Origin: a virus
Virus genome (UHGV): UHGV-1468037
Length of the DNA: 21,312 nucleotides
Strand: one strand, 5' to 3'
The notes beneath the pieces were generated by a model. That model ran no database searches. It worked only from the letters and a program-made list of their open reading frames with translations, and was not told the origin of the DNA. Positions within the stretch are counted from its first letter, which is position 1. The number at the start of each line of letters is the position of its first letter. The translations under genes were made by a program, and so were the position numbers. Below are positions 1 through 21,312 of the stretch, piece after piece.

Positions 1-82
1 CTTTATACGCAATACATTTACTTTCCTCTTTTGATGATCTTAAATGTCTTATTTTTCGTAATGTGTATAACAAGGAATAGTG

Positions 83-598
83 ATGAAATTAAAAAAATGT
101 CTTCTGCCTGTGGCAATGTTAGCGTCATTTACTCTGGCAGGATGCCAGTCAAATGCTGATGATCATGCCGCCGATGTTTATCAAACCGATCAACTGAATA
201 CCAAACAAGAAACTAAAACCGTTAATATTATTTCCATTCTTCCCGCAAAAGTTGCCGTAGACAACGCCCAAAATAAACGGAACGCACAAGCCTTCGGCGC
301 GCTTATTGGCGCTGTCGCTGGCGGTGTTATCGGCCACAACGTCGGGTCTGGCAGCAATTCCGGAACGACAGCAGGTGCAGTTGGCGGCGGAGCTGTTGGC
401 GCAGCAGCGGGTTCTATGGTGAATGATAAAACCTTAGTGGAAGGTGTTTCTTTAACATATAAGGAAGGCACCAAAGTGTATACCTCCACCCAGGTGGGTA
501 AAGAGTGCCAGTTTACGACAGGTTTAGCCGTTGTTATTACCACGACGTATAACGAAACGCGTATTCAGCCAAATACCAAATGTCCTGAAAAGAGCTAA
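83..598 (+). CDS. yfgH: Outer-membrane lipoprotein with glycine-zipper domain (YfgH-like)
   Basis: ORF 80..598; I place the start at ATG 83 (AAGGA 5 nt upstream) rather than the GTG at 80. Signal peptide ends in lipobox LAGC. Gly/Ala-rich glycine-zipper segment GALIGAVAGGVIGHNVGSG. Length (172 aa) and tandem position with a 179 aa neighbour match E. coli yfgH-yfgI from memory; symbol is tentative. Confidence 0.7.
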   Translation: MKLKKCLLPVAMLASFTLAGCQSNADDHAADVYQTDQLNTKQETKTVNIISILPAKVAVDNAQNKRNAQAFGALIGAVAGGVIGHNVGSGSNSGTTAGAVGGGAVGAAAGSMVNDKTLVEGVSLTYKEGTKVYTSTQVGKECQFTTGLAVVITTTYNETRIQPNTKCPEKS

Positions 599-613
599 TA
601 ATCAGGAGGAGTC

Positions 614-1153
614 ATGAAGAAAGTTTTTCTTTGCGCCATCTTAGCCTCCTTAAGCTATCCGGCTATCGCCTCATCATTGCAGGATCAACTCTCGGCTGTC
701 GCAGAAGCGGAACAGCAAGGTAAAAATGAAGAGCAAAGGCAGCATGACGAATGGGTCGCGGAGCGCAACAGGGAAATCCAGCAAGAGAAGCAACGTCGCG
801 CAAACGCCCAGGCCGCGGCTAATAAAAGAGCGGCAACGGCAGCAGCGAATAAGAAAGCTCGTCAGGATAAACTGGACGCCGAAGCCACTGCGGACAAAAA
901 ACGCGATCAAAGTTATGAAGATGAGCTACGTAGCTTAGAGATTCAGAAGCAAAAACTGGCGCTGGCGAAAGAAGAAGCCCGCGTTAAGCGCGAAAACGAA
1001 TTTATCGATCAGGAACTGAAGCACAAAGCTGCGCAAACCGATGTGGTGCAATCTGAAGCTGACGCAAACAGAAATATGACTGAAGGCGGTCGCGATCTGA
1101 TGAAAAGCGTGGGTAAAGCAGAAGAGAACAAATCGGACAGCTGGTTTAACTAA
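614..1153 (+). CDS. yfgI: Secreted/periplasmic charged coiled-coil protein (YfgI-like)
   Basis: Strong RBS AGGAGG 5 nt upstream of the ATG. N-terminal signal peptide MKKVFLCAILASLSYPAIASS. Highly charged K/E/R/Q/A-rich body. 179 aa, immediately downstream of the yfgH-like gene; symbol is tentative. Confidence 0.65.
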   Translation: MKKVFLCAILASLSYPAIASSLQDQLSAVAEAEQQGKNEEQRQHDEWVAERNREIQQEKQRRANAQAAANKRAATAAANKKARQDKLDAEATADKKRDQSYEDELRSLEIQKQKLALAKEEARVKRENEFIDQELKHKAAQTDVVQSEADANRNMTEGGRDLMKSVGKAEENKSDSWFN

Positions 1154-1197
1154 GCGATGTCAGTAACTTCAAGCCTATGATTCGTGAGTATAAAAAA

Positions 1198-1224
1198 CCC
1201 TCTGTAGTAACAGAGGGTTTTGTT
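1198..1224 (+). terminator. Rho-independent terminator downstream of the yfgI-like gene
   Basis: Stem CCCTCTG / CAGAGGG with a 6-nt loop, followed by TTTTGTT. An A-run precedes it, so it could act in both directions. Confidence 0.7.
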
Positions 1225-1253
1225 CATTCATAGTACAGGGTTCAAATCATTCC

Positions 1254-1290
1254 CACTCAATTATTTACGACAATCATAACCAATTGAGTG
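1254..1290. repeat. Inverted repeat in the host/prophage junction region
   Basis: 9-bp arms CACTCAATT (1254-1262) and AATTGAGTG (1282-1290) separated by 19 bp, in the non-coding gap between the yfgI terminator and the Rz stop. Possible att-associated or recombinase-binding element; function unknown. Confidence 0.3.
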
Positions 1291-1371
1291 ATAACATTTT
1301 TCCAAAACTTCATTTTTCTAGTACCGTTTTATATACCGTCACCGGAAATCAGTACCATGAAAAATGCCATG

Positions 1372-1854
1372 CTATCTGGTCAGGGTGTCGTATTGTTTTT
1401 CGCAGACTCTTCCGGCTTCGGCTGCCCGGTCAGCATACTCTGCCAGTTGTCTGTTTCTCTCGAGAGATTTGCTGAGCACGTCGGCAAGCAAAACTCCGGT
1501 GTCTGCGGCTGACGTCCCAGCGCCGACAATGGCGTTATACTGCCTGAGCTGCTCACGGATGGCAAAGAGTTGTTGCTGCAACCGGCCAGCGCGAGCGGCA
1601 GCATCAAGAGAATCATTGCGCGCCTGGTCGATCCTCTGCTGCGCTTCACGTTCATTGATCGATTTCTCCTGTTCGTAGTGCTGACGAACTATCTCATCTT
1701 CAGCTTTGCGGTCTTCCTTCGCCTGCGCATACCCGGCATCGTACTGACGACTGCCGTGTGCATTCCAGGCTACAACTCCTGATATGACCAGAACAGCAAG
1801 CATCGCCATGATAACCAACTGTTTCCAGTATGCTTTTGCGAATGCCCAGATCAT
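1372..1854 (-). CDS. Rz-like inner-membrane spanin (i-spanin)
   Basis: 160 aa. N-terminal TM helix followed by a long charged coiled-coil region. Start overlaps the endolysin stop (ATGA). Contains a second embedded lipoprotein ORF in another frame. Confidence 0.8.
1380..1655 (-). CDS. Rz1-like outer-membrane lipoprotein spanin (o-spanin), embedded in Rz
   Basis: ORF fully inside Rz in a different frame. Lipobox LAGC after a basic/hydrophobic signal. Pro/Ser-rich mature part. True start may be the internal Met at 1616. Confidence 0.65.
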   Translation of the reverse strand: MNVKRSRGSTRRAMILLMLPLALAGCSNNSLPSVSSSGSITPLSALGRQPQTPEFCLPTCSANLSRETDNWQSMLTGQPKPEESAKNNTTP

Positions 1855-2480
1855 ACCGCCAGCACCTTACTGGCAGTGATGTATCGCGCGCGCCGGTCAT
1901 CAATGCCGTTCCGGCCACCATTGATAAGCAGAGTTACACGTGCAATATCTCCGGTATACTTCATGCAACCTTTGCTGGAGAAGAACCACGCCGCGCTACG
2001 AGCCGCGTATTCGTCCTGCGCCAACAGTTCAGGATTCTCCAGCAGGTCAACTTTCAGACCGTTTCCACAGTCACGATAGTTATTCAAACCGGTAATCTGG
2101 ATAAGCCCGCGCCCACGGTAATTCCAGCCATCACCAGGGGCATTGTTCCCCATGCGTTTGCTGTACACCAGATTTGCGATCGCGCGCTGGCGCTCGAGTG
2201 GCAATGGTGGTTCACCAGCACGGCGACCAAGTGCATTAGCCTGCCCCTGAGTGAGACGCCCAGCCCGAACGAAGTTAGCCAATCCGGTTACGCTGTAGTT
2301 GAAATTTTCCTGCAACCGGGTGAAGCCTCCAGACTCATGCCCGACCTGAGCAATAAACATTGCCTGATCTTCTGGTTTGCTGATACCAAACTCTTTCATC
2401 GCAGAAGTTATATGCGAGAACCAGCGAGCGGCCAGTTCCTCGCTGATACCAGCAGCTCGCTGGAATTGTTTAATCTCCAT
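1851..2480 (-). CDS. Endolysin, glycoside hydrolase family 19 (chitinase class I-like)
   Basis: 209 aa. Motifs typical of GH19 phage endolysins ([36 protein letters not shown]). Flanked by membrane-protein genes and Rz/Rz1. Confidence 0.8.
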
Positions 2481-2778
2481 GTTTAGACCTCGTTATTTTG
2501 AAAATCTGAACTACGTTACCGCGCGTTTTAATGACTGCAGCAAGCATGACAGCGTTGATAATGACCTCAGATAAATCCACAACCATTGGCGTGCGTAACC
2601 AGATTGCATAAGCGACACGAACTGGAATGCTGGCCGCAGCAACAATCAGGAAATAAGCAAGCCACCCACCCCATCGCCTGTGTTGAGAACCGTTTCTCCG
2701 AAATGTGGCAACTCGAACTGCTATACCGGCGCAAATAACCGCATTGGTGATAAGCAAAAAAAGCTCATGAGTTACCAT
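2470..2778 (-). CDS. Small membrane protein of lysis cassette (holin or antiholin candidate)
   Basis: 102 aa with 2-3 hydrophobic helices. Overlaps the endolysin start and the upstream membrane-protein gene. Confidence 0.55.
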
Positions 2779-3178
2779 CGTCTTTTCTCCCCGGAATTAA
2801 CTCGCGTGGATTATCGGAACGGTGATAGAGCCAGATCCCAATTCGCACAGCGACGATTGCTGACACAAATGCACCGGCAGAGAAAACAATCCCTTTCTCG
2901 AAAGAATCCTGTGTGATTGTAGGGATCAGGCTGGCTATGCCGATAAGAATTGATGCTGCTGGTTTGTAGAATAGAAGTCCGCAGAGAAAGCTAAGCATCG
3001 ACAAGAGCACGCGACGACGAATGGGATACTCTACCGCAGAGGTAACAAAAATCACCGCCCCAGCCAAAGACCCCAAAGCAACCTCAGGAGGAACTCCTGC
3101 TATCACTGCCGCCAAAGAACTCATGCTAAGCCACTGATTTAAAGTTTCACTGGTTAGTTGAGCTGACATGTTTTCCAC
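2765..3178 (-). CDS. Multi-TM membrane protein of lysis cassette (holin candidate)
   Basis: 137 aa with about 4 predicted TM segments. First gene of the lysis cluster, downstream of an AT-rich intergenic region. Confidence 0.55.
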   Translation of the reverse strand: MENMSAQLTSETLNQWLSMSSLAAVIAGVPPEVALGSLAGAVIFVTSAVEYPIRRRVLLSMLSFLCGLLFYKPAASILIGIASLIPTITQDSFEKGIVFSAGAFVSAIVAVRIGIWLYHRSDNPRELIPGRKDDGNS

Positions 3179-3535
3179 CGTTTATATGCATAACTACCTC
3201 CTGAACAGTAAAGCATTACGCATGATAAACCATTTATGGTTTTTTGTTACCCAATATTACCAATCCAATTCGCGATGGTCAAAACATATCCACAGCGGTA
3301 AGTTTGAGTGTTTTCATTTCCAAAACTTTATACAATAATATATGCAGTCTGTTATTTTTACGCACAATAAAAACACGATACCAGCTATTTCGCCATAAAT
3401 ACAATTTCCTTTAATGCTGCCAACAGTGCCTGCAAAACATATAACAGAACACATAAATAACAGGCATAATATAGATTTAATAATCTAAGTGCATATAAAT
3501 ATCATTTAAGAAGTTAAGAGCATTATTATAATAAC

Positions 3536-3565
3536 AATAACCCCGCTGTTTTATTCGGGGTTATT
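3536..3565. terminator. Bidirectional terminator hairpin downstream of the tail fiber gene
   Basis: 10-bp stem AATAACCCCG / CGGGGTTATT with a 10-nt loop, flanked by T-rich sequence on both strands; 10 bp past the tail fiber stop. Confidence 0.6.
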
Positions 3566-3575
3566 GCATTTATTA

Positions 3576-6551
3576 TTACATTGACATTAATATAAACATG
3601 GCTAATTCGTCATAACGAATTCCGTAGCGTCCTCCTGCTTTTTTTACAAGAATCATATCTCCTGTTTTATATTGAGAATAAATTTTCTCACCTGTATCAG
3701 GATCTGTGCTCTCTTCAGTTATCACCTCTTCATCCCATACGTCAGGCCATTCATCGTAACACCAAAAAGCATATTGCTCAGGGTTTAAACCATGCTTTCT
3801 AAGAATATCCCCTACGGTTTGAGCGCCAACGCCAAAATGATACCTGGACGACTCAATTCCTTTGTGATTAATTGAGTCATTAAATTTAAATTTATAGATG
3901 ACTGACTTTATTTCAATAGCGGCATTACGCTCTGCATTAAGAATATCATATCTTGTTTTAAGAGTTTCATCTGACGTATTGATTGACCCGGTTCCTGCAT
4001 AGATAACAGAGCATCTGTTTGATGGCTGTCCAATAGCTTTAACATTATCATCAACAGGAGCTATTTTATTAGCATCTGCCAACCACCAGTCTGTTCCATC
4101 AGCGTGACCGATTCTTACTCTTATCCCACTTCTAATATTTAAACTTCCAGTATTGCTCTGTAAATTACAATCTCCTGACGTTGGTCCAAGCAGTACAGTT
4201 TTACCAACACCACATACTACTCTGGCATTTCCTTTTTGTGATACGAGTCTTGACTCACCTCCTGACTGCTCAGGAAGAGATTTATGGTCTATAAATGCAT
4301 CGCGGGGGTTAAATACACCGTCTCCAGAATTATATCTTCCTCCTGTATAGTTGTTAAATACAGGACCCCAGTCAACGCCATTGCCTTCAGAGCACCCGAC
4401 CATTCTAAGCACTCGAGTATTCCCTGCTGCATATGGTAATGAGCTTGTTGATTGCCGGGAAGCTATCATACGTGCTCCATAACCAATAGCATTACCACCA
4501 TTTATAGTTACATATGCTTGCTGGCTTTCGAAATATGTACTGTAAAAGTTCATATTTCCACAGTCATGCAGATGAATAAGAACATCATCCCATCCCTGAA
4601 TGGTTCCCGCATGTACCTGTACACCGCGAACTGGTTCCCCTGAAACCTCCATACACTCTGATGGCCGGCTGAATGGCTGAGACAGGTATTGCGATGTGGC
4701 AAGCAGATGTGTGTGGTGATACAGGCTGGTAATGTAGCAATCGAAAAATTGCGTTCCCGCCATACCAAAGTTATCTATGTCATTTCGCCGTATAGTAGAA
4801 CCTACTGTTGCCTCAGAAGCGTTAGACACTCCAGTAAATACTAACTTATCACCGGATACGGATAATCCTGAATAAGTGAAATTCCTGCCTCCAGATCTTA
4901 AAACCCCGGACGTTTCGAAGGTGTGGCTTGCTGACCATGGGATTTCGATAGTGCTGGACGTTACCGCTGTAATTCGGAATACATCATGGGCGCGGATCGA
5001 AATACCCTTGAATCCCTGGAATCTACAGTGATAATAGTTTTCATCCTCGCCCTGAGCGGCCAGCGTGCCAGATACAGGAATGTTCGTTTTTAAAAGTGCC
5101 GTCTTGCGCCAGTATCCAACCACCTGCAAATTGCGGTATTCATTGCCAAAAGACGCACGTGACCAAATACCTACATCCCACTCATCGCCAAGACCGGTAT
5201 TTGCAATGTCTTTATAACCATCCAGCCCATTGAAATATGGAACAACACGAAAGTTCTCAAGGCGAACACATCCTGTCTCAGGCATCAATATTGCGGCAGA
5301 GAATGGTTTAAGCGTGGCTCTTGTAGTCCCATTAGCATCACCGTTAGTAAAATCCAATAAATCATATGATGACGCAGGTGCCGTTGTTGTATACGGGTCT
5401 TCGGAAGATGGATTAGAAACCACACCACCACTAACATCCATATTAGAAACACAATCTACAGTATATTTTTTATTTCCTACCCCGTACATCAGGAATGTGG
5501 TCCCTGTGGTAATATCAGGAGCAAATGTTGCAGTATATCCAGAGACCCATTTGCCCACACCAAGACCAATTATCCCACCACCAGAAACAGGTGTTAACGT
5601 ATCCGTTATTACATACGCATTATCAGTACCATAAATAACCTTTCCTGTGTTAATGGCAGCTTGCCACGCGGCCCAGTCTATTGACTGAGATAATGAGTCA
5701 ACAAAAGGATATAAGGATTTTGCTTCAGAAATTGAAGAAAACCTCTCAGATAATGGATGATATTTCCCATCCCCAATTGCTCCGAATTGTTTTACATTTA
5801 AGAAAAGAGCATTGTTTTCATGCTGAGTTATAGTTACAGCCCAGGCAAATGGCTGCCTTACACCAATTAATGCATCACCTTTTCCTTCTCCTGCGCTAGA
5901 TAATTGCAGAAGAACATCTGCGGCACTGCCAGAAGGCACAGGTACACCTATAGGTTTACCATTGACGATACCAATGACAGTTTCTTCCAGTAAATGAACT
6001 GGAGGAAGTGGTTCAATAAAATTATCTGGAACCCGTAATGTCCTGTTAATATTCACATTAACAATATTATCAACATAATTCTTTGTAGCTGCATCTTGAG
6101 GCTTGGAAGGATCGCGCAAATTGCGGATGTAATTATTCAAAGCATCGTAATAGTTTGCCACAAATGATGGTTTGCGCAGCGCCAGGCTAAACCAACTGCG
6201 GACTTGCTGTATCAGCATCGTCAGCTTATCTAACGCGTCTTCATGCACCTCAGCGAAAAACTTTCCCTGATTTCGCAGATCAGTTTCCTGCGTAACCGGT
6301 AGCTCTCGTGATATAGAAATCTGATAACCGTTAGCTAACGCCTTCGACAGAATTACATTACCGCCATTATATCCACCAGCCCCAGTGACAGTGTAATCAG
6401 TATCAAGAGCCAGCACAGCGATATTTTCGTCAAGGTCAACCACCTGTACTGCCAGATCAGATTCCTTGAAAACCCTAAAGGTATACGGAAATGATGTCGT
6501 AACGCCGTTACCTGTGTATTCGTTGTGGTCAACTTCGGTTGAGACCGTCAT
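3576..6551 (-). CDS. Tail fiber/tailspike with conserved N-terminal virion-attachment domain, central probable glycanase region, and C-terminal intramolecular chaperone (peptidase S74-like) domain
   Basis: 991 aa. N-terminus (TGNGVTTSFPYTFRVFKESDLAVQV...EVHEDALDKLT) resembles the conserved N-terminal domain of podovirus tail fibers/tailspikes. C-terminus (IYKFKFND...HFGVGAQTVGDIL...GGRYGIRYDEL) resembles the self-cleaving chaperone domain. GGAG RBS 8 nt upstream of the start. Confidence 0.75.
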   Translation of the reverse strand: MTVSTEVDHNEYTGNGVTTSFPYTFRVFKESDLAVQVVDLDENIAVLALDTDYTVTGAGGYNGGNVILSKALANGYQISISRELPVTQETDLRNQGKFFAEVHEDALDKLTMLIQQVRSWFSLALRKPSFVANYYDALNNYIRNLRDPSKPQDAATKNYVDNIVNVNINRTLRVPDNFIEPLPPVHLLEETVIGIVNGKPIGVPVPSGSAADVLLQLSSAGEGKGDALIGVRQPFAWAVTITQHENNALFLNVKQFGAIGDGKYHPLSERFSSISEAKSLYPFVDSLSQSIDWAAWQAAINTGKVIYGTDNAYVITDTLTPVSGGGIIGLGVGKWVSGYTATFAPDITTGTTFLMYGVGNKKYTVDCVSNMDVSGGVVSNPSSEDPYTTTAPASSYDLLDFTNGDANGTTRATLKPFSAAILMPETGCVRLENFRVVPYFNGLDGYKDIANTGLGDEWDVGIWSRASFGNEYRNLQVVGYWRKTALLKTNIPVSGTLAAQGEDENYYHCRFQGFKGISIRAHDVFRITAVTSSTIEIPWSASHTFETSGVLRSGGRNFTYSGLSVSGDKLVFTGVSNASEATVGSTIRRNDIDNFGMAGTQFFDCYITSLYHHTHLLATSQYLSQPFSRPSECMEVSGEPVRGVQVHAGTIQGWDDVLIHLHDCGNMNFYSTYFESQQAYVTINGGNAIGYGARMIASRQSTSSLPYAAGNTRVLRMVGCSEGNGVDWGPVFNNYTGGRYNSGDGVFNPRDAFIDHKSLPEQSGGESRLVSQKGNARVVCGVGKTVLLGPTSGDCNLQSNTGSLNIRSGIRVRIGHADGTDWWLADANKIAPVDDNVKAIGQPSNRCSVIYAGTGSINTSDETLKTRYDILNAERNAAIEIKSVIYKFKFNDSINHKGIESSRYHFGVGAQTVGDILRKHGLNPEQYAFWCYDEWPDVWDEEVITEESTDPDTGEKIYSQYKTGDMILVKKAGGRYGIRYDELAMFILMSM

Positions 6552-6654
6552 GTTAAATCTCCAGATAGTCGCAGCACCCGTTGCGCCGCATATCCGGTTA
6601 TTCTATTACCTGAAAAACCACATATGGATAGAAATACTGTGAATATGAATAGAT

Positions 6655-6671
6655 ATTACCTTTCGGGTAAT
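6655..6671. promoter_or_regulatory. Dyad motif copy 1 (ATTACC TTTCG GGTAAT)
   Basis: Perfect inverted half-sites TTACC/GGTAA with 5-bp spacer; one of four copies in the island; 76 bp upstream of the 85 aa gene. Confidence 0.5.
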
Positions 6672-6707
6672 TTGCAAAACGTGCTGGATAGCAAACAAAT
6701 TATTTGC

Positions 6708-6727
6708 TACTGTATAAATATACAGTT
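6708..6727. promoter_or_regulatory. LexA box (SOS operator)
   Basis: TACTGTATAAATATACAGTT: perfect CTGT-N8-ACAG with an AT-only spacer; about 20 bp upstream of the 85 aa gene start codon (6747). Confidence 0.75.
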
Positions 6728-6746
6728 ATTGCATGGAGAAGATAAG

Positions 6747-7004
6747 ATGCAGCAGTATCACTATCCACTGGAAGACGGATTTACCGAAAGGATTCACACG
6801 CCGGGAGGCGTCAGGTCACTGGTGGAGGGATCGCACTTGATGAAATTACTCCGGGATCTCGATAAGGATGGATTTAATGTCGATGGCCCACTTGCCGAAC
6901 TGACTGCACTGATTAACTACGTCACCAGCTCACAGATGTCTATGCGGGATCTGCAAACACATCTCGACTATTGTGCCGAACAATTACGAAAACAAACCCG
7001 GTAA
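6747..7004 (+). CDS. Small antirepressor-like protein; standalone paralog of the C-terminal domain of the downstream Ant-like protein
   Basis: 85 aa from ATG 6747 (GGAGA RBS). The upstream part of ORF 6624..7004 is rejected because it contains the LexA box and dyad site. Aligns by eye with the Ant-like C-terminus (LM.LL..L..DG..V.G..AELT ... RD.QTH..Y). Confidence 0.65.
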   Translation: MQQYHYPLEDGFTERIHTPGGVRSLVEGSHLMKLLRDLDKDGFNVDGPLAELTALINYVTSSQMSMRDLQTHLDYCAEQLRKQTR

Positions 7005-7010
7005 ATTTAA

Positions 7011-7028
7011 AGGCCGCAAGAGCGGCCT
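7011..7028. terminator. Bidirectional terminator between convergent genes
   Basis: Stem AGGCCGC / GCGGCCT with loop AAGA, T-rich on the plus side and A-rich before. Overlaps the stop codon of the minus-strand 242 aa gene. Confidence 0.55.
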
Positions 7029-7755
7029 ATCGTTTCGCTTTGTGCTCATCCCAGCACGTTTTGCACCATGCCATTAAGCCGTCCGCATTTTGATTATTAG
7101 GGTAAAAGCTGGTTCGTTTTCTGCGGACATTACAAATTGGGCACCACTTCATATGGCGTGTATTCTTTGGGCCATCGAGACACCTTGCACACCATTTAGT
7201 CAATCCATCTGGATTTTTTGACGATTTCCTGAATTTTTCATATGGAAGGTTTATTCTGCATCGCAAGCACTGCTTGCTACCACTTGAAACTCTGTTAGCT
7301 GATTCTTCTTTTGGCAGCGATACAGAAGGTATTCTTGCTGGCTCTGATATTGCCTGAGGTGCTTTTTTAGATGACTGAGACGATATGTCATCACCAGGGA
7401 ATCTTCCATGATATGCCGGACGCGTTGACACTCCAGGTGGAATCTCAGCTGTAAACGGCTTTGGCTGAATCAGTTGCCTCTCTTTTGCTAACTCCTGCTG
7501 TTTATAATATGTCTGGATTACCGCACTATCATAAGCAGGAGGTGCGGAAATATTAGGCGCATTACCTCCAGTTTTTTGAAACTGAGTAGAGGTGTGTTCT
7601 ATCACCTGTGTACGATTAATCGTTATCTCCCCATCTTCGGTCTTTATCGTTTTGTTATGATTAACGACCGTACGATCAGAGATCTTAGTCTTGTTCTGGT
7701 TGATAACGTAAATAATCACCGCAACCACACCAACAACTATCCAGAAAACTTCCAT
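7027..7755 (-). CDS. Membrane-anchored protein with two C-terminal zinc-ribbon (CxxC-N19/20-WCxxC) motifs; function unknown
   Basis: 242 aa. N-terminal TM helix (VFWIVVGVVAVIIYVI) followed by basic residues. Low-complexity linker. Two repeats: CLRC...WCARC and CPIC...WCKTC, in a basic context. GAGGA RBS. Divergent from the ant-like gene. Confidence 0.7.
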   Translation of the reverse strand: MEVFWIVVGVVAVIIYVINQNKTKISDRTVVNHNKTIKTEDGEITINRTQVIEHTSTQFQKTGGNAPNISAPPAYDSAVIQTYYKQQELAKERQLIQPKPFTAEIPPGVSTRPAYHGRFPGDDISSQSSKKAPQAISEPARIPSVSLPKEESANRVSSGSKQCLRCRINLPYEKFRKSSKNPDGLTKWCARCLDGPKNTRHMKWCPICNVRRKRTSFYPNNQNADGLMAWCKTCWDEHKAKR

Positions 7756-7774
7756 TGCTTTTCCTCACAATAAC

Positions 7775-7791
7775 ATTACCTTAAAGGTAAT
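7775..7791. promoter_or_regulatory. Dyad motif copy 2 (ATTACC TTAAA GGTAAT)
   Basis: Perfect 17-bp palindrome in the 5' UTR of the 242 aa gene, about 20 nt from its start codon, and at the far end of the ant-like leader. Confidence 0.5.
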
Positions 7792-7867
7792 ATCTTGCTT
7801 TCAGGTGATCAAGCGTTAAACGCAATCAACCAAATACGGTTGATTTTAATGTTTCTTCGCGCTTATC

Positions 7868-7884
7868 ATTACCTTTACGGTAAA
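7868..7884. promoter_or_regulatory. Dyad motif copy 3 (ATTACC TTTAC GGTAAA)
   Basis: Same TTACC-N5-GGTAA architecture, in the divergent intergenic region between the 242 aa gene and the ant-like gene. Confidence 0.45.
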
Positions 7885-7918
7885 TTTACATTGCACTCCT
7901 CTTGTGCCATAGTAATCG

Positions 7919-8049
7919 GGCACTGGCAAAATCCAGTGCCGGGATTGGCGTCCCGGATTACTACAGAGGCACATATGCCGCATAAGCGGTTTTTTTATGT
8001 GTAAAGCGCACCTATTCTATGGTGGGCTGTGTGGGGGCACCGAAAGGTG
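7919..8049 (+). promoter_or_regulatory. Structured leader upstream of ant-like gene (multiple hairpins including a terminator-like hairpin plus T7 run)
   Basis: Hairpins GGCACTGG/CCAGTGCC (7919-7940) and CCGGGA/TCCCGG (7939-7956) overlap and are mutually exclusive. CCGC-ATAA-GCGG followed by TTTTTTT (7978-7996). GCACC-GAAA-GGTGC (8037-8049). Confidence 0.4.
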
Positions 8050-8149
8050 CGCCGGGTCCTTTGTAGCCGGTTACGCCAACCCTGCACAGTTCACCACCAA
8101 CCGATTGGCGTCGGTAGTGGTGATTAACCTAACTACAAAGGTGATCACT

Positions 8150-8836
8150 ATGACTGCTAACGTAACCCCATCTGTTTTTCATTTTGAATCAGAAGCAACC
8201 ATTCGAGCCATTGTTATTGATGGAAATCCTTGGTTTGTTGCCAAAGACGTTATTAAAGCTCTTCAACTGACAAACCCCACTATGTCAATAAAATCTCTTG
8301 ATGATGATGAAAGGGCTAAATTTAACTTAGGCCGTCAAGGCGAAACCAATATTATCAACGAGTCAGGCCTCTACACACTGATCCTCCGCTGCCGCGACGC
8401 AGTGACACCAGGCACTATCCCCTACCGCTTTCGCAAATGGGTTACAGGTGAGGTTCTTCCTCAGATCCGCCGCACCGGAAGCTACATTAAAAACTCGCTC
8501 CCGCAGGAAGAGCGCATAAAGATGGTTGCCGACCAGGTAGCCAACGCCACGGCGTCAGCAGTAATGCAGGCGATGAAGATAGAGAACAAAACCTACAGTG
8601 CCCCACTGAAGCCAGGCTACCGCAGTCTGATTCATTCGCCGTCGGGTGTTCTCGGCCTGACGGAGAACTCATTGCTGATGAATCTGCTGAATCAGTTGCA
8701 GGACGACGGGCATGATGTATCGGGCGCGGCGGCGGAACTGACCACCATGTTCTGCTACATCGTCGGTGTGAGCAAATGCCTGCGTGATATCCAGACGCAC
8801 GCGGAGTACATCAACGACAAGGCAGGGTTCTTCTGA
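8150..8836 (+). CDS. Antirepressor-like protein with N-terminal BRO-N domain and C-terminal antirepressor-type domain
   Basis: 228 aa from ATG 8150 (AAGG 8 nt upstream). N-terminus matches the BRO-N pattern (IDGNPWFVAKDV...INESGLYTLIL...FRKWVTGEVLPQIRRTGSY). The longer ORF from 7997 would include the hairpin leader and lacks an RBS. Confidence 0.75.
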   Translation: MTANVTPSVFHFESEATIRAIVIDGNPWFVAKDVIKALQLTNPTMSIKSLDDDERAKFNLGRQGETNIINESGLYTLILRCRDAVTPGTIPYRFRKWVTGEVLPQIRRTGSYIKNSLPQEERIKMVADQVANATASAVMQAMKIENKTYSAPLKPGYRSLIHSPSGVLGLTENSLLMNLLNQLQDDGHDVSGAAAELTTMFCYIVGVSKCLRDIQTHAEYINDKAGFF

Positions 8837-8845
8837 CAGAACGGC

Positions 8846-8868
8846 GGCACAGGGATGTGCCTTTAAAT
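8846..8868 (+). terminator. Weak terminator-like hairpin after ant-like gene
   Basis: GGCACA-GGGA-TGTGCC followed by TTTAAATAATT. The T-run is short, so termination is probably partial. Confidence 0.3.
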
Positions 8869-8908
8869 AATTCTGTACAGATTGCAGACTGTGGGTGAAT
8901 AGCGTACT

Positions 8909-8925
8909 ATTACCTTAAAGGTAAA
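8909..8925. promoter_or_regulatory. Dyad motif copy 4 (ATTACC TTAAA GGTAAA)
   Basis: Core identical to copy 2. Abuts the Shine-Dalgarno AAGGAGG of the 55 aa gene. Confidence 0.5.
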
Positions 8926-8936
8926 GGAGGCGCGAT

Positions 8937-9104
8937 ATGACAGCGTTGAAAAATCGTACTCAGCACAATGAACAAGCCAAGCAATGCTGGGATGTCATTG
9001 GAAAAGTTATGCTTGGCCGCGCAAGCAAAGAGCGCGACAAGGATATGGTTTACCAGACAGGAACATCTTTCAGCGACTTCAAGGCGGCATTTCGCTCCAA
9101 ATAG
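8937..9104 (+). CDS. Small basic protein (55 aa), unknown function
   Basis: Not in the ORF track (<60 aa). ATG 8937 is preceded by a consensus SD AAGGAGG with 6-nt spacing. Translated by hand: MTALKNRTQHNEQAKQCWDVIGKVMLGRASKERDKDMVYQTGTSFSDFKAAFRSK. TAG stop at 9102-9104. Confidence 0.55.
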   Translation: MTALKNRTQHNEQAKQCWDVIGKVMLGRASKERDKDMVYQTGTSFSDFKAAFRSK

Positions 9105-9124
9105 AAGCACATTAGGAGTTTGTC

Positions 9125-9565
9125 TTGAAGTTTAACATTAGAATATCTAATAGTTTTCTAAATGGGGAAAGCAACACCCCTTTCGCTGTAGACGGACCTT
9201 TCCTTACTGACGATGAAATAAAAATCATACAAAGGTTTTTAGAAGATGTTGCCAATGGAAGGGCGCTTGTTGGAAAAAACAAGCCATCGTGGGTTGATGA
9301 TAACCATGATAAAATTCCCGGCTCAGACAATTATGAGCAAGAGAATTATTGGCATTATCATTGTGGGCCAACATGGTATCCAAACACATTTAAGAATTAT
9401 ACCATTAACTTAAATTTCAACCCTGGCGGAATGCATTCTAATGAATGCATTCATTATGCAAAAAATGATAATGAAATTGTCGTTGTTGGATTTTCAAGAG
9501 AACACATACCTTTCCTTTCATCAGATGGAAACGACAATCCGCTTTTTTATGATGAAGAAGAATAG
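9125..9565 (+). CDS. Hypothetical protein (146 aa) with acidic C-terminus, unknown function
   Basis: TTG start with AGGAG 6 nt upstream; 20 nt after the stop of the 55 aa gene, so probably an operon. Strongly AT-rich codon usage. No signal peptide. Followed by a strong terminator. Confidence 0.6.
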   Translation: MKFNIRISNSFLNGESNTPFAVDGPFLTDDEIKIIQRFLEDVANGRALVGKNKPSWVDDNHDKIPGSDNYEQENYWHYHCGPTWYPNTFKNYTINLNFNPGGMHSNECIHYAKNDNEIVVVGFSREHIPFLSSDGNDNPLFYDEEE

Positions 9566-9588
9566 CCCGCGGCGCGGGCTTTTTTGTG
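9564..9588 (+). terminator. Rho-independent terminator after the 146 aa gene
   Basis: Stem AGCCCGC / GCGGGCT with a 3-nt loop, followed by TTTTT. Confidence 0.75.
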
Positions 9589-9625
9589 TCTGCGGATTCC
9601 CACCCAGGCGGCGGTGGCATTCGTT

Positions 9626-9650
9626 AAAAACAAGGCCGCGAAAGCGGCCT
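9626..9650 (-). terminator. Rho-independent terminator after the 283 aa minus-strand gene
   Basis: Stem AGGCCGC / GCGGCCT with loop GAAA; the plus-strand A-run (9626-9630) gives a T-run on the minus strand. Same stem sequence as the hairpin at 7011-7028. Confidence 0.6.
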
Positions 9651-9656
9651 GTTTGA

Positions 9657-10508
9657 TCACTGTGCAGTTTTCGCTGATCGATTTTCAGCTCTAAATTCAA
9701 GAACCGTTTCAATATTTCTTTCCTTCAGCATATCAATAACATTTTTATTCATTTGACTATCACTGGTTAATAACTGGTAAACGTTGCTTCTCTCTTTATC
9801 AGAGTTTTCTTTAACAGCTGCTTTGCATGCCAAATGCTTATTGAAATTTTCTACATCGCTAGTACAGGAATTTACGGCTGCTGATGAAATATCAGACGCT
9901 GAAGAAACACCGTCATCCAAACGTTTTATAGCATTTTCTATACATGAGTTAAGGGAATAAACGACAACTGAGCGATACCCTTCAGACGCACACCATTCTA
10001 AATTTCTTGAAGGATCGAGTGGTTTTACTTCGCTGGATTGAATTAACTTGTCAAAAACTGACTTATATTCAATCTGTTTTTTATCTATAGCCCATACTTC
10101 AGTAGCTGATTTATAATTCCCCGTATGCCTATTAACATCAAATCCATGTTTTATAAGCAAATCTGCCCATGAAAGATTTATTGATTCATTGTTATGAGGC
10201 CATTTTCCTGTCAGAACCGCCCCCATAGACCCCATATATCCGCCATATGATGGTATAGCACCATGGCTCAGTAACTTCTCTGCAACCACAGGGCAATTAA
10301 TTACATAAGAGGCGTAAAGCCCATTCCATAAAGCCCCTCTATAGTAATCGCCACGATTAGGTTCTTTTAAGTCGATAGCCTTTGATAATTGTTCGCACGT
10401 TTTGCATGCATCAAAGTTATCCTTATTGCATTGCAATGAACTGGCAGCTGTAGGATTTACAGAGACTATTGAAAGCACTATGCCAAAAAACAAATTTATT
10501 TTTTTCAT
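9657..10508 (-). CDS. Secreted cysteine-rich protein (283 aa), unknown function; accessory (moron) gene
   Basis: Sec-type signal peptide MKKINLFFGIVLSIVSVNPTAAS. Many Cys in the mature part. AT-rich codon usage unlike the neighbouring virion genes. Start codon 1 nt after the stop of the 1129 aa gene, so likely translationally coupled. Confidence 0.7.
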   Translation of the reverse strand: MKKINLFFGIVLSIVSVNPTAASSLQCNKDNFDACKTCEQLSKAIDLKEPNRGDYYRGALWNGLYASYVINCPVVAEKLLSHGAIPSYGGYMGSMGAVLTGKWPHNNESINLSWADLLIKHGFDVNRHTGNYKSATEVWAIDKKQIEYKSVFDKLIQSSEVKPLDPSRNLEWCASEGYRSVVVYSLNSCIENAIKRLDDGVSSASDISSAAVNSCTSDVENFNKHLACKAAVKENSDKERSNVYQLLTSDSQMNKNVIDMLKERNIETVLEFRAENRSAKTAQ

Positions 10509-10509
10509 C

Positions 10510-13500
10510 CTATTTCATCTGCTCTTCAACTTTATTTAGTAATGGTGATATCGCCCACAGATTCTGAAAAGGTAGCATTTTACGGACAGCGTGGGTTTGC
10601 TGGCTGTCAAATTCTCCGTTAAGTACACCATTTGCAACCGTCGCGGCATCACCGCCAAGATCAAAGGTAGGACCAAGTAAAGCACCAATAGCATTACGAC
10701 TCTGAAACCTTGATACCGGAGGCGCACCAAACATCGCGCCAAGACCAAACCTACCGCCGCTTATGTTCTCAACGGTATTCAGCGGCTCAGAGAGCCAGCC
10801 AAGCATTCCGCCCCGGTCGATCCCCTCTTTCACAAGGTTATTCCAGCTGTAGTCGATATCGCGACCGCTTAACTTCTGTTTCATCATATAGACCATTGAG
10901 CCAAGCGCAATCGTGCCAAGCGCACCAAGATAGAATGCAGCATCGCCCTGCTGGATACCAGATACCAGCACCCTGTTATGCTGTGCGAAGATAAACGTTT
11001 TGAACTGCGTGATCATCTTCCAGCCTTCTTTACTAAAAAACAGCGGTGTATCACCTACGCCAGGCGTTACAATCACTGAGTCTACATCTTTCAGCACTGC
11101 AGACTGGAAAATCTCTCTAGCGAAACGGTCATCCCACAGATGACTATGCCCGGTTAACAGCCCGTCCATATCCTCTCCGTGCTTCCCGAATTGCTCCCCG
11201 ATTCGGCGCAGAACATCTTCATTGATGCCGACCTGTGCCATCTTCCGCATTTCACTTTTGGAGAGCGTGCCACCAGCAGAAACTTGGCGAGCCGCGTCAA
11301 GTATCCTCGACTGCACTATCATCCCAGACCATGATTTAAGTGCGCTGTTCCACTGATTCATCAGCGTCCAGTTACCGAATTTCTGCGTCATCCAGTTCAG
11401 ACCTCGCTCAGCGGCGCTTCTCCGGCTATAGGGGTCAGTAAGATCCGCTATAGCCTTTGTACGCGTAGACAGGACATAATCAAGCCCAACTGCCATTTCT
11501 CGCAAATCCCTGGTTGCAATTTTCACTGAGTCCATATTTTTAAGCATGCTTACCATTGGTCCGAGAGATTTTCTCAGGCCATGCTGCATCATCGGTCGCA
11601 TCAGATCAGTTGCAGCGGAGACAGTCATTCCACCAAGCAAACGGAGGAAGTTAATATTCCTAGCAACTCGCCCGGCACGAACAAAGAAACTGCGTGGATC
11701 TTGAGGTGCACCGTAAGTACCAAGCAGTCGATCACGCATAGCCGTAATATCCCTAATATCAGCCTCCCGTTGCTTCTCAAGAACTGCACGTCGTTTAGGT
11801 GTTTTAGCCTCTTTTATTAGCCGGGTATATTCCTCACTAACCTGACGGATTTGCTCCCCCATATCTTTACGGCCAAACTGCGCAGTCAGCTCAATTTCTG
11901 GTGCCACCTGCCGGAGATAACTTTCCATGATGTAGTTAACATCTGATTCAAGAAAATCTTCTATACGCTCATCAGGAATAAGCAGCGTTCTGCTTTTAGT
12001 GAAACCAGCCCGACCAACGAGTCTCTCTGGGATAATATCGGCTGGTACAAGCCCGGAAGGTGCGCCTATTATTTTATTCACGATCTCGTCAGCAGCGTCC
12101 TCTGCTTCCTCTCGGGATAGAGGCTCCATCTGCTTCAGTGCTCGCTCGCGGCTTGCATTCAGCCTTGTGGTTGAATTTGCCCGTTTTTGCAGTCGGCGAA
12201 GCTCAGAACGATATTTCCGTGGATTATCCAGCAACTCCATATGGCGCTGATAGACAGGAAGCTCACTCTTTGCCTGCGCTATATCATCAAGGCGTGTTTT
12301 AAGGTCAGAGCTTTCTTTCATCATTCTTGCCTGAAGTTTTTCTGATGAAGTCTCGGCCAACTCTTTTTCTATTCTTGTAAGACGCGCCTGTGTGTCAGTC
12401 TCCTGAGATATAAGCTTATTTCGTTTATCCAGTTCTTCCATGAGTAGAATTTTTTTACCAGACCATTTCTCCGCTTCAGCGATTTCACTAGCGAGAGCAT
12501 CAGCGCGCGGTGCTGATTCCTCTGCAGTTTTTAGCAATGAATTTATCTTTTCAATTCGCTGACCTGCTTTGTCAGCACCTTTGGCACTAATCCCTTGTAT
12601 CCAGTTGGCAATTCGCCCTCTGAATTCAGTGCGGTCGGAAAGTATCTTATCGAACTTATAAATGCGGGGAAGATAACTCTTCGCCGTCACGACATCGATA
12701 TCCTCAGGAAGGATCCCCAATTCCTGCATACGGGCTTTTGTGGTCTCAAAAATGGGGCGGATTCTGGCGGCTGCTTGTGAAACCTCAGGAATATCACTCT
12801 GATCACCACGGCGCATAGCCATGCCAACAGCTTCATTGAAATCAATAAAGTTCATCCTCTTCACGCCGCGGGCGCTGACAGATTTGCTGTACTGCTGGTA
12901 AGCATCACGAGTAGCTTCCATCTGCTTATAAAGCATGGCGTCGTATTGCTTAATCTTAGTCTCGACTGCCGTAAACGTAGCCAACCCCTCATCATTTTTG
13001 GCGAAGAAATAGTTATTTTCGGCAAGCTGCTGGTTAATCTGACGGGAGACAAGAGATGGTGATTGCGCCAAGCGGCCAGCAGGAGTGACACTCAACGTTT
13101 TGTTAGCAAGTCCAAGTCCAGCGAGCTGTTCCTGATCGAGTGTGGTATTGAAAACCTGAGCTGCACCAATGCTTTGAGGAGAATCCATACCTCGCAAATG
13201 ATTACCTACTGAGTTAACCACTGCCTCGCGCGCGCTAGGTCCAGCAAGTAGCTGTGCACCAGCACCAAGGATCCCACCAACGAGAGCATCAACAACAACG
13301 TTCGATACGCTCTCCATCGGTGAGCGAGCTTCCTGAGTGGCCTGTAATGCGGCTTCTGATACTCCCCCACCAGCAGCATTCGCCAGGGCAAAACGCCCTG
13401 CCGTCTCAGCAATACTTCCTCCACGCGCTACCGCCCCTACAGGGATGAACATTGCAGCCACATTAACCGGGTCTATCATTCCCATTGCTAAGCTTGAAAT

Positions 13501-13899
13501 AGTACCAGCACCACCCATTTCAGATAGATATTCTCTATCTGTTCTTTGCTTATCGATTCGATGTTTAATTGCCATTGTTTCTTCATGCGAACCGGAGTTG
13601 ATAAACGAATCTGCAAAATCTTCATAGCCTTTAATATCTGCTGCATCGTTATCAAATGGGTTATATCCTTCAACCCTGTCAAACTGACTGAAAGGAGCAC
13701 TGGCAATAAAGCTACCCAGCGTGTTATCTATACGAAATGCTGCTTGTCTAGACCTTTGAACGCGTTGATCACTGGTAAATGGGTTCACAGCAGAAAGCAA
13801 AGAAGGTGTTTCCATATAGAAATTACTGTCATCAGGTGCTGCTATTTGCTGAATATCCTCGCCAAGCAACTCTTTAGGATCCTGTTCATATATCGGCAT
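10510..13899 (-). CDS. Large internal virion/ejection protein (T7 gp16-position analog)
   Basis: 1129 aa. Last and largest of four consecutive overlapping genes following the tail-tube genes. Gly/Ala-rich and coiled-coil segments. No recognisable enzymatic motif seen by eye. Confidence 0.6.
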   Translation of the reverse strand: MPIYEQDPKELLGEDIQQIAAPDDSNFYMETPSLLSAVNPFTSDQRVQRSRQAAFRIDNTLGSFIASAPFSQFDRVEGYNPFDNDAADIKGYEDFADSFINSGSHEETMAIKHRIDKQRTDREYLSEMGGAGTISSLAMGMIDPVNVAAMFIPVGAVARGGSIAETAGRFALANAAGGGVSEAALQATQEARSPMESVSNVVVDALVGGILGAGAQLLAGPSAREAVVNSVGNHLRGMDSPQSIGAAQVFNTTLDQEQLAGLGLANKTLSVTPAGRLAQSPSLVSRQINQQLAENNYFFAKNDEGLATFTAVETKIKQYDAMLYKQMEATRDAYQQYSKSVSARGVKRMNFIDFNEAVGMAMRRGDQSDIPEVSQAAARIRPIFETTKARMQELGILPEDIDVVTAKSYLPRIYKFDKILSDRTEFRGRIANWIQGISAKGADKAGQRIEKINSLLKTAEESAPRADALASEIAEAEKWSGKKILLMEELDKRNKLISQETDTQARLTRIEKELAETSSEKLQARMMKESSDLKTRLDDIAQAKSELPVYQRHMELLDNPRKYRSELRRLQKRANSTTRLNASRERALKQMEPLSREEAEDAADEIVNKIIGAPSGLVPADIIPERLVGRAGFTKSRTLLIPDERIEDFLESDVNYIMESYLRQVAPEIELTAQFGRKDMGEQIRQVSEEYTRLIKEAKTPKRRAVLEKQREADIRDITAMRDRLLGTYGAPQDPRSFFVRAGRVARNINFLRLLGGMTVSAATDLMRPMMQHGLRKSLGPMVSMLKNMDSVKIATRDLREMAVGLDYVLSTRTKAIADLTDPYSRRSAAERGLNWMTQKFGNWTLMNQWNSALKSWSGMIVQSRILDAARQVSAGGTLSKSEMRKMAQVGINEDVLRRIGEQFGKHGEDMDGLLTGHSHLWDDRFAREIFQSAVLKDVDSVIVTPGVGDTPLFFSKEGWKMITQFKTFIFAQHNRVLVSGIQQGDAAFYLGALGTIALGSMVYMMKQKLSGRDIDYSWNNLVKEGIDRGGMLGWLSEPLNTVENISGGRFGLGAMFGAPPVSRFQSRNAIGALLGPTFDLGGDAATVANGVLNGEFDSQQTHAVRKMLPFQNLWAISPLLNKVEEQMK

Positions 13900-16646
13900 T
13901 ATTTGCCCCCTGCGTATATATTGCTCGGAAGGTAATTGGCTGAACCATAACCGAATGGTTTGGTCAGATCTGGAGGAGTATATCCATCTTTATTGCTGAA
14001 CTGCGGCAGCGGATTGCCTTCTCTCCGCACTCTAGCCTCATCAACACGCTGTTGCTGGAACTGAATGGTTTGCCTGTACATTGGAGATGTCAGCTGATCC
14101 GGCTTGAAACGAACAGGGAGACCATTTTCTCCAATATAATTTCTCGGTTCTATCGCTCCGTTTGCGTCAGGCTGTAAAACCATAACAGCATAACTCCTAT
14201 CCCTTGCCGTAAGGCCATCAGAAACAAGTATTAAGTCCGTATCACTGCGAGGACCGCCAAAGGATTTTGATTTAAGCTCGCGTTTTTCCTGCTCCCACTG
14301 CCCCTGTATCCAGTTACCAGCACCATTATTTACTCCGTACAATGCCTCAGGTGCATACTTCATAACCTCTGCTTTGCCATTAACTGTAGAAACTCCCCAG
14401 GTGGTTCTGATCATGGCATTGGTCATTTTCTCAGCCTGTTCTGCATCGCCACCTGTCTGTACAAAGTTAGCATCGTAAATTGTCTGGTAATCTCGCTGAT
14501 AGGCCGCATTTGATTTTCCTGGATCGGTAATATCCGGAGACCACGAACCAAAGGAAGTCAGACTGCTGGCGTTATTTTGTGCAGCAGTTGCCCTCGCCGC
14601 GACATATTTTTTGTCTCGCATGGCAGTGGAAAGCATCTGTTTCATTCGGTCATCCTGTTGGAACACCTGGCTGTAAGCCATATCAACAGCCTTATCCTCC
14701 GGCACGCCAGCGCGGGAATAATCGTAAACCTTGCCGTAAAATGCCATCGTACTTTTATCAAGTGTTGCCGCTGCCGCCGGATTATTATCGAATAACTGAC
14801 CGTAGAATTTTGCCATCGGGACAACCAGCGCAGGATCTCTTGATGTTGCTCCACTGTTAAGCATTGTTTTAACCTGAGTTGGTATCATGCCGCTTTTAGT
14901 TGTGACGGTGACCAGTGTATTGATGCTCTGCGGATCAGATATGGAAAACGAAGGCGCGATATCCTGCGCGAAATAACGGTCTACCGCTGCCTGATTGTTT
15001 TTGTCGTTAGGGTCCAGCGGGAAGTTATTTTGCATTGAAGACACGAACCTGTTTCTTCCCTGCTGAATCTCCCACTCCCTATCCATCTCTTTAAATTTGG
15101 CCTGCATTTTCTCCCAGCGTTGCTGGTTAGCTGCAAATCCAAGAGCGTTTGGATCCTGTGGACGTAAACGTTCAAGAATGTCTTGTCGTCCTTCTGGAGT
15201 GAGGTCTTTAGCGGCACCAATGACACCTCCATATTGTATCTGCGCCTGCATATCCTTCCACTTCATAGCGCCAATGCGCGGACCATTGGCCCGGATAAAA
15301 TCGTCCTCAGAAGGTAACTTCTCAGGTTTCAATCCTTCATCAAGGGCTGAATATGCATCTTTAACTACGGTGCTAAGCTGGTCCGCATACTGCTGGCGGT
15401 ACTGATTTCTCAGCTCATTAGCCTGCCTCAATGCCTGTATTTGCATTTGAGGGCTCATAGCGTCAAATGCCGCATTGCCCGTATAACGCTTAGGTGAATC
15501 AAGGTTAGTTAGACCAAGGGCTGCCGAGATACCAGTTTCAAGCTGTTCGGTGCTATAAGGCATACTGCCATTTTCGTGTTTAATAATCCCAGCACATAAA
15601 GCAGCTAGTGTCTTTGGGTTAGAGATATCAAGCTGATCATTCTCCCCAACACCAAGCTCACTACACAATGCCCTAATATAAGCATCAGTATTATTACCAT
15701 CACTAGCCGGAGCATAGCGATTAACAATCTCGCTAACGGTGTCATAGCCTTGACGCTGGTAAGACAACATATTTTTACCCAACGCGCGGATTCCATGCTC
15801 AGGGGTAGCAAACGTTGCAAAACGTCCATCGCTACCGATCTGACCTTCCCACGGGTTAGATTTGCTCGCTTCAATATTGCCAGGGTTATTATTACGTAAA
15901 CCACGAGCATCCAATGAATTACCATGTGATATTGCACGACTCACACCATCAAGATCCCCTGGCTCTCCATTAACCTGAAGAAACTCGTTGTATTTTTGAG
16001 CGATATTTCCTATCCATGCTTGCTGCCCCATTTGTTCCTTGAGCTGAGTTTTCTGCTGAACACGCCACTCATCAGGAAGCCCATGCGCATCAGCGTATTG
16101 ATCAATAGATTCAAATCGCTGCTTGGCTAAATCGACAAATGCTTGGTTATCGCTATATAGCCCCGCAGACTGAGTGACAGCCAATGCATTTCCTGACAAA
16201 TACGTTTGATCTTGGAATTGCTGAAACTGCCCAACTTCATATCGACGTGCCTGATTGTAATAAGACTGCATAGACTGCTGGAGTTGAAAGGATAATTTAT
16301 TCCTTTCCTCACTTTCAGGAATTGAGCCTAATAATGCCTGAGCCCTTTCCTGCATATTTTTCATAACAGCGTCACTCTGACCAAGAGCGTTTTTACCCTG
16401 TTTAGAAATCAGCCCATTTTCAGGGTTGTTAATCTGGTCATCTGCAAATTGGTTAAATTGCAGTAACGCCTCCTGGGCCATAGCAACATTCGCTTTCTGC
16501 CTAGCTTCACCATATGCCACCGCATACTGATCTGCGACATTCGCCAGCACCTGACCTGCTTGAGGAACATCGAAGGTCTGAAAACCACCGGTTTGCACAC
16601 CACGACTTTGCACCTGGCGTCCGGATGTAGTAGGAACAACAGGCAT
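13899..16646 (-). CDS. Large internal virion/ejection protein (T7 gp15-position analog) with an embedded conserved motif block
   Basis: 915 aa. Start/stop overlaps with neighbours. Contains the block ...GLRNNNPGNIEASKSNPWEGQ...GRFATFATPEHGIRALGKNMLSYQRQGYDTVSEIVNRYAP..., which I recall as recurring in phage virion proteins, possibly a wall-acting domain. Confidence 0.6.
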   Translation of the reverse strand: MPVVPTTSGRQVQSRGVQTGGFQTFDVPQAGQVLANVADQYAVAYGEARQKANVAMAQEALLQFNQFADDQINNPENGLISKQGKNALGQSDAVMKNMQERAQALLGSIPESEERNKLSFQLQQSMQSYYNQARRYEVGQFQQFQDQTYLSGNALAVTQSAGLYSDNQAFVDLAKQRFESIDQYADAHGLPDEWRVQQKTQLKEQMGQQAWIGNIAQKYNEFLQVNGEPGDLDGVSRAISHGNSLDARGLRNNNPGNIEASKSNPWEGQIGSDGRFATFATPEHGIRALGKNMLSYQRQGYDTVSEIVNRYAPASDGNNTDAYIRALCSELGVGENDQLDISNPKTLAALCAGIIKHENGSMPYSTEQLETGISAALGLTNLDSPKRYTGNAAFDAMSPQMQIQALRQANELRNQYRQQYADQLSTVVKDAYSALDEGLKPEKLPSEDDFIRANGPRIGAMKWKDMQAQIQYGGVIGAAKDLTPEGRQDILERLRPQDPNALGFAANQQRWEKMQAKFKEMDREWEIQQGRNRFVSSMQNNFPLDPNDKNNQAAVDRYFAQDIAPSFSISDPQSINTLVTVTTKSGMIPTQVKTMLNSGATSRDPALVVPMAKFYGQLFDNNPAAAATLDKSTMAFYGKVYDYSRAGVPEDKAVDMAYSQVFQQDDRMKQMLSTAMRDKKYVAARATAAQNNASSLTSFGSWSPDITDPGKSNAAYQRDYQTIYDANFVQTGGDAEQAEKMTNAMIRTTWGVSTVNGKAEVMKYAPEALYGVNNGAGNWIQGQWEQEKRELKSKSFGGPRSDTDLILVSDGLTARDRSYAVMVLQPDANGAIEPRNYIGENGLPVRFKPDQLTSPMYRQTIQFQQQRVDEARVRREGNPLPQFSNKDGYTPPDLTKPFGYGSANYLPSNIYAGGK

Positions 16647-17224
16647 CAGTAACCTCCTATTTTGAATCTGGAGTCAGAATTCATAAAACCTGAGTTAGAT
16701 AACATTGGCGTCCCACCACTAGATGTACTTCCTTTAGAGAACGGACTCCACGTCCCACCAAACATCTGGTACGCACCGTATGCTTTTAGTGGTGCCGTTA
16801 ACAAAGTGCTGGTCATCGATGATTTAGCAGCCGACTGAGCAGCAGCCCCCTGTGCCTGAGCATTCATTCCCTGAACCTGATACCCATATGCCTCACGCTG
16901 AGCATTATTCACTGTCGTTAACGCATCAAGAGTGCCGAACTGAGCATTATCCGCAAAAACGTCAAGAGCTGTTCCGCTACTTAATTCCGCACCGGTAGCC
17001 CCCATAGTGGCCGCCGCAGTGCCTGAGCGTTGACGCATTTCACGACGACGCTGATCCGCTTCAATATTCCCACGATTGATTGAATCCTGTGCCTGAGCTT
17101 CAGCAATTTCAGCATTCCGATCAGCTACGGCTGACTGGTATTTTGCCTGCTTGCTCTGGCTGTACATTGACGCTGCTGTGGATGCCACTGTGACGGCAAC
17201 CAAAGCGATGGCTGGGTTACACAT
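16646..17224 (-). CDS. Internal virion protein B-like (T7 gp14-like)
   Basis: 192 aa. N-terminus MCNPAIALVAVTVASTAAS... then Ala/Gln-rich helical region, similar in pattern to T7 gp14 as I remember it (MCWAAAIPIAISGAQ...). Size and position match. Confidence 0.6.
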   Translation of the reverse strand: MCNPAIALVAVTVASTAASMYSQSKQAKYQSAVADRNAEIAEAQAQDSINRGNIEADQRRREMRQRSGTAAATMGATGAELSSGTALDVFADNAQFGTLDALTTVNNAQREAYGYQVQGMNAQAQGAAAQSAAKSSMTSTLLTAPLKAYGAYQMFGGTWSPFSKGSTSSGGTPMLSNSGFMNSDSRFKIGGY

Positions 17225-17688
17225 TATTTTCTCTCCATGTGAAATCTGTGGAAATTAAGACCAAGAGCACCATAAGGCGCGGCTTCTTCAAGCCTGAATC
17301 CAAGCCAGTGCAGCCATGCTTTGGCAACATGGTTTCGCTCGTCGACGTAGTTTTCCAGGCGCGGATAAACTGCCAGCATCTGCTGCAATACAGGTCGGCA
17401 GTGGCGAAGAAATGTCTTCTGATATTTTTCAATACGGCTGGTTCCGACCAGCCAGGGTGTACCATTGCCACCGATCATTGACGCCGGAGATACACCAAAC
17501 ATGGTTACCAGTTCTCCGTTCGCGAACCCTGACCAGGCCATAGTCGCAGTGCGAAGACCAACACGCAGCGCATCTTCGGTAGTCATCAGCGATACCGCAT
17601 ACAGTTCGTCAATATCAGCCTGACGAACATCCGGCAAAATCATCTGAAGATGCTCTTCGGTGGCGGGAATAATTCGAACATCGATCAT
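17224..17688 (-). CDS. Small virion protein (T7 gp13-position analog)
   Basis: 154 aa. Overlapping stop/start with flanking genes. Assigned by position and size only. Confidence 0.5.
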   Translation of the reverse strand: MIDVRIIPATEEHLQMILPDVRQADIDELYAVSLMTTEDALRVGLRTATMAWSGFANGELVTMFGVSPASMIGGNGTPWLVGTSRIEKYQKTFLRHCRPVLQQMLAVYPRLENYVDERNHVAKAWLHWLGFRLEEAAPYGALGLNFHRFHMERK

Positions 17689-20153
17689 CAGAATCCCCCA
17701 ACAGTAAGACGAGGAATAACGGCAAGAACAGACAGCGGCAACGGGTCAAGCTGACGGATTCTTACACGTCCGTTTTTGCCCCAGTTACTGTCCAGTTTCA
17801 CTTCTACTTTTCCGGTAGCGTCATCAACAGGATCATCGTAGAACTCGAATTCACGCTGTGGATATTCGTACCATTTACCGCCGGGCGTAGTCGCCCAGAT
17901 GCCACGACTGGCATTCACAACCAGAGTAACGGACGGGATCACCTGTTTTTTGTCCAGCAGCGTTTCCTGTCCGTTAATGTTGATATCCAGTGTTTCGAAT
18001 TCAGCAGTTATTGGCAGGCCGATGTGCACTACAGCCCCAGGTGATTCCAGCGTGACGGCACCTCCGGAAACCACTTTCTGTGGTTCCACGTTCGCATCAG
18101 AGAGAATGTTTACGGTCTGGCCTTCAAGATGAGACAGGCCTCCAAATGTCCGGCGCGCCATCTGCCAGTTCGTGGTGGCCACATTCCTGAGGGATGGCGG
18201 GACGTTCCTGTTAGCACGAACCACTACAGCGGTATTGCTGGTTACAGAAATAATGTCGCAACGTAATTCTTTTGACACTTCAGTATCAGGATCAGTTCCG
18301 GTATAAGGGAACTGTAGTTGCGCGCCGACATCACTACTGGTGAAGTACGCACCACCAGAAACACTGATTGTATATTCCGCACGGTAATCCCATTCACCAG
18401 AACCACCAGTGATGGTCATCGTTCTGTCAGACGTATTTCTTCCATCATAGCTAAGGCCAGAATCAACAAAGAAAGCATCTTCATCGCTGGTAAATAAACG
18501 GCTGGACAGTCGCTCTATGTATCTCACTGTTTGCCCGTTAACGGTTCGGTTAACGACGAAATACACCGCATCTTCATTGCCTTCGCTGATACTGCATGTG
18601 CTTTCATATTTTCCGGTACTGGATTGTGGTGCCCATGCAAAAACCTGCTGATCACGCAAATAGGTCATCACCAGTAATTTACCGTCATCACGAATGCAGA
18701 AGGCGCTGGAGTAAGGGACAATCGAGAAGCACCAGTCAACAATGCTGTGCTTCTGAAAAAGATGATTGGCAAGGATGGTCAGGTCGTTCCCCTGATAGCC
18801 GTCAACATCGAATGAGTAGGCCAGATCACGGACAACACTGCCTTTCTCCTGGACGAACAGAGCAATATTCGCCACGGCAATTGGTGGGACATTGCTCGAG
18901 CCATTTGATCCCTGAGAGCTGAATGCAAATGATGATGGGGTAAGCACTTTGTTCTGGTCGCCAGTGATGACGTACTCACCTCCGGAAGTCAGCGCCACCA
19001 GCGAACCAACATCAATCAGGTGACGGATCTCATTAACCTGACGCCCGGCATAGGTGTAGATAATTCTGTCGTCATCCTGCGTAGGATTGCTTTTGCCAAA
19101 ATCCTTATAATCCCCGGTACGGCTGGCCCAGATAGTCTGAGGGAACGCAGTCGATGCGGCGAAGTAAAGGCGTTGTTGATAATAAACAACAGTGCCAGGA
19201 TAACCGTTAATACTGTTCCAGGCATATTTAGCCCATTTATAGCTGGCATTATCCTCGCCAACTACCTGCGAAGGGATATAGGAAATCACCTCGGCAGTTG
19301 CAGTAGTTCCATTTGCAGCAGAGATACGGGCAATGCCAAAACCACTGTGCAGATACTCCCACTCAATGCCGGTATCATCATCACCGGATCCGCCCCAGCC
19401 ATCCCATGATGTGCCTTCTGTATGCGAAGGGCGCAAAGTGCCTGTTTTGCCTGCTGTAACGGCGCGATAGTAGTTACTGTCTGCACGGCGAATATCGCCA
19501 ATCGACGTACTCTTACTGGTTTCCCATACCGGCACAGAATCCACTGCAGGCTGTTCCAGATAGAACAATTTGCCTACCTGCTCCGCGCCAAAAATTGAGG
19601 CGCTTGCCGTTAACGTAATTGTCCCGGTGCTGGCGCTGGCATAAACCGTCACTGACTCGTCAATATTGATATCTTCAAATGGCCCGTTCTTCGTTACCAC
19701 ATCAACCAGTTGCCAGTTGTCATGCGCATAGCGGCGCAACTCTTTCGGCGGGTATGCCGGATGAACCAGCGTAAGCACGTCTGCGCTTTGCGTGAATTTA
19801 ATTCGGAACAGATCGGCTTCAGTATATGGCGTGGCAATTTCATAAATAACATTGCTGCTGTTCAGCACCAACGCACCATCTTTGATAACGCGCATGTACT
19901 GGTGTCCGAACTCCAGAGCATAAGTCTGAACCGTCGAGAACTGGAACGGGATCAGGCGGCATTTCCGATTTGGGTATTTGGCGGCACCGACAAAACGCGT
20001 ACCAGGTCGATTCTCAACGCCGCCATACTGCCGCACGATAAAGTTATCGCACTTGCGCAATGCCACCTGGTACTTCGCCATGTCGATACGACCGTACAAC
20101 GACGGTCCAATCTCACCACCGGCAAAGCTGGGCTGGATCCAACTGATAGCCAT
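17688..20153 (-). CDS. Tail tubular protein B-like (nozzle; T7 gp12-position analog)
   Basis: 821 aa. Directly follows the tail-tube A-like gene with an ATGA overlap. Size close to T7 gp12. Confidence 0.6.
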   Translation of the reverse strand: MAISWIQPSFAGGEIGPSLYGRIDMAKYQVALRKCDNFIVRQYGGVENRPGTRFVGAAKYPNRKCRLIPFQFSTVQTYALEFGHQYMRVIKDGALVLNSSNVIYEIATPYTEADLFRIKFTQSADVLTLVHPAYPPKELRRYAHDNWQLVDVVTKNGPFEDINIDESVTVYASASTGTITLTASASIFGAEQVGKLFYLEQPAVDSVPVWETSKSTSIGDIRRADSNYYRAVTAGKTGTLRPSHTEGTSWDGWGGSGDDDTGIEWEYLHSGFGIARISAANGTTATAEVISYIPSQVVGEDNASYKWAKYAWNSINGYPGTVVYYQQRLYFAASTAFPQTIWASRTGDYKDFGKSNPTQDDDRIIYTYAGRQVNEIRHLIDVGSLVALTSGGEYVITGDQNKVLTPSSFAFSSQGSNGSSNVPPIAVANIALFVQEKGSVVRDLAYSFDVDGYQGNDLTILANHLFQKHSIVDWCFSIVPYSSAFCIRDDGKLLVMTYLRDQQVFAWAPQSSTGKYESTCSISEGNEDAVYFVVNRTVNGQTVRYIERLSSRLFTSDEDAFFVDSGLSYDGRNTSDRTMTITGGSGEWDYRAEYTISVSGGAYFTSSDVGAQLQFPYTGTDPDTEVSKELRCDIISVTSNTAVVVRANRNVPPSLRNVATTNWQMARRTFGGLSHLEGQTVNILSDANVEPQKVVSGGAVTLESPGAVVHIGLPITAEFETLDININGQETLLDKKQVIPSVTLVVNASRGIWATTPGGKWYEYPQREFEFYDDPVDDATGKVEVKLDSNWGKNGRVRIRQLDPLPLSVLAVIPRLTVGGF

Positions 20154-20761
20154 CAGGACAACCTCGCAATGGTAAACTCGTCAACCGGTGGCTGTGGTTC
20201 CTGTGATTCATTCTGGCTATGCGAGCCAGCACTAAGAATCACGCGATTGTACATATTGAGGGCAAACGTACCGAGGTCTGCATTCCCAGTGAGCGCCATG
20301 TTAATAGCTGCCGCAAGACGCCAGGCCAACGCCTCCATAAAAATGGCATCAAACATGTTCACATCTGAAACGCGAGAGACATACTTGAGCCATGCCTGCG
20401 GCTGGTCTGTGTAGATCAACTTTCCTGTTCCGTTGGTGTCTGCACCAACTTCGTACTGAACGCGCATTGCTGCTGTTGGATTGCGTACACCAGGAAGCAT
20501 AATTTCAGTAATGCGCAGACAATCGGACGGGTACTGGTACGCATATTCCCAGTCAGGCGGTGGATTGCTCGTATCTGCAAGCGCCACGCGTTTGGTAGCA
20601 AAGTTCCAGTCAAAATCAGAAAGAACAGCATCACGGCAGGCCTCAAAGTGCAGCGAACATTCCCCCGCTTCCTTGCTGGCTTCCGTCAGGCTGTTAATAC
20701 TGCGGCTGTTGCCAATATTGGACAGCGCACGATTACAGATCTCTACTACAGAGGCCATCAC
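20153..20761 (-). CDS. Tail tubular protein A-like (gatekeeper/adaptor; T7 gp11-like)
   Basis: 202 aa. N-terminal region (ICNRALSNIGNSRSINSLTEAS...) has a pattern reminiscent of T7 gp11. Size and position match. Confidence 0.55.
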   Translation of the reverse strand: MMASVVEICNRALSNIGNSRSINSLTEASKEAGECSLHFEACRDAVLSDFDWNFATKRVALADTSNPPPDWEYAYQYPSDCLRITEIMLPGVRNPTAAMRVQYEVGADTNGTGKLIYTDQPQAWLKYVSRVSDVNMFDAIFMEALAWRLAAAINMALTGNADLGTFALNMYNRVILSAGSHSQNESQEPQPPVDEFTIARLS

Positions 20762-21081
20762 TCACCTCCGTTACCGTACAGAGTTTCAGCCGCTGATTTT
20801 TCTACATCCCTGGAAACAGGAGCGATCGCCATATCAGTGATCTGCAGATCGGCGCTGCGATTAACACCATCGTCAGTTTCTCTGGCAGACAGGCCTCGAA
20901 TAACAGCCTTTGCAGTTATCATCACTTCTGTTCCGACGCCCTGAGGTTGCGCCTTCAGCTTATTCAATGTGTCGTTATTAAGAGTGATGCACAGCTCCCA
21001 CGGGTATTCATCGCGAGTTCTGGTTTCTCCGCTCTCATCCTGGTAGCTGTCAGTGCCGGTTTTGAGGTTTACGAGTTCCAT
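20758..21081 (-). CDS. Small virion-module protein, unknown function
   Basis: ORF 20758..21087. I prefer ATG 21081-21079 (protein MELVNLKTG...) with AGGAG RBS 5 nt upstream over the GTG at 21087. Stop overlaps the start of the tail-tube A-like gene. Confidence 0.6.
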   Translation of the reverse strand: MELVNLKTGTDSYQDESGETRTRDEYPWELCITLNNDTLNKLKAQPQGVGTEVMITAKAVIRGLSARETDDGVNRSADLQITDMAIAPVSRDVEKSAAETLYGNGGE

Positions 21082-21092
21082 ATACACTCCTG

Positions 21093-21116
21093 CAATAAAG
21101 GGGCCGAAGCCCCTTG
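21093..21116 (-). terminator. Terminator-like hairpin downstream of truncated gene
   Basis: Stem AAGGGGC / GCCCCTT with loop CGAA; on the minus strand it is followed by CTTTATTG. Confidence 0.45.
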
Positions 21117-21131
21117 TCGGATTCGCGAGGC

Positions 21132-21264
21132 TTACACGCCCAGTTCTTTACGCTTATCTGCGATCTTCTCTCGGAGCGTTTCGGCTTTAGCGTTATGGTG
21201 TGGCTTCTCGTTAAAGAGCAATTCGTACTCTTCACGGAGCTTATCCAGTTCACCATCATCTGAC
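21132..21264 (-). CDS. 5'-truncated CDS (C-terminal 43 codons) cut by the contig/adapter boundary
   Basis: Open frame with no start, translating by hand to ...SDDGELDKLREEYELLFNEKPHHNAKAETLREKIADKRKELGV with TAA stop at 21134-21132. The ORF-track 69 aa ORF 21050..21259 is in a different frame and is rejected. Confidence 0.5.
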
Positions 21265-21312
21265 CTGTCTCTTATACACATCTCCGAGCCCACGAGACAG
21301 GCAGAAATCTCG
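21265..21312. other. Illumina Nextera transposase adapter plus 8-nt index (sequencing artifact, not genomic)
   Basis: Exact CTGTCTCTTATACACATCT + CCGAGCCCACGAGAC, then AGGCAGAA (index-like) and ATCTCG (start of the P7 flank). Confidence 0.9.

Follow-up and report, generated by a model that had tools for sequence, protein, structure and literature searches.

Temperate short-tailed coliphages related to epsilon15 and phiV10 have a described attachment site and virion proteins with described counterparts in T7. In phiV10, epsilon15 and ZX5, the 17-bp sequence ATTGAGTGGGAATGATT serves as attP/attB core, located at the 3' end of guaA (PMC9782041), and the att site of the group is also described in PMC3293862. 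Hardies et al. [quoted passage not shown]

Here we analyse the virus genome UHGV-1468037, a stretch of 21,312 nt (the window). We are confident that it is a draft contig that begins in the host genes yfgH and yfgI and continues into the late arm of a temperate podophage integrated at the guaA-site core. The phage belongs to the epsilon15/phiV10 group, by which we mean the genus Uetakevirus plus the unclassified relatives TL-2011b and EC.W1-9.

Results

DNA and protein comparison identified phiV10, TL-2011b, EC.W1-9 and epsilon15 as the matching phages. Tail adaptor, nozzle and a 154-aa protein share 98.7-99.5% of their residues with phiV10 p14-p16 and 62-88% with epsilon15 gp11-gp13, which substantiates an epsilon15/PhiV10-like affiliation that the earlier note had offered as one candidate. 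The closest free phage, the unclassified EC.W1-9, has a DNA similarity of ~72%; for phiV10, the genus type, DNA similarity over the phage part is only ~38% (coverage x identity), so strict membership in Uetakevirus is not established. Strain SBF22 carries the same prophage (98.3% identity, 93% coverage), and seven complete genomes cover at least 80% of the window. Among 5426 complete E. coli genomes, the nozzle is present in 535 and the gene for the 1129-aa protein in 120.

The prophage arm runs from 1245 to 21264, with late genes on the minus strand and a ~3-kb accessory region mostly on the plus strand. From the left, the minus-strand series comprises spanins, a GH19 endolysin, two holins and a 991-aa tailspike; beyond the accessory region the same strand encodes proteins of 283, 1129, 915, 192 and 154 aa, the nozzle (821 aa), the adaptor (202 aa) and a capsid staple protein. 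The earlier note had read ORF sizes and order correctly from 202 through 821, 154, 192, 915 and 1129 aa to the tail fibre and lysis genes (1372-3178), all on the minus strand; its list omitted the 283-aa gene (9657-10508) and the accessory region (6624-9565). Pfam and PHROG assignments were obtained for every late gene.

Every one of the 17 late and lysis ORFs that the window contains is full length. It is accordingly unlikely that we are dealing with a defective or cryptic remnant, one that kept its late arm alone or bears lesions elsewhere, rather than a complete inducible phage. Decay would fit a window that stops inside a head gene at the contig end, with half of the genome outside view, and a close relative in SBF22 with early-region pseudogenes (a frameshifted DUF1064; truncated ead/Ea22 and DUF551). 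The proteins, however, have counterparts of 98-100% identity in viable phages, namely free EC.W1-9 for the 283/1129/915 block and phiV10 (p14-p16) for adaptor, nozzle and 154-aa protein. Adapter sequence at the end of the contig, moreover, explains the truncation without a deletion. Bases 21265..21312 (no strand) are not biological and consist of CTGTCTCTTATACACATCTCCGAGCCCACGAGAC, the 8-base index AGGCAGAA and ATCTCG, which we take to be untrimmed Illumina Nextera adapter read-through. All database matches end at 21264, and SBF22 carries on with phage sequence at the point matching 21265. True sequence does stop at 21264, where the right limit had been drawn, but with adapter following, this position marks where the contig ends rather than any biological boundary.

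The left end of the integrated phage is an att junction. Bases 1-1261 are E. coli chromosome (97.4% identical to K-12), so the flanking genes are of host origin as supposed: yfgH, encoding a glycine-zipper lipoprotein (80..598, plus strand; Pfam Rick_17kDa_Anti), and yfgI (614..1153, plus strand; Pfam DUF5384, E 4e-62), both annotated under these names in SBF22 and K-12. The K-12 similarity stops at 1261; free phages are similar from 1245 onwards. The shared bases, 1245..1261 on the minus strand, are an exact match to the published core, the only one in the window against 0.02 expected by chance, and bases 1247-1261 copy the final 15 nt of guaA including its stop codon. This core, rather than position 1372 as first proposed, marks the prophage boundary. 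In the empty site of K-12, yfgI and guaA are convergent and 92 bp apart; in the occupied site of SBF22, the prophage spans yfgI to integrase-core-guaA, and a second core copy overlaps the guaA stop codon. Both comparisons, together with the K-12 match that ends where the core ends, place the prophage in the yfgI-guaA interval, as the earlier note had predicted from the K-12 gene order. The window holds one host flank and junction; integrase, second att copy and guaA lie beyond it and are placed from relatives. With the repressor, replication, terminase, portal and capsid genes likewise out of view, the prophage is only putatively complete and inducible.

A further alternative is an assembly chimera, with free phage DNA joined to chromosomal reads and no integration here; in its favour, the contig is from a short-read draft, and untrimmed adapter at one end betrays imperfect read cleaning. 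We consider this very improbable: the adapter sits at the opposite end of the contig, and host and phage DNA meet precisely at the 17-bp att core known from the literature, a junction that recurs in complete genomes (seven at 80% coverage of the window or more).

The right part of the window encodes head and tail proteins. The last gene, a homologue of epsilon15 gp9 and phiV10 p12, is represented by its 3' end (21132..21264, minus strand), which aligns to a 336-nt gene at 34517-34852 of L001. Next to it lies the capsid staple gene, a homologue of epsilon15 gp10 (20758..21087, minus strand; Pfam Gp10-like, E 1e-50; 'capsid staple protein' in SBF22). The tail adaptor, or tail tubular protein A (20153..20761, minus strand; PDB 8ck1_E, E 3e-26), is a 202-aa ORF whose product probably starts at the ATG at 20758 and has 201 aa. 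It is 99.5% identical to phiV10 p14, and its AF2 model (pLDDT 84.5) matches the folds of 8ck1_E (E 2e-15), T7 gp11 (7box_M, E 1.3e-5, TM ~0.6) and KP32 tail tubular protein A. The 821-aa nozzle, or tail tubular protein B (17688..20153, minus strand), matches the 'Tail Nozzle' of phage Carin-1 over its full length (PDB 8ck1_A, E 5e-218) and, with a divergent profile, reaches 'nozzle gp13' (23sh_T, E 2.6e-5); identity is 98.9% to phiV10 p15 and 88% to epsilon15 gp12. Direct profile comparison, based on shallow local profiles, linked neither the nozzle to T7 gp12 nor the adaptor to T7 gp11.

Four genes of the internal-protein cassette follow in T7 order. The 154-aa protein (17224..17688, minus strand) is of the T7 gp13/IVP-A family: PHROG 308 (E 2e-62) also takes in T7 gp13 (E 1e-42), hhalign links it to the T7 gp13 family (probability 84%, E 7e-6), and it is 98.7% identical to phiV10 p16. 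The 192-aa protein (16646..17224, minus strand) is of the T7 gp14/IVP-B family (Pfam PF24072 T7_gp14, 35.9 bits, cut-off 27; PHROG 418) and 65% identical to epsilon15 gp14 over aa 1-164. The 915-aa protein (13899..16646, minus strand; PHROG 1044, 1317 bits) occupies the gp15/IVP-C position, and over its N-terminal ~500 aa it has 44% identity with epsilon15 gp15 and phiV10 p18. It contains a lytic transglycosylase-like domain at ~aa 247-399 (PDB 9vvp_L Gp29, E 4e-35; 7q47 endolysin, E 3e-15); epsilon15 gp15 is likewise annotated with an HHpred match to soluble lytic transglycosylase. Against T7 gp15, BLASTP gave a non-significant E of 0.037 and hhalign no match.

The 1129-aa protein (10510..13899, minus strand) is of the T7 gp16/IVP-D family. 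Its aa 21-1129 align to positions 192-1227 of the PHROG 342 profile (785 bits), which also holds T7 gp16 (1355 bits), and the N-terminal transglycosylase domain is absent. It is 98% identical to its EC.W1-9 counterpart; against TL-2011b gp38, identity is 42% in the C-terminal part (aa 586-1129) and 32% over aa 53-586, and BLASTP found no match to epsilon15 gp16/gp17 or phiV10 p19/p20. The RefSeq label 'DUF919' for this protein is based on a 46-residue match in an apparently coiled-coil-like stretch. The parallel to T7 gp11 to gp17 plus lysis that the earlier note drew is borne out for gp11 by fold, for gp13 and gp16 by PHROGs 308 and 342, and for gp14 by Pfam; for gp15, the equivalence is one of position and size alone. 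The 821-, 915- and 1129-aa proteins drew no myovirus baseplate or tape-measure assignment.

The final gene of the internal-protein cassette encodes a secreted 283-aa protein (9657..10508, minus strand), and its start is 1 nt away from the 1129-aa gene's stop. Its product carries a signal peptide and has eight conserved cysteines; the N-terminal half is weakly ankyrin-like, and the C-terminal part is a helical bundle. Its model (pLDDT 76) has weak ankyrin fold matches only (E > 0.1). The protein is 100% identical to that of EC.W1-9, its gene accompanies the 1129-aa gene in 12 of 13 loci, and Morganella prophages keep a homologue (40% identity) in the same position. Separately, we observed that one nozzle is backed by three interchangeable ejection-protein cassettes.

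The 991-aa tailspike (3576..6551, minus strand) was recognised by N-terminal anchor homology, PDB matches and a borderline Pfam Peptidase_S74 hit (22.0 bits, cut-off 22). Its N-terminus (~aa 1-230 to 1-280) is a conserved anchor and its C-terminus (~aa 820-990) an intramolecular chaperone domain; the receptor-binding part is variable. Identity to epsilon15 gp20, phiV10 p25 and TL-2011b gp48 (64-70%) is confined to the N-terminus, which also matches that of the Carin-1/Dpo tailspike (PDB, E 3e-25), and aa 820-988 match endosialidase-type chaperones (PDB). In the receptor-binding part, identity is 99% to prophage YDC107_2 and 73% to YZ1, a 38.8-kb coliphage that is presumably lytic and T7-like.

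The lysis cassette, all on the minus strand, adjoins the att core. An Rz-like spanin of 160 aa (1372..1854; Pfam DUF2514, E 2e-42; PHROG 312, E 1e-58) has the Rz1 lipoprotein spanin embedded in its gene (1380-1655; PHROG 11621, E 1e-39), a nested arrangement identical to that of phiV10. It is followed by a 209-aa endolysin of glycoside hydrolase family 19 (1851..2480; Pfam Glyco_hydro_19; PHROG 181, E 3e-91), a 102-aa holin (2470..2778; Pfam Phage_holin_3_7, E 6e-27; PHROG 217) and a second holin-like membrane protein (2765..3178; Pfam Phage_holin_8, E 1.5e-11; PHROG 198). The latter, homologous to epsilon15 gp23 and phiV10 p27, is a 137-aa ORF annotated as 134 aa in relatives.

Descent from a true T7-family (Autographiviridae) phage turned temperate is the least probable reading and can be practically dismissed: gene order collinear with T7 gp11-gp17, the YZ1-like receptor-binding domain and a 1129-aa protein in the T7 gp16 PHROG, which lacks epsilon15 gp16 and gp17, would suit it, but phiV10 shares 99% identity in nozzle, adaptor and gp13-like protein, T7 gp11 and gp12 fall into PHROGs 446 and 457 versus 394 and 376 here, the capsid staple, lysis cassette, att site and the relatives' integrase, repressor and lambda-P-type replication genes are of epsilon15/phiV10 type, and a phage RNA polymerase gene is absent from all relatives examined.

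The accessory region (6624-9565) of this epsilon15/phiV10-group element separates the internal-protein genes from the tailspike. A conserved 85-aa gene (6747..7004, plus strand; PHROG 450, E 9e-48 over aa 42-126), homologous to epsilon15 gp19 and phiV10 p24, lies in an ORF open from 6624; the Met at 6747 is the start in relatives, and a 258-nt gene is annotated at this position in SBF22, phiV10, TL-2011b and EC.W1-9. Beside it, a 242-aa gene (7027..7755, minus strand; PHROG 6762, E 6e-149) encodes a protein with a membrane helix at its N-terminus and two CxxC zinc-ribbon motifs at its C-terminus, with weak matches to endonuclease VII/Lar-like zinc ribbons and none in PADLOC or NCBIfam. It is found in TL-2011b and 155 of the 5426 E. 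coli genomes, and is missing from SBF22 and phiV10.

Two small RNAs follow on the plus strand, both full length: an isrK-family RNA (7920..7996; Rfam RF01394, 76.8 bits, gathering score 50) and a C4-family antisense RNA of the P1/P7 immI type (8015..8101; Rfam RF01695, 79.5 bits, gathering score 45). Downstream lies a BRO-N antirepressor, Ant (8150..8836, plus strand; Pfam Bro-N, E 8e-20; PHROG 130, E 8e-57). Because its 279-aa ORF, open from 7997, overlaps both RNAs, translation probably begins at the Met at 8150 (228 aa), preceded by the Shine-Dalgarno-like AAAGGTGA. A 146-aa gene (9125..9565, plus strand; PHROG 5954, E 2e-73) had no match in PADLOC or NCBIfam, and a terminator scan placed a bidirectional terminator-like hairpin just after it, at 9564-9580.

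Discussion

Beyond the observed gene content, homologies, att core and occupied and empty sites in other strains, we infer assembly and ejection roles, inducibility and host-receptor specificity for this element. The phage integrated by site-specific recombination at the 17-bp core overlapping the guaA stop codon, leaving one core copy beside yfgI, as present here, and a second beside the integrase that, going by SBF22 and the literature, would keep guaA intact. The antirepressor, with the isrK and C4 RNAs upstream, probably governs exit from lysogeny, as judged from comparable antirepressor/RNA control in P1 immI and Gifsy-1.

In the virion, adaptor and nozzle would by homology form the short tail on the portal, and six trimeric tailspikes are expected to dock through their conserved N-terminal anchors. 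The swappable receptor-binding domain, folded with the aid of the C-terminal self-cleaving chaperone, would recognise and probably cleave surface polysaccharide. By analogy with T7 and epsilon15, the 192-, 915- and 1129-aa proteins are expected to reside in the head and to be ejected at infection; they would build an envelope-spanning channel, the 915-aa protein would cut peptidoglycan with its transglycosylase domain on the way, and the 154-aa gp13-like protein would assist assembly of the ejection core. Lysis uses the two holins, the GH19 endolysin and the Rz/Rz1 spanin pair.

The element is an ordinary one, and our interpretation of it is not new, since its att site (PMC9782041) and the epsilon15-T7 homologies (PMC4819975) are already in the literature. 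The window is the late half, virion and lysis, of a common, already described type of temperate short-tailed E. coli phage.

Integration at the guaA 3′ end

The phage DNA in the window belongs to a temperate podophage integrated between yfgI and guaA. The earlier note had proposed exactly this placement, which proved correct: an att core marks the host–phage boundary, and the site is occupied in E. coli SBF22, the host of a closely related complete prophage, and empty in K-12. The 17-bp core ATTGAGTGGGAATGATT occurs once in the window (1245–1261, minus strand), against a chance expectation of 0.02 matches, and a blastn map shows that K-12 similarity stops and phage similarity starts exactly at this 17-mer. 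On the host side, 1–1261 is 97.4% identical to K-12 MG1655 and contains two ordinary chromosomal genes, yfgH (80–598) and yfgI (614–1153). The SBF22 prophage has the core at both ends, and its second copy overlaps the guaA stop codon. At the empty K-12 site, yfgI and guaA are convergent and lie 92 bp apart.

As judged from its core sequence, this insertion site is the published integration site of the epsilon15/phiV10 group. The att core of phiV10, epsilon15 and vB_EcoP_ZX5 is ATTGAGTGGGAATGATT at the guaA 3′ end (PMC9782041), so that phiV10 and epsilon15, both of genus Uetakevirus, share core and location with the window. The phiV10 attP contains the same 17 bp, and insertion at guaA has also been reported for TL-2011b (PMC3293862). 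A tRNA scan of the window found none, as expected for an att site in guaA rather than in a tRNA. We also considered an assembly chimera of phage and chromosomal DNA and rejected it.

In SBF22 the counterpart of the element can be followed to its far end. Its order is yfgI, lysis, tailspike, internal proteins, tail, head, terminase, replication, repressor and an integrase directly beside guaA. Both SBF22 and phiV10 carry a P4-type tyrosine integrase by attP and a lambda-like repressor and early region. In the window, phage sequence ends at 21264, so the integrase and repressor region lies outside it.

Late gene layout

The late genes form a nearly gapless minus-strand series in which neighbours abut or overlap by 0–4 nt, in the style of a phage late operon. 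A six-frame ORF list gives the adaptor (202 aa, 20153–20761), the nozzle (821 aa, 17688–20153), a gp13-like protein (154 aa, 17224–17688), a gp14-like protein (192 aa, 16646–17224), two large internal proteins of 915 aa (13899–16646) and 1129 aa (10510–13899), and a 283-aa gene (9657–10508) that begins 1 nt past the end of the 1129-aa gene. Beyond it lie the tailspike (991 aa, 3576–6551) and four lysis ORFs (1372–3178), and a 109-aa ORF is a capsid staple of the epsilon15 gp10 type. The lysis cassette comprises a GH19 endolysin, two holins (Phage_holin_3_7 and Phage_holin_8) and Rz with embedded Rz1 (DUF2514, PHROG 312, PHROG 11621). The ORF sizes and order in the earlier note match this list, but its gene list had passed over the 283-aa gene and an accessory region of about 3 kb (6624–9565), which is for the most part on the plus strand.

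Parallel with T7

The virion gene order parallels that of T7 in more than appearance. The earlier note read the series as T7 gp11 to gp17, and the parallel is real for five of the six genes from gp11 to gp16, with the gp12 link drawn partly from published work. Adaptor, nozzle, gp13, gp14, gp15-position and gp16 genes are collinear between the two phages, with products of 196, 794, 138, 196, 747 and 1318 aa in T7 and 202, 821, 154, 192, 915 and 1129 aa in the window. This parallel was already published in 2016 (PMC4819975). Our own hhalign profiles, built from 80 IMG/VR loci for the window families and 19 loci for the T7 families, were too shallow; of the six genes they picked up just gp13 (84%) and a weak gp16 signal (E 0.01), and were uninformative for gp11, gp12, gp14 and gp15. 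We therefore relied on Pfam, PHROGs and fold comparison.

The adaptor and nozzle are closest to known podophage tail proteins. Among solved structures, those of phage Carin-1 (PDB 8CK1) and Legionella phage LME-1 (PDB 9EFK) are nearest for the nozzle, the adaptor and the N-terminal anchor of the tailspike; their hosts differ from that of the window phage, and the comparison extends to the tail proteins only. The nozzle matches the Carin-1 'Tail Nozzle' (8ck1_A) over its full length (E 5e-218; LME-1, 2e-15), and the adaptor matches the 'Connector Protein' of 8CK1 (E 3e-26; LME-1, 4e-5). Both are about 99% identical to phiV10 proteins, p15 for the nozzle and p14 for the adaptor. An AlphaFold2 model of the adaptor (pLDDT 84.5) matched T7 gp11 (7box_M) with E 1.3e-5, probability 1.00 and TM 0.59–0.61, as well as KP32 tail tubular protein A (5mu4), ranked after Carin-1, LME-1 and PhiM1. 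As modelled, the adaptor thus has the fold of T7 gp11, tail tubular protein A; the epsilon15 RefSeq record likewise cites an HHpred hit of its gp11 to that protein. By profile, the 821-aa protein is clearly a podophage nozzle. A divergent nozzle profile searched against the PDB reached 23sh_T, 'nozzle gp13' (E 2.6e-5), another nozzle and not T7 gp12 itself, and hhalign with the shallow local profiles gave a non-significant E of 0.083 against the T7 gp12 family. A strong HMM–HMM match between the epsilon15 gp12 and T7 gp12 groups (E < 1e-10) was reported by Hardies et al. in 2016 (PMC4819975).

Three internal proteins have family-level links to T7. The 154-aa protein and T7 gp13 both fall in PHROG 308 (hhalign probability 84%, E 7e-6), and the 192-aa protein scores 35.9 bits against Pfam T7_gp14 (PF24072; cut-off 27). 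PHROG 342 is matched along nearly its whole length by both the 1129-aa protein (785 bits) and T7 gp16 (1355 bits). Searches of PDB sequences with the 1129-aa and 192-aa proteins found nothing. The 1129-aa protein aligns to PHROG 342 positions 192–1227 and lacks positions 1–191, the N-terminal transglycosylase domain of gp16, and a muralytic domain occupies aa 247–399 of the 915-aa protein. From this domain content, transglycosylase activity is predicted to sit in the 915-aa protein instead of the gp16-like N-terminus. We assign the 1129-aa protein by its PHROG 342 match to the T7 gp16 family of ejection proteins, and the RefSeq label of its homologues, 'DUF919 family protein', is misleading. 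That label stems from a match of 46 residues and 23 bits to a nucleopolyhedrovirus family, and the matching stretch seems to be coiled-coil-like.

The 915-aa protein is the exception among the six. Over roughly its N-terminal 500 residues it shares 44% identity with epsilon15 gp15, and it agrees with T7 gp15 only in position and size: BLASTP against T7 gp15 gave E 0.037, hhalign with shallow profiles gave nothing, and the PHROGs differ (1044 versus 1339). For epsilon15 and its group, Hardies et al. could likewise not confirm IVP-C, the internal virion protein corresponding to gp15, and used size and synteny to assign it (PMC4819975).

Shared virion order does not make the element a temperate member of the T7 family or Autographiviridae, a reading we rejected because of its integration at an att site. 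No RNA polymerase gene occurs in the complete relatives, which encode an integrase and a repressor, and in the part that the window covers, the temperate element lacks the RNA polymerase-driven layout of T7. Other differences concern the virion and lysis. T7 keeps its transglycosylase at the gp16 N-terminus and the window has it in the gp15-position protein; where T7 has the gp17 fibre, the window encodes a tailspike that combines an enzymatic-type domain with a chaperone; and its endolysin, unlike that of T7, is a GH19 enzyme in the late lysis cassette.

Relatives and group membership

The element is an epsilon15/phiV10-like prophage. Such a family was one candidate in the earlier note, and it is borne out by the att core, collinear late genes and BLASTP homologues. 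In the window and in phiV10 and epsilon15 alike, the late order runs staple, adaptor, nozzle, IVP-A and IVP-B (the gp13 and gp14 counterparts), large internal proteins, a small reverse-strand gene, tailspike, holins, GH19 endolysin and Rz/Rz1. The series is collinear with epsilon15 gp10–gp14, gp19, gp20 and gp23–Rz, with recognisable homologues. By BLASTP, the adaptor, nozzle and IVP-A are 98.7–99.5% identical to phiV10 and 62–88% identical to epsilon15; individual epsilon15 values are 43% for gp10, 85% for gp11, 88% for gp12, 62% for gp13 and 65% for gp14, with N-terminal matches of 44% to gp15 and 70% to gp20. The lysis genes belong to the same Pfam and PHROG families as those of epsilon15.

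Megablast against phage genomes returned phiV10, TL-2011b, EC.W1-9, HEMP4, phiv142-3 and the O157 typing phages, and more distantly Enterobacter phage Tyrion and Klebsiella phages. All of these matches begin at 1245 or beyond except that of TL-2011b, a prophage of EHEC O103:H25 whose record includes host flank and even covers yfgH and yfgI. Matches to at least 80% of the window were obtained in seven complete E. coli chromosomes, among which SBF22 ranks first (98.3% identity over 93%).

The closest relatives are EC.W1-9, an unclassified sewage isolate, and the prophages of SBF22 and 702-18. EC.W1-9 is 97% identical in DNA across 9589–20758, encodes the same 283-, 1129- and 915-aa proteins (98–100% identical) and gives a 93% match in the lysis cassette, but it has another tailspike ('eliminase', 624 aa) and other accessory genes. 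SBF22 has the same tailspike and insertion site; it lacks the region of a 242-aa gene (7005–7860), and in the antirepressor region its identity drops to 87%. TL-2011b shares both of these regions with the window at 90.6% but carries an O-acetyltransferase and a different tailspike.

On nucleotide similarity we call the element epsilon15/phiV10-like and stop short of placing it in genus Uetakevirus. Under ICTV practice, a phage joins a genus when complete genomes are compared and its nucleotide similarity to one of the members reaches about 70% or more. The window covers 20 kb of phage sequence, half of the genome; multiplying blastn coverage by identity for this part yields about 38% with phiV10 and about 72% with EC.W1-9, which is why we keep to the broader label. 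The records of TL-2011b and EC.W1-9 give no genus.

Prophages of this sort have been mislabelled as PICI-type satellites (PMC10121019); we rejected a satellite here because the element has the full tail gene set. The epsilon15/phiV10-like group to which it belongs is common and well described, and its att site and T7-like synteny are already published. The nozzle gene is present in 535 of 5426 complete E. coli genomes, about 10%, and the 1129-aa gene in 120 of them.

Exchange of the ejection cassette

Behind a nearly invariant nozzle, the genes for the internal (ejection) proteins, at 9589–17224 in the window, come in three variants. A blastn module map and BLASTP delimit two conserved phiV10-like blocks, adaptor to gp14 (16740–21264) and the lysis cassette. 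The block that holds the 283-, 1129- and 915-aa genes (9589–16450) is replaced: it has no DNA similarity to phiV10 and is 97% identical to EC.W1-9 and SBF22. Three large internal proteins, of PHROGs 992, 1145 and 684, are encoded by phiV10 (837, 600 and 824 aa) and by epsilon15 (842, 634 and 918 aa), whereas the window encodes two, one of 915 aa (PHROG 1044) and one of 1129 aa (PHROG 342), together with the secreted 283-aa protein. TL-2011b has a third variant. It too is a two-protein cassette (905 and 1004 aa), with gp38 in PHROG 342, but it lacks the 283-aa gene, and its products are 29% identical to the 915-aa protein and 32–42% identical to the 1129-aa protein. Among 80 IMG/VR loci whose nozzles are at least 99% identical (L009–L088), about 38 have the phiV10-type cassette, 13–15 the 915/1129/283 type and 12–13 the TL-2011b type.

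From the alignment, the cassettes appear to switch within or close to the C-terminal end of the gp14-like protein, which is 65% identical to epsilon15 gp14 over aa 1–164 and divergent after. A switch there would be consistent with gp14, gp15 and gp16 acting together as a unit. Mosaicism of this kind is ordinary among phages, and public phage records already include all three variants.

A secreted protein tied to one cassette

The 283-aa protein is the last gene product of the ejection cassette; of 13 loci with the 1129-aa gene, 12 also encode it. It carries a signal peptide and, in the alignment, eight conserved cysteines. The family is small (22 clusters) and confined to Enterobacterales. Homologues occur in Serratia and Providencia, the gene is co-inherited with the gp16-type cassette in E. 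coli and Klebsiella, and the homologue in Morganella prophages (40% identity; loci L108–L110, 8001–8813) keeps its position after the gp16-like gene. A structural model (pLDDT 76) gave just weak ankyrin-repeat matches in a fold search (E > 0.1).

Co-inheritance, signal peptide and conserved cysteines are the basis for a speculative reading, which we think improbable, that the protein is more than a passenger and acts as a periplasmic partner of the ejectosome, for example as a superinfection-exclusion factor or a factor required for the channel. As an exclusion factor, it would obstruct the trans-periplasmic channel when phages with this cassette type try to enter. We know of no such partner described for the epsilon15/phiV10 phage group.

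Tailspike and O-antigen region

The tailspike is a mosaic of a group-typical anchor and a distinct receptor-binding part. Its N-terminal ~230–280 aa are 64–70% identical to those of epsilon15, phiV10 and TL-2011b, and similarity is confined to that segment. The receptor-binding domain differs from those of phiV10 and epsilon15; it is 99% identical to prophage YDC107_2 and 73% identical to phage YZ1. The C-terminus (about aa 820–990) matches endosialidase-type intramolecular chaperone domains. Such tailspike mosaicism is usual for these genera, and as in the Uetakevirus tailspike literature, this tailspike probably reports or targets the host surface polysaccharide type (PMC10408124).

The window copy seems to lack a seroconversion gene between holin and tailspike. 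At that position phiV10 has oac, epsilon15 has gp21/22 and TL-2011b has a gene of its own, all O-antigen modifiers; in the window the gap (3179–3575) is 397 bp of non-coding, AT-rich DNA (GC about 37%) with no O-antigen-modifying gene.

Accessory region and contig end

Two small RNAs precede an antirepressor gene in the accessory region. Rfam identifies full-length isrK (7920–7996, plus strand, 76.8 bits) and C4 antisense RNA (8015–8101, plus strand, 79.5 bits), in tandem directly upstream of a BRO-N antirepressor (8150–8836). Since a 279-aa ORF from 7997 overlaps both RNAs, it is probably over-extended at its 5′ end, with translation more likely to begin from the Met at 8150. By analogy, the arrangement looks like an RNA-controlled antirepressor module of the type seen in P1 immI or at the Gifsy-1 isrK locus. 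At the latter, IsrK is reported to act as a small RNA and also as an mRNA (PMC4825925).

The 242-aa protein (7027–7755, minus strand) has an N-terminal membrane helix, two C-terminal CxxC zinc-ribbon motifs and weak endonuclease VII or Lar-like hits. Its DNA region is missing from the closest genome, SBF22, but 155 of 5426 E. coli genomes have it, as does TL-2011b, whose record leaves it as an unannotated misc_feature. A 146-aa protein (9125–9565, plus strand; PHROG 5954) sits where TL-2011b has a YafO-family toxin gene, and searches of PADLOC, Pfam and NCBIfam returned no match for it. Neither PADLOC nor NCBIfam recognised any of the accessory genes or virion proteins, so we dropped the idea of a recognisable defence island at 6624–9565.

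The last 48 bases (21265–21312) consist of CTGTCTCTTATACACATCTCCGAGCCCACGAGAC, the index AGGCAGAA and ATCTCG, which we take to be untrimmed Illumina Nextera adapter read-through with its index. Database matches all stop at 21264, and SBF22 continues as phage sequence where the window has adapter.

Significance

Apart from allowing the window to be annotated correctly, and with confidence, as an epsilon15/phiV10-like prophage at the guaA att site, these results are of limited importance. The untrimmed adapter is a practical point to note. The mildly interesting biology lies in the three-way swap of ejection cassettes behind a nearly identical nozzle and in the conserved secreted protein tied to one of them.

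Follow-up and report, generated by a model that had tools for sequence, protein, structure and literature searches.

A probable capsule-directed tailspike with a predicted self-cleaving chaperone domain in an epsilon15/phiV10-like prophage of Escherichia coli

The window analysed here is the whole 21,312-nucleotide stretch of the virus genome UHGV-1468037, whose genomic setting is that of an epsilon15/phiV10-like E. coli prophage adjoining the host genes yfgH/yfgI. The list of open reading frames and its translation place an uninterrupted, ATG-started frame of 991 amino acids on the minus strand, with exactly the ends that an earlier note on this DNA had given for a tail fibre gene.

3576..6551, minus strand: complete tailspike gene (991 aa, 108 kDa precursor; open reading frame list and PHROG 1171 match)
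6559..6562, minus strand: ribosome-binding site GGAG, 7 nt upstream of the ATG, read from the sequence

PHROG 1171, 'tail spike protein', covers the entire product (aa 1-991, E = 0), and 11 complete E. coli genomes hold the gene at 99.3-99.6% identity. Given this conservation, together with the matches to PHROG tailspike families at E = 0, the reading frame is far beyond chance; the RefSeq annotation is already that of a tail-fibre-domain protein. A promoter and terminator scan around the gene gave no signal above background. The evidence below supports a three-part phage tailspike, composed of a virion anchor, a probable sugar-cutting body and an S74 folding domain. The three-module reading of the earlier note is thus kept, with its borders adjusted and none of its elements contradicted.

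The N-terminal part of the protein carries the features of a domain that attaches to the phage particle.

5886..6551, minus strand: virion-anchor module, aa 1-222 (homology to Dpo31, phiV10, Uetakevirus and T7 N-terminal domains)

Residues 1-129 match the N-terminus of the Dpo31 tailspike of podovirus Carin-1 (PDB 8CK1/28LX) with an E-value of 2.8e-25. The phiV10 tailspike (YP_512279) is 67% identical over aa 1-262 and near-identical to about aa 175, while the conserved anchor of Uetakevirus spikes reaches about aa 222. At the DNA level, the first 483-485 nt are 80.7-88.2% identical to the spike genes of PAS61, TL-2011b, phiV10 and VB_ST_E15, the last of which carries an epsilon15-like name. 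The N-terminal ~205 residues are conserved within Uetakevirus and have been used to find such spikes (Pas et al., 2023); the same conserved stretch is present in this tailspike, in a Uetake-like prophage. In combination, the Dpo31 D1 and phiV10 homologies bear out the proposed particle-attachment domain of about 130 residues and extend the anchor to about aa 222. In Dpo31, cryo-EM places D1, a beta-sandwich, at the virion base, and D2 is a coiled coil (PMC13317679). The anchor described here would consist of a beta-sandwich (~aa 8-90) followed by coiled-coil helices.

A more distant relationship connects the anchor to the tail fibre of T7. The anchor profile aligned with a PF03906 protein (P0132) over 146 columns (hhalign probability 95.5%, E 1.5e-8). 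The threshold of Pfam PF03906, the T7 tail fibre N-terminal domain, was missed (10.8 vs 25.2 bits, E 0.4), yet this sub-threshold match still spans profile positions 10-151 of 157. These alignments support a distant relationship of the anchor to the N-terminal domain of T7 gp17, whose role it would share, although by the Pfam criterion it lies outside PF03906. The P22 head-binding domain PF09008 is absent from the spike of this window in the Pfam search.

PF09008 does occur in sister proteins that share aa 224-991 with this tailspike, and the border between the shared and the exchanged part is sharply defined.

5862..5888, minus strand: module junction EGKGDALIG, aa 222-230, from which Uetake-type and P22-type spikes are identical

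One such sister, the P22-type spike P0109 with PF09008, is 97% identical to the tailspike from KGDALIGV onward (BLASTP), and genome matches cover query nt 669-2975 at 99%. In prophages at argW, the body and chaperone sit behind a P22 head-binding domain at 97-99% identity. Near the same border, Sf6/HK620/P22-like PDB chains match aa 221-270. Other N-termini, of the Kuttervirus type (PF18668), precede relatives that are about 80% identical, one of which is found in YZ1, a phage described as T7-like; the host type of phages YZ1 and KMB14 was not found in the literature. The presence of a near-identical body and chaperone on both Uetake-type and P22-type N-termini shows module exchange directly, as the earlier note had proposed. 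The body and chaperone would move between phage scaffolds as one cassette, with recombination taking place in the conserved KGDALIGV motif of the junction. Modular tailspikes of this kind, in which the body is exchangeable and an S74 chaperone is present, are textbook knowledge. The P22-type copy of the body has a parallel in CUS-3, a temperate P22-like K1 prophage at argW with a capsule-specific spike.

Between the anchor and the C-terminal domain, the earlier note had placed a receptor-binding or glycan-degrading region of about 700 residues. Such a region exists, and its length is about 600 residues.

4095..5882, minus strand: receptor-binding, probable depolymerase body, aa 224-819 (PHROG 33794 and PF12708 matches of relatives)
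5442..5819, minus strand: body start, ~aa 245-370 (homology to right-handed beta-helix tailspikes, in their cap and first rungs)
4527..5177, minus strand: candidate active-site stretch, D459 to E675 (residue conservation)
5175-5177, minus strand: codon of candidate residue D459
4992-4994, minus strand: codon of candidate residue R520
4716-4718, minus strand: codon of candidate residue H612
4647-4649, minus strand: codon of candidate residue E635
4527-4529, minus strand: codon of candidate residue E675

The body belongs to a large family, with 1289 cluster representatives at E<=1e-3 and 154 at E<=1e-30 (clusters counted at 50% identity), and PHROG 33794 covers aa 293-816 with E = 0. In Pfam and NCBIfam searches, no family matches the body of this protein itself; among its relatives, 22 of 58 have a hit to PF12708, the pectate-lyase-like family of Pfam, with at most profile positions 1-157 of 213 covered. 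The body start resembles two solved tailspikes, phi297 gp27 (4RU5) and LKA1 gp49 (4RU4), both in direct phmmer searches of the PDB (E 9.6e-17 and 1.4e-13) and with the body-family profile (2e-32 and 4e-26). The profile also matches a GH55 glucanase, phi29 gp12, the Sf6 tailspike and a pectin lyase in the PDB. The homologous beta-helix start is marked by the motif VKxFGAxGDG...HPLSERF...DWAAxQAA, and hhalign of the body against LKA1 gp49 covers 141 columns with a probability of 99.1%. In the PDB profile search and hhalign, detectable beta-helix homology is confined to the first ~140 body residues (~aa 225-370); after these columns, the remainder of the body is unlike LKA1 gp49 and phi297 gp27, as are the anchor and the C-terminus. 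Homology to a beta-helix, the fold that the earlier note had suggested looking for, covers the opening ~141 columns and was not found beyond them. A full-length AlphaFold2 model built on a 13-sequence alignment has a mean pLDDT of 35.6, too low to read a fold.

Conservation within the family is concentrated on charged residues. Across 143 body representatives that are mutually <=50% identical, and otherwise about 30% identical, D459 is conserved in 97%, R520 in 99%, D523 in 87%, H612 in 95%, E635 in 94%, R642 in 95% and E675 in 97%. In a 61-sequence alignment (numbering +224), D459, R520 and E675 are invariant. This pattern suggests D459, D523, E635 and E675 as candidate catalytic residues, with R520, H612 and R642. 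The strong conservation of acidic, basic and histidine residues argues for an enzyme rather than a fibrous shaft, making the body a probable, not a proven, glycan depolymerase.

A body that binds glycan without cleaving it, as in an adhesin-type spike or fibre, would fit with the absence of an assigned catalytic family, the low pLDDT of the full-length model and the use of S74 chaperones by non-enzymatic fibres such as T5 pb1. This is judged unlikely, as the conservation of the seven residues in 87-99% of such divergent relatives fits an active site better than a variable binding surface. Additionally, the body opens like a pectate-lyase-like beta-helix, and the closest analogue in whole architecture, Dpo31, is an active depolymerase (PMC13317679).

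The C-terminal region following the probable depolymerase body comprises a short neck and a folding domain.

3975..4094, minus strand: neck/stalk before the predicted cleavage site, aa 820-859 (aligns with pre-cleavage segments of 7Y5S, 3GW6 and 4UW8)
3579..3974, minus strand: peptidase-S74 C-terminal intramolecular chaperone domain, aa 860-991 (PF13884, phmmer, Foldseek)
3972-3974, minus strand: codon of S860, putative nucleophile of the dyad (motif NTSDETLK)
3957-3959, minus strand: codon of K865, putative base of the dyad (same motif)

Pfam Peptidase_S74 (PF13884) matches aa 860-922 with 22.0 bits, just reaching its cutoff of 22. Homology to solved chaperone domains spans aa 820-988, with phmmer E-values of 5e-23 for 7Y5S, 9e-14 for 3GW6 and 1e-11 for 4UW8, and the family profile matches the chaperone structures of endoNF (3GW6, 2.7e-39) and 3GUD (7e-35). 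In an AlphaFold2 model of aa 815-991, residues 864-991 have pLDDT values of 75-94. A Foldseek search of this model against the PDB returned only 3GW6, 4UW8 and 3GUD at ranks 1-10 (E 6.5e-9 to 1.4e-4, probability 1.00); after these ten chaperone structures, E rises above 0.1. The TM-scores of 0.36-0.44 are low, in the way to be expected from setting a monomer model against intertwined trimers.

S860 faces the mutated Ser (Ala) of the uncleavable constructs 3GW6 (..TANGERK..) and 4UW8 (..NTADARLK..), while K865 faces the Lys of both, which is the endosialidase dyad position. Among 13 relatives K865 is invariant and S860 nearly so, and T[SA]DxxxK is carried by 51 of 150 body relatives. With a fold search that returns chaperone structures only and residues aligned with the known dyad, the S74 chaperone named in the earlier note is well supported at the C-terminus. 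Of the ~150 residues assigned to it there, the chaperone module is present, and the part to be released amounts to 132 aa. Judging from these alignments, the S74 domain may self-cleave via S860/K865 after folding, with a mature spike of 92.9 kDa and a released chaperone of 15.3 kDa as the predicted products.

The neck also has a partial resemblance to endosialidases, in that aa 825-859 align with the end of PF12219 (End_tail_spike; final 35 of its 160 positions) at 22.7 vs 25 bits, below threshold. As only these positions match, the name 'putative endo-N-acetylneuraminidase', under which NCBI lists one copy of the protein (P0034), is not justified, and the endosialidase catalytic domain (GH58; PF12219/PF12217) was not found in Pfam or PDB searches. 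EndoNF of K1F shares the C-terminal chaperone and Ser/Lys dyad, with an E. coli group-2 capsule as the probable common target, but the endosialidase catalytic domain is absent here. The S74-type chaperone is likewise common to T5 pb1 (4UW8), the neck appendage protein of 3GUD and the 7Y5S and 9VVR tail spikes, all of which differ in their receptor-binding parts; pb1 is a non-enzymatic fibre. The closest solved whole-protein analogue is Dpo31 of the Cobetia marina podovirus (PDB 8CK1, 28LX, 28MG), which has the same four-part layout and is homologous over aa 1-129. However, similarity to Dpo31 is undetectable beyond about aa 130, and it differs in its marine host and exopolysaccharide target. 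Dpo31 is a proven exopolysaccharide depolymerase built from D1 (anchor), D2 (coiled coil), D3 and D4, and D4, its C-terminal auto-chaperone of ~18 kDa, is systematically missing after purification (PMC13317679).

The spikes of phiV10, epsilon15, PAS61 and TL-2011b share the anchor, genomic position and prophage type of this tailspike, whereas their bodies are unrelated to it. The phiV10 spike lacks S74, is O157-specific and has the seroconversion gene oac downstream, while no seroconversion or O-antigen-modifying gene lies downstream of the spike in the window. The nearest solved relatives of the body start are the Pseudomonas tailspikes LKA1 gp49 and phi297 gp27, and LKA1 gp49 acts on O-specific polysaccharide. 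Furthermore, the anchor is of the Uetakevirus type, a sister copy has the P22 head-binding domain, and O-antigen specificity is classical for Uetake- and P22-like spikes (PMC10408124). From these likenesses, the protein could be an ordinary tailspike with O-antigen specificity, comparable to those of phiV10, epsilon15, P22, Sf6 and HK620, with any capsule link reflecting shared host ancestry.

The rfb loci of the carriers make this improbable. The O102 wzx/wzy genes are found in YDC107, those of O1 in EC21Z-151 and EC21Z-144, and those of O86 in CH10508, and the spike is 99% identical across these hosts; YDC107 has been predicted to be O102:H6, phylogroup D (PMC6035167). In wzx-wzy region searches, the spike is carried by 1 of 60 O102 genomes and 2 of 60 O1 genomes among the matches listed. 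Since the spike does not track one O type, the O antigen was set aside as its primary target, and it is probably not what the spike recognizes.

The carriers do have a capsule locus in common. In YDC107, kps region 2 encodes a 1114-aa 'HAD hydrolase' and an acetyltransferase. The former shares 96% identity with KrkA from NCTC9022, a K13 strain. Biochemical work has established that KrkA synthesizes the Ribf-Kdo repeat found in K13/K20/K23 (PMC12887879). A krkA-type region 2 is present in 65 of 5426 complete genomes (1.2%), whereas such a group-2 capsule locus is carried by at least 11 of 15 complete genomes that have the spike body, a count in which XH992, whose expected position showed no kps locus, NZ_OZ547246 and NZ_AP045773 were left untyped. 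An overlap of about 0.18 is expected by chance (hypergeometric P ~4e-19, for genomes that are not phylogenetically independent), and a conservative count by lineage gives 6 of 8 lineages (P ~6e-11). Among the krkA matches listed, the spike occurs in 9 of 49 YDC107-type and 2 of 11 K13_K23-type genomes; its presence with both acetyltransferase variants points to the shared capsule backbone. In an informal control, none of 10 genomes whose Uetake-type spikes have just the anchor in common with this tailspike occurs among the 60 krkA genomes (matches listed in both cases).

This is a correlation, and many of the carriers may come from related lineages of phylogroups D/F, so that the krkA capsule could be a marker only and the target another lineage-linked structure, for example a type of LPS core, a different exopolysaccharide or a protein. 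In line with this, strain LS45 carries the spike and keeps the prophage, yet has a different kps region 2 without krkA. However, the kps region-1 proteins of LS45 are identical to those of YDC107, suggesting that its region 2 was recently replaced, as phage escape or capsule switching after lysogeny would produce. Additionally, the shared trait is rare and extends across different O loci, two prophage scaffolds and both acetyltransferase variants, a specificity not to be expected from a common trait like core type. A merely lineage-linked target is thus held to be quite improbable. Given a krkA locus in at least 11 of 15 carriers against 65 of 5426 genomes, the spike is most likely a depolymerase of the ribofuranose-Kdo capsule of the K13/K20/K23 group, a target assignment that rests on the lysogen correlation in complete genomes. 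The earlier statement that the body determines host serotype is best read as referring to capsule (K) type rather than O serogroup.

These observations are brought together in a model that we consider reasonably probable, in which the gene product is the only tailspike, a trimer, of a temperate podovirus of the epsilon15/phiV10 type, with an anchor, a krkA-capsule-directed probable depolymerase body and a self-removing S74 chaperone. The N-terminal beta-sandwich and coiled coil (aa 1-222) would dock the spike onto the tail, and the body (aa 224-819) would bind the host surface polysaccharide and most probably cleave it. The S74 domain (aa 860-991) would nucleate trimerisation and folding of the body and would then be removed by the S860/K865 dyad, yielding a mature spike of ~93 kDa and a fragment of ~15 kDa. 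The polysaccharide would be the KrkA-made group-2 capsule with the backbone ->3)-beta-D-Ribf-(1->7)-beta-D-Kdop-(2->, common to E. coli K13, K20 and K23 and a related locus type with a different acetyltransferase. The reading frame, its module borders and homologies, the alignment of the dyad, the fold of the chaperone, the exchange of modules and the link with the hosts are observed, while trimer formation, autocleavage, enzymatic activity, the bond cut and the capsule as receptor are what we infer.

To our knowledge, the E. coli capsule depolymerases whose genes are known act on very few K types, mainly K1 and K5. Phage glycanases cleaving the beta-Kdo linkages of K13/K20/K23 were reportedly described biochemically by Stirm, Altmann and Nimmich in the 1980s-90s, and no sequenced phage enzyme for K13/K20/K23 was found in the literature. 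It is tempting, if tentative, to propose that this could be the first sequence-identified phage depolymerase for E. coli ribofuranose-Kdo capsules (the K13/K20/K23 group and the related, more frequent locus type), cutting a beta-Kdo or beta-ribofuranosyl linkage at a D459/E635/E675 site. It might then be the founding characterised member of a very large body family (1289 clusters) without a solved structure beyond the first rungs, and possibly of a new glycoside-hydrolase family. While the gene class is routine, the value lies in a specific, testable target prediction. The polymerase KrkA was characterised only in 2026 (PMC12887879), and the K13_K23 type has recently been linked to invasive disease (PMC13171606). 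A cloned enzyme for the Ribf-Kdo backbone would serve as a K-typing reagent, as a tool against virulence or biofilms, as a module with which phages or tailocins could be retargeted, and as a probe of Kdo/ribofuranose glycosidase chemistry. More generally, it should not be taken for granted that a spike of an epsilon15-like or P22-like prophage reflects O serogroup.

The base composition of the gene agrees with the earlier description of it as more AT-rich than the virion core genes, with a GC content of 0.425 vs 0.466 in the window and 0.467-0.503 in the internal-virion genes. Within the gene, the chaperone part has the lowest GC content, 0.363.

The window comes from an E. coli prophage of epsilon15/phiV10-like (Uetakevirus-like) type and takes in its late-gene end, in which the lysis cassette is followed by the tailspike gene, an anti-repressor/BRO region and the internal-virion genes. 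The first features are as follows.

80-1153: host genes yfgH and yfgI
1372-3178, minus strand: lysis cassette with an Rz-like spanin, a GH19 endolysin and two holins
3576-6551, minus strand: tailspike ORF of 991 aa, with an ATG start and GGAG 7 nt upstream

The earlier note had placed a tail fiber gene at 3576-6551, and one exact ORF was confirmed there; of the layout proposed for it, the coordinates and modules stand, while the strand (minus) and the module borders needed adjustment. A spike of three modules (anchor, aa 1-222; body, aa 224-819; neck and chaperone, aa 820-991) is supported with high confidence. The protein matches PHROG tailspike families at E = 0, and its DNA recurs at 99.3-99.6% identity in 11 complete E. 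coli genomes, mostly under the RefSeq name 'tail fiber domain-containing protein', and at 99.4% identity in the excised 'phage YDC107_2' record (CP025713.1, 2711-5685). As the same note had observed, the gene is more AT-rich than the virion core genes, with a GC content of 0.425 against 0.467-0.503 for the internal-virion genes and 0.466 for the window; the minimum within the gene, 0.363, lies in the last 132 codons. In the GenBank record of YDC107_2, the 991-aa tailspike is wrongly annotated as five or more short CDSs lying on both strands; this artefact would conceal the gene from protein-based surveys.

The anchor is of the type owned by phiV10 and epsilon15. Over its first 483 nt, the spike gene has 82-88% DNA identity to those of PAS61, TL-2011b and phiV10, and over its first 485 nt approximately 81% to that of Salmonella phage VB_ST_E15, with no DNA match beyond that point. 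The encoded protein can be aligned with the phiV10 spike over aa 1-262 (67% identity), being near-identical to about aa 175 and fading by about aa 222. In addition, aa 1-129 match the N-terminus of Dpo31, the tailspike of the Cobetia marina podovirus Carin-1 (E 2.8e-25). The crystal structure of Dpo31 has a beta-sandwich at residues 8-87 (D1) followed by a coiled coil (D2), and cryo-EM places D1 at the base of the virion (PMC13317679). The tailspike misses the threshold of the Pfam T7 tail-fibre N-domain (PF03906; 10.8 vs 25.2 bits), and a profile of Uetake-type anchors gives a 146-column hhalign alignment to a genuine member of PF03906 (probability 95.5%, E 1.5e-8). The DNA identity and the matches to phiV10, Dpo31 and the PF03906 protein agree, and they bear out the proposal that the N-terminus is a podovirus-fibre attachment domain, both in function and in distant ancestry; the domain extends beyond the ~130 aa first suggested.

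At the other end of the protein, aa 860-922 score 22.0 bits with Pfam Peptidase_S74, equal to the threshold of 22, a weak result taken alone. Sequence searches of solved structures with the C-terminal module retrieved 7Y5S (5e-23), the endoNF chaperone 3GW6 (9e-14), T5 pb1 4UW8 (1e-11) and 3GUD (3.5e-9), and a profile of the spike family matched 3GW6 at E 2.7e-39. In the motif NTS860DETLK865, S860 faces an Ala of the endoNF and pb1 crystallisation constructs, which are uncleavable and have this Ala in place of their nucleophilic Ser, and the second residue of the dyad, K865, aligns with the Lys of both constructs and is invariant among relatives. AlphaFold modelled aa 815-991 with confidence over aa 864-991 (pLDDT 75-94), and all ten of the model's significant Foldseek matches in the PDB are intramolecular chaperone structures, the next match having E > 0.1. 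Given these structure matches, the aligned dyad and the Foldseek result, the S74 fold suggested earlier for the C-terminus is borne out. Autocleavage of the spike would yield predicted products of 92.9 and 15.3 kDa.

The body belongs to a very large family. Scanned exhaustively with HMMER, 1.84 billion cluster representatives included 1289 body relatives at E<=1e-3, 154 of them at E<=1e-30. Of the best 150, the anchor is present in only 16, the C-terminal domain in 60 and T[SA]DxxxK in 51. Pfam domains in 58 family members comprise S74 (28), the pectate-lyase-like PF12708 (22), T7-tail (4), and Peptidase_G2, the Kuttervirus TSP N-domain and P22 head-binding (one each). Over its first ~90-140 residues, the body shows homology to the beta-helix opening of phi297 gp27 (4RU5, profile E 2e-32) and LKA1 gp49 (4RU4, 4e-26), with weaker matches to a GH55 glucanase, phi29 gp12, the Sf6 tailspike and a pectin lyase; the hhalign alignment with LKA1 gp49 ends after 141 columns. 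The remaining ~450 residues matched no solved structure or curated family, and the full-length AlphaFold model (mean pLDDT 35.6) was unusable; a beta-helix fold of the entire body is thus putative. In 143 representatives, with only about 30% identity to the query spike, conservation is high at D459 (97%), R520 (99%), D523 (87%), H612 (95%), E635 (94%), R642 (95%) and E675 (97%). Judged by sequence, this D/R/H/E set is more in keeping with an active site than with a fibrous shaft.

Overall, the design of the tailspike is ordinary. Its closest whole-protein analogue, Dpo31, has the same four-domain plan, its chaperone is of the type found in endosialidases, T5 pb1 and phi29 gp12, and its body begins in a way similar to LKA1 gp49 and phi297 gp27. 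One database copy is labelled 'endo-N-acetylneuraminidase', which is unjustified.

The modular exchange proposed from base composition is directly visible. Four more complete genomes carry nt 669-2975 of the gene (aa 224-991) at 99% identity. There, the segment is preceded by a P22-type head-binding domain and belongs to a P22-like prophage at argW, and the Uetake-type and P22-type proteins turn identical at the motif KGDALIGV. Versions of approximately 80% identity lie behind Kuttervirus-type N-domains or in 1150-aa proteins, and body identity is 78% in phage YZ1, which is T7-like according to the literature, and 42% in Vectreviruses. Contigs that encode aa 224-819 at 90% identity or more number in the hundreds among public genomes. 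The prophage backbones of the window and E. coli EC21Z-151 differ, yet their tailspikes are 99.6% identical. Strain SBF22 (NZ_CP067235.1) has this receptor-binding body in two prophages, in one of them on a Uetake-type anchor (P0023-like) and in the other on a P22-type head-binding domain (P0109, the P22-type sister spike); 702/18, DLL7555 and NZ_OZ547246 each have two matching places.

Because the spikes of Uetake-like and P22-like prophages are normally O-antigen specific, and a prophage spike usually matches its host (PMC10408124), the hosts were typed. YDC107, predicted to be O102:H6 (PMC6035167), carries O102 wzx/wzy, EC21Z-151 and EC21Z-144 carry O1 loci and CH10508 an O86 locus, placing the same spike in hosts with three unrelated O loci. 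Spike carriers make up one of 60 listed O102 genomes and two of 60 listed O1 genomes, and no seroconversion gene lies downstream of the spike in the window, where phiV10 has oac. In CH10508, the annotation of the O86 wzy (5506-6904 of its locus) records a frameshift and an internal stop, which could reflect an O-rough strain or errors in the assembly.

The group-2 capsule locus of YDC107 has just two genes between kpsFEDUCS and kpsTM, one for an acetyltransferase and one for a 1114-aa 'HAD family hydrolase', a region 2 found in 65 of 5426 complete genomes. At least 11 of the 15 spike carriers (YDC107, EC21Z-151, EC21Z-144, SBF22, HS4, E22, 702/18, DLL7555, CH10508, CS5L and UPEC_U013) are among 60 listed genomes with this krkA-type region 2, LS45 having a different one and XH992 and two further genomes not being placed. 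The overlap expected by chance is ~0.18 (hypergeometric P ~4e-19, for genomes that are not independent), and none of ten listed genomes whose Uetake-type spikes have just the anchor in common with this one is among the listed region-2 genomes. The K13 reference strain NCTC9022 encodes KrkA, with which the 1114-aa protein shares 96% identity. KrkA alone was shown to polymerise the ->3)-beta-D-Ribf-(1->7)-beta-D-Kdop-(2-> repeat common to K13, K20 and K23 (PMC12887879), types that differ in O-acetylation only (PMC12887879; PMC13171606). In the YDC107-type locus (49 genomes), the acetyltransferase is only 36% identical to that of the NCTC9022-type locus (11 genomes, including two spike carriers). 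As both types include carriers, the feature shared by the two is the backbone. On balance, we favor specificity of the spike for the K13/K20/K23-group (ribofuranose-Kdo) capsule, with moderate confidence. This concrete and apparently undescribed prediction goes beyond existing annotation, and no enzyme for this capsule group was found in the searchable literature.

In the spike carrier LS45 (NZ_CP095448.1; 1-12705 of its locus), region 2 is completely different, with glf and genes for an acyltransferase, a sugar dehydrogenase and a GT2 instead of krkA, and its KpsF, E, D, U and C have accession numbers identical to those of YDC107 (24930-39711 of its locus). Because identical region-1 proteins surround a differing region 2, a recent capsule switch is suggested, and the strain in question is lysogenic for a phage whose predicted target is a capsule.

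In the proposed mechanism, the spike would dock on the virion via its anchor, and the S74 domain would drive co-translational trimerisation and folding before cutting itself off. The body would bind the Ribf-Kdo capsule as its putative receptor and probably catalyze the bond cut that cleaves it, which would let the phage tunnel to the outer membrane.

Several neighboring genes were also observed. The C-terminal portion of the 279-aa Ant/BRO-N anti-repressor (7997-8836, plus strand) recurs in a 126-aa ORF directly upstream of the tailspike (6624-7004, plus strand); both ORFs match PHROGs 450 and 15539, and the shorter may be a partial duplication or remnant. A 242-aa ORF (7027-7755, minus strand; PHROG 6762) has weak C-terminal zinc-ribbon, endonuclease VII-like and Lar-like matches, and after it comes the one convincing terminator hairpin of the region (7011-7028). 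Between the anti-repressor region and the internal-virion genes, a 283-aa ORF (9657-10508, minus strand) with a very low GC content (0.37) and a clear N-terminal signal peptide (MKKINLFFGIVLSIVSVNPTAASS) matches PHROG 6118 (unknown function) and had no match in Pfam or the PDB. This ORF is unannotated at the corresponding position of the EC21Z-151 prophage and resembles a secreted moron. The internal-virion (ejection) genes of the window (10510-16646, minus strand) are organised unlike those of the EC21Z-151 prophage (7936-14728 of its locus), with ORFs of 1129 and 915 aa against genes of 2514, 1803 and 2475 nt.

Follow-up and report, generated by a model that had tools for sequence, protein, structure and literature searches.

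The block between positions 6552 and 10508 of the window, the whole 21,312-nt stretch of viral DNA analysed here, is likely to be the centre of anti-immunity (immI-like) control in an epsilon15-like temperate podophage, to which independently acquired cargo has been added. The window is the late region of such a phage (Uetakevirus), related to phiV10, TL-2011b and EC.W1-9, and the block is flanked by the tail-fibre gene (3576-6551, minus strand) and the last large internal/ejection gene (10510-13899, minus strand).

Layout of the block

An earlier note on this DNA had described a block of mixed gene orientation at this position, with six genes, three terminators, a LexA box and dyad motifs. 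Gene coordinates and strands bear out the position and the mixed orientation, and we found six protein ORFs, hairpins at 7011-7028, 9564-9580 (plus strand) and 9633-9650 (minus strand), a perfect LexA core at 6710-6725, and four dyad copies that all fall within the block. That inventory was sound as far as it went, but it overlooked two small-RNA genes, isrK (7920-7996) and C4 (8015-8101), as well as a deletion scar or junction at 9588/9589. In two genes the true start is internal to the longest ORF (ant1, ATG 6747; ant2, ATG 8150). The features are as follows.

6656-6670, unstranded: Rep operator-like dyad O1, TTACCTTTCGGGTAA, with a -35-like TTGCAA directly behind it (6672-6677)
6708-6727, plus: LexA (SOS) box, TACTGTATAAATATACAGTT, 19 nt before the start codon of ant1
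6747-7004, plus: ant1, predicted 85-aa SPC32H-type antirepressor, epsilon15 gp19 homologue (PDB 5D50, phrog_450)
7011-7028, unstranded: terminator-like G+C-rich hairpin where ant1 and the 242-aa gene converge
7027-7755, minus: 242-aa protein, one transmembrane helix at the N terminus and two CxxC...CxxC zinc ribbons at the C terminus (phrog_6762, unknown function)
7776-7790, unstranded: Rep operator-like dyad O2, TTACCTTAAAGGTAA, 21 nt before the start codon of the 242-aa gene
7869-7883, unstranded: Rep operator-like dyad O3, TTACCTTTACGGTAA, immediately adjacent to the isrK promoter's -35
7885-7913: isrK promoter-like TTTACA-17-CATAGT
7920-7996, plus: isrK small RNA (Rfam RF01394) with its own intrinsic terminator at 7977-7996
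8015-8101, plus: C4-type antisense RNA (Rfam RF01695)
8105-8141, plus: C4 targets in the ant2 leader, a' at 8105-8111 (UUGGCGU) and b' at 8133-8141 (CUACAAAGG)
8150-8836, plus: ant2, 228-aa antirepressor with Bro-N and an SPC32H-Ant-like C-terminal domain
8910-8924, unstranded: Rep operator-like dyad O4, TTACCTTAAAGGTAA, shortly before the Shine-Dalgarno sequence and ATG of the 55-aa gene
8937-9104, plus: 55-aa partner, candidate antitoxin (phrog_8607)
9125-9565, plus: candidate toxin of 146 aa with a RelE/ParE fold; TTG start
9564-9580, plus: intrinsic terminator ending the plus-strand 55-aa/146-aa cargo unit
9589-9652, unstranded: remnant of a membrane-protein gene (last ~39 nt of a 162-nt gene) and the minus-strand terminator
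9657-10508, minus: 283-aa secreted protein with a Sec-type signal peptide, ankyrin-like repeats and a Cys-rich helical C-domain

Terminator-like sites are in excess in the region (11 versus 3.7 +/- 1.8 in shuffles), and the one at 9633-9650 marks the end of the late operon. Consensus promoters show no such excess (9 found versus 9.8 expected), with the isrK promoter being the only one resolved by the scan; those of ant1 and the 55-aa/146-aa cassette were read by eye.

The block had also been called visibly lower in GC, a description that holds only in part. Its GC is 0.433. The window averages 0.466, windows of the same size have a median of 0.456 and 11% of these are lower still, and the lowest-GC 4-kb block (3151-7107) is that of the tail fibre. 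The dip is limited to two or three genes, namely the 146-aa gene (GC 0.356, GC3 0.31), the 283-aa gene (0.370, 0.29) and, less markedly, the 242-aa gene (0.431, 0.39), whereas ant1, ant2 and the 55-aa gene have GC3 values of 0.52-0.57, equal to or above those of the structural genes. The composition argument is a weak one.

Two antirepressor genes and their proposed separate control

Homology shows ant1 to encode an antirepressor of the SPC32H, LexA-controlled type: its product matches chain E of PDB 5D50 ('Anti-repressor protein') with an E value of 1.4e-46 and ~87% identity over 83 residues. The Rep of the close relative EC.W1-9 matches 5D50_A (E 4e-42). Upstream of ant1 lies the single perfect CTGT-N8-ACAG core of the LexA box, whose 20-mer matches 18 of 20 consensus positions; its position is conserved in epsilon15, phiV10, EC.W1-9, Pectobacterium and other E. 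coli relatives. The ant1 homologues of Morganella and Providencia have no such box upstream. Repressors of Salmonella prophages are described in PMC7380047, citing Kim and Ryu 2013, as being inactivated by SOS-made antirepressors. For SPC32H, the tetrameric Ant binds two Rep dimers and breaks the Rep tetramer (PMC9638917). By analogy with that Rep-Ant structure, ant1 would be kept off in a lysogen by host LexA and, in all probability, by the prophage's own repressor, Rep, bound at O1 as well; upon DNA damage LexA would be removed and Ant1 made, which would bind Rep, split its DNA-binding tetramer and bring about prophage induction. Were Rep to sit tightly on ant1, loss of LexA alone would be insufficient.

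The second antirepressor gene is preceded by two small RNAs whose presence is shown by covariance models, isrK scoring 76.8 bits (gathering score 50) and C4 79.5 bits (gathering score 45), and by covariation among relatives. C4 carries two recognition sequences, element a (8073-8079, ACGCCAA) and element b (8058-8066, CCUUUGUAG), and isrK holds copies of both C4 target sequences (7945-7951 and 7961-7969). The b' target overlaps the ant2 Shine-Dalgarno sequence, and C4 is complementary to this region. Covariation is three-way, linking the C4 loops, the ant2 leader with its ribosome site, and isrK: elements a and b each occur in three variants, and each variant is compensated simultaneously in all three places. 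All seven of the seven examined relatives with ant2 have isrK and C4 upstream of the Bro-N antirepressor gene, and epsilon15, which has no ant2, lacks both RNAs. The ant2 product carries a Bro-N domain (Pfam, 5.2e-20), matches 5D50_E over its C-terminal residues 147-223 (E 1.9e-13) and is 41% identical to Ant1.

This operon of isrK, C4 and a Bro-N antirepressor gene belongs to the P1 immI / Gifsy-1 type, and the experimentally studied Gifsy-1 isrK-orf45/STnc1160-anrP locus has the same architecture (PMC4825925). In the Uetakevirus ZX5 a Bro-N antirepressor at the equivalent position reduced lysogeny when overexpressed (PMC9782041). Extending the mechanism from P1/P7, P4 and Gifsy-1, we propose that the promoter guarded by O3 would transcribe isrK, C4 and ant2, with most transcripts stopping at the isrK terminator. 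Elements a and b of C4 would pair with a' and b' in the leader, covering the ribosome-binding site and leaving Ant2 untranslated, while isrK, which bears the same a' and b' sequences, may compete for or redirect C4.

Repressor-type dyads at the start of transcription units

Across the 21 kb, TTACC-N5-GGTAA is confined to four sites (6656, 7776, 7869, 8910); with up to three mismatches allowed there are 10 strand-hits versus 0.55 expected. O1 and O3 each lie exactly 1 nt upstream of a -35-like hexamer, and O1 is degenerate in some relatives, with a GGTGA half-site. In the epsilon15 RefSeq record, whose annotations define the repressor sites used here, ATTACC-N5-GGTAAT upstream of gp19 is labelled 'protein_bind: repressor, lysogeny', and EC.W1-9 and phiV10 have 11 and 8 dyad copies, respectively, of which three flank the repressor gene in each. 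The Rep gene lies outside the window, and we infer the cognate repressor from these relatives only. Each of the four plus- or divergent-strand transcription units has a repressor-type dyad at its start, an arrangement that speaks against constitutive, moron-style expression in the lysogen.

Three independently assorting cargo units

Comparison of the same position in related prophages, as the earlier note had suggested, confirms that part of the block is variable cargo. The whole block (4.3 kb at at least 80% coverage) is present in 4 of 5,426 E. coli genomes, whereas the ant1 block is present in 524; the three cargo units assort independently among these genomes, and sister prophages carry different cassettes in the same slots.

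The 242-aa gene (129 of 5,426 genomes) is predicted to encode a membrane-anchored double zinc-ribbon protein. Its ribbons match endonuclease VII and Lar-like PHROGs, and there is a sub-threshold match to Stc1. In relatives the gene is absent, a remnant or a pseudogene, and in Buttiauxella it resides in a non-epsilon15 element.

The 55-aa/146-aa pair (77 of 5,426 genomes) is probably a new, uncatalogued toxin-antitoxin family. The structure model of the 146-aa protein is confident and both fold searches lead to RelE/ParE toxins, with no Foldseek match reaching an E value of 0.001 and no sequence link, distant members included, to YafO or any Pfam toxin family. G-x-N-K, H-Y-H and a further His are invariant even in distant members. 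A homologous small ORF (36-47% identity) precedes the 146-aa homologue in Pectobacterium, where the pair is kept in a prophage, and in Erwinia, where it is chromosomal and outside any prophage. Plasmids of 2.7-4.6 kb carry homologues of ~45% identity, each with an upstream 60-62-aa ORF that is a positional analogue of the 55-aa gene, its similarity not being significant. Weak promoter-like hexamers (TTGCAG-17-TACTAT, 8882-8910) were read by eye below the scan threshold, and 8880-8928 is kept in ~138 further genomes whose downstream cargo differs; YafO-type or DUF2335 cassettes fill the same slot in sister prophages. The pair would act as a toxin-antidote cassette with a RelE/ParE-like toxin, expressed from a conserved, Rep-guarded slot promoter.

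The 283-aa gene (106 of 5,426 genomes) starts 1 nt past the stop codon of the 1129-aa ejection gene with no terminator between, and the 190 nt upstream contain no promoter-like site of its own. Its product carries a signal peptide of the classical Sec kind, and eight of its cysteines are invariant; Pfam detects no ankyrin repeat, and the structure model is moderate (pLDDT 76, pTM 0.53). A Morganella prophage has a homologue at the same position (41% identity). We envisage a translationally coupled last gene of the late operon whose periplasmic, ankyrin-like product would most plausibly be an envelope-level exclusion or protection factor.

Alternative readings

The earlier note saw the block chiefly as a moron or defence island, expressed by the prophage for superinfection exclusion or lysogen defence like P22 sieA. 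Its position is that of P22 sieA/immI, much of it varies between sister prophages, two of its genes are AT-rich, a toxin-antitoxin-like cassette could work by abortive infection, and a secreted protein at the end of the late operon recalls the exclusion factors of the Cor, Llp or Spackle type. We nevertheless hold this to be unlikely: the conserved elements are induction regulators and not defence genes, PADLOC matched none of the six proteins to a known defence system, the dyads predict silence in the lysogen for every plus- or divergent-strand unit, and the 283-aa gene is coupled to the late operon. The P22 comparison itself is sound in position, in that P22 immI also places an antirepressor region between ejection genes and tailspike, and it extends to the presence of antirepressors and of antisense-RNA control. 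It fails as to type, since Pfam returned only Bro-N and two sub-threshold matches for the block ORFs, hence no Arc/Mnt-type repressor, and Rfam found no sar RNA in the window; the block is therefore not a P22-type immI. That the dyads serve some other factor (e.g. a late activator), or form translational RNA hairpins, is more unlikely still. Some copies do lie near start codons (O4 ends 12 nt before its ATG, and in both EC.W1-9 and phiV10 one copy stops 3 nt short of a start codon), GGTAA is similar to part of a Shine-Dalgarno sequence, and copies precede terminase and head genes too. Against this, dyads flank the repressor gene on both sides with 62-bp spacing in three genomes, epsilon15 annotates them as repressor sites, the 1-nt spacing of O1 and O3 from a -35-like hexamer speaks for operators, and a 5-bp A/U-rich stem would make a very weak RNA hairpin.

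For the 55-aa/146-aa pair, another two-protein device is conceivable, though we rate it well below a toxin-antitoxin function: for instance an RNase for host takeover in the lytic cycle, paired with a small regulator or chaperone, or else an anti-defence protein. A Rep-type operator on its promoter implies expression on derepression and not constitutive autoregulation, the 55-aa protein has no recognisable DNA-binding domain of the antitoxin type, the Foldseek statistics are weak, 146 aa is ~60 residues longer than classical RelE-family toxins, and the unequal GC3 of the 55-aa and 146-aa genes (0.54 versus 0.31) also counts against toxin-antitoxin. Its occurrence outside phages, on ~3 kb plasmids and in the chromosome of Erwinia, in every case preceded by a small ORF, is however addiction-module-like and hard to square with a phage-cycle-specific role, and a YafO-family toxin pair sits in the same slot of sister prophages. 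It is highly improbable, finally, that the 283-aa gene encodes an accessory protein of the virion or of ejection, as its place directly behind the 1129-aa gene and its maintained position in Morganella might suggest; the signal peptide and invariant cysteines indicate predicted periplasmic export, the gene is found in just 106 genomes against 524 with the ant1 block, and sister phages have unrelated small genes at its position.

Implications

The expectation of an undescribed accessory system survives for the three cargo sub-blocks only, and what is found here is mostly of known kinds, with one modestly novel cassette. The block is mainly an already-described switch for exit from dormancy, which forms its conserved core and has one antirepressor under SOS control and another gated by small RNAs. 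Ant2, with its Bro-N domain and an Ant1-like domain of the Rep-binding type, would provide the phage with a second, SOS-independent route to derepression, whose specificity would be set by the RNA sequences.

Layout and composition of the block

An earlier note had put forward the block between the last ejection gene and the tail-fibre gene (6552-10508) as the likely site of an undescribed accessory system with variable cargo. We found that the backbone of the block is a known antirepressor control region and that no known defence system is present, its six proteins matching none of the anti-phage defence families in PADLOC-DB v2 and giving no match in NCBIfam, so the claim of an undescribed system falls. 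The expectation of variable cargo is borne out by comparison with sister prophages, which shows that the block holds exchangeable genes. Megablast of 6400-10700 against phage genomes matches the epsilon15-like Uetakeviruses EC.W1-9, TL-2011b, phiV10, phiv142-3 and ZX5, and the ORF map together with the annotation of these relatives gives the following layout.

Features of the block and its surroundings
1372-3178, minus strand, holin, endolysin and spanin genes
3576-6551, minus strand, tail-fibre gene
6656, 7776, 7869 and 8910, dyads TTACC-N5-GGTAA, here O1 to O4
6710-6725, perfect LexA core CTGT-N8-ACAG
6747-7004, plus strand, ant1
7011-7028, terminator-like hairpin
7027-7755, minus strand, gene for a 242-aa protein
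7885-7913, promoter-like TTTACA-17-CATAGT
7920-7996, isrK RNA, with its own terminator at 7977-7996
8015-8101, C4 antisense RNA
8150-8836, plus strand, ant2
8937-9104, plus strand, gene for a 55-aa protein
9125-9565, plus strand, gene for a 146-aa protein
9564-9580 and 9633-9650, terminator-like hairpins
9657-10508, minus strand, gene for a 283-aa protein
10510-13899, 13899-16646 and 17688-20153, minus strand, large internal/ejection genes

The individual elements named in the earlier note are all there: six ORFs, three terminators (the region has 11 terminator-like sites against 3.7 +/- 1.8 in shuffles), a single perfect LexA core, and four dyads with no other copy in the window. A tRNA scan found no tRNA. 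The lower GC that the note had also claimed holds for the 146-aa and 283-aa genes (GC3 0.31 and 0.29) and less so for the 242-aa gene (0.39), but not for the block as a whole, whose GC of 0.433 compares with a median of 0.456 for windows of equal size, 11% of which are lower. The lowest of these windows falls over the tail fibre and not the block, and GC3 is 0.52-0.57 in ant1, ant2 and the 55-aa gene. We therefore rejected the idea that the whole block is a horizontally acquired AT-rich island, since its composition gives no support for one.

Several observations concern the flanks. The most AT-rich stretch of the window (3179-3575, GC 0.31) contains small ORFs only and lies between a holin-like gene and the tail-fibre gene, where phiV10 carries an O-antigen acetyltransferase gene (oac). 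The tail fibre itself has an N-terminus common to epsilon15-like phages; weak endosialidase and Peptidase_S74 chaperone matches in its C-terminus, together with a low GC3 there (0.33), suggest a putatively exchanged receptor-binding module. Past the lysis cassette, plus-strand ORFs at 80-598 and 614-1153, one encoding a 172-aa glycine-zipper/TraT-like protein and the other a DUF5384 protein, occupy the place of the integrase in phiV10 and EC.W1-9 and are possibly another cargo spot.

ant1 and its putative LexA control

Translated from ATG 6747, ant1 encodes 85 residues that match chain E of PDB entry 5D50, the 'Anti-repressor protein' of Salmonella phage SPC32H, at an E-value of 1.4e-46 (residues 2-84 on 3-85, approximately 87% identity); its homologues include epsilon15 gp19 and phiV10 p24. 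Upstream, the LexA box extends to a 20-mer, TACTGTATAAATATACAGTT (6708-6727), that agrees with 18 of the 20 consensus positions and ends 19 nt 5' of the start codon. The order of dyad, LexA box, Shine-Dalgarno and ATG is kept before the homologous genes of epsilon15, phiV10 and EC.W1-9, and also in two E. coli sister prophages (L007 and L008), where a half-site of the dyad is degenerate. The Pectobacterium homologue retains the LexA box and has no dyad within 130 nt, and upstream of the 83-aa homologues in Providencia and Morganella we found neither LexA box nor dyad, so the antirepressor of these Morganellaceae prophages may be controlled differently.

Two reviews treat the Rep-Ant system of SPC32H (Kim and Ryu 2013; Kim et al. 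2016). PMC7380047, which cites Kim and Ryu 2013 on SPC32H, describes for several Salmonella prophages a chain in which LexA is cleaved, antirepressor is made and the repressor is inactivated, and PMC9638917 describes the SPC32H Ant tetramer as binding two dimers of the prophage repressor Rep and breaking the DNA-binding Rep tetramer. Judged by its sequence, ant1 is an SPC32H-type antirepressor, putatively LexA-controlled: it is close to the crystallised Ant, comes from the same phage group, holds the position of epsilon15 gp19 and follows a LexA box. The Rep gene lies outside the window; in the close relative EC.W1-9 the repressor aligns with SPC32H Rep (5D50_A) at an E-value of 4e-42. The window phage may differ from SPC32H in placing a Rep-type dyad alongside the LexA box, and it adds a second, putatively RNA-controlled antirepressor in which the Ant domain forms the C-terminus of a Bro-N protein.

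Repressor-type dyads

The RefSeq record of epsilon15 annotates five ATTACC-N5-GGTAAT sites as 'protein_bind, repressor, lysogeny', among them one that precedes gp19 and three next to the repressor gene. EC.W1-9 has 11 copies of the dyad and phiV10 has 8, all intergenic, and in each phage three of them flank the repressor gene. Within the block, O1 and O3 are each followed, after 1 nt, by a -35-like hexamer, O2 is placed at a distance of 21 nt from the start codon of the 242-aa gene and O4 ends 12 nt 5' of that of the 55-aa gene, such that all four non-late transcription units carry one dyad. On the combined strength of the RefSeq annotation, the flanking of the repressor gene and the promoter placement, we read the dyads as putative Rep operators. 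In EC.W1-9 and phiV10 they are dispersed genome-wide, also before terminase and head genes, with a recurring spacing in which pairs stand exactly 62 bp apart, a multi-operator layout reminiscent of that of P1 C1.

Two regulatory RNAs upstream of ant2

The promoter-like sequence at 7885-7913 is separated from ant2 by two structured RNAs, namely isrK (RF01394, 76.8 bits against an Rfam gathering score of 50) and a full-length C4 antisense RNA (RF01695, 79.5 bits against 45). The conserved 3' end of C4, ...CACCACCA, is compatible with processing by RNase P. From ATG 8150, which is 154 nt beyond isrK, ant2 encodes a Bro-N antirepressor (Pfam Bro-N, 5.2e-20) whose C-terminal domain is 41% identical to ant1 (E 3e-16) and matches 5D50_E (E 1.9e-13); phrog_450 is matched by both ant1 and ant2. 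Both RNAs were found in all 7 examined relatives that have a Bro-N ant gene, the Pectobacterium prophage included, and both are absent by Rfam from epsilon15, which has gp19 only.

C4 carries two recognition elements. Element b, CCUUUGUAG (8058-8066), is complementary over 9 nt to CUACAAAGG (8133-8141), which covers the ant2 Shine-Dalgarno, and element a, ACGCCAA (8073-8079), is complementary over 7 nt to the leader sequence UUGGCGU (8105-8111) and also to the second loop of isrK (7945-7951). Across relatives the recognition sequences of C4, leader and isrK covary three ways and the changes are compensated.

Recognition sequences of C4, the ant2 leader and isrK (element; C4; leader; isrK; genomes). 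L009 is a further relative.
a; ACGCCAA; UUGGCGU; UUGGCGU; window phage, phiV10, TL-2011b, L007, L008, L009
a; AGACCAA; UUGGUCU; UUGGUCU; EC.W1-9
a; GUCUCAA; UUGAGAC; UUGAGAC; Pectobacterium
b; CCUUUGUAG; CUACAAAGG; CUACAGAGG with one G.U pair (Pectobacterium: CUACAAAGG instead of CUACAGAGG); window phage, EC.W1-9, Pectobacterium
b; CCUUUUAG; CUAAAAGG; CUAAAAGG; phiV10, TL-2011b, L009
b; CCACUUAG; CUAAGUGG; CUAAGUGG; L007, L008

Such covariation is the signature of what would be a working antisense system of the type of P1/P7 c4 and P4 CI/seqA/seqC. One parallel is the immI operon of P1/P7 (c4-icd-ant): there as here the leader of an antirepressor operon encodes the C4-type RNA that controls this operon, the RNA has two short recognition elements whose targets lie further down the same transcript, the prophage repressor guards the operon promoter (a prediction for the window phage), and the variation in recognition sequences resembles P1/P7 heteroimmunity. 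The window phage differs from P1/P7 in that no icd-like coupling ORF was seen in its ant2 operon, the target of element b overlapping the ant2 ribosome site directly; in that the additional upstream RNA isrK has copies of the targets, more like P4 seqA; and in that its antirepressor is a Bro-N/SPC32H-Ant fusion and not P1 Ant.

The second parallel is the isrK-orf45/STnc1160-anrP locus of Gifsy-1, whose architecture has been dissected experimentally (PMC4825925). The order of promoter, isrK with leaky terminator, structured RNA complementary to isrK and antirepressor gene is shared, as is, by prediction for the window phage, the reaching of the operon through readthrough from the isrK promoter. 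Hfq binding and trans-activation of antirepressor translation by isrK are known for Gifsy-1 only (PMC4825925). The window locus differs in lying in a podophage late region, where it adjoins a second, putatively LexA-controlled antirepressor; the downstream targets of AnrP (antQ) are not in the window, and there is no separate 45-codon ORF, whereas in Gifsy-1 a separate orf45 is needed for translational coupling (PMC4825925). An ORF from ATG 7997 passes in frame through the C4 region (7997-8149) into ant2, for a total of 279 aa. In the Uetakevirus ZX5, overexpression of the Bro-N antirepressor encoded at the same position reduced the prophage titre, to 10^6 PFU/mL against 10^8 PFU/mL when the repressor was overexpressed instead, and cut transcription of the repressor by 75% (PMC9782041).

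Comparison with P22 immI

The earlier note had likened the block to the moron hotspot of P22. As a position, the slot between ejection genes and tailspike is a good analogy, and P22 immI (mnt-arc-ant, sar) shares with the block a logic in which an antirepressor is held off by dedicated regulators and antisense RNA. The block is not a P22-type immI, however: none of the six ORFs matches an Arc/Mnt-type family in Pfam, Rfam finds no sar RNA in the window, and there is no SieA-like protein. TL-2011b has at 10567-10634, inside its larger island, a match to sar (44.8 bits against a threshold of 43), the antisense RNA of P22 immI according to Rfam, and a P22-type element may be present in the corresponding region of some relatives.

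Turnover of cargo in sister prophages

Sister prophages keep ant1 and usually isrK-C4-ant2, and the rest of the block differs between them. The 242-aa gene may be present, missing, reduced to a remnant or turned into a pseudogene. The two-gene cassette 3' of ant2 encodes 55 aa and 146 aa in the window, 108 aa and a YafO-family toxin in L007 (EC.W1-9 likewise, by size and position), and 69 aa and a DUF2335 protein in L008. A 162-nt gene for a 'transmembrane anchored protein' is intact in L009, L007 and EC.W1-9; in the window a deletion with its junction at 9588/9589 removed approximately 190 bp with most of this gene, so that its final ~39 nt and the terminator are what remains. Past the last ejection gene, the next gene encodes 283 aa in the window and 46 to 186 aa elsewhere. 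Among 5,426 complete E. coli genomes the ant1 block occurs in 524, the 242-aa gene in 129, the 283-aa gene in 106, the 55/146 cassette in 77 and the whole block in 4. In approximately 138 further genomes the match is confined to 8880-8928, the stretch with the promoter-like hexamers and O4, indicating that the cassette slot is, as far as sequence matches go, conserved while its content changes.

As for the minus-strand cargo, the 242-aa protein combines a single transmembrane helix at its N-terminus with two zinc-ribbon motifs, and occurs both in epsilon15-like prophages and in an integrative element unrelated to them. The 283-aa protein starts with a classical signal peptide, MKKINLFFGIVLSIVSVNPTAASS, and eight of its cysteines are invariant; in its model the N-terminal half looks ankyrin-like, while the C-terminal half is helical and modelled with confidence. 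A single nucleotide separates its start codon from the stop of the 1129-aa gene, the late-operon terminator follows it, and a Morganella homologue (41% identity) holds the same position. We infer that it is probably an exported protein made late. By analogy with Cor, Llp and Spackle, which act in exclusion or protection at the envelope, it is tempting to speculate that it might have a comparable role.

The 55-aa/146-aa pair

The proteins of the window cassette were recognised by no profile library (Pfam, PADLOC, NCBIfam), and Pfam returned nothing for them or for the 283-aa protein even at an E-value of 10. PDB profile searches with all three families gave no significant match, and 42 distant relatives of the 146-aa protein had no Pfam match and did not connect it to any toxin family with a name. 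At 50% identity the 146-aa family falls into 115 clusters, and a G-x-N-K motif, an H-Y-H motif and one further His stay invariant among its distant members too; AlphaFold models the protein with confidence (pLDDT 91), in what may be a RelE/ParE-like fold.

The 55/146 unit is conserved and moves as a pair. A homologous small ORF precedes the 146-aa homologue in a Pectobacterium epsilon15-like prophage and in the Erwinia persicina chromosome, where the pair lies outside any prophage because it is flanked by accA and housekeeping genes. Homologues with approximately 45% identity occur in 37 plasmid records, many of these plasmids measuring just 2.7-4.6 kb and having two or three genes annotated, and an unannotated ORF of 60-62 aa stands immediately upstream in each of the three plasmids inspected; similarity between the phage-type and plasmid-type small partners is not significant (E 0.08). 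One of these plasmids carries a perfect ~46-nt palindrome, CAATCATAATAACAATACCTATATATATAGGTATTGTTATTATGATT, before the pair, ~340 nt upstream of the 146-aa homologue; another has a near-identical palindromic variant and the third has none.

Judged by its distribution, gene order and putative fold, the pair is most likely a toxin-antitoxin module, a reading that we hold with middling confidence. With type II systems of the RelE/ParE superfamily (RelBE, YefM-YoeB, DinJ-YafQ, HigBA, PaaA2-ParE2, YafNO) the pair shares a small upstream and a larger downstream gene, putatively the fold of the larger product, a range of locations that takes in very small plasmids, prophages and chromosomes, and a slot that has a YafO-family pair in sister prophages. 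We rejected the 146-aa family as a YafO relative, BLASTP and profile comparison showing no similarity to the YafO-family protein of the sister prophage, nor are the small partners of the two alike. The pair differs from the type II systems in belonging to no Pfam or NCBIfam toxin family, in a candidate toxin ~60 residues longer and in a partner with no recognisable DNA-binding domain. Its promoter in the window phage also appears to be under the prophage repressor and not autoregulated: we considered and rejected the idea that the cassette regulates itself through the dyad, because EC.W1-9 has the dyad before a different cassette and the stand-alone Erwinia pair has none upstream. That the pair founds an uncatalogued RelE/ParE-like toxin-antitoxin family, with a toxin wired, through a repressor operator at the cassette promoter, to the immunity state of the prophage and not to its own antitoxin, so that the collapse of prophage repression would release it, is a more tentative proposal that we consider rather unlikely. 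If true, a slot that accepts 55/146, YafO-type and DUF2335 cassettes would be a general repressor-gated effector slot.

Biological significance

A gene labelled 'hypothetical' in hundreds of E. coli prophages corresponds to a structurally characterised, putatively SOS-controlled antirepressor, and two regulatory RNAs are encoded in what had been left as an unannotated spacer ahead of the Bro-N gene. With one repressor-binding domain in common, two antirepressors, one putatively triggered by SOS and the other gated by RNA, make a compact model for two-signal prophage induction, for which the natural variants of elements a and b are ready-made specificity mutants. The most novel element of the block is a candidate RelE-fold toxin-antitoxin family in a repressor-guarded slot; if confirmed, it would be a new family missed by current profile libraries. 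The module is carried by approximately one tenth of complete E. coli genomes, and the toxin-like cassettes and secreted proteins that are exchanged in its cargo slots may have effects on the fitness of the host or on competition between phages.

Follow-up and report, generated by a model that had tools for sequence, protein, structure and literature searches.

Gene content and dyad copies

The DNA analyzed here (the window, a 21,312-nucleotide stretch of virus genome UHGV-1468037) matches phiV10 and TL-2011b and is, judging by its sequence, part of an epsilon15/phiV10-like (Uetakevirus) prophage of Escherichia coli. The region is matched in part by 999 of 5426 complete E. coli genomes. Exact copies of the dyad TTACC-N5-GGTAA are found at four sites only (6656-6670, 7776-7790, 7869-7883, and 8910-8924; in their 17-bp versions ATTACCTTTCGGGTAAT, ATTACCTTAAAGGTAAT, ATTACCTTTACGGTAAA, and ATTACCTTAAAGGTAAA, respectively), all of them intergenic. 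Only 0.03 copies would be expected in the window, and none of 100 dinucleotide-preserving shuffles reached four. An earlier note on this DNA had described these four copies as non-random, a claim that our count bears out, and the 17-bp sequences that it gave agree with the letters read.

Copy 1 (candidate operator, 6655-6671) separates the divergent tailspike gene and ant (6747-7004, plus strand), at 76 bp from the start codon of the latter. The ant product is an 85-aa antirepressor, an orthologue of SPC32H Ant, which belongs to phrog_450 and whose residues 2 to 84 match chain E ("Anti-repressor protein") of PDB entry 5D50 (phmmer, E = 1.4e-46). A LexA box, TACTGTATAAATATACAGTT (6708-6727, plus strand), lies over the candidate ant promoter, which we read as TGGATA (6685-6690)-17-TACTGT (6708-6713). 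The pattern CTGT-N8-ACAG has its single match in the window within this box (6710-6725), and the box is conserved in 7 of 7 aligned genomes. One dyad had been placed upstream of a LexA-controlled gene, and copy 1 is indeed found 40 bp 5' of this sole LexA box.

Copy 2 (candidate operator, 7775-7791) precedes a minus-strand gene of 242 aa (7027-7755; phrog_6762 over its full length), the start codon of which is 20 bp away. Its product has a Cys-rich C terminus, and residues 142 to 241 give weak matches to endonuclease VII and Lar-like zinc ribbons. A Pfam match of this protein to Stc1 was sub-threshold. Copy 3 (candidate operator, 7868-7884) lies 93 bp from copy 2, a distance that is the same in the E. 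coli ML35 prophage, in TL-2011b, and in the IMG/VR loci that carry the 242-aa gene. According to a promoter scan, copy 3 covers the +1 of a promoter-like sequence, P(a) (TTGATT-18-TATCAT, 7840-7869, plus strand), with its -10 reaching the first T of the dyad, and abuts the -35 of another, P(b) (TTTACA-17-CATAGT with a TG, 7885-7913, plus strand). The predicted start of P(b), at about 7920, coincides with the first base of isrK, where the Rfam isrK model begins. An isrK-type sRNA with its terminator (7920-7996, plus strand; RF01394, 76.8 bits against a gathering threshold of 50) is followed by a C4 antisense RNA (8015-8101, plus strand; RF01695, 79.5 bits against 45) and by the gene of a 228-aa antirepressor (8150-8836, plus strand). 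The latter consists of a BRO-N domain (Pfam Bro-N, E = 5e-20) and a C-terminal Ant-like domain, with residues 145 to 226 assigned to phrog_450 and aligned to the 85-aa Ant at 41% identity (E = 3e-16).

Copy 4 (candidate operator, 8909-8925) stands at a mosaic junction and at the head of what we call the cargo operon (8937-9565, plus strand), formed by a 55-aa gene (8937-9104; phrog_8607) and a 146-aa gene (9125-9565; phrog_5954), both phrogs having unassigned functions, and closed by a bidirectional terminator (9564-9580). A weak promoter-like site, TTGCAG-17-TACTAT (8882-8910, plus strand), was read from the sequence here, its -10 ending on the first T of copy 4. Two copies had been described as adjoining ribosome-binding sites, and we find copy 2 beside that of the 242-aa gene and copy 4 running directly into the AGGAGG of the 55-aa gene. 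The 55-aa, 146-aa, 242-aa, and 283-aa proteins had no match above threshold in Pfam and none at all in NCBIfam or PADLOC.

Distribution of the dyad in related phages

The dyads had been thought confined to the isrK/C4/BRO-N island, which holds within the window but not in whole related prophages, where about seven more regulatory regions outside the island carry them. Each complete relative (phiV10, TL-2011b, Tyrion, epsilon15, SPC32H, and the ML35 prophage) has 8 to 11 exact dyads, with 11 in epsilon15 and 10 in SPC32H, the latter in the same syntenic places. The ML35 prophage (40.6 kb) contains 11, against about 0.04 by mononucleotide expectation; 10 of these are intergenic (scored in ML35 only), although 91.5% of the stretch is coding. 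In 72 kb of the ML35 host chromosome there is one dyad, within truD and with an atypical spacer. The earlier note had proposed to compare prophage with host and to look for the sites in related prophages, and on both counts its reading stands: the motif is not equally dense, and the sites are kept. When all 5-mer dyads were counted without bias, TTACC-N5-GGTAA came out on top by far with 11 copies, the next independent dyad having 3. Across the 59 sites of six genomes, the half-sites TTACC and GGTAA are invariant and the spacers vary, with A or T as the central spacer base in 58.

The rep gene lies beyond the ends of the window, but the nearest complete prophage, with 97.7% identity across the island, has a Rep protein that matches PDB 5D50_A (E = 4e-42). 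In the relatives, dyads are located between rep and the cro-like gene and also just 3' of rep, that is, in the positions of lambda OR and OL; they flank rep in ML35, TL-2011b, phiV10, Tyrion, epsilon15, and SPC32H. The same holds for six further full-length Rep loci, from Superficieibacter, Erwinia, Klebsiella, Citrobacter (two), and Scandinavium, each with dyads 5' of the rep start at about -70, -86, or -118 and beyond it at about +640 and +700.

Copy 1 aligns with epsilon15 positions 19895-19911, between gp19 (ant) and the tailspike gene, a site annotated "protein_bind: repressor" and located at the same distance from the ant start codon. It is kept in seven genomes from three host genera while the flanks diverge, and 55 of the 79 IMG/VR loci that could be scored carry it exactly, 23 with one mismatch, and 1 in a more diverged form. 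The epsilon15 RefSeq record (NC_004775.2) tags seven ATTACC-N5-GGTAAT sites as "protein_bind: repressor; lysogeny", the counterpart of copy 1 being one of them. The operator type is already known from this annotation, and the copies in the window are new but ordinary members of it. Going by the GenBank annotation, the operator used in the SPC32H and epsilon15 experiments is presumably this same dyad. Literature text searches pairing the motif with epsilon15 gave no match, the primary epsilon15 and SPC32H papers lying outside the search.

Register with promoters

A -10/-35 pair in a fixed register was found at 24 of 122 site-orientations, compared with 0.7% of control positions. Many dyads share their first base with the 3' end of a -10 hexamer, so that a protein bound to them would block initiation. 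Such is the case of the dyad pair downstream of rep in the relatives (TTGACA-17-AATCAT, the final T of the -10 doubling as the first base of the operator). Dyads also occur in both orientations, 5' of -35 elements, and between divergent genes. Within the window, copy 3 overlaps a promoter in this manner (TTGATT-18-TATCAT followed by TACC) and copy 4 does so weakly (TTGCAG-17-TACTAT followed by TACC), while for copies 1 and 2 neither the promoter scan nor the register test found a convincing sigma-70 promoter in either direction. The register of P(a) gives good -10 sequences in phiV10 (TTGCAA-17-TATATT) and Tyrion (TTGTAA-17-TATTAT), where the upstream DNA is unrelated. The register at copy 4 is that of the P_L-like TTGACA-17-AATCAT followed by TACC of the relatives, and its ML35 variant (TTGGCG-18-TAATAT) passes the -10/-35 register test. 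On the other hand, copy 3 is centered at about -44 of P(b), where some repressors activate rather than repress, which counts against plain repression of that promoter.

The probable dyad-binding protein

The four dyads are very probably operators of the main lysogeny repressor Rep, a homologue of SPC32H Rep and epsilon15 gp38. We infer Rep as the binder from the motif statistics, the genome-wide and cross-genus placement of the dyads, the promoter register, protein homologies, and database annotation. Operators of an unidentified repressor, possibly the immunity repressor, had been suggested before; we favor the immunity repressor, given the dyads that flank rep in every relative, the epsilon15 annotation, and the fixed -10 register, and we can name a candidate for it in the homologue of SPC32H Rep. 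Identity between the ML35 type of Rep and that of epsilon15 is 43%, and both types are accompanied by the same half-site. The N-terminal domain is better conserved than the remainder (53% versus 37%) and contains an invariant stretch, NLVNRW, whose constancy fits that of the half-site. We also looked for covariation between Rep specificity and operator, but no repeated dyad of any kind was found near distant homologues matching only the N-terminal domain (in Paraburkholderia, Hydrogenovibrio, and Thiomicrospira).

That the main binder is another core regulator of the phage seems unlikely to us. The likeliest would be the Cro-like protein (76 aa), whose gene diverges from rep, and then a second, conserved regulator of 112 aa, encoded just 5' of the terminase genes; the ML35-type and epsilon15 versions of each share 76% identity, whereas Rep has diverged to 43% with an unchanged half-site, and the Cro-like protein matches phrog_35 ("transcriptional repressor"). 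In lambdoid switches, moreover, Cro and CI use common operators. Sharing of this kind would nevertheless supplement the binding of Rep and not substitute for it, and the Rep operators are probably shared with the Cro-like protein. The epsilon15 record attributes the sites to the repressor, Rep has itself kept its DNA-binding N-terminal domain well, with NLVNRW invariant, and a silent prophage needs a binder that is expressed in lysogeny at both early and late promoters.

Very unlikely is a primary role of the dyads as recombination or module-boundary sequences for the exchange of cassettes, even though homology breaks at several of them. The similarity to TL-2011b ends at about 8928, at copy 4, and in TL-2011b a YafO cassette unrelated to the 55-aa and 146-aa proteins fills the same slot; the isrK homology of phiV10, Tyrion, and HEMP4 starts at about 7861. 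In 57 IMG/VR loci, the DNA before the copy 4 dyad is mostly of one class, while 14 distinct 25-mers, which group into about eight unrelated classes, come after it. However, the dyads have no associated dedicated recombinase, the same sequences fill the classical OR/OL positions and overlap -10 hexamers, and mosaic phages that recombine can be expected to leave junctions at short conserved promoter-operator sequences as a by-product.

Extremely unlikely, in our opinion, are RNA hairpins in the 5' leaders that would hide the Shine-Dalgarno (SD) sequences of the 242-aa and 55-aa genes, as the earlier note had also contemplated. All four sites can fold (-3.7 to -9.2 kcal/mol, z-scores of -1.3 to -4.2), and two of them adjoin ribosome-binding sites as described above. 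Yet these hairpins are weak, the SD falls outside the predicted stem, and the segment 8904-8936 folds no better than shuffled sequences. Across the 59 sites it is the half-sites that are invariant and the spacers that vary; 31 one-mismatch sites break the pairing and, out of five compensated double variants, the three that were checked are located within genes annotated as structural or packaging genes, none of these three being at a regulatory position. The presence of dyads in both orientations, 5' of -35 elements and between divergent genes, also speaks against hairpins. If the predicted promoters are right, transcription would start inside the dyad and the RNA would lack the hairpin. Finally, binding by a protein of the island (the 55-aa, BRO-N, or 242-aa protein), which had been proposed and which the restriction of the dyads to the island within the window could suggest, has a negligible probability because epsilon15 and SPC32H still carry 11 and 10 exact dyads without the isrK, C4, BRO-N, 242-aa, and 55-aa genes, and the dyad stays in place when the cargo behind copy 4 changes between phages.

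Proposed regulation of the island

In epsilon15-like phages, ATTACC-N5-GGTAAT precedes essentially every transcription unit, and with Rep as the binder a single repressor would silence each of them directly. Copy 3, which overlies the start of P(a) and borders on the -35 of the isrK promoter, would gate the operon of isrK, the C4 RNA, and BRO-N/Ant; copy 4, over the start of a weak promoter, would control the variable cargo operon; and copy 2 coincides with the leader or start of the 242-aa gene, the 93 bp that separate it from copy 3 being about nine helical turns. Copies 2 to 4 would in this way bring accessory genes under the lysogeny repressor, namely, a second antirepressor with isrK/C4 RNA control, the 242-aa gene, and a swappable cargo operon. 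Copy 1 is placed between the LexA-controlled ant and the tailspike gene. Upon DNA damage, cleavage of LexA would release ant, and Ant would dismantle the Rep tetramer, so that all operators would be vacated and the island promoters would fire. One of these belongs to the operon of the second, Ant-domain antirepressor, and its firing would strengthen induction.

We infer the sign of regulation at each site, any looping between copies 2 and 3, and this feedback loop from the arrangement just described. A wider reading is tentative and rather doubtful as a whole. According to it, the Rep operators of E. coli Uetakevirus prophages would also gate the second antirepressor (BRO-N with a paralogous Ant domain, isrK/C4 controlled) as a positive-feedback latch or as a trans-acting inducer of co-resident prophages. 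They would also cap a hypervariable cargo slot active only upon infection or induction (for example, counter-defense or toxin-antitoxin genes), and a single Rep tetramer would span each phased pair (93 bp apart in the island, exactly 62 bp elsewhere), looping the DNA and closing two divergent promoters at once. For annotation, the palindrome of the island can be entered as a putative Rep operator of the epsilon15/phiV10 type of prophage, a common one in E. coli. In this group of phages, ATTACC-N5-GGTAAT, frequently joined to a -10 hexamer, can serve as a rule to predict promoters and the boundaries of modules. The dyads reveal no new kind of regulatory element.

Comparison with known systems

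The closest parallel is epsilon15 (its genome paper is reportedly that of Kropinski et al. 2007), with an identical consensus, ATTACC-N5-GGTAAT, and dispersed intergenic copies that are predicted repressor sites. Since epsilon15 lacks the isrK/C4/BRO-N island, copies 2 to 4 have no counterpart there, and its repressor is the one that shares 43% identity with the E. coli type. The Rep-Ant switch of SPC32H, said to have been studied by Kim & Ryu 2013 and Kim et al. 2016, has structures in the PDB (5D50 and 5D4Z), and the window likewise has an Ant orthologue behind a LexA box, with the Rep orthologue present in related prophages. SPC32H has a small LexA-controlled Ant alone, to which the window adds an RNA-controlled, BRO-N-fused second Ant-domain protein and extra operators. 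The switch is cited in PMC9638917, PMC9986798, and PMC7380047, the first of which describes SPC32H Rep as a tetramer on palindromic DNA sites that is broken by Ant.

The arrangement around rep resembles the OR and OL operators of lambda CI and Cro, with palindromes over divergent promoters on either side of the repressor gene, probably common to repressor and Cro, and the pairing of sites, as in OR/OL, suggests cooperative binding. Nevertheless, the operators of lambda are restricted to the immunity region and its late genes are reached by an antitermination cascade, whereas here operators also precede packaging, head, antirepressor, and cargo units. The dyads do not fall into the class of SD-sequestering hairpins either, which is recognized by compensatory changes and an SD within the stem.

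In P1 and P7, the operators of the C1 repressor are numerous and dispersed, and immI, an operon that contains c4 antisense RNA, icd, and ant, is controlled at Op51. The window is similar in having genome-scattered operators of one repressor, a C4-family RNA 5' of an antirepressor gene (the C4 match ends at 8101 and the BRO-N/Ant gene that directly follows starts at 8150), and an operator at the operon promoter. C1 itself is not known to be related to Rep, and its operator in P1 is a 17-mer that lacks symmetry and has an unrelated sequence. The symmetric TTACC-N5-GGTAA of the window is not a P1 C1 site; it would work in the manner of immI but outside the P1 C1 regulon.

Unlike in P1 and P7, an isrK sRNA precedes C4 in the window, as in Gifsy-1. 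According to PMC4825925, the Gifsy-1 isrK-orf45-anrP unit comprises isrK with a leaky terminator, then the processed STnc1160, and then the antirepressor gene, all transcribed from the isrK promoter; STnc1160, as placed there, occupies the position of the Rfam C4 match in the window. No dyad was found upstream of isrK in the Stx phage PA28, and the consulted passages of PMC4825925 describe no repressor operator at the isrK promoter of Gifsy-1. Uetakevirus, in contrast, has an exact Rep-type dyad 59 bp 5' of the isrK core, which is conserved exactly in 68 of 70 IMG/VR loci and with one mismatch in the other two.

Gene layout of the prophage region

The region matches TL-2011b and phiV10, both Escherichia phages, and further epsilon15-like podoviruses (genus Uetakevirus); part of it is matched by roughly a thousand complete E. 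coli genomes. The ORF list and genome matches place the tailspike gene at 3576-6551 on the minus strand, followed by an 85-aa gene (6747-7004, plus strand; ORF list and LexA-box search) behind the sole LexA box of the window (6710-6725) and by a 242-aa gene (7027-7755, minus strand; ORF list). By homology, the 85-aa protein is an orthologue of Ant, the antirepressor of Salmonella phage SPC32H (PDB 5D50 chain E, E 1.4e-46). In the 242-aa protein, a hydrophobic N-terminus is combined with a C-terminal region that is rich in Cys and weakly matches endonuclease VII and Lar-like zinc ribbons; the annotation of the equivalent TL-2011b stretch is no more than a misc_feature. Further along, an isrK-type sRNA (7920-7996) and a C4 antisense RNA (8015-8101), both on the plus strand and above the Rfam gathering score, are found in tandem just upstream of a BRO-N antirepressor gene (8150-8836, plus strand; domain match). 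A two-gene cargo operon encoding 55-aa and 146-aa proteins (8937-9565, plus strand; ORF list) comes next, and downstream of a predicted bidirectional terminator (9564-9580) lie virion genes on the minus strand.

A repeated dyad in the intergenic regions

A pattern search found four exact copies of TTACC-N5-GGTAA in the window, starting at 6656, 7776, 7869 and 8910 (copies 1 to 4; 17-bp sequences ATTACCTTTCGGGTAAT, ATTACCTTAAAGGTAAT, ATTACCTTTACGGTAAA and ATTACCTTAAAGGTAAA), and no TTACC/GGTAA match at any other spacing from 0 to 11. Dinucleotide-preserving shuffles averaged 0.03 copies and never reached four, so the earlier note was right to call the set non-random. All four copies are intergenic: copy 1 is 40 bp upstream of the LexA box, copy 2 precedes the minus-strand 242-aa gene, and copy 4 is directly adjoined by the AGGAGG of the 55-aa gene, positions that agree with the earlier description of sites near the LexA-controlled, 242-aa and 55-aa genes. 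Their supposed confinement to the island holds within the window but not in whole relatives, where dyads also occur at about 7 other regulatory regions. A block kept in seven genomes (window 6600-6619; ATTCTATTACCTGAAAAACC) holds a lone TTACC half-site adjoining a minus-strand TAGAAT, a -10-like hexamer that may mark a candidate tailspike promoter, with no good -35 there.

Distribution across related phages

The dyad is conserved in related prophages, with 8-11 exact copies in each of the complete genomes of TL-2011b, phiV10, Tyrion, epsilon15, SPC32H and the 40.6-kb E. coli ML35 prophage, which is 97.7% identical to the island. For the ML35 prophage the mononucleotide expectation is about 0.04 dyads, and 10 of its 11 dyads are intergenic, against 91.5% of the stretch being coding. 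An unbiased count of all 5-mer dyads with spacers of 2-8 put TTACC-N5-GGTAA at the top by a wide margin. Density in the host is far lower, 72 kb of ML35 host DNA containing one exact dyad as against the 11 of the prophage. This single match lies in the truD coding sequence (L010 2385-2399) and has C at the spacer centre, where 58 of 59 phage sites have A or T; hence, it is probably a chance match.

Dyads recur at syntenic positions. Around rep (the gene of the main lysogeny repressor, Rep), they separate it from a cro-like gene and form a pair, exactly 62 bp apart, a short way downstream; a second 62-bp pair follows the replication genes. Others precede the terminase genes and the portal and head operon or lie in the ant-tailspike interval, and genomes with the island have dyads there as well. 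Scanning the Rep alignment against the genome collection gave six further full-length Rep loci (Superficieibacter, Erwinia, Klebsiella, two in Citrobacter, and Scandinavium), all six with dyads at about -70, -86 or -118, plus about +640 and +700, from the rep start. All genomes examined (L006 40642; L003 135; L004 26870; L007 28568; L008 26882) keep a dyad with one mismatch (TTACCnnnnnGGTAT) about 57 bp before the integrase gene, which may act as a weak operator in the expression of int.

Probable identity of the binding protein

The RefSeq record of epsilon15 (NC_004775.2) carries seven features annotated as "protein_bind: repressor; lysogeny" with the sequence ATTACC-N5-GGTAAT, and also remarks on the likeness of the epsilon15 repressor to PDB 5D50_A, the SPC32H repressor, which ML35-type Rep matches with E 4e-42. 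One of these features (19895-19911) occupies the interval from gp19 (ant) to the tailspike gene, and the placement of copy 1 is identical, including the 76 bp to the ant start. The dyad is probably also the operator used in the SPC32H and epsilon15 experiments. By sequence, context and synteny, the dyads belong, as putative operators, to the epsilon15/SPC32H family of Rep operators. The earlier suggestion of operators for the prophage immunity repressor is thus favored, as dyads flank rep and are annotated as repressor sites in epsilon15, and the repressor it left unidentified has a candidate in Rep. The epsilon15 record already annotates the counterpart of copy 1, whereas copies 2-4 appear to be new copies of this known operator, in an island that the reference phages lack.

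As summarized in PMC9638917, the SPC32H Rep tetramer binds palindromic DNA sites, each DNA-binding pair coming from different dimers, is broken by an Ant tetramer, and represses with just one tetramer. Two other sources associate a p53-like tetramerization domain in Rep with DNA looping (PMC9986798) and place Ant production after LexA cleavage (PMC7380047).

The one serious alternative is the Cro-like protein as binder or co-binder, since its identity across the family is 76% and that of Rep 43%; however, Rep is well conserved in its N-terminal DNA-binding domain, which includes an invariant NLVNRW stretch. In lambda, Cro shares operators with the repressor, and by analogy the Cro-like protein probably shares the dyads with Rep. 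Between the E. coli type and epsilon15, identity is likewise 76% for a 112-aa regulator encoded upstream of the terminase genes (L006 28307-28645; Cro-like protein, L006 34001-34231), and the window Ant matches SPC32H Ant with E 1e-46; compared with these partners, Rep has diverged much faster. The idea that the dyads are RNA hairpins occluding the SD is rejected, because folding is weak (-3.7 to -9.2 kcal/mol) with the SD outside the stem, and the half-sites do not co-vary (31 one-mismatch variants against 5 compensated, the three of the latter that were checked all lying inside annotated structural or packaging genes). A regulator encoded in the island is excluded, since epsilon15 and SPC32H have dyads but no island.

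Promoter register and operator spacing

Downstream of rep, the operator starts on the last T of the -10 of a P_L-like promoter (TTGACA-17-AATCAT), and a second operator lies 62 bp upstream. A -10/-35 pair in this register accompanies 24 of 122 site-orientations versus 0.7% of control T positions. At copy 3, a promoter scan found TTGATT-18-TATCAT running directly into TACC and directed at isrK; phiV10 and Tyrion have a good promoter in this register despite unrelated upstream DNA. Copy 3 also abuts the -35 of a promoter-like TTTACA-17-CATAGT (7885-7913), whose predicted start, 7920, coincides with the first position of the isrK match in Rfam; with the operator centre near -44, repression of this promoter is likely and activation possible. 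In phiV10, the operator upstream of isrK sits within a 39-bp perfect palindrome, GAGTGCTTATATTTACC-GCAAA-GGTAAATATAAGCACTC (L004 20480-20518, equal to L002 3475-3513), without the -35-like TTTACA of the window. Copy 4 has a weaker promoter-like site than copy 3 (TTGCAG-17-TACTAT running into TACC), and no convincing sigma-70 partner was found for copies 1 and 2.

The distance between copies 2 and 3 is 93 bp (about 9 helical turns), a spacing kept wherever the 242-aa gene is present, and each of the six complete genomes has pairs exactly 62 bp apart (about 6 turns) at two loci (5172/5234 and 8227/8289 in L003, with equivalents in L004, L006, L007, L008 and L009). Both spacings suggest bridging by a tetrameric repressor.

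The island in IMG/VR loci

The sample comprised 80 IMG/VR loci whose ant gene is near-identical. In 68 of 70, the isrK core has an exact dyad 59 bp before it, the remaining two having one mismatch, and the site upstream of ant is exact in 55 of 79 scorable loci, with one mismatch in 23 and more diverged in 1. The homologous isrK/C4/ant module of a Stx phage lacks the dyad and has an ordinary promoter; therefore, the dyad belongs with the Uetakevirus immunity system rather than with the isrK module.

In 57 loci (within L023-L102), the antirepressor gene is followed by a further dyad. The DNA before it is mostly of one class, and after it come 14 distinct 25-mers, which we grouped into about 8 unrelated classes; in TL-2011b the same slot holds a YafO toxin cassette unrelated to the 55-aa/146-aa cargo of the window. 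Operators thus coincide with homology breakpoints, and the copy 4 region (8909-8928) is, by this comparison, a mosaic junction.

A possible regulatory circuit

Alongside the observed protein homologies, site statistics and site positions, we infer a circuit of Rep binding, direction of control, looping and feedback. In the lysogen, Rep would occupy every dyad, shutting the isrK/C4/BRO-N operon through copy 3 and the cargo operon through copy 4 and acting on the 242-aa gene through copy 2, with copy 1 in the ant-tailspike control region. Upon DNA damage, LexA would leave its box at 6710-6725, and the Ant then made would dismantle Rep and vacate the operators.

At its C-terminus, the BRO-N protein has a domain (residues 145-226; phrog_450) that is 41% identical to Ant (E 3e-16). 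The prophage hence has two Ant domains, one in the LexA-controlled Ant and the other in a BRO-N fusion with a Rep-type operator and isrK/C4 RNAs. Given this resemblance, derepression of BRO-N could reinforce induction, subject to isrK/C4 control of the type described for Gifsy-1 (PMC4825925). The novelty would be modest and lie in the wiring, with Rep acting on a second antirepressor and a variable cargo slot.

The tandem RNAs and antirepressor represent the same module type as P1 immI and Gifsy-1 isrK-anrP, here in an epsilon15-like podovirus prophage. P1 has one repressor with dispersed operators, and its immI operon (C4 RNA and antirepressor) is gated by this main repressor. The layout of the window would work alike, with dispersed operators and a gated C4 RNA/antirepressor operon; however, its operator sequence and repressor are unrelated to those of P1, which places the window dyads outside the P1 regulon.

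What the first reader, a model, noticed from the sequence alone, without database searches (positions are those of the whole stretch)
6698..7004. Perfect LexA box driving a small paralog of the antirepressor C-terminal domain
TACTGTATAAATATACAGTT (6708-6727) is a textbook CTGT-N8-ACAG SOS box, about 20 bp upstream of an 85 aa gene. That gene's product aligns by eye with the last ~85 residues of the BRO-N antirepressor-like protein encoded 1.1 kb downstream. This suggests an SOS-triggered small antirepressor, or a modulator of the larger Ant, which would couple prophage induction to LexA cleavage instead of repressor autocleavage. Such a strategy is known for several temperate phages, but the split arrangement (small LexA-controlled domain plus full-length Ant with a separate leader) is unusual.
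Basis: partly seen in the sequence, partly recalled or inferred. Interest (0 to 1): 0.7.

Follow-up and report, generated by a model that had tools for sequence, protein, structure and literature searches.

The report
LexA-controlled prophage antirepressor, known type
The small gene is the E. coli counterpart of an already characterised phage "antirepressor" that wakes a dormant virus when the cell's DNA is damaged, and a second copy of the same protein module sits nearby in a larger protein controlled by small RNAs, so the finding is real but mostly ordinary.

Summary
TACTGTATAAATATACAGTT (6708-6727) is the only strong LexA box in the window. It ends 19 bp before an 85-aa gene (6747-7004). 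That protein matches residues 147-224 of the BRO-N protein (8150-8836): 41% identity, E=3e-16.

The window is an epsilon15/phiV10-like (Uetakevirus) prophage at the E. coli guaA site. The small protein is 87% identical to Ant of Salmonella phage SPC32H (PDB 5D50 chain E). SPC32H Ant is the characterised LexA-repressed antirepressor that inactivates a non-cleavable repressor, Rep. The box aligns with the SPC32H LexA site, and the constitutive mutant SPC32N differs there by ACAG>AAAG. So the "SOS-triggered small antirepressor" reading is correct, but it is already known.

The larger gene is a separate module:
- It lies behind an isrK + C4 antisense-RNA leader of the P1/P7 immI type.
- The C4 loops and their mRNA targets covary in three places across variants.
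- Rep operators flank the module.
- An 82%-identical protein from phage vB_EcoP_ZX5 lowered lysogeny when overexpressed.

The same C-terminal Ant module is fused to Bro-N, AntA, ORF6N or Rha heads. About 9% of complete E. coli genomes carry each half, so the arrangement is common. The one element I found undescribed is a single effector domain placed under two controls.

The parts
6656..6670 (.). Rep operator core TTACC-N5-GGTAA, between the tailspike gene and small ant
   Evidence: One of 4 perfect copies in the window; 0 of 100 shuffles reach the observed 5 matches at up to 1 mismatch. It aligns with the site annotated 'protein_bind repressor' in the epsilon15 record.
6708..6727 (.). LexA (SOS) box TACTGTATAAATATACAGTT
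   Evidence: It is conserved at the same position in 9 Uetakevirus ant upstream regions, and the SPC32N mutant carries AAAG here.
6736..6739 (+). Shine-Dalgarno GGAG of small ant, 8 nt after the LexA box
   Evidence: Read directly from the sequence; invariant in alignment A1.
6747..7004 (+). Small ant gene, 85 aa: orthologue of SPC32H Ant (epsilon15 gp19, phiV10p24)
   Evidence: 86.7% identity to SPC32H ant; 5D50_E E=1.4e-46; phrog_450; dN/dS 0.06-0.07 against the Salmonella orthologues.
7011..7028 (.). GC-rich hairpin between the convergent small ant gene and the 242-aa ORF; terminator-like
   Evidence: The scan scored it on the minus strand; on the plus strand the T-run is weak.
7027..7755 (-). 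Intervening 242-aa ORF (N-terminal hydrophobic stretch, Cys-rich C-terminus); not part of the antirepressor circuit as far as shown
   Evidence: phrog_6762, unknown function. Absent from phiV10 and ZX5; present in TL-2011b and in 122 E. coli genomes.
7776..7790 (.). Rep operator core
7869..7883 (.). Rep operator core, ending 2 bp before the -35 of the isrK promoter
   Evidence: Conserved in all 6 leader variants.
7885..7913 (+). Promoter-like site TTTACA-17-CATAGT (with TG), placing the start near 7920, the 5' end of isrK
   Evidence: conserved in alignment A3. This is a consensus match only.
7920..7996 (+). isrK RNA with its own terminator. It carries copies of both C4 target motifs: a1 TTGGCGT at 7945-7951 and b1 CTACAGAGG at 7962-7970
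   Evidence: Rfam RF01394, 76.8 bits against a gathering score of 50. a1 is confirmed computationally; b1 is read from the sequence and differs from b2 by one base.
8015..8101 (+). C4 antisense RNA (P1/P7 immI type). Loop b' CCTTTGTAG at 8058-8066; single-stranded a' ACGCCAA at 8073-8079
   Evidence: Rfam RF01695, 79.5 bits against a gathering score of 45.
8105..8141 (+). C4 target region in the ant leader: a2 TTGGCGT at 8105-8111 and b2 CTACAAAGG at 8133-8141. b2 ends 8 nt before the ATG and overlaps the AAGGTGA ribosome-binding site
   Evidence: Perfect complementarity and three-way compensatory covariation across 6 loci.
8150..8836 (+). Large antirepressor, 228 aa: Bro-N domain (residues 18-104) plus an Ant-type C-terminal domain (residues ~147-228, nt 8588-8833)
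   Evidence: (5D50_E E=1.9e-13). 82% identical to ZX5 ORF4. dN/dS of the C-terminal domain is 0.02-0.13.
8910..8924 (.). Rep operator core just upstream of the 55-aa ORF at 8937-9104

Best explanation
The window is an epsilon15/phiV10-type (Uetakevirus) prophage inserted at the guaA-yfgI site of E. coli.

Module 1, the finding itself. Gene 6747-7004 encodes the orthologue of SPC32H Ant. In the lysogen, host LexA binds the box at 6708-6727. The box ends 8 nt before the Shine-Dalgarno sequence, so it must overlap the ant promoter or transcription start, or block transcription coming from upstream. DNA damage activates RecA and LexA cleaves itself. Ant is then made and binds the prophage repressor Rep. 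Rep is an HTH protein with no autocleavage domain. Ant binding takes Rep off its ATTACC-N5-GGTAAT operators, and lytic genes switch on.

Module 2. A second, diverged copy of the Ant domain (41% identical) forms the C-terminus of the Bro-N protein at 8150-8836. This gene is transcribed from a promoter abutted by a Rep operator. Its leader is a P1/P7 immI-type cassette: the isrK RNA (carrying decoy copies of the targets), the C4 antisense RNA, and then the target sites a2 and b2, with b2 covering the ribosome-binding site. C4 blocks translation of this larger antirepressor, and isrK probably relieves the block, as it does in Gifsy-1.

How the two relate. The two genes are independent delivery routes for one repressor-inactivating domain. 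One answers to DNA damage. The other answers to an RNA immunity switch and, probably, to loss of Rep.

Shown here: sequence homology, the box, the RNA families, complementarity and covariation, the operators, and purifying selection. Taken from the literature on close relatives: LexA control of Ant, Ant-Rep binding, and antirepressor activity of the Bro-N protein. Inferred: that this particular copy behaves the same way, that the large protein targets the same Rep, and any feed-forward between the two modules.
For: Identity of the element:
- TL-2011b matches at 94.6% over 83% of 6400-9200, and phiV10, ZX5 and phiv142-3 also match.
- Host genes yfgH/yfgI and the att core lie at the left end of the window.

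Small Ant:
- 86.7% identical to SPC32H 'ant'; 5D50_E E=1.4e-46.
- Same position between the tailspike and injection-protein genes as in SPC32H, epsilon15 and phiV10.
- The LexA box is unique and strong and conserved across four host genera. The natural SPC32N mutation falls in it.
- dN/dS is 0.06-0.07.

Rep:
- The closest complete prophage encodes a Rep homologue: 5D50_A E=1.9e-41, HTH_3 only, no S24.
- The operators match those annotated in epsilon15.
- Secondary sources describe Ant as a tetramer that binds two Rep dimers (PMC9638917; PMC9986798), and describe LexA-dependent Ant synthesis, citing Kim and Ryu 2013 (PMC7380047).

Large Ant:
- C-terminus against 5D50_E, E=1.9e-13; it also hits phrog_450; dN/dS 0.02-0.13.
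- isrK and C4 score above Rfam gathering thresholds and are present before every variant gene examined.
- a1/a'/a2 and b1/b'/b2 covary together. There are 2 a-types and 4 b-types, and cognate C4-leader complementarity (14-16 nt) exceeds all but one of the 30 non-cognate pairings.
- ZX5 ORF4 is 82% identical. Overexpressing it cut lysogens from 1e9 to 1e6 (PMC9782041).
- The mechanism of isrK-dependent translational activation of an antirepressor is in PMC4825925; c4 in P1/P7 is summarised in PMC12197685.
Against: - No experiment exists on this exact copy.
- The primary SPC32H papers (Kim and Ryu 2013; Kim et al. 2016) were not in the library. The details of LexA binding and of the Ant-Rep interface come from my recollection of the abstracts and from secondary citations.
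- The consensus scan found no sigma-70 promoter next to the box, so the -35/-10 assignment is unresolved.
- The rep gene is outside the window. It was examined only in a 97.7%-identical prophage.
- E. coli Rep is only about 42% identical to epsilon15 Rep (PMC9782041), so Ant-Rep pairing in this lineage is inferred.
- The large protein's C-terminal domain is only 41% identical to small Ant. It could bind a different partner.
- The ZX5 evidence is overexpression only.
- A Rep operator 40 bp upstream of the LexA box might mean Rep also affects ant or the divergent tailspike promoter. This was not resolved.
Confidence: 0.85

Rival explanations
1. The small protein is mainly a partner or modulator of the larger Bro-N antirepressor. 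For example, it could form mixed oligomers through the shared Ant domain, tuning or poisoning the large protein rather than acting on Rep itself.
For: The two share a domain. SPC32H Ant is reported to be a tetramer (PMC9638917), so mixed assemblies are conceivable. Both genes co-occur in most E. coli prophages of this type.
Against: SPC32H and epsilon15 carry the small Ant and no large one. In SPC32H the small protein alone was crystallised in complex with Rep (5D50). phiV10 keeps an intact small ant while its large gene is truncated by a frameshift inside the shared domain. At 41% identity, co-assembly is uncertain.
Confidence: 0.08
2. The large Bro-N protein is not a Rep antagonist of this prophage. 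It would instead be an anti-immunity or cross-talk weapon aimed at the repressors of other resident or incoming phages, or a DNA-binding regulator whose C-terminal domain only mediates oligomerisation.
For: - The C-terminal domain forms a clade distinct from small Ant.
- The same domain occurs in a Klebsiella AlpA/HicAB islet that resembles a satellite.
- C4-type cassettes define heteroimmunity in P1/P7 (PMC12197685), and at least 4 specificity types exist here.
- Bro-network proteins are described as DNA-interactive and domain-swapping (PMC10111431).
Against: - Overexpressing the 82%-identical ZX5 ORF4 shifted ZX5 itself away from lysogeny (PMC9782041).
- The module carries operators of this phage's own Rep.
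- The C-terminal domain stays at least 91% identical under three different N-terminal heads within this one prophage family.
Confidence: 0.2
3. The LexA box is a chance palindrome, or it serves the divergent tailspike gene, and the small ORF is not SOS-regulated.
For: No consensus promoter was found beside the box. CTGT-N8-ACAG alone occurs at least once in 19 of 100 shuffles.
Against: - The full 20-mer match never occurs in shuffles, and its matrix score exceeds every training site.
- The box is conserved at the same spot in phages of Escherichia, Salmonella, Enterobacter and Klebsiella, while the flanking DNA diverges.
- SPC32N, whose genome I recall differing from SPC32H at two nucleotides, has a substitution here, and the record annotates ant.
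- The tailspike start codon is 157 bp away, on the far side of a Rep operator.
Confidence: 0.03

Closest known systems
Ant/Rep switch of Salmonella phage SPC32H (Kim and Ryu 2013, J Virol 87:11775; Kim et al. 2016, PNAS; PDB 5D50, 5D4Z)
   Same: - 87% identical small protein.
- Same gene position and orientation next to the tailspike gene.
- LexA box at the same aligned position.
- Same operator palindrome as annotated in epsilon15, a Salmonella Uetakevirus like SPC32H.
- Rep homologue without a cleavage domain in the nearest complete relative.
   Different: - The host is E. coli, and the E. coli Rep is only about 42% identical to the Salmonella-lineage (epsilon15) Rep.
- SPC32H has nothing between ant and the injection genes. 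This prophage has a 4-kb accessory insert holding a second Ant-domain gene with an RNA leader.
immI region of phages P1 and P7 (c4 antisense RNA - icd - ant)
   Same: - C4 covariance-model hit at 79.5 bits.
- Two C4 segments are complementary to two sites in the ant leader, one over the ribosome-binding site.
- Duplicate target copies lie upstream of C4.
- Specificity types differ by compensatory changes, as in P1/P7 heteroimmunity.
   Different: - No separate icd-like gene is evident. Only an in-frame ATG at 7997 reads through C4.
- The upstream target copies lie within an isrK-type terminated sRNA.
- The antirepressor is Bro-N plus an SPC32H-Ant domain.
- The promoter is flanked by operators of the primary repressor.
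isrK-orf45-anrP locus of Salmonella prophage Gifsy-1 (Hershko-Shalev et al. 2016, PMC4825925)
   Same: An isrK RNA with a leaky terminator is followed by a structured RNA and then an antirepressor-like gene. [quoted passage not shown]
   Different: No discrete orf45 is seen here. The downstream output in Gifsy-1 is the AntQ antiterminator. Here the protein carries a domain known from a Rep-Ant crystal structure.
ORF4 anti-repressor of E. coli phage vB_EcoP_ZX5 (Li et al. 2022, PMC9782041)
   Same: 82% identical overall, with one substitution in the last ~146 aligned residues. Same isrK + C4 leader. Same genus and the same guaA integration site.
   Different: That paper did not notice the small LexA-controlled ant (annotated as hypothetical), the RNA leader (called an 'ash family protein' ORF), or the homology to SPC32H Ant.
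Other LexA-controlled antirepressors: Tum of coliphage 186, GfoA/GfhA of the Gifsy prophages, AntC of N15
   Same: The logic is the same. A LexA-repressed small protein inactivates a non-cleavable repressor after DNA damage (PMC3121763 listed; PMC7380047).
   Different: No sequence relationship was detected. Pfam and PDB searches with the small protein returned only SPC32H Ant. This is an analogue, not a family member.
[quoted passage not shown] 2002, from my own knowledge; PMC10111431)
   Same: Interchangeable N-terminal heads (Bro-N, AntA, ORF6N, Phage_pRha) on a constant C-terminal module, next to C4/isrK RNAs.
   Different: The C-terminal module here has no Pfam family and is labelled 'unknown function' in PHROGs. 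It nevertheless equals a structurally solved stand-alone antirepressor, which identifies it as the likely effector domain.

Membership tests
SPC32H-type Ant (small LexA-controlled Uetakevirus antirepressor) | Full-length sequence homology to SPC32H Ant (PDB 5D50 chain E) | tested here: met
   86.7% identity over residues 2-84; phmmer E=1.4e-46.
SPC32H-type Ant (small LexA-controlled Uetakevirus antirepressor) | LexA box immediately upstream, at the position where the SPC32N constitutive mutation lies | tested here: met
   Alignment A1 of 9 loci; SPC32N has ACAG>AAAG in the aligned box. Box strength.
SPC32H-type Ant (small LexA-controlled Uetakevirus antirepressor) | Conserved position, divergent from the tailspike gene and facing the injection-protein genes | tested here: met
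SPC32H-type Ant (small LexA-controlled Uetakevirus antirepressor) | Cognate Rep of the SPC32H type: HTH plus C-terminal tetramerisation domain, no RecA-dependent autocleavage domain | tested here: inconclusive
   The rep gene lies outside the window. In the 97.7%-identical prophage of strain 85.0412, the Rep candidate matches 5D50_A at E=1.9e-41 and has only HTH Pfam hits. Rep operators are present in the window.
SPC32H-type Ant (small LexA-controlled Uetakevirus antirepressor) | Induction by DNA damage, LexA binding, and Ant-Rep complex formation | not testable with these tools
   Needs a reporter fusion, a gel-shift assay and a pull-down.
P1/P7 immI-type C4 antisense control of an antirepressor | C4 RNA with the family's structure, encoded upstream of ant on the same strand | tested here: met
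   RF01695, 79.5 bits against a gathering score of 45, full model 1-87.
P1/P7 immI-type C4 antisense control of an antirepressor | Two exposed C4 segments complementary to two leader sites, one over the ribosome-binding site, with duplicate target copies upstream | tested here: met
   b' 8058-8066 pairs with b2 8133-8141; a' 8073-8079 pairs with a2 8105-8111; a1 and b1 lie inside isrK.
P1/P7 immI-type C4 antisense control of an antirepressor | Specificity set by covarying antisense and target sequences | tested here: met
   2 a-types and 4 b-types, each changed coordinately at three places. Cognate complementarity is 14-16 nt and non-cognate is 0-13 nt in 29 of 30 pairings; the exception is L010 C4 against the phiV10 leader (15 nt against 14 cognate).
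P1/P7 immI-type C4 antisense control of an antirepressor | Small upstream ORF (icd / orf45) translationally coupled to ant | tested here: inconclusive
   There is no separate ORF. An ATG at 7997 with no evident Shine-Dalgarno reads in frame through C4 into the ant gene.
P1/P7 immI-type C4 antisense control of an antirepressor | Processing of C4 from the ant precursor transcript, and translational block in vivo | not testable with these tools
   Needs a northern blot or primer extension, plus lacZ fusions.
BRO family (Bro-N domain proteins) | Pfam PF02498 domain above the gathering score | tested here: met
   72.3 bits against a cut-off of 25.6, residues 18-104.
186 Tum / Gifsy GfoA-type antirepressors | Sequence homology to Tum or GfoA | not tested
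   No direct comparison was made. Pfam and PDB searches with the small protein returned nothing but SPC32H Ant. Treated as a functional analogue only.

The most novel reading that the evidence does not exclude
One portable repressor-inactivating domain (the SPC32H-Ant fold; phrog_450, no Pfam family) is wired into two orthogonal inputs in the same prophage. One input is LexA, reporting DNA damage. The other is an isrK/C4 RNA switch whose promoter is guarded by Rep operators.

Under this reading, loss of Rep would feed forward into more antirepressor. The C4 specificity types (at least 4) would add a second, RNA-based immunity layer among otherwise homoimmune Uetakevirus prophages.

The interchangeable Bro-N, AntA, ORF6N and Rha heads would then be generic accessories. 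The short C-terminal module would be the real specificity determinant. That rule might extend to the many uncharacterised Bro-network 'antirepressors'.
Probability: 0.4. Interest if true: 0.5.

Novelty: new member of a known kind. Interest (0 to 1): 0.3.

Why it matters
The practical value is mainly in annotation.

- About one in ten complete E. coli genomes carries this small gene labelled 'hypothetical protein', and PHROGs lists its family as 'unknown function'. It is nevertheless a close orthologue of a biochemically and structurally solved SOS-dependent induction switch.
- Recognising it predicts that these prophages are induced by DNA-damaging antibiotics through LexA and not through repressor cleavage. 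The group includes relatives of the O157 typing phages and of TL-2011b, which came from an EHEC outbreak strain.
- The link between small Ant and the C-terminus of the Bro-N, AntA, ORF6N and Rha proteins gives a testable assignment of the effector domain in a class of 'antirepressors' whose mechanism is mostly unknown.
- The covarying C4/isrK cassettes offer a clean natural series for studying RNA-based immunity specificity.

Tried and rejected
- Primary literature. Kim and Ryu 2013 and Kim et al. 2016 (by DOI, PMC id and PubMed id) and the epsilon15 genome paper are not held. I relied on GenBank annotation, PDB entries and secondary citations.
- Promoter scan. The consensus scan found no sigma-70 site at the small ant gene. 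Manual hexamer candidates (for example TGGATA-16-TACTGT) are weak, so I do not assign them.
- RNA duplex folding. Whole-RNA duplex folding of C4 or isrK against the leader was uninformative: the shuffled mean was -37 against -45.9 observed. I replaced it with exact-complement and covariation analysis.
- Structure prediction. The AlphaFold2 model of the 228-aa protein was poor (mean pLDDT 49.6, pTM 0.26), so I ran no fold search. The sequence match to 5D50_E carries the fold inference.
- Operator spacing. My first operator pattern used N6 spacing and found nothing relevant. The correct spacing is N5.
- Word-indexed protein search. With the C-terminal domain as query it returned only 24 candidates and missed the full-length Bro-N proteins. 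The exhaustive profile search and BLAST on fetched loci filled the gap.
- Rejected ideas. The box as a chance palindrome. The small protein as a mere modulator of the large one. A second LexA box controlling the large gene: the next best matrix score in the window is 11.5 bits, inside the tailspike gene.
Full report
**1. What is in the sequence**

- TACTGTATAAATATACAGTT occupies 6708-6727.
- GGAG lies at 6736-6739.
- An ATG at 6747 opens an 85-codon frame that stops at 7004.
- A 228-codon gene with a Pfam Bro-N domain (E=5e-20) runs 8150-8836.

The box is the only CTGT-N8-ACAG in the 21.3-kb window. It is also the only match to the 20-bp E. coli consensus at up to 3 mismatches, and none of 100 shuffles produced such a match. 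I built a weight matrix from 18 E. coli SOS boxes recalled from memory, so it is approximate. It scores the site 26.0 bits. That is above every training site, and the next best position in the window scores 11.5.

BLASTP of the small protein against the Bro-N protein gives 41% identity over 78 ungapped residues (147-224), E=3e-16.

**2. Where the window comes from**

- Megablast places the region in epsilon15/phiV10-like podophages (genus Uetakevirus). TL-2011b matches at 94.6% over 83% of 6400-9200. phiV10, vB_EcoP_ZX5, phiv142-3 and the O157 typing phages 9 and 10 match the two ends.
- Comparison with a 97.7%-identical prophage in E. coli 85.0412 shows that the corresponding prophage end abuts the host genes yfgH and yfgI. 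The lysis cassette, tailspike, this locus and the injection and virion genes follow.
- The published att core ATTGAGTGGGAATGATT (PMC9782041) is at 1245-1261. The window therefore spans the right end of a prophage inserted at the guaA site.

**3. The small gene is a known antirepressor**

- tblastn finds the 85-aa protein in 35 phage records. These include Salmonella phages SPC32H and SPC32N, where the gene is annotated 'ant: anti-repressor protein', at 86.7% identity.
- The only PDB match is 5D50 chain E, 'Anti-repressor protein', E=1.4e-46. That entry also holds the SPC32H repressor.
- Secondary sources describe the system. LexA self-cleavage leads to synthesis of an Ant that inhibits the repressor by protein-protein contact (PMC7380047 citing Kim and Ryu 2013). 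[quoted passage not shown]
- I could not obtain the primary papers.

**4. The LexA box is the experimentally implicated one**

I aligned the tailspike-ant intergenic regions of nine phages from Escherichia, Salmonella, Enterobacter and Klebsiella hosts. The box sits at one conserved position while the flanks diverge; mean column identity is 76%.

SPC32N carries TATAAAGT where SPC32H has TATACAGT. As I recall the abstract of Kim and Ryu 2013, SPC32N is the variant that makes Ant constitutively because of a single change in the LexA site. Its matrix score drops from 24.6 to 18.2 bits.

The box ends 8 nt before the Shine-Dalgarno sequence. Any promoter for this gene must therefore overlap the box or lie upstream of it. 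The consensus scan found no clear -35/-10 pair, so the exact promoter remains unassigned.

**5. The repressor side**

- The palindrome TTACC-N5-GGTAA occurs four times perfectly between 6656 and 8924. No shuffle reached the observed count.
- The epsilon15 GenBank record annotates this motif as the repressor-binding site. That genome holds 11 perfect cores, five of them flanking the repressor gene gp38, whose note cites 5D50_A.
- The rep gene is not in the window. In the near-identical prophage of strain 85.0412, the gene at the equivalent place encodes a 194-aa protein that matches 5D50_A at E=1.9e-41 over its full length. It has HTH Pfam hits only and no Peptidase_S24.
- The inference that induction depends on an antirepressor and not on repressor autocleavage therefore carries over to this lineage.

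**6. The larger gene and its 'separate leader'**

Rfam finds two RNAs above gathering score on the plus strand ahead of the Bro-N gene: isrK at 7920-7996 (76.8 bits) and the C4 antisense RNA at 8015-8101 (79.5 bits). A promoter-like TTTACA-17-CATAGT would start transcription at about 7920. A Rep operator (7869-7883) ends 2 bp before its -35.

Complementarity:

| Element | C4 segment | Leader target (copy 2) | Copy in isrK (copy 1) |
|---|---|---|---|
| a | a' ACGCCAA, 8073-8079 | a2 TTGGCGT, 8105-8111 | a1 TTGGCGT, 7945-7951 |
| b | b' CCTTTGTAG, 8058-8066 | b2 CTACAAAGG, 8133-8141 | b1 CTACAGAGG, 7962-7970 (one base different) |

b2 ends 8 nt before the ATG and overlaps the AAGGTGA ribosome-binding site.

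This is the layout of the P1/P7 immI region, where c4 RNA blocks antirepressor synthesis by pairing around the ribosome-binding site and sets heteroimmunity (PMC12197685). It is also the layout of the Gifsy-1 isrK locus. [quoted passage not shown]

**7. Covariation shows the RNA switch is functional**

Six variants of the cassette were aligned: the window, phiV10, TL-2011b and three E. coli prophages.
- The 'a' element occurs as TTGGCGT/ACGCCAA or as TTGGTCT/AGACCAA.
- The 'b' element occurs as CTACAAAGG, CTAAAAGG, CTAGTAGG or CTAAGTGG.
- Each variant has the matching C4 loop, and the change is repeated in the isrK copy. The isrK b copy is exact in four of the six loci and one base off in the window and L012. 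These are three-way compensatory changes.
- Cognate C4-leader complementarity (14-16 nt in two blocks) exceeds non-cognate complementarity (0-13 nt) in 29 of 30 pairings. The one exception is L010 C4 against the phiV10 leader, at 15 nt against 14 cognate.
- isrK and C4 precede the variant gene in every locus examined.

**8. One effector domain, several heads, two controls**

- At this slot, the C-terminal ~90 residues stay 91-99% identical while the N-terminus is Bro-N (window, TL-2011b, L012, ZX5), ORF6N (L010) or AntA (L011). phiV10's copy is truncated by a frameshift inside the domain.
- An exhaustive profile search of 1.84 billion representatives found only 85 relatives. They are either stand-alone proteins of 86-95 aa or C-terminal domains on Bro-N, AntA, ORF6N or Phage_pRha proteins.
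- Stand-alone members of the 'large-Ant' clade also exist. One is the last gene of the early-left operon beside the integrase in a Uetakevirus prophage. Another sits in a Klebsiella AlpA/HicAB islet.
- Both paralogues are under strong purifying selection: dN/dS is 0.06-0.07 for small ant and 0.02-0.13 for the C-terminal domain.
- Pfam has no family for the domain. PHROGs puts both paralogues in phrog_450, 'unknown function'.
- Domain swapping in the 'Bro-N network' and its association with C4/isrK RNAs has been described for satellites (PMC10111431).

**9. Experimental support for the larger protein**

Li et al. 2022 overexpressed ORF4 of E. coli Uetakevirus vB_EcoP_ZX5, a Bro-domain 'anti-repressor'. 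Lysogens fell from 1e9 to 1e6 and repressor transcript fell by 75% (PMC9782041). ORF4 is 82% identical to the window's protein, with one substitution in the last ~146 aligned residues, and it has the same isrK + C4 leader. That paper does not mention LexA, SPC32H or the small gene.

**10. How common it is**

- Of 5426 complete E. coli genomes, 529 carry the small ant locus at 90% identity or better.
- 470 carry the C-terminal-domain DNA, at 583 places.
- 122 carry at least 80% of the exact 6600-8900 arrangement, including the intervening 242-aa ORF.
- SPC32H and epsilon15 lack the second module.

The arrangement is therefore typical of E. coli members of the genus and not unusual.

**11. Most likely mechanism**

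Shown or strongly supported:
- LexA represses the small ant gene.
- DNA damage relieves that repression.
- Ant disables a non-cleavable Rep bound at ATTACC-N5-GGTAAT operators.

Probable:
- The Bro-N protein uses its Ant-type C-terminus against the same Rep.
- It is held silent by C4 pairing over its ribosome-binding site.
- It is released by isrK and/or by transcript excess.

Speculative:
- Rep operators at its promoter make it a feed-forward amplifier once Rep starts to fall.
- The C4 types give an RNA-level immunity among related prophages.

The rivals are weighed in the structured fields: modulator role, a different target, chance box.

**12. Verdict**

It rediscovers a characterised, structurally solved system (the SPC32H Ant/Rep switch) in an E. 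coli relative. The larger gene belongs to a known class of RNA-controlled Bro-network antirepressors.

The modest new element is that the two share one effector domain placed under two different controls. I found no description of this in the papers I could search. I rate it a new member of a known kind, with interest of about 0.3.

Noticed in passing
window 7920-8141: The isrK and C4 RNAs precede the Bro-N gene. Their target motifs occur in three places (inside isrK, in C4, and in the leader over the ribosome-binding site). The motifs covary coordinately across six prophage variants, giving 2 'a' types and 4 'b' types.
   Followed up: yes
window 6656-6670, 7776-7790, 7869-7883, 8910-8924: Four perfect TTACC-N5-GGTAA palindromes equal the repressor operators annotated in epsilon15. 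Which promoter each one controls is unresolved (small ant or tailspike, the 242-aa ORF, isrK, the 55-aa ORF). The pair at 7776 and 7869 is 93 bp apart, which would suit looping by a tetrameric Rep.
   Followed up: partly
window 7027-7755 (minus strand): A 242-aa ORF is wedged between the two ant genes. It has an N-terminal hydrophobic segment and a C-terminal Cys-rich region, with weak Stc1, endonuclease VII and Lar-like zinc-finger hits (phrog_6762, unknown function). It is absent from phiV10 and ZX5 and marked as a possible pseudogene in TL-2011b.
   Followed up: no
window 80-1261: The left end of the window appears to be host DNA: window ORFs at 80-598 and 614-1153 correspond to yfgH and yfgI by comparison with a near-identical prophage. 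The phage att core ATTGAGTGGGAATGATT is at 1245-1261. The window therefore crosses the prophage-chromosome junction at the guaA integration site.
   Followed up: partly
window 7997-8149: An ATG at 7997, directly after the isrK terminator and with no evident Shine-Dalgarno sequence, reads in frame through the C4 RNA into the Bro-N gene, giving a 279-aa ORF. In ZX5 the same stretch is annotated as an 'ash family protein' ORF over the C4 RNA. It could be a spurious call or an orf45/icd-like coupling frame.
   Followed up: partly
L001:4918-5502 (phiV10p23): The 'putative anti-immunity protein' of phiV10 is truncated by a frameshift inside the Ant-type C-terminal domain. It diverges after residue 181 and is 194 aa long instead of about 231. 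The type phage of this E. coli group may therefore lack a working large antirepressor.
   Followed up: yes
L009:12541-13554 (TL-2011b); L010:4491-4974; L011:3991-4402: Some relatives carry further antirepressor genes in the same accessory slot. TL-2011b has a P22-type sar RNA (Rfam, 44.8 bits) next to a convergent gene. Two E. coli prophages have a second Ant or Bro-N gene on the opposite strand. The slot is a hotspot for antirepressor modules.
   Followed up: no
L015-L017:4665-5873 (Klebsiella); L018:5001-5294 (E. coli): Stand-alone 95-97-aa members of the large-Ant clade occur in two places. One is a Klebsiella islet with AlpA and a HicA/DUF1902 pair, which looks satellite-like. The other is the last gene of the early-left operon beside the integrase in a Uetakevirus prophage.
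   Followed up: partly
window 8937-10508: This is accessory cargo after the Bro-N gene: a 55-aa ORF and a 146-aa ORF (phrog_8607 and phrog_5954, both unknown function) on the plus strand, and a 283-aa protein with a signal-peptide-like N-terminus (phrog_6118) on the minus strand. Related prophages carry a YafO toxin or a TacA antitoxin in this position instead.
   Followed up: no
alignment A1, Klebsiella phages BUCT711 and Kp4865-1 (L005, L007): The Klebsiella orthologues have ATGT instead of CTGT in the left half of the LexA box, and the matrix score falls to 17.2 bits. LexA control may be weaker or altered in that lineage.
   Followed up: no

Follow-up and report, generated by a model that had tools for sequence, protein, structure and literature searches.

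A membrane-anchored tandem zinc-ribbon protein from an accessory cassette of Uetakevirus-like prophages is a candidate exclusion factor

The DNA analysed here (the window, 21,312 nucleotides of the virus genome UHGV-1468037) is a Uetakevirus-like prophage. On its minus strand, at 7027-7755, it carries an open reading frame for 242 amino acids, identified from the ORF list and by its match to PHROG 6762, that starts with ATG and is preceded by a GAGGAA Shine-Dalgarno sequence. This gene, here called ZnR for its tandem zinc-ribbon product, is a real, conserved accessory gene of epsilon15/phiV10-like prophages. When the window was compared with phiV10 by blastn, homology ended at 6998 and restarted at 7861, and about 29 bp replace the DNA in between in phiV10. 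The accessory cassette delimited in this way measures 862 bp (6999-7860) and contains a terminator, the coding sequence, the putative promoter and operator and a palindrome at 7824-7845. ZnR is, in other words, a self-contained accessory ('moron') cassette. A GC-rich terminator-like hairpin found by the terminator scan (7011-7028) overlaps the ZnR stop codon and is common to ZnR and the convergent gp19-like gene.

Uetakevirus-like and T7-like temperate prophages carry ZnR between the genes for ejection (internal virion) proteins and the tailspike or terminase genes, usually on the opposite strand and convergent to the last ejection gene. The ejection proteins of the window are encoded at 10510-13899 and 13899-16646. 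Prophages with this arrangement were found in Escherichia, in Citrobacter/Enterobacter-type loci and in Serratia, Providencia, Pectobacterium, Salmonella and Acinetobacter; in the Acinetobacter prophage the gene follows an Arc/Mnt-family gene. The sieA gene of P22, also a short-tailed temperate phage, likewise lies between ejection-protein and tailspike genes, namely between genes 16 and 9 (PMC10883804). The sieA-like position proposed in the initial annotation is therefore seen in the window and across divergent podovirus-like prophages. Taken alone it is weak evidence for a function, because the interval between ejection genes and tailspike is a general dumping ground that hosts assorted accessory genes, antirepressors, HicAB and YafO among them. 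The idea that a 244-aa ORF, which occupies this slot in a Pectobacterium prophage, is a paralogue was rejected, since it has neither a transmembrane helix nor cysteines. A role of ZnR as holin/antiholin or spanin was also rejected, since the lysis cassette is located elsewhere (1372-3178).

The region upstream of ZnR contains a perfect dyad, TTACCTTTAAGGTAA, at 7776-7790, which is 21-35 nt before the ATG. Perfect copies of it occur four times in the window (0.44 expected), and according to the pattern search and its recurrence in relatives it is one of about 15 dispersed putative repressor operators. Prophages of this type, which strains 118UI and ML35 also carry and whose CI-like protein is WP_000836290.1, have the same dyad between cro and cI, and upstream of ZnR it is found at about -36 to -22 in Citrobacter-type relatives, at -32 in a Superficieibacter locus and at -34 in a Pectobacterium locus. 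Read from the sequence, a putative sigma-70 promoter of ZnR (7784-7812, minus strand) has its -35 element TTGATC at 7812-7807 and, after a spacer of 17 nt, its -10 element TACCTT at 7789-7784, inside the operator; a transcript from it would begin near 7777. The consensus promoter scan of the window called no minus-strand promoter for ZnR; the promoter is proposed because the same geometry recurs in three lineages, with TTGACC-17-TACCTT and TTGACA-16-TACCTT in relatives. An operator over the putative -10/+1 region leads to the prediction that ZnR is silent in a stable lysogen, unlike sieA, rexAB and typical morons, and this argues against classical constitutive prophage expression in this lineage. 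The copies of Buttiauxella and Salmonella have good promoters and no obvious operator. Activation by the dyad-binding protein was discarded as a possibility: the centre of the dyad is 28 nt before the ATG, and with a class II geometry transcription would begin only within the coding sequence.

A second operator dyad (7869-7883), found by pattern search and promoter scan, lies in the promoter region of the divergent operon, with promoter-like sites at 7840-7869 and 7885-7913. It is followed on the plus strand by an isrK-type sRNA/a1b1 target region at 7920-7996 (RF01394, 76.8 bits, gathering score 50), a C4 antisense RNA at 8015-8101 (RF01695, 79.5 bits, gathering score 45) and a Bro-N antirepressor gene at 8150-8836 (Pfam Bro-N, E 8e-20); RF03163 at 7907-7959 scores 45.1 bits against a gathering score of 46.7. 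According to the PGAP start in strain 118UI, the Bro-N gene begins at 8150 and not at 7997. This is the order of P1/P7-type immI regions, i.e. a1/b1 target element, C4 RNA and antirepressor gene, and the Rfam matches indicate that an isrK/C4 antisense leader of the P1 type comes before the divergent antirepressor gene. Thus, both the antirepressor-like neighbour transcribed divergently from ZnR and the dyad site 5' of ZnR, which had been noticed before, are real. The immunity circuit of Uetakevirus, with its dispersed operators and a P1-type C4/isrK switch, is tractable and apparently undescribed. ZnR itself might be a regulator within such an immI-like region that sequesters the antirepressor, another regulator or a sigma factor at the membrane and thereby tunes the lysis-lysogeny decision. 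It is indeed divergent from an isrK/C4-controlled Bro-N antirepressor and is frequently found near Bro-N, KilA-N, ANT or Arc genes. However, the link to antirepressors is not obligatory, as none is adjacent in Salmonella T7-like prophages (L098) or at L086/L087 and L096, and co-variation of ZnR with any partner was not found; we regard a regulatory role as very improbable.

The ZnR protein has one hydrophobic stretch only, residues 2-18/19, with a mean Kyte-Doolittle value of 2.7; the next-best window of 17 residues reaches 0.12, and there is no second transmembrane candidate. Hydropathy, charge distribution, the AF2 model (helix 3-21, pLDDT about 90) and alignment A1 place the N-terminal transmembrane helix at residues 3-19 (7699-7749); E2, F4, W5, V7, G9, V10 and V11 are nearly invariant in this alignment. 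On its N side the helix is flanked by just M-E (charge -1) and on its C side by a charge of +3, which, by the positive-inside rule, predicts an N-out/C-in topology. A Sec signal peptide with a periplasmic domain was considered and rejected, since the n-region is without positive charge and the Cys4 sites imply a cytoplasmic location. Next to the membrane follows a beta-hairpin (residues 28-52, 7600-7674), in which T39 and G42 are invariant and E43 and T49 nearly so (alignments A1 and A2); AF2 models its strands at 29-39 and 42-52 with a pLDDT of about 73. The hairpin is followed by a variable, disordered linker (residues 57-157, 7285-7587) that is rich in P/S/A/Q, has a pLDDT of about 45-65 and differs in length by up to about 45 residues between homologues.

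The C-terminal part consists of two zinc-ribbon modules, both modelled by AF2 with a pLDDT above 90. Module 1 (residues 161-195, 7171-7275) contains C163, C166, C189 and C192 and is supported by the alignment, AF2 and matches to PacI and EndoVII; module 2 (residues 203-237, 7045-7149) contains C205, C208, C231 and C234 and is supported by the alignment, AF2 and matches to HNH and EndoVII proteins. All these segments are encoded on the minus strand, and these eight cysteines are the only ones in the protein. The zinc-ribbon domain (residues 158-242) has a net charge of +14 and a pI of 9.9. The positive-inside rule and the Cys4 sites suggest that the modules are cytoplasmic, and the ribbons would bind zinc, with two ions expected per monomer, and, putatively, nucleic acids; DNA binding is only putative because Stc1/LIM-like ribbons can bind proteins instead. 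The initial annotation had described a 242-aa protein with a single N-terminal helix, a low-complexity linker and two modules in a basic, probably cytoplasmic environment, and this description agrees with our data. Its spacing of 19/20 residues was a small miscount, as both modules read CxxC-N21-WCxxC. The structure prediction that it had suggested as a check yielded the confident helix and ribbons given above and structural matches of the Cys4 sites to Hpy99I and PacI.

A bitopic N-out/C-in protein in which a flexible, P/Q-rich tether carries a globular binding domain at the C-terminus is also known in E. coli, namely ZipA, and one ZnR homologue was auto-annotated as such (JGI). The likeness is in architecture and composition only, ZnR lacks the FtsZ-binding domain, and the label is an artefact and almost certainly spurious.

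The zinc module belongs to the Stc1-like/HNH-accessory ribbon superfamily, a type of ribbon that also accompanies PacI, phage HNH/EndoVII nucleases and helicases. PacI, the N-terminal ribbon of phage HNH/EndoVII proteins and Stc1 have in common with ZnR a CxxC, about 20 residues with F and DG, and a (W)CxxC. ZnR scores 21.1 bits on Pfam Stc1 (PF12898; gathering threshold 24.8), and 28 of 30 family members have such sub-threshold matches; proteins retrieved by the family profile at E <1e-20 score 34-60 bits on Stc1, i.e. above the threshold, and two homologues have a precomputed PF12898 match. A profile search of PDB sequences returned just residues 3-41 of PacI (E 0.12). Module 1 also matches N-terminal regions of PHROG endonuclease VII profiles, module 2 matches N-terminal ribbons of HNH and EndoVII PHROG families, and the BFVD matches are mostly HNH endonucleases. 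These matches could be taken to mean that ZnR is a cryptic or degenerate membrane-anchored HNH/beta-beta-alpha-Me nuclease that cuts incoming DNA. However, they are confined to the Cys4 accessory ribbon, as seen from the PacI segment and the N-termini of the PHROG profiles. In the alignment, no ZnR homologue has a His or Asp-His between the CxxC pairs, a conserved D-H...N catalytic triad is absent, and none of the 30 family members matches Pfam HNH or Endonuclease_7. Unlike PacI and the HNH/EndoVII enzymes, ZnR has no catalytic domain, and a membrane anchor is joined to its pair of modules. An active HNH nuclease is ruled out by the missing catalytic residues, and a cryptic one is barely credible.

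The whole protein (residues 1-242) matches PHROG 6762, a family of unknown function, over the full profile (1-242 of 242) with an E value of 6.3e-149. Pfam, NCBIfam and PADLOC gave no above-threshold assignment, and a literature search with the protein accession, or with zinc ribbon, superinfection exclusion and transmembrane as combined terms, found nothing. The initial annotation had not recognised the family, which is catalogued as this PHROG; its ribbon has relatives. In 33 homologue clusters the cysteines of module 1 are invariant, as are D183, G184 and W188 of this module, and those of module 2 are nearly so. Among the more diverged E. coli alleles dN/dS is 0.27-0.5, and the amino acid changes are all in residues 12-173, most of them in the linker, with none in residues 174-242. 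Purifying selection is thus concentrated on the ribbons.

The gene is carried by 129 of 5426 complete E. coli genomes (2.4%), whereas the flanking tailspike-head/gp19-like DNA is present in 532; a scan of species-representative genomes gave only two ZnR loci. The copy of TL-2011b, merely annotated as misc_feature, is not a pseudogene, since it is intact, with 98% nucleotide identity and no gaps; the start of its tblastn match at residue 19 is an effect of the low-complexity filter. Further copies lie in a cryptic island of Buttiauxella and, adjoining a lipoprotein gene, within the tail region of a prophage of the siphovirus type. In Aeromonas phiARM81mr (18-nt gap) and at L097 the gene comes immediately after cI and has the same orientation.

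How these copies are expressed bears on the possibility that ZnR is an early-lytic accessory for host takeover or counter-defence, made only without repressor. Its ribbons would then sequester a host protein at the membrane, be it a nuclease, a restriction or defence component, a protease or a division factor, or shield the end of the entering genome. Operator and putative promoter overlap in three lineages, and this set of operators also governs cro/cI, the early-left operon, int and the late units, which is typical wiring of early genes. In addition, a PHROG labelled 'Lar-like restriction alleviation' matches module 2 (E 3e-9). However, Pfam Lar (PF14354) gave no match to the ZnR family even at E values up to 1, and we rejected homology to Lar, as the PHROG label rests on the common ribbon only. 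Copies co-oriented behind cI and operator-free promoters imply expression in the lysogen elsewhere, and the gene is kept in a cryptic island. Apparently, ZnR is tolerated in lysogens, which would not fit a host-killing takeover role. A takeover function is, in our opinion, unlikely.

ZnR could also serve its own phage as a membrane anchor for DNA and aid its entry, replication or packaging. The early protein p16.7 of phage phi29 has an N-terminal transmembrane helix that a spacer connects to a DNA-binding domain in the cytoplasm, and it serves the replication of its own phage. ZnR has the same layout, probable early expression and a basic domain, and its gene adjoins the ejection-protein genes. 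However, the DNA-binding fold of p16.7 is unrelated, and ZnR is both dispensable and able to move between types of phage: phiV10 and other close relatives, like most Uetakevirus-like prophages of E. coli, manage without it, and it is found in unrelated phage types, in the cryptic island and behind cI. This makes a function as anchor for the phage's own DNA distinctly unlikely.

The likeliest role of ZnR, though we hold it with less than even confidence, is phage-versus-phage exclusion: a single gene would encode a factor tethered to the membrane that acts by superinfection exclusion or abortive infection and that, in this lineage, is probably made upon infection or induction. Several features are in favour of it: the cassette is accessory and mobile, its slot beside the ejection genes is that of P22 sieA, the copies behind cI or with operator-free promoters speak for tolerance in lysogens, AbiP and PdpSau set a precedent for the architecture, the ribbon domain carries a charge of +14 and is akin to ribbons of nucleases and helicases, and selection acts on the ribbons. 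Against it, ZnR matches neither PADLOC defence models nor SieA, and a recognisable enzymatic or pore-forming effector domain was not found in the protein. If the proposal is correct, the two N-terminal residues would be periplasmic, one helix would cross the inner membrane and the hairpin would lie at its inner face, while the linker of about 100 residues would let the compact basic Cys4 ribbon pair sweep the cytoplasm beneath the membrane. At the place where the genome enters, the tethered ribbons might then catch foreign DNA by its leading end or, in the case of a short-tailed phage, those portions of the ejection-protein conduit that reach into the cytoplasm, and the membrane/hairpin module might block translocation or disturb the membrane. 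The protein would probably be made right after infection and after induction, and not constitutively in the lysogen, because the putative operator of the main prophage repressor overlaps the putative promoter.

It is tempting to go one step further and to regard ZnR as an exclusion system of short-tailed temperate phages that needs a single gene and had escaped recognition. Its ribbons, tethered and under repressor control, would grip ejection proteins or DNA on its way in where the conduit opens into the cytoplasm; with wholly different components, such a system would do the work of P22 SieA, and it extends from Enterobacterales to Aeromonas and Acinetobacter. This joint claim is more doubtful than the exclusion function as such. 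Both SieA and ZnR are inner-membrane proteins encoded by single accessory genes with their own promoter (a putative one for ZnR), and in both cases only some related phages carry the gene. SieA acts on the ejection proteins gp16 and gp20 and has a membrane topology predicted by TMHMM and a cytoplasmic motif, FxRYPxEAxxFNK (PMC10883804). This motif is absent from ZnR, and SieA is embedded in the membrane according to TMHMM, whereas ZnR has a single hydrophobic segment. The two proteins have no sequence similarity, SieA is without zinc ribbons, and SieA-annotated PHROG, Pfam and NCBIfam families gave no match to ZnR. Moreover, SieA is expressed from the prophage, whereas the putative promoter of ZnR is overlapped by a repressor operator, and ZnR is found in Uetakevirus-like and T7-like phages, not in P22-like ones.

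A similar layout is known from AbiP and PdpSau, single-gene systems with an N-terminal transmembrane helix and a basic cytoplasmic nucleic-acid-binding domain (PMC13064643, PMC10127798). Binding of nucleic acid was described for the AbiP domain, and PdpSau is prophage-encoded (PMC13064643, PMC10127798). AbiP of Lactococcus and PdpSau of S. aureus prophages, which form the AbiC/P group, share with ZnR the single N-terminal helix and a basic C-terminal domain; the domain of AbiP/PdpSau is OB-like, whereas that of ZnR is a tandem Cys4 ribbon, and there is neither a sequence nor a PADLOC match.

Should ZnR be an exclusion or abortive-infection factor, then anchor, flexible tether and ribbon pair would constitute a new and very simple architecture at the inner membrane against podovirus genome entry, and a free-standing copy of the widespread ribbon attached to phage HNH/EndoVII nucleases and helicases would for the first time have a function. 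To our knowledge, of the mechanisms that act at the inner membrane while a podovirus genome enters, essentially only that of P22 SieA has been studied. The ZnR family is frequent enough to be of relevance for phage typing and therapy of Enterobacterales. One Salmonella variant of ZnR appears in more than 1300 assembly-index blocks.

The zinc-ribbon gene (7027-7755, minus strand; ATG start, GAGGAA ribosome-binding site) encodes a protein of 242 amino acids whose sole hydrophobic segment spans residues 2-19 (mean Kyte-Doolittle 2.7); the hydropathy profile of the 242 residues gave no second transmembrane candidate. Since this segment is preceded by Met-Glu only and followed by a net charge of +3, the positive-inside rule would place the bulk of the protein in the cytoplasm. 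All eight cysteines lie within two modules, C163-x2-C166-N21-W-C189-x2-C192 and C205-x2-C208-N21-W-C231-x2-C234, and residues 158-242 have a pI of 9.9 and a net charge of +14. The initial annotation had proposed a single N-terminal transmembrane helix and two C-terminal modules of the type CxxC-N19/20-WCxxC; hydropathy, cysteine map and AlphaFold2 bear out the helix and both ribbons, but the spacing is N21 in each. Structure prediction had been suggested as a check, and the AlphaFold2 model, based on a 30-sequence alignment, is most confident in the transmembrane helix and residues 160-242 (pLDDT above 90), less so in a beta-hairpin at 29-52 (about 73) and least in the linker (about 45-65).

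The sequence belongs to PHROG 6762 (no function annotated), whose profile it matches over the full length (E 6e-149), and its ribbons are Stc1-like at the superfamily level. Pfam, NCBIfam and PADLOC gave no above-threshold match; Pfam Stc1 reached 21.1 bits (cut-off 24.8). A search of 5.8 billion proteins returned 33 homologue clusters, none of them named, from Escherichia, Superficieibacter, Enterobacter, Citrobacter, Salmonella, Serratia, Providencia, Pectobacterium and Buttiauxella. An exhaustive profile search gave 24 representatives with E <1e-30, and homologues from Aeromonas, Acinetobacter and Morganella were reached by a second profile. Conserved in the alignment are the transmembrane helix, the hairpin with an N-x-N-[KR]-T motif before it, and the two ribbons; linker sequence is variable, and linker length differs by up to about 45 residues. 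The ORF is a real gene under selection: dN/dS among E. coli alleles is 0.27-0.5, and all their amino-acid changes fall within residues 12-173, with none in 174-242. Membership in the SieA, AbiP/PdpSau, HNH and Lar groups was rejected, as the defining features of each were looked for and not found, and no paper in the searchable literature library mentioned the protein or a build of membrane anchor plus zinc ribbon. Two database entries deserve comment. One homologue (P0185) carries the automatic JGI annotation 'FtsZ-interacting cell division protein ZipA', which almost certainly reflects no more than the common layout of N-terminal anchor and P/Q-rich linker. The homologue of Yersinia phage YeP5 (1900-2634) has a (TK)n repeat, KTKTKTKTKTKTKTKT, directly after the transmembrane helix; the conserved MEIFW start comes 29 codons after the annotated one, which is therefore probably wrong.

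The family profile retrieved 1739 representatives at E <1e-3. Many of these proteins carry 3-10 tandem modules of the form C-x2-C-x3-[KP]-x3-F-x5-8-DG-x3-(W)C-x2-C, in some the modules are joined to helicase (ResIII/DEAD or SF1), HEAT-repeat or winged-helix domains, and several pass the Pfam Stc1 threshold. PHROG side matches were to the N-terminal parts of endonuclease VII, HNH and primase families, the only PDB sequence match was to residues 3-41 of the HNH enzyme PacI, and Foldseek against viral models found HNH endonucleases and giant-virus zinc-finger proteins. Judged from these matches, the module is an accessory Cys4 ribbon of nucleic-acid enzymes. It is not their catalytic core, since the homologue alignment has no His or Asp-His between the CxxC pairs and none of 30 members matched Pfam HNH or Endonuclease_7; that the protein is a cryptic nuclease is thus extremely improbable. 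In one phage HNH nickase, removal of the N-terminal ribbon weakened activity and relaxed specificity (PMC3592412). With this precedent and the kinship to nucleic-acid enzymes, it is reasonable to predict that the zinc-ribbon domain binds nucleic acid, all the more so given the +14 charge. Stc1/LIM-like ribbons can bind proteins, which is the alternative to this prediction. An anchored DNA-binding protein could also serve, like p16.7, to hold the phage's own DNA, a role that we consider unlikely.

The window covers the right half of a prophage that resembles Uetakevirus (epsilon15/phiV10-like) and is integrated beside yfgI, with guaA at the far end; attachment at guaA has likewise been described (PMC9782041). 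Reading leftward, the ejection/internal protein genes (-) are followed by orf283 (-), then by orf146, orf55 and a Bro-N antirepressor gene (+), and these by the zinc-ribbon gene (-), a gp19-like gene (+), the tailspike gene (-) and the lysis genes. The closest isolate, TL-2011b, has the zinc-ribbon gene intact, annotated as misc_feature only. phiV10 lacks it: homology to the window ends at 6998 and restarts at 7861, with about 29 bp between. The gene is thus carried by an 862-bp cassette that brings along a terminator-like hairpin (7011-7028) and a control region upstream of the gene. The flanking tailspike-head/gp19-like DNA is present in 532 complete E. coli genomes, whereas the zinc-ribbon gene is found in 129 of 5426, every copy annotated as hypothetical.

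In divergent Uetakevirus-like prophages, including those of Citrobacter/Enterobacter type, Serratia, Providencia and Pectobacterium, the gene is flanked by the ejection-protein genes on one side and the tailspike on the other. It almost invariably runs on the opposite strand, and in many cases it abuts the last ejection gene; the E. coli cassette is the inverted exception to this orientation. This location is found again in T7-like temperate prophages of Salmonella and Acinetobacter, the assembly index listing the Salmonella variant in over 1300 blocks and the Acinetobacter copy lying 3' of an Arc/Mnt-family gene and facing a KilA-N gene. In Aeromonas phage phiARM81mr the gene is directly 3' of cI on the same strand (18-nt gap), and in an IMG/VR locus it is directly 3' of an S24 repressor gene, again on the same strand, with a Cro-like gene divergent. 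A siphovirus-like prophage has it beside genes for a tape measure and a putative lipoprotein, and in Buttiauxella it sits in a small cryptic island. No conserved partner gene was found across the compared loci, and all observed placements are typical for accessory genes. P22 sieA is located between genes 16 and 9, and SieA acts on the ejection proteins gp16 and gp20 (PMC10883804); the sieA-like position noted initially is thus matched by the recurrent placement beside ejection-protein genes.

Since the copies have in common that they are non-essential, mobile, single, tolerated by lysogens and repeatedly beside ejection-protein genes, the best-supported reading, which we hold tentatively, is that the protein excludes other phages or aborts infection from the cytoplasmic side of the inner membrane. 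Its basic pair of zinc ribbons, tied to the membrane by a linker of about 100 residues, would act where an incoming podovirus genome and its ejection-protein conduit emerge. P22 SieA is a precedent in position and target (PMC10883804), and AbiP and PdpSau, single-gene, N-terminally anchored and nucleic-acid-binding, are precedents in architecture (PMC13064643, PMC10127798); the protein may work like SieA or AbiP despite not being a member of either group. Our observations overturn nothing in current understanding, but they define a clean, testable candidate of unusual build in an interesting regulatory setting.

The main argument against exclusion is an operator over the putative promoter. The dyad reported in the 5' UTR, TTACCTTTAAGGTAA at 7776-7790, is real. 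In all, the window has four perfect copies of TTACC-N5-GGTAA (6656-6670, 7776-7790, 7869-7883 and 8910-8924), against 0.44 expected by chance even with one mismatch. Each is at the head of a transcription unit, the last 13-27 nt 5' of the orf55 start codon. This prophage type has about 15 copies of the dyad. In the strain 118UI prophage (5589, 8754, 11756, 11818, 14125, 14173, 14885, 14947 and 20029) two copies lie between the cro-like and cI-like genes and two just after cI ahead of the early-left operon, with further copies before int, in the nin-like region, at the terminase genes and before the head operon. A Pectobacterium relative has it in the cro/cI region and 20-34 nt 5' of its own zinc-ribbon gene, and Providencia relatives have TTAACC-N5-GGTTAA in its place. 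We infer that the main repressor uses these dyads as operators scattered over the prophage, much as P1 has its C1 operators and mycobacteriophage L5 its stoperators.

The proposed promoter in E. coli (minus strand) has a -35 TTGATC (7812-7807), a 17-nt spacer and a -10 TACCTT (7789-7784). This geometry is also seen in Citrobacter-type loci (TTGACC-17-TACCTT) and in Pectobacterium (TTGACA-16-TACCTT), so that it recurs in three lineages with differing flanks, each time with the -10 inside the left dyad half; because a consensus promoter scan did not call it, we treat it as putative. If it is right, the repressor would occlude it, and the gene would be expressed at infection and after induction but not in the stable lysogen. 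Such control favours an early takeover or counter-defence factor, a reading that we find rather doubtful, as it is hard to square with two groups of homologues: in Buttiauxella and Salmonella the gene has a good promoter that lacks the dyad, and the copies linked to cI should be made in lysogens.

The antirepressor-like gene is, as described initially, divergent from the zinc-ribbon gene. Its true start is at 8150, and the 394-nt interval between the two holds a P1/P7-type immI leader (7907-8101, +) with an a1b1 target element (7907-7959, +; 45.1 bits, slightly below the gathering score), isrK (7920-7996, +; 76.8 bits) and C4 antisense RNA (8015-8101, +; 79.5 bits); the IsrK system of Gifsy-1 has been described (PMC4825925). 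Two promoter-like sites 5' of the leader (7840-7869 and 7885-7913), the first abutting an operator dyad, recall the P51a/P51b arrangement of P1. That the zinc-ribbon protein sequesters a regulator in this immI region is quite unlikely. Between the divergent promoters lies a palindrome, AATCAACC-N6-GGTTGATT (7824-7845), and the corresponding position in Citrobacter-type relatives has TGTGACATGTCACA and TTGAC-N9-GTCAA; a second regulator may bind these sequences, or they may form a bidirectional terminator.

Some neighbouring genes could be described more precisely. The gp19-like ORF listed at 6624-7004 (126 aa) is really 85 aa (6747-7004, +; epsilon15 gp19-like), and its product corresponds to the C-terminal domain of the neighbouring Bro-N antirepressor in free-standing form (78 aa aligned with 41% identity, E 3e-16; both match phrog_450). 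It may modulate the antirepressor or compete for it. Directly 3' of the last ejection-protein gene, 9657-10508 (-) encodes a 283-aa protein with a Sec-type signal peptide (PHROG 6118, no function annotated) that may be a secreted/periplasmic accessory protein or a virion protein. The small genes after the antirepressor, orf55 (8937-9104, +) and orf146 (9125-9565, +; PHROG 5954), have no function annotated and recur beside the zinc-ribbon gene in Citrobacter/Enterobacter-type prophages. In the tailspike (3576-6551, -; 991 aa) the head-binding N-terminus is conserved and of epsilon15 type, and the C-terminus is formed by an endosialidase-chaperone (Peptidase_S74) domain; the receptor-binding part is unlike those of TL-2011b and phiV10, suggesting that another O- or K-antigen is recognised.

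Follow-up and report, generated by a model that had tools for sequence, protein, structure and literature searches.

Anatomy of the leader

The window analysed here, the whole stretch of 21,312 nucleotides of UHGV virus genome UHGV-1468037, is an epsilon15/phiV10-like E. coli prophage, that is, a podovirus-type Uetakevirus. Within it, a 394-bp intergenic leader (7756-8149) separates a divergent 242-aa ORF from the ATG of ant at 8150, as outlined in the original prediction, which had also recognized an antirepressor-like gene at this position; the encoded protein matches Pfam Bro-N (5e-20) and phrog_130, 'anti-repressor Ant' (5e-56). An Rfam scan reveals two full-length RNA genes in the leader, isrK and the C4 antisense RNA, both on the plus strand, which bears out the earlier suggestion that a small regulatory RNA controls the antirepressor. 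The order of elements is promoter, IsrK (with sites a1 and b1), terminator, C4 (with a' and b'), a2, b2 on the Shine-Dalgarno sequence, and the BRO-N ATG at 8150:

7027-7755, minus strand: divergent 242-aa ORF, ATG at 7755
7776-7790, no strand assigned: operator-like dyad TTACCTTAAAGGTAA, exact TTACC-N5-GGTAA, 21-35 nt upstream of the ATG of the 242-aa ORF
7869-7883, no strand assigned: operator-like dyad TTACCTTTACGGTAA, TTACC-N5-GGTAA, abutting the -35 element of the putative IsrK promoter
7885-7913, plus strand: predicted sigma-70 promoter PisrK, -35 TTTACA (7885-7890), 17-nt spacer with TG, -10 CATAGT (7908-7913)
7920-7996, plus strand: IsrK sRNA, equivalent of the c4-a1b1 element; Rfam RF01394, 76.8 bits against a threshold of 50, model positions 1-77
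7945-7951, plus strand: a1 site TTGGCGT, the complement of C4 a', located in the hairpin 2 loop of IsrK
7961-7969, plus strand: b1 site CTACAGAGG, able to form 9 bp, one of them G-U, with the b' loop of C4
8015-8101, plus strand: C4 antisense RNA; Rfam RF01695, 79.5 bits against a threshold of 45, model positions 1-87, E 2e-14
8058-8066, plus strand: b' CCTTTGTAG, in the P3 loop, the specificity loop of C4
8073-8079, plus strand: a' ACGCCAA, in the single-stranded junction of C4
8105-8111, plus strand: a2 site TTGGCGT, 4 nt past the end of the C4 model, exposed in the loop of the short hairpin 8100-8115
8117-8123, plus strand: conserved GUGGUGA (GGUGGUGA in most relatives), with two pairing options
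8133-8141, plus strand: b2 site CTACAAAGG, which overlaps AAGGTG (8138-8143), the Shine-Dalgarno sequence of ant, and lies 8 nt before the ATG at 8150
8150-8836, plus strand: ant, encoding a 228-aa BRO-N antirepressor

A permissive Rfam scan of 7700-9000 yielded nothing credible beyond matches to the isrK and C4 families; lysM-TM7 (19.7 bits versus 61.5) and RsmV (14.3 bits versus 100) were dismissed as noise. Since a tRNA/tmRNA scan of the window found none, C4, though tRNA-like, is not a tRNA gene.

The predicted promoter PisrK has 9/12 consensus matches plus the TG, a degree of matching as frequent as chance in this region. Its geometry agrees with that of the Gifsy-1 isrK promoter in aligned upstream sequences (TTGACA-17-TATATT, 6 nt, +1). 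Position 1 of the Rfam isrK model maps to 7920, and we infer that transcription starts at G7920; the promoter scan found no other plus-strand promoter-like site between 7914 and 8150. The two dyads, which had already been noticed, belong to a larger set: the window holds four exact copies of TTACC-N5-GGTAA and one with a single mismatch, against 0.44 expected, and 0/100 shuffles reach five. Upstream of the IsrK start, at a distance of 34-37 nt, the same dyad occurs in phiV10, Tyrion, HEMP4 and the E. coli 118UI prophage, whose leader is 99.7% identical to the one studied here; it is absent from 13/13 non-Uetakevirus loci. In the aligned upstream sequences its arms are kept and the inner 5 nt vary. 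By analogy with the P1 C1 operator Oc4/Op51, the dyad at 7869-7883 would add repressor control over the whole isrK-C4-ant unit.

The GC-rich hairpins that had been pointed out in the leader fold better than shuffled sequence in IsrK (7920-7996, z = -2.50), in C4 (8015-8101, z = -3.62) and at 8099-8160 (z = -3.56), all on the plus strand. IsrK consists of hairpin 1 (7920-7939), hairpin 2 (7940-7955), a single-stranded stretch and an intrinsic terminator, in which a hairpin at 7977-7990 is followed by seven T residues at 7990-7996. This T-run hairpin, correctly singled out before, is a genuine sRNA terminator, and reaching ant needs its read-through. A match to the c4-a1b1 model (Rfam RF03163) at 7907-7959 scores 45.1 bits (E 7e-10), just below the threshold of 46.7, which the P1, Gifsy-1, phi296 and JLK-2012 homologues do reach.

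The minimum free energy (MFE) fold of C4 equals its consensus fold, at -45.2 kcal/mol. Stem P1 (8020-8036/8080-8096) has 17 bp, hairpin P2 (8037-8050) carries a GAAA tetraloop, P3 (8051-8071) has an 11-nt loop at 8056-8066, and an 8-nt single-stranded junction occupies 8072-8079. From homology with the annotated ends of the 77-nt P1 c4, mature C4 is predicted at about 8021-8098. This 87-nt three-stem fold, the largest structure of the leader, had gone unremarked, as had the repeats that are complementary to its junction and loop: TTGGCGT at 7945-7951 and 8105-8111, and CTACAGAGG/CTACAAAGG at 7961-7969/8133-8141.

The duplex of b1 with b' has an energy of -12.7 kcal/mol; b' and b2 pair over 9 bp (-12.0 kcal/mol), and a' and a2 over 7 bp. 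The conserved segment at 8117-8123 has two possible partners, 8091-8097 in the 3' strand of stem P1 of C4 and 8142-8151, the latter giving a local hairpin that presents b2.

Covariation of the pairing sites among phages

For this prophage we computed family identity, anatomy, conservation, three-way covariation and the position of b2 on the ribosome-binding site. In all 16 of the 16 other phage loci, P1 and Gifsy-1 among them, isrK (c4-a1b1 in P1) is followed about 20-40 nt on by C4. The gene 3' of the tandem is an Ant/BRO/Rha-type regulator wherever it is annotated, with two of these 16 records unannotated at the downstream gene and two giving only a hypothetical protein. The three-stem C4 fold is common to 17/17 homologues.

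The specificity segments vary strongly on this constant scaffold. The 17 phages have 7 a-variants and 14 distinct b' loops; all a-variants are compensated, with 0/500 shuffles reaching the observed score, and most b' loops have a matching b1 and b2. Because a longest-run specificity statistic is weak at the a sites with G-U pairs allowed, about 25% of non-cognate combinations reaching the cognate median, column-wise covariation was used there. Between a1 and a', compensatory double changes occur in 5/7 pairs and about 95% of cells are paired, which 0/500 shuffles match when the two-helix structure is counted; the same figures hold for a' and a2 (5/7 pairs, about 95% of cells, 0/500 shuffles). 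Both signals collapse once the partner is slid by 1-3 columns. At the b sites, which MAFFT left out of register, covariation comes from unaligned best-run searches rather than pair counts: complementary runs average 8.6-9.4 nt in cognate and about 6 nt in non-cognate combinations. Covariation also links the segment at 8117-8123 to the 3' strand of C4, where 95.6% of cells are paired and three pairs are changed on both sides. The pairing rules are not absolute, because SfV a2 carries a mismatch, b2 of PhiR26_1 is placed immediately 3' of the ATG, and b1 is weak (6-7 nt) in Gifsy-1 and Nil2. The original prediction had proposed folding the leader in silico and testing for covariation in homologous prophages; the structures hold, and a1, a' and a2 covary across the 17 phages.

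Relatives of the element and a model for its action

In phage P1, the c4 RNA is excised by RNase P from the ant precursor to about 77 nt and represses Ant synthesis. The c4 antisense RNA of P1/P7 immI was reportedly the subject of work by Citron and Schuster in 1990. The P1 record (NC_005856) annotates an operator, promoters, a1, b1, c4, a2, b2, icd and ant, and order and spacing from the operator and promoter through a1, b1, C4, a2 and b2 to the antirepressor are the same in the window. In both, a2 follows C4 by 4 nt and b2 precedes a start codon by 8-10 nt, and both have the three-stem C4 fold (68.8 bits in P1, 79.5 here). The a and b sequences of P1 differ from those here, with compensation at all three places. 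There are other differences: the P1 a1/b1 segment matches c4-a1b1 and not isrK, Ant of P1 and the BRO-N protein here are different proteins, the operator is a C1 site in P1 and a TTACC-N5-GGTAA dyad here, and P1 is a plasmid prophage whereas the window is a Uetakevirus prophage. In P1, moreover, the annotated b2 lies 10 nt before the ATG of icd, an ORF that intervenes ahead of ant and is coupled to it in translation, whereas here b2 lies on ant's own Shine-Dalgarno sequence and no icd-type ORF separates the two. The element would thus work like immI, yet it is not an icd-containing immI operon.

The isrK-orf45(STnc1160)-anrP-isrJ locus of Salmonella prophage Gifsy-1 (Hershko-Shalev et al. 2016, PMC4825925) contains the same isrK-C4 tandem (L006, 34316-34240 and 34214-34131). 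It shares with the window the promoter geometry, a long IsrK:C4 helix and a downstream antirepressor; both have the sRNA terminator, whose read-through was shown in Gifsy-1 and is assumed here by analogy. The Gifsy-1 a1 and a' are identical to those here (TTGGCGT and ACGCCAA), whereas its b' is CGGTGAT instead of CCTTTGTAG. In Gifsy-1 an ORF of 45 codons, overlapping C4, reaches its end on the ATG of anrP; its counterpart here has 15 codons and ends in the b' loop. Gifsy-1 also has isrJ, while the window contains neither an isrJ match nor an adjacent Q antiterminator. Because the window lacks both the P1 icd and a full orf45, coupling as published for those systems cannot apply here in unaltered form.

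In the APSE phages, which infect Hamiltonella defensa (Rouil et al. 2020, PMC7313666; LR794149), isrK and C4 are annotated next to each other, directly upstream of a BRO-N gene; the paper lists both RNAs without linking them. The APSE annotation marks a' and b', and the sites are covariant as they are here. These phages are Sendosyvirus with another host, their a' (ATGCGAA) and b' (CCTGTTTAG) are unlike those of the window, and they lack the TTACC-N5-GGTAA operator. The CI RNA of satellite phage P4 is likewise a processed small RNA between complementary sites (seqA/seqC) on the same transcript, but it acts by premature transcription termination of replication genes and not by masking an antirepressor ribosome-binding site. 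IsrK has been called a structural homologue of SeqA (PMC4825925).

We consider it highly probable that the leader is an RNA immunity module of the P1 immI type in which C4 blocks ant and IsrK relieves the block. The evidence for C4 repression, IsrK activation, read-through and processing comes from experiments in P1 and Gifsy-1; transferred to this prophage, the steps would be as follows. A single promoter (-35 at 7885-7890, -10 at 7908-7913), with the operator dyad at 7869-7883 abutting its -35 element, would start an RNA at about 7920, and the weak terminator at 7977-7996 would stop most transcripts to give a 77-nt IsrK. Read-through RNA would span C4 (8015-8101) into ant, and RNase P would probably cut C4 out to about 78 nt, as in P1. 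Pairing of b' (8058-8066) with b2 on the Shine-Dalgarno sequence and of a' (8073-8079) with a2 would then block ribosome entry at ant. The a1 and b1 segments of IsrK, being copies of the a2 and b2 target sites, may compete for a' and b', both in cis, on read-through transcripts, and in trans, as the 77-nt sRNA; relief of the block would allow the antirepressor to be made and lead to prophage derepression. The hypervariable b' loop together with the a' junction would give phage-specific immunity (hetero-immunity).

Published data bear on several of these steps. In Gifsy-1, the isrK promoter drives anrP via read-through, the long transcript is silent in translation, IsrK supplied in trans raises translation 139-fold, and STnc1160 is an approximately 80-nt processed RNA downstream of IsrK (PMC4825925). 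The pairing of G28/G31 with C162/C159 in that system corresponds to a1-a' here: a1 is homologous to the site of IsrK G28/G31, and mutating G28/G31 abolishes trans-activation (PMC4825925). Competition by a1/b1 was already put forward as a hypothesis in the supplement of PMC2864571. The decoy step is, however, not fully consistent with the Gifsy-1 data. The cis a1 mutations G28A and G31A raise basal translation instead of lowering it, over-expression of STnc1160 failed to counteract IsrK, and the authors explain activation by a structure switch in cis plus orf45 translation, not by titration of free C4 (PMC4825925). By analogy with P1 and Gifsy-1, IsrK and C4 very probably switch antirepressor translation on and off in this prophage as well.

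Other readings of the leader and wider implications

The Gifsy-1 explanation amounts to a purely cis-acting bistable leader with upstream-ORF coupling, in which a free C4 repressor plays no part: 'structure A' would lock the read-through RNA, short IsrK would open it, and ribosomes would run through the small ORF into ant. Genetics and native gels support structures A and B as well as a requirement of anrP for orf45 to be translated (PMC4825925). The MFE fold of the full leader in the window (-106.0 kcal/mol, versus -95.1 kcal/mol for the modular fold) likewise contains a 23-bp helix between IsrK 7941-7969 and C4 8058-8082, the counterpart of 'structure A', and the AUG in the C4 5' strand is kept in 17/17 sequences. 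The ORF starting from this AUG, at 8019 in the window, nevertheless varies in length across the 17 phages (8 to more than 68 codons), and here it has only 15 codons, with its TAG stop (8064-8066) inside the b' loop; since it ends 84 nt before the ant ATG, upstream-ORF coupling is impossible in the window. An orf45-like peptide was rejected, its frame not being conserved among the 17 phages. The purely cis reading also leaves unexplained both the covariation of a2/b2 with a'/b' and the location of b2 on the Shine-Dalgarno sequence. Furthermore, Gifsy-1 double mutants in which a1-a' is restored but a'-a2 is broken are still derepressed (224-327 units versus 4; PMC4825925), as expected if a'-a2 pairing matters. 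We regard this reading as unlikely.

The earlier proposal of an attenuator or antitermination switch, in which mutually exclusive hairpins set the 7977-7996 terminator according to a ligand, a protein or the position of the ribosome, has in its favor that the terminator does lie within the leader and that ant requires read-through; STnc1160 has even been speculated to modulate IsrK termination (PMC4825925). The proposal was built on hairpins at 7919-7940 and 7939-7956, which overlap at the base by just one or two nucleotides and co-exist: 7920-7939 and 7940-7955 stand side by side as hairpins 1 and 2 of IsrK in the MFE fold and in the Rfam isrK consensus. The idea of alternative folding survives in the 23-bp IsrK:C4 helix, a different element from the pair originally named. 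The terminator hairpin is kept in both the modular and the A-type fold, no riboswitch or leader family in Rfam matches even at E<=5, and no conserved anti-terminator pairing was seen across the 17 aligned sequences, all of which make such a switch very unlikely. The comparison with P22 immI fares worse still. In P22, sar is a cis-antisense RNA that is made from the opposite strand and limits antirepressor synthesis, alongside Mnt and Arc. P22 and the present system each use a small RNA on an antirepressor, and a minus-strand, sar-type sRNA over the ant ribosome-binding site would complete the parallel. Here, however, both RNAs are on the ant strand, with no homology or structural match to sar: Rfam gives no minus-strand match at threshold, nor one to sar at E<=5. 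Minus-strand promoter-like sites are absent from 7756-8200, C4 read on that strand is no more stable than shuffled sequence (z = -0.74 only), and conserved pairings that involve G-U would become A-C mismatches on that strand. The probability of this reading is close to nil, and the correct relatives are P1/P7 immI and Gifsy-1 isrK-STnc1160-anrP, not P22.

Equally improbable is that the leader is coding, with an N-terminally extended antirepressor of 279 aa read in frame from ATG 7997 (ORF 7997-8836). The frame is indeed open for 51 codons upstream of 8150, and CDSs are annotated over the homologous region in several phage records (SfV orf37, Nil2 ORF57, phi296). ATG 7997, however, directly follows the T-run without a good Shine-Dalgarno sequence, the homologous frame of phiV10, likewise opening at an ATG 3' of the T-run, meets a stop codon in the loop of C4, and the other candidate frame, that from the conserved C4 AUG, has the variable length given above. 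Conservation tracks RNA pairing and not codons. The RefSeq start in the 99.7% identical prophage is ATG 8150, and within the 228-aa form Pfam Bro-N matches from residue 18 onward.

Returning to the immI-type module, both of its RNAs are already catalogued, and the leader is a real but ordinary element of a known kind; the result opens no new question. The comparative set, with its 7 a-variants and 14 b-variants, supports the decades-old a1/b1 decoy hypothesis and ties it to the literature on IsrK. We are evenly divided on whether Gifsy-1 IsrK/orf45 and P1 c4/a1b1 are one portable cassette, composed of a decoy (IsrK), an antisense RNA (C4) and a target (a2/b2). If they are, orf45/STnc1160 may be the C4 RNA, with IsrK activating by titration of C4, and the cassette may have spread over Uetakevirus, lambdoid Stx phages, SfV, P1, APSE and Moraxella Mcat4. 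Its two specificity segments may diversify in lock-step at three places to create many RNA-based immunity groups, and the epsilon15-like lineage may be a simplified form that has no upstream-ORF coupling and is placed under a lineage-specific operator. An explicit unification of IsrK with c4 that includes three-way covariation may be unpublished, as the open-access papers examined treat the two separately; the Gifsy-1 study never mentions P1 c4 RNA (PMC4825925). Such a unification is already implied by the 1990 decoy hypothesis and by the overlapping Rfam models.

RefSeq/GenBank records of this prophage type annotate no RNA genes here, and in some relatives' records spurious CDSs cover both RNAs. 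Marking isrK and C4 mends the annotation and identifies ant, at 8150, as an antirepressor probably under tight RNA control. Of 5426 complete E. coli genomes, 956 contain the leader or parts of it, so prophage induction, and cross-immunity among prophages that share a host, probably commonly depend on this module.

RNA families and pairing sites in the ant leader

The window is part of an epsilon15/phiV10-like (Uetakevirus) E. coli prophage whose nearest phage record is TL-2011b (95%), with large virion genes, including the tailspike gene, on its flanks. Several complete E. coli chromosomes carry the leader at 99.7% identity; of 5426 complete genomes of the species, 956 contain matches to parts of it. 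The 228-aa protein that starts at ATG 8150 has a Bro-N domain (Pfam, E 5e-20) and, among PHROGs, matches "anti-repressor Ant" best (5e-56). Searching the whole window against Rfam gave exactly two matches above curated thresholds, isrK and the C4 antisense RNA, both full length and on the + strand; neither is annotated in RefSeq/GenBank for this prophage type. A permissive scan added c4-a1b1 (RF03163, "a1, b1 targets of C4 antisense RNA") at 7907–7959, overlapping IsrK hairpins 1 and 2 and scoring 45.1 bits against a threshold of 46.7 (E = 7e-10). Duplexes at the pairing sites have energies of −10 to −13 kcal/mol.

Features of the leader and its neighbour
7027–7755, − strand: divergent 242-aa ORF
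7756–8149: leader, 394-bp spacer between the 242-aa ORF and ATG 8150
7920–7996, + strand: isrK (RF01394), 76.8 bits, threshold 50
7945–7951, + strand: a1, TTGGCGT, loop of IsrK hairpin 2, complement of a'
7961–7969, + strand: b1, CTACAGAGG, in IsrK, complement of b' with one G-U pair
8015–8101, + strand: C4 antisense RNA (RF01695), 79.5 bits, threshold 45
8020–8036 with 8080–8096, + strand: stem P1 of the 87-nt C4 fold
8037–8050, + strand: P2 of the same fold, GAAA tetraloop
8051–8071, + strand: P3 of the same fold, 11-nt loop
8058–8066, + strand: b', CCTTTGTAG, P3 loop
8072–8079, + strand: single-stranded junction of the C4 fold, 8 nt
8073–8079, + strand: a', ACGCCAA, C4 junction
8105–8111, + strand: a2, TTGGCGT, loop capping a small hairpin, 4 nt 3' of C4, complement of a'
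8133–8141, + strand: b2, CTACAAAGG, perfect complement of b', overlapping the Shine-Dalgarno AAGGTG, 8 nt 5' of the ATG

The GC-rich hairpins noted in the original prediction do fold more stably on the + strand than shuffled sequence does, with z = −2.5 (7920–7996), −3.6 (8015–8101) and −3.6 (8099–8160). The hairpin followed by a T run is also present, as a short GC hairpin at 7977–7990 with T7 at 7990–7996, and the Rfam isrK match identifies it as the IsrK terminator. By the same match, the two hairpins thought to overlap and exclude each other (7919–7940 and 7939–7956) are IsrK hairpins 1 and 2; they are adjacent, and both are present in the minimum free energy (MFE) fold and in the Rfam consensus. 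The 87-nt C4 fold had not been singled out.

The leader is a genuine feature of a familiar type. Rfam has curated families for both RNAs; APSE phage records already annotate isrK and C4 beside a BRO-N gene, and PMC7313666 describes this arrangement. The regulatory logic has been in print since 1990 for P1 and since 2016 for Gifsy-1 (PMC4825925). What is mildly new is only the explicit connection drawn between these two systems, in which IsrK would be the a1/b1 element and STnc1160/orf45' would be C4; the open-access papers checked treat IsrK and c4 systems separately.

Covariation between C4 and its targets

For comparison we retrieved 16 more phage loci, either matching the leader at 69–98% identity or serving as reference systems: phiV10, Tyrion, HEMP4, APSE-2, APSE-7, phi296, Nil2, an Stx2c phage, Stx2_14040, JLK-2012, SfV, 2H10, PhiR26_1, Moraxella Mcat4, Gifsy-1 and P1. 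At every one, Rfam finds isrK (c4-a1b1 in P1) followed by C4 about 20–40 nt on. Where annotated, the next gene encodes a regulator of the Ant, BRO-N or Rha type; this stretch is unannotated in two records, and two others read only "hypothetical protein".

The C4 fold is common to all 17 sequences. Seven sequence variants of a' occur, each mirrored at a1 and a2, and in a MAFFT alignment both sides change in 5 of 7 base pairs, for a1-a' as for a'-a2. About 95% of cells are paired in both cases, none of 500 shuffles reaches the observed covariation, and sliding the partner by 1–3 columns lowers pairing to 18–62%. The P3 loop has 14 variants among the 17 loci; complementary runs between cognate b sites, at conserved positions, have a mean length of 8.6 nt for the IsrK sites and 9.4 nt for those by the start codon, compared with about 6 nt when loops and sites are non-cognate. 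Leader folding and a search for covariation in homologues, both proposed in the original prediction, yielded stable folds and a three-way covariation across 17 loci. This covariation is strong comparative evidence for + strand pairing of C4 with its sites in IsrK and with those at the ribosome-binding site alike; across lineages, it also supports equating IsrK with the a1/b1 element and STnc1160/orf45' with C4.

In PhiR26_1 (locus L009, ~1416–1423), b2 CTACTCAA lies off the Shine-Dalgarno, at codons 2–4 of a Rha-family gene; this target is shifted, yet inside the ribosome footprint. Protein-coding genes are annotated straight over isrK and C4 in SfV (L005, 1125–1961; orf37, "immunity region"), Nil2 (L012, 1263–1436), phi296 (L004, 1532–1699) and the further phage locus L016 (869–1702); such CDSs in public phage records are probably mis-annotations. 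Nil2 also carries sRNA-Xcc1 (RF02221, 79.3 bits) between antA and antB (L012, 2325–2408), a family also reported from some APSE phages (PMC7313666).

Alternative folds and proposed control of ant

The MFE of the full leader (7920–8170) is −106.0 kcal/mol, in a fold with a 23-bp helix between IsrK 7941–7969 and C4 8058–8082 (a1:a', b1:b' and flanks); folding IsrK, C4 and the downstream hairpins separately gives −95.1 kcal/mol. The same calculation returns this A-type fold, IsrK paired to C4, in 8 of the 17 phages, Gifsy-1 included. There, "structure A", with its ~30-nt helix b-I, was experimentally demonstrated (PMC4825925), and the window's helix is its counterpart. By these models the leader is bistable, though the pair of hairpins named in the original prediction is not what makes it so. 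The conserved GGUGGUGA after a2 (8117–8123) duplicates the 5' strand of C4 stem P1. Its pairing with the 3' strand at 8091–8097 is possible (alignment A1, columns 219–226 with 191–198), and the two co-vary, with compensated changes in JLK-2012, Mcat4 and P1. In the window it may instead pair with 8142–8151, forming a hairpin with b2 in its loop. The GGUGGUGA pairing probably belongs to the alternative fold and to the structure A/B switch.

The P1 GenBank record lists these elements too, in identical order and at almost identical spacing: C1 operator Oc4, promoters, a1, b1, the 77-nt c4 RNA, a2 (4 nt after c4), b2 (10 nt 5' of the icd ATG), icd and ant. As described in that record and the supplement of PMC2864571, a' and b' of c4 pair with a2 and b2 and block translation at the ribosome-binding site; competition for c4 by the upstream a1/b1 copies is put forward in the supplement as a proposal. 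In Gifsy-1, transcription from the isrK promoter passes the IsrK terminator to reach the antirepressor gene. The resulting long RNA is translationally silent, and IsrK in trans raises translation 139-fold (PMC4825925). The critical Gifsy-1 pairs G28/G31 with C162/C159 correspond to a1-a' in the window, and the ~80-nt processed RNA STnc1160 (PMC4825925) comes from a stretch that is C4 by Rfam. By analogy, C4, probably processed to ~8021–8098, would mask the ant Shine-Dalgarno through b'-b2, helped by a'-a2, and IsrK, in cis and as an abundant short RNA, would sequester a' and b' and so permit Ant synthesis.

Unlike P1, the window has no icd-type ORF, and its orf45-type frame from the conserved AUG 8019 spans 15 codons, with its stop inside the b' loop (8 to >68 codons among relatives); translational coupling therefore cannot operate here. 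On the simplest reading, the ant ribosome-binding site would be occluded directly. Both the truncated ORF and the covariation of a2 and b2 speak against a structure switch acting in cis only and coupled to an upstream ORF. Of the possibilities originally raised, an attenuator was rejected, there being no competing anti-terminator and the terminator being kept in both folds, as was a P22 sar-type antisense RNA, given the absence of a minus-strand signal and the strand-specific G-U pairs. An N-terminally extended Ant from ATG 7997 was discarded because the frame is not conserved. Within the occlusion reading, the IsrK decoy step is on weaker ground than the identification of the parts, since basal expression in Gifsy-1 goes up, not down, when a1 is mutated in cis, and over-expressed STnc1160 does not antagonize IsrK (PMC4825925).

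Predicted promoter and dyad repeats

A sigma-70-like site at 7885–7913 (TTTACA, 17 nt with TG, CATAGT) has a predicted start at ~7920, position 1 of the isrK model, and shares its geometry with the Gifsy-1 isrK promoter. Both dyads reported in the original prediction, at 7776–7790 and 7869–7883, were recovered as TTACC-N5-GGTAA, a pattern with five occurrences in the window where 0.44 would be expected.

TTACC-N5-GGTAA dyads
6656–6670, 7776–7790, 7869–7883 and 8910–8924: exact, each just 5' of a small gene or promoter
3031–3045: one mismatch

The dyad at 7869–7883 adjoins the −35 element. It lies 34–37 nt 5' of IsrK in phiV10, Tyrion, HEMP4 and a near-identical 118UI prophage, with varying inner bases; it was not found at 13 loci of other lineages, its position being kept in Uetakevirus relatives only. 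With C1 at Op51 of P1 as a model, we infer a lineage-specific operator through which a putative repressor would control the isrK-C4-ant unit. The copies together are probably the operator set of such a phage repressor, covering several accessory genes besides the ant unit. Between the leader dyads, 7824–7845 holds an AT-rich 8-bp inverted repeat, AATCAACC-N6-GGTTGATT, followed by TTAATGTTT; terminator-like in our scan, it may be a candidate protein-binding site or weak terminator.

The divergent 242-aa protein belongs to phrog_6762, a family with no assigned function. Its N-terminus is hydrophobic, and its Cys-rich C-terminal part weakly matches endonuclease VII, HNH and Lar-like families, with Pfam Stc1 sub-threshold. 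An 85-aa ORF at 6747–7004 (+ strand), homologous to epsilon15 gp19, is 41% identical to aa 147–224 of the BRO-N antirepressor, its C-terminal domain (BLASTP 3e-16), and the two share phrog_450 and phrog_15539. This stand-alone Ant C-domain copy has a dyad of its own upstream and could modulate Ant or Ant's target.

Follow-up and report, generated by a model that had tools for sequence, protein, structure and literature searches.

The phage-encoded secreted ankyrin proteins ANKp reduce phagocytosis by macrophages (Jahn et al., 10.1101/608950), and the ankyrin protein Bd3460 of Bdellovibrio serves for self-protection in the periplasm (PMC4686830). Neutralisation of cell-wall-attacking proteins in this compartment is also described for T4 Spackle, a periplasmic inhibitor of the gp5 tail lysozyme that attaches to the part of an arriving injection apparatus which cuts the cell wall and thereby stops superinfection (PMC7677548), and for Rap1a, which neutralises a peptidoglycan hydrolase (PMC3533786, PMC3852654).

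Here, we analysed the window, a stretch of 21,312 nt from the viral genome UHGV-1468037, with emphasis on a gene encoding a 283-amino-acid protein. This gene is an accessory ("moron"-type) cargo of a temperate E. coli prophage, a Uetakevirus-like podovirus of the epsilon15/phiV10 type. Lambda lom and bor and the Cor-type morons are AT-rich envelope accessory genes, located among or after the late structural genes and dispensable for growth. A classical moron is driven by a promoter of its own, and none is seen for the 283-aa gene; Lom and Bor reside in the outer membrane or are lipoproteins, whereas the 283-aa product is predicted to be a soluble periplasmic protein. A precedent for a periplasmic helper made late in infection is T5 Llp.

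Like ANKp, the 283-aa protein is encoded by an auxiliary gene of a phage, begins with a predicted signal peptide, contains ankyrin repeats, has no transmembrane domain and is not expected in the virion. It differs in that ANKp matches Pfam Ank models whereas the 283-aa protein does not, in its invariant cysteines and extra C-terminal helical domain, and in its enterobacterial host as opposed to a sponge symbiont. No sequence relationship to Bd3460 is detectable, and Bd3460 lacks both the cysteine pattern and the C-terminal domain. Like Spackle, the protein is phage-encoded, small, helical and, by prediction, Sec-exported; however, the Spackle gene is early while the 283-aa gene stands at the end of the late operon, and the architectures differ. 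Immunity proteins of the Rap1a/Tai4 type (PF18602) are small helical periplasmic proteins with disulfide bonding, and a true member, L133, fills the same genomic slot in a related phage; the 283-aa protein itself gave no match to PF18602 and has only this slot in common with the Rap1a family. The family of the 283-aa protein is found in E. coli pathogens and other Enterobacterales, yet it has neither a Pfam family nor an assigned function.

Position, expression signals and composition of the gene

The features discussed below are collected in Table 1. The gp16-like gene forms the left border of the slot that holds the 283-aa gene, and the terminator forms both its right border and the 3' boundary of the late virion operon. 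Farther upstream of the gp16-like gene lie a T7 gp14-family gene and a gene for a 915-aa protein with a transglycosylase-like region at about residues 243-395. The sequence-only reading had described a gap of 1 nt between the stop of the 1129-aa gene and the start of the 283-aa gene, and the junction sequence confirms it, with the TAG at 10512-10510, the lone base 10509 and the ATG at 10508. The range 9626-10512 that it gave for the gene does contain the ORF, but also spans the upstream stop codon and the hairpin at 9650-9633. The stretch 9600-9652 is present at high identity in most of the 483 E. coli records (481 genomes) matching the query.

Table 1. Positions in the window of the 283-aa gene, its neighbours and the segments of its product
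Feature	Position	Strand	Remarks
283-aa protein gene	9657..10508	minus	ORF; stop TGA 9657-9659
Junction, gp16-like gene / 283-aa gene	10509..10512	minus	TAG 10510-10512 and 1-nt spacer 10509
1129-aa gp16-like internal virion (ejection) protein gene	10510..13899	minus	phrog_342 match
Intrinsic terminator hairpin	9633..9650	minus	AGGCCGCTTTCGCGGCCT followed by a T-run; 6 nt past the stop of the 283-aa gene
Predicted Sec (SPase I) signal peptide, residues 1 to ~23	10440..10508	minus	MKKINLFFGIVLSIVSVNPTAAS; n-h-c layout
Divergent ankyrin-repeat domain, residues ~27-160	10029..10430	minus	C27, C35, C38 (CxxC) and C72 invariant
C-terminal helical domain, residues ~165-283	9660..10016	minus	pLDDT >90 (both models)

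The best duplex of the 283-aa gene with the anti-Shine-Dalgarno (SD) sequence within the 22 nt upstream reaches -2.2 kcal/mol, against -6.2 to -10.9 kcal/mol for seven other genes of the prophage; no properly spaced SD is present, and the ribosome-binding site was rightly called weak. A consensus scan of the minus strand from 10509 to 11200 revealed no sigma-70-like promoter for the gene, although a weak or embedded promoter could escape it. The earlier expectation of expression with the late operon thus holds: the gene is flanked by the last of the ejection-protein genes and by the terminator of the operon, and neither a promoter nor a usable SD was found. From this layout we infer that the gene is transcribed with the late operon and translated by coupling to the gp16-like gene. 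The 1-nt coupling is restricted to the E. coli/Klebsiella lineage, the Serratia and Morganella homologues having spacers of 11 and 31 nt and an SD of their own.

A dN/dS of ~0.15 against the Klebsiella-type alleles and homologues of the protein in five genera indicate that the 283-aa ORF is a real gene. Its GC content is 37.0% and its GC3 28.9%, compared with 46.7-50.3% and 41.9-51.3% in the five virion genes upstream. The foreign origin suggested earlier is supported by this difference in GC3 (0.29 versus 0.42-0.51) and by a similarly foreign-like composition of the Morganella and Serratia homologues.

A hypervariable cargo slot behind the ejection genes

The position that the gene occupies, bounded by the gp16-like gene and the terminator of the late operon, is a hypervariable slot. 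Klebsiella phages with a gp16 that is 93% identical carry an unrelated 204-aa gene ahead of the same terminator hairpin, and in E. coli strain 2/0 a cassette of a 149-aa and a 146-aa gene replaces the 283-aa gene. Of 120 E. coli genomes that share this gp16 end, 106 carry the 283-aa gene, as do 26 of 74 related viral contigs. Across the 74 contigs, at least 12 unrelated families of cargo occupy the slot. Our own heuristic predicts about nine of these families, at ~52 of the 74 loci, to be secreted or lipoproteins; over the stretch of phage EC.W1-9 it flags 4 of 47 genes. [quoted passage not shown] A Cor homology of one alternative cargo was dismissed, the match spanning only the lipoprotein signal peptide.

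Replacement beside gp16 ends that are 93-100% identical, together with a composition unlike that of the neighbouring phage genes, characterises the 283-aa gene as moron-type cargo. The sequence-only reading had named homology to a standard virion component present in all relatives as evidence that would speak against it, and close relatives carry other genes instead. Being absent from them, the gene was rejected as encoding a virion component. The position directly after gp16, the translational coupling and a synteny kept from E. coli to Morganella might still suggest a structural protein or a chaperone that helps the ejection proteins to assemble. We regard this as extremely unlikely: the signal peptide would take the protein out of the cytoplasm, where heads assemble, nearly identical gp16 ends are followed by unrelated genes, the composition is foreign-like, and in phage TL-2011b the gp16 homologue is not directly followed by any gene of the same orientation. 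Moreover, no homology of the gp14/15/16 type was found, the sole PHROG match being phrog_6118 (unknown function, E 1e-200).

The 283-aa gene always accompanies the gp14/15/16 ejection module. Cargo alleles are reshuffled without regard to which gp16 variant is present, and so give no hint that they have co-evolved with a cognate ejection protein. Tailspikes and lysis cassettes vary among the carriers, the former being of unrelated types (S74-chaperone type, GH28-like, endosialidase, beta-helix and GDSL lipase). Since the gene travels with several unrelated tailspikes, a role specific to a receptor or O-antigen is less likely, and a holin-specific factor was rejected in view of the unrelated lysis cassettes. 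These observations also bear on the idea of a late periplasmic helper of the phage's own lytic cycle, which would mask or alter the envelope and so spare the loss of progeny on debris, or would tune the timing of lysis by binding periplasmic parts of the holin, spanin or endolysin. Co-expression with the late genes would suit such a helper, many of the alternative cargos are predicted lipoproteins, and T5 Llp offers a precedent (10.64898/2026.03.26.714494). However, a receptor- or holin-specific partner is unlikely given the unrelated tailspikes and lysis cassettes, and close relatives manage without the gene; we consider this role improbable.

Export and two-domain architecture of the 283-aa protein

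The N-terminus consists of MKK, a 14-residue hydrophobic core (INLFFGIVLSIVSV) and NPTAAS. Judged by heuristic only, it displays the positive n-region, the h-region of ~10-15 residues and the small residues at -3 and -1 of a Sec/SPase I signal. All 14 homologues keep this n-h-c layout, including the small residues at -3/-1 that directly precede the first conserved cysteine, while the sequence itself varies, and the heuristic finds the same pattern in the families of stand-alone proteins related to either domain. Our hydropathy heuristic gave 2.94 for the region, and pLDDT is below 50 over the signal peptide in both structure models. The n-h-c architecture and the invariant cysteines fit the export proposed earlier, and the protein is probably exported by Sec. 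A lipoprotein was ruled out, because the residues up to the first cysteine read S-L-Q-C and the Q at -1 makes no lipobox ([LVI][ASTVI][GAS]C).

The protein contains eight cysteines (2.8%, versus 0-0.7% in the virion genes), all of them invariant in homologues down to 39% identity. Its earlier description as Cys-rich is a modest overstatement at 2.8%; "eight invariant cysteines" describes it accurately. The mature protein of ~260 aa is made of a divergent ankyrin-repeat domain followed by a helical C-terminal domain, each probably braced by invariant cysteines through disulfides formed in the periplasm.

The N-terminal domain has the stacked helix-turn-helix repeats with beta-hairpin or loop fingers of the ankyrin fold, and KLLSHGAIPS and DLLIKHGFDVN correspond to the ankyrin signature LL..GA.pN; further motifs are GDYYRGALWNGLY and KWPHN. 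Searching its profile against solved proteins returned the designed ankyrin-like RBL4 (E 3e-4) and Ankyrin-1 (E 2e-3). The 283-aa sequence itself matched no Pfam model, including the Ank models PF00023 and PF12796, at E <= 0.1 or <= 1. However, 10 of 51 family members match PF00023 (best E 7.3e-5) and fewer match Ank_2 to Ank_5, and the 283-aa protein can thus be considered, transitively, a divergent ankyrin member. The ankyrin likeness, formerly put forward as speculation, is therefore real by profile matches, fold search and family Pfam matches. A PDB search with the full-length profile gave only coiled-coil and DARPin matches, none significant, and the BFVD viral fold search returned weak ankyrin matches to giant-virus and poxvirus proteins and no phage relative.

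A phage gene that pairs a signal peptide with an ankyrin domain has the architecture of ANKp of the "Ankyphages", and the protein could accordingly be a secreted effector acting against a eukaryotic host. It would be overproduced from the late operon, exported, and released by lysis (cf. Stx) or in vesicles, and dampened phagocytosis or inflammation would benefit surviving lysogens. The late-operon site without a promoter of its own fits release by lysis, and many of the listed carriers are human or animal clinical strains (a UTI isolate, canine PYO2, APEC O18, IHE3034). Nevertheless, a Sec signal alone reaches only the periplasm, the co-cargos of the slot (lipoproteins, a T6SS immunity protein) act in the bacterial envelope, and both domains have their closest relatives in stand-alone proteins of periplasmic type from free-living or environmental bacteria and from mobile elements, as opposed to effector settings in host-associated bacteria. 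Beyond the generic ankyrin fold, no likeness to known eukaryote-targeting effectors was found, and we think an effector of this type unlikely.

The C-terminal domain carries the invariant cysteines C173, C189, C215 and C228 and the motif LDDGVSSASDIS; it matched no Pfam family, and its profile found no PDB sequence. Both domains also occur singly as predicted secreted proteins, and stand-alone homologues of the C-terminal domain are of secreted type and 110-150 aa long. One of them is encoded immediately downstream of a CI-type repressor, a lysogen-expressed position, and others lie in a P4-like island and beside a lipoprotein adjoining a tailspike gene. The domain is also found in other exported cargos of the slot, namely L104 (E 3.9e-10) and, with weaker matches, L123, L083/L096 and L112; a scan of the genome contigs returned three loci only. 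An LprI-like domain in a Methylotenera fusion protein was rejected for want of a Pfam match.

Distant stand-alone homologues of the N-terminal domain come from marine Alphaproteobacteria. They lie just downstream of a small cytochrome c in three contexts and are divergent from an EF-hand NOX-like ferric reductase. With the invariant C35-x-x-C38 and the conserved Trp/His motif KWPHN, this setting raises the question of a periplasmic redox or haem role modelled on the periplasmic ankyrin partners of catalases, in which the CxxC ankyrin domain would serve in haem or thiol handling or in defence against oxidative stress. Such a role is very unlikely, as identity to the marine homologues is only 24-34% and these have no C-terminal domain, CKTC differs from the CxxCH haem motif, phage context and co-cargos give no redox pointer, and the four cysteines are more simply explained as two structural disulfides.

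Phage EC.W1-9 encodes a protein with 100% identity to the 283-aa protein, and a cluster of 299 member sequences matches it equally well. The family of the 283-aa protein is found in ~2% of complete E. coli genomes, including the ExPEC/APEC reference strains IHE3034 and APEC O18, and in prophages of Klebsiella, Serratia, Morganella and Providencia. No match to the 283-aa protein was obtained in NCBIfam, in PADLOC (at E <= 0.1) or on plasmids (tblastn), and its RefSeq accession was not found in the literature searched.

A candidate periplasmic neutraliser

Our best explanation of the whole, which we hold tentatively, is that this late-coupled, Sec-exported accessory cargo acts as a periplasmic neutraliser of the immunity or superinfection-exclusion type. 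Read-through of the late operon would transcribe the gene and, in the E. coli/Klebsiella lineage, termination-reinitiation coupling would ensure its translation. The precursor would then be exported by Sec, its cysteines would pair in the periplasm, and the mature protein would be a non-enzymatic binder neutralising a protein that attacks the envelope from outside. Its target might be the ejection proteins, peptidoglycan-cleaving or channel-forming, with which a related phage attempts superinfection or, alternatively, a toxin that a competitor directs at peptidoglycan; the mode of action would be akin to that of T4 Spackle, Bd3460 or T6SS immunity proteins.

The presence of L133 in the slot, the recurrence of the C-terminal domain among its cargos, the contexts of the stand-alone C-domain proteins and the constant association of the gene with the ejection module, amid differing tailspikes and lysis cassettes, favour this reading, as circumstantial evidence. 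Other observations are less favourable. Neither the C-domain profile against the PDB nor the fold search revealed a likeness of the 283-aa protein to Spackle or Rap1a, and the marine N-domain homologues lie beside no toxins or hydrolases, which counts against immunity or exclusion. The reshuffling of cargo alleles relative to gp16 and the negative PADLOC search weigh on the same side. In addition, because the gene has no promoter of its own, the protein may be made only late in lytic growth, a timing that suits exclusion or host immunity poorly unless lysogenic transcription exists.

A broader proposal, which we find possible but doubtful, is that the slot is a dedicated, fast-exchanging locus for periplasmic "shield" proteins and that the fusion of ankyrin and helical domains, or in broader terms the cysteine-braced "DDGxSPASDIA" helical domain, represents a new family of periplasmic neutralisers. 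The "shield" proteins would guard the lysogen or the infected cell from peptidoglycan-attacking or channel-forming proteins arriving from outside, such as phage ejection proteins and T6SS effectors.

The slot, flanked by a conserved gene end and an equally conserved terminator and filled mostly with exported cargo, offers a convenient hunting ground for envelope-acting phage functions. Should the 283-aa protein instead be an ankyrin effector directed at eukaryotes, the prophage would carry a candidate virulence factor. If the slot is a locus for "shield" proteins, prophages would spread orphan immunity and exclusion genes between Enterobacterales. And if the 283-aa protein does act in exclusion or immunity, an ankyrin-based class and a new helical domain would join the few periplasmic exclusion and immunity proteins, which would bear on the host range of phages used for therapy against these pathogens.

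Operon layout and the surrounding element

The gene for the 283-aa protein directly follows that of the 1129-aa internal virion protein, whose 3' end (...GTTGAAGAGCAGATGAAATAG) is separated by a single G from the ATG at position 10508. No usable Shine-Dalgarno sequence was found in the 22 nt preceding this start, and the best anti-SD duplex upstream of it reaches -2.2 kcal/mol, compared with -6.2 to -10.9 kcal/mol at seven further genes in the element. One-base overlaps join all the upstream virion genes (at 13899, 16646, 17224, 17688 and 20153), and the 283-aa gene fits this tightly coupled layout. In the Serratia and Morganella homologues, the gene lies 11 and 31 nt, respectively, after the gp16-like gene and has its own SD, so the 1-nt coupling is lineage-specific. 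The 283-aa gene has a GC content of 37.0% (GC3 28.9%), the five upstream virion genes ranging from 46.7 to 50.3% (GC3 41.9–51.3%). Its homologues in Morganella and Serratia are likewise AT-rich relative to gp16 (35% vs 52% and 40% vs 53.5%), and a dN/dS of ~0.15 against Klebsiella-type alleles indicates purifying selection. The sequence-only reading had thus described the ORF, its 1-nt junction, weak ribosome-binding site and composition correctly; the range it gave (9626–10512) covers the gene and is too wide in that it also takes in the preceding stop codon and the terminator. A search of the minus strand between 10509 and 11200 gave no sigma-70-like promoter. We infer that the gene is expressed with the late operon, and since no promoter of its own is apparent, synthesis of the protein may be confined to late times.

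Features of the window discussed in the text
Feature	Position	Strand	Remarks
Two ORFs	80–598 and 614–1153	plus	Lengths and order equal to host yfgH and yfgI
Tailspike	3576–6551	minus	S74 intramolecular-chaperone end
126-aa protein	6624–7004	plus	C-terminal domain phrog_450, phrog_15539
242-aa protein	7027–7755	minus	phrog_6762
279-aa BRO-N/antirepressor-like protein	7997–8836	plus	Same C-terminal domain as the 126-aa protein
146-aa gene	9125–9565	plus	GC 35.6%; phrog_5954 (function unknown); converges on the 283-aa gene
Hairpin of the 146-aa gene	9564–9580		Terminator-like on both strands
53-nt shared segment	9600–9652		Holds the operon terminator hairpin
Strong intrinsic terminator AGGCCGCTTTCGCGGCCT and T-run	9650–9633	minus	6 bases past the stop of the 283-aa gene
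283-aa ORF	9657–10508	minus	ORF call; TGA stop

E. coli chromosomes match the region at 99.5% identity, and Escherichia phage EC.W1-9 has a protein 100% identical to the 283-aa one. The window itself encodes, besides the 1129-aa internal virion protein, a core protein of the T7 gp14 family and a 915-aa protein in which one region is transglycosylase-like; in close relatives, adjacent genes bear the annotations capsid staple protein (gene name gp10) and Bbp16 cement protein. Classification places relatives whose gp16 is 93% identical in Uetakevirus, and the more distant TL-2011b has been handled likewise (PMC10408124). In strain 2013C-3033 the prophage adjoins yfgH and yfgI; because the first two ORFs match these genes in length and order, the window appears to cross the prophage–chromosome junction just before the lysis genes.

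Several other genes of the element deserve mention. The tailspike is exchanged among four otherwise similar prophages for GH28-like, endosialidase, beta-helix or GDSL lipase proteins, the usual modular swapping of receptor-binding proteins in this phage group. The 146-aa gene, for which a Pfam search returned no match, adds to the accessory genes of the variable region. The 242-aa protein combines a hydrophobic N-terminal segment with Cys-rich zinc-ribbon-like C-terminal repeats, has weak PHROG matches to endonuclease VII/HNH and Lar-like restriction alleviation proteins, and is predicted to be an unusual membrane-anchored zinc-finger protein of the accessory region. The domain common to the 126-aa and 279-aa proteins shows that an antirepressor C-terminal module is duplicated here.

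Exchange of cargo downstream of the gp16-like gene

Wherever a homologue was examined (in Morganella, Serratia, an environmental contig and divergent viral contigs), its immediate upstream neighbour was a gp16-like gene encoding 937–1157 aa. The sequence-only reading had proposed comparing related prophages, and the gene indeed varies among them. It is found in 106 of the 120 complete E. coli genomes having this gp16 end. In Klebsiella phages ST512-KPC3phi13.3 and Kp4865-1, with 93%-identical gp16, an unrelated 204-aa protein without signal peptide occupies the site and is followed by the same terminator hairpin; E. coli strain 2/0 carries a cassette of 149-aa and 146-aa genes, and TL-2011b has no co-oriented gene there. 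Since unrelated genes fill the site in the Klebsiella phages, in strain 2/0 and in viral contigs, the 283-aa gene is swappable accessory cargo; that its product is a component of the virion is highly improbable.

The cargo census drew on 78 IMG/VR contigs whose gp16 C-terminus is related (78–100% identity); 74 of them had sufficient flank and an ORF at the site. The site is a hypervariable hotspot, and its cargo across the 74 loci belongs to at least 12 families unrelated to one another: the 283-aa ankyrin protein (26 loci), the 204-aa protein without signal peptide (14), a secreted 146-aa protein on the opposite strand with a 149-aa protein (10) and, in the remainder, a mix of lipoproteins, small membrane proteins and secreted proteins. 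Judged by a simple heuristic based on hydropathy and the lipobox, ~9 families (~52 of 74 loci) are predicted to be exported; it flags 4 of 47 genes in the EC.W1-9 stretch, a comparison that is rough. We found no description of the site as a hotspot for exported cargo in the literature searched.

The borders of the hotspot are the conserved end of gp16 and the terminator region. By itself, the 53-nt segment holding the terminator is common at high identity (88.7–100% among the matches listed) to most of 483 matched E. coli records (481 genomes); the records sharing it far outnumber the 106 with the 283-aa gene. On the other strand, the end of a gene for a 53-aa 'transmembrane anchored' secreted protein usually overlaps this segment, which is likely a recombination anchor for cargo exchange.

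A cysteine-braced ankyrin domain and a helical domain

The protein starts with MKK, a 14-residue hydrophobic core and NPTAAS, arranged as in SPase I signal peptides; this N-terminus contains no lipobox. Among 14 homologues from Escherichia, Klebsiella, Serratia, Morganella and Providencia (39–89% identity), this region varies in sequence and retains its arrangement; the proteins are conserved from the first cysteine onward, and all eight cysteines (C27, C35, C38, C72, C173, C189, C215 and C228) are invariant. The protein is predicted to be exported, and the cysteines would probably pair in disulfides.

An exhaustive profile search resolved two independent modules, residues ~6–155 matching stand-alone proteins of ~160–170 aa and residues ~160–272 others of ~110–150 aa; the stand-alone members listed have hydrophobic, signal-like N-terminal leaders. 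The AlphaFold2 model, built with a 51-sequence alignment, has a mean pLDDT of 91.6. The resemblance to ankyrins, first offered as speculation, is real, because the profile of the N-terminal domain matches solved ankyrin-type sequences (E 3e-4 to 2e-3) and 10 of the 51 family members match Pfam Ank (best E 7.3e-5), the 283-aa protein itself giving no Pfam Ank match. This half is a divergent, cysteine-braced ankyrin domain. An effector directed at eukaryotes and let out on lysis would have a precedent in Ankyphages (10.1101/608950), and we consider it unlikely here. For the C-terminal domain, a helical bundle is predicted with confidence; the domain carries the motif C-x(9)-DDG-x-S-x-ASDI-x(8)-C, and Pfam and PDB sequence searches with it gave no relative.

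Among the cargos of the hotspot, the ankyrin domain is confined to the 283-aa family. An HMM of the C-terminal domain, made from its stand-alone proteins, also finds the lipoprotein cargo of contig L104 (E 3.9e-10, 32 bits; E-values refer to the 74-sequence set) and, more weakly, those of L123, L083/L096 and L112. Stand-alone genes for this domain are cargo in other mobile elements. One, on a phage fragment, encodes a secreted protein (L023:2382-2843) directly downstream of a CI-type repressor (HTH and S24 peptidase) and divergent from a Cro-like gene, a position that would be expressed in the lysogen; a second secreted one lies between integrase and AlpA/Prim-Pol genes in a P4-like island of Thauera sinica (L137:4788-5258). 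Both positions are accessory. Another follows a lipoprotein adjoining a tailspike gene.

Stand-alone N-terminal-domain homologues (~163 aa, with signal peptide) occur in marine alphaproteobacterial genomes and a Tara contig (L013-L017), where their genes consistently and immediately follow that of a small cytochrome c and diverge from that of an EF-hand NOX-like ferric reductase; this branch may thus have a redox-linked function in the periplasm. On the strength of this distant neighbourhood, a redox or haem-linked role could be imagined for the 283-aa protein and is very unlikely.

Possible roles at the envelope

The 283-aa gene always accompanies the ejection-protein module. Tailspikes and lysis cassettes are unrelated among carriers, which argues against a receptor-specific or holin-specific role. 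Helping the phage's own lytic cycle is a role to which we give little credence.

Our best explanation, a tentative one, is that the gene product is exported and acts at the envelope by binding, not as an enzyme; most likely of the immunity or exclusion type, it would neutralise an envelope-attacking protein arriving from outside. It has parallels in Bd3460, a periplasmic ankyrin protein that inhibits hydrolases (PMC4686830), and T4 Spackle, a phage-encoded periplasmic protein blocking the lysozyme of an incoming phage (PMC7677548). In a related phage (L133, IMG/VR contig 3300006946_000023), the same site has other cargo, and the first gene after the gp16-like stop encodes a 140-aa secreted protein matching PF18602, the Rap1a immunity proteins (E 7.4e-8; 33.2 bits vs a gathering cut-off of 27.7). 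In the periplasm, Rap1a neutralises a peptidoglycan hydrolase of the T6SS (PMC3533786, PMC3852654), and the L133 cargo may be an orphan T6SS immunity gene carried by a prophage. The immunity or exclusion reading is weakened by the possibly late-only synthesis of the 283-aa protein and by the way cargo alleles assort, without regard to the gp16 variant.

Ankyrin proteins secreted by phages are a kind already known, as are periplasmic proteins for exclusion or immunity. The family described here, the uncharacterised phrog_6118, joins a cysteine-braced ankyrin domain, missed by Pfam Ank models, to an undescribed helical domain.
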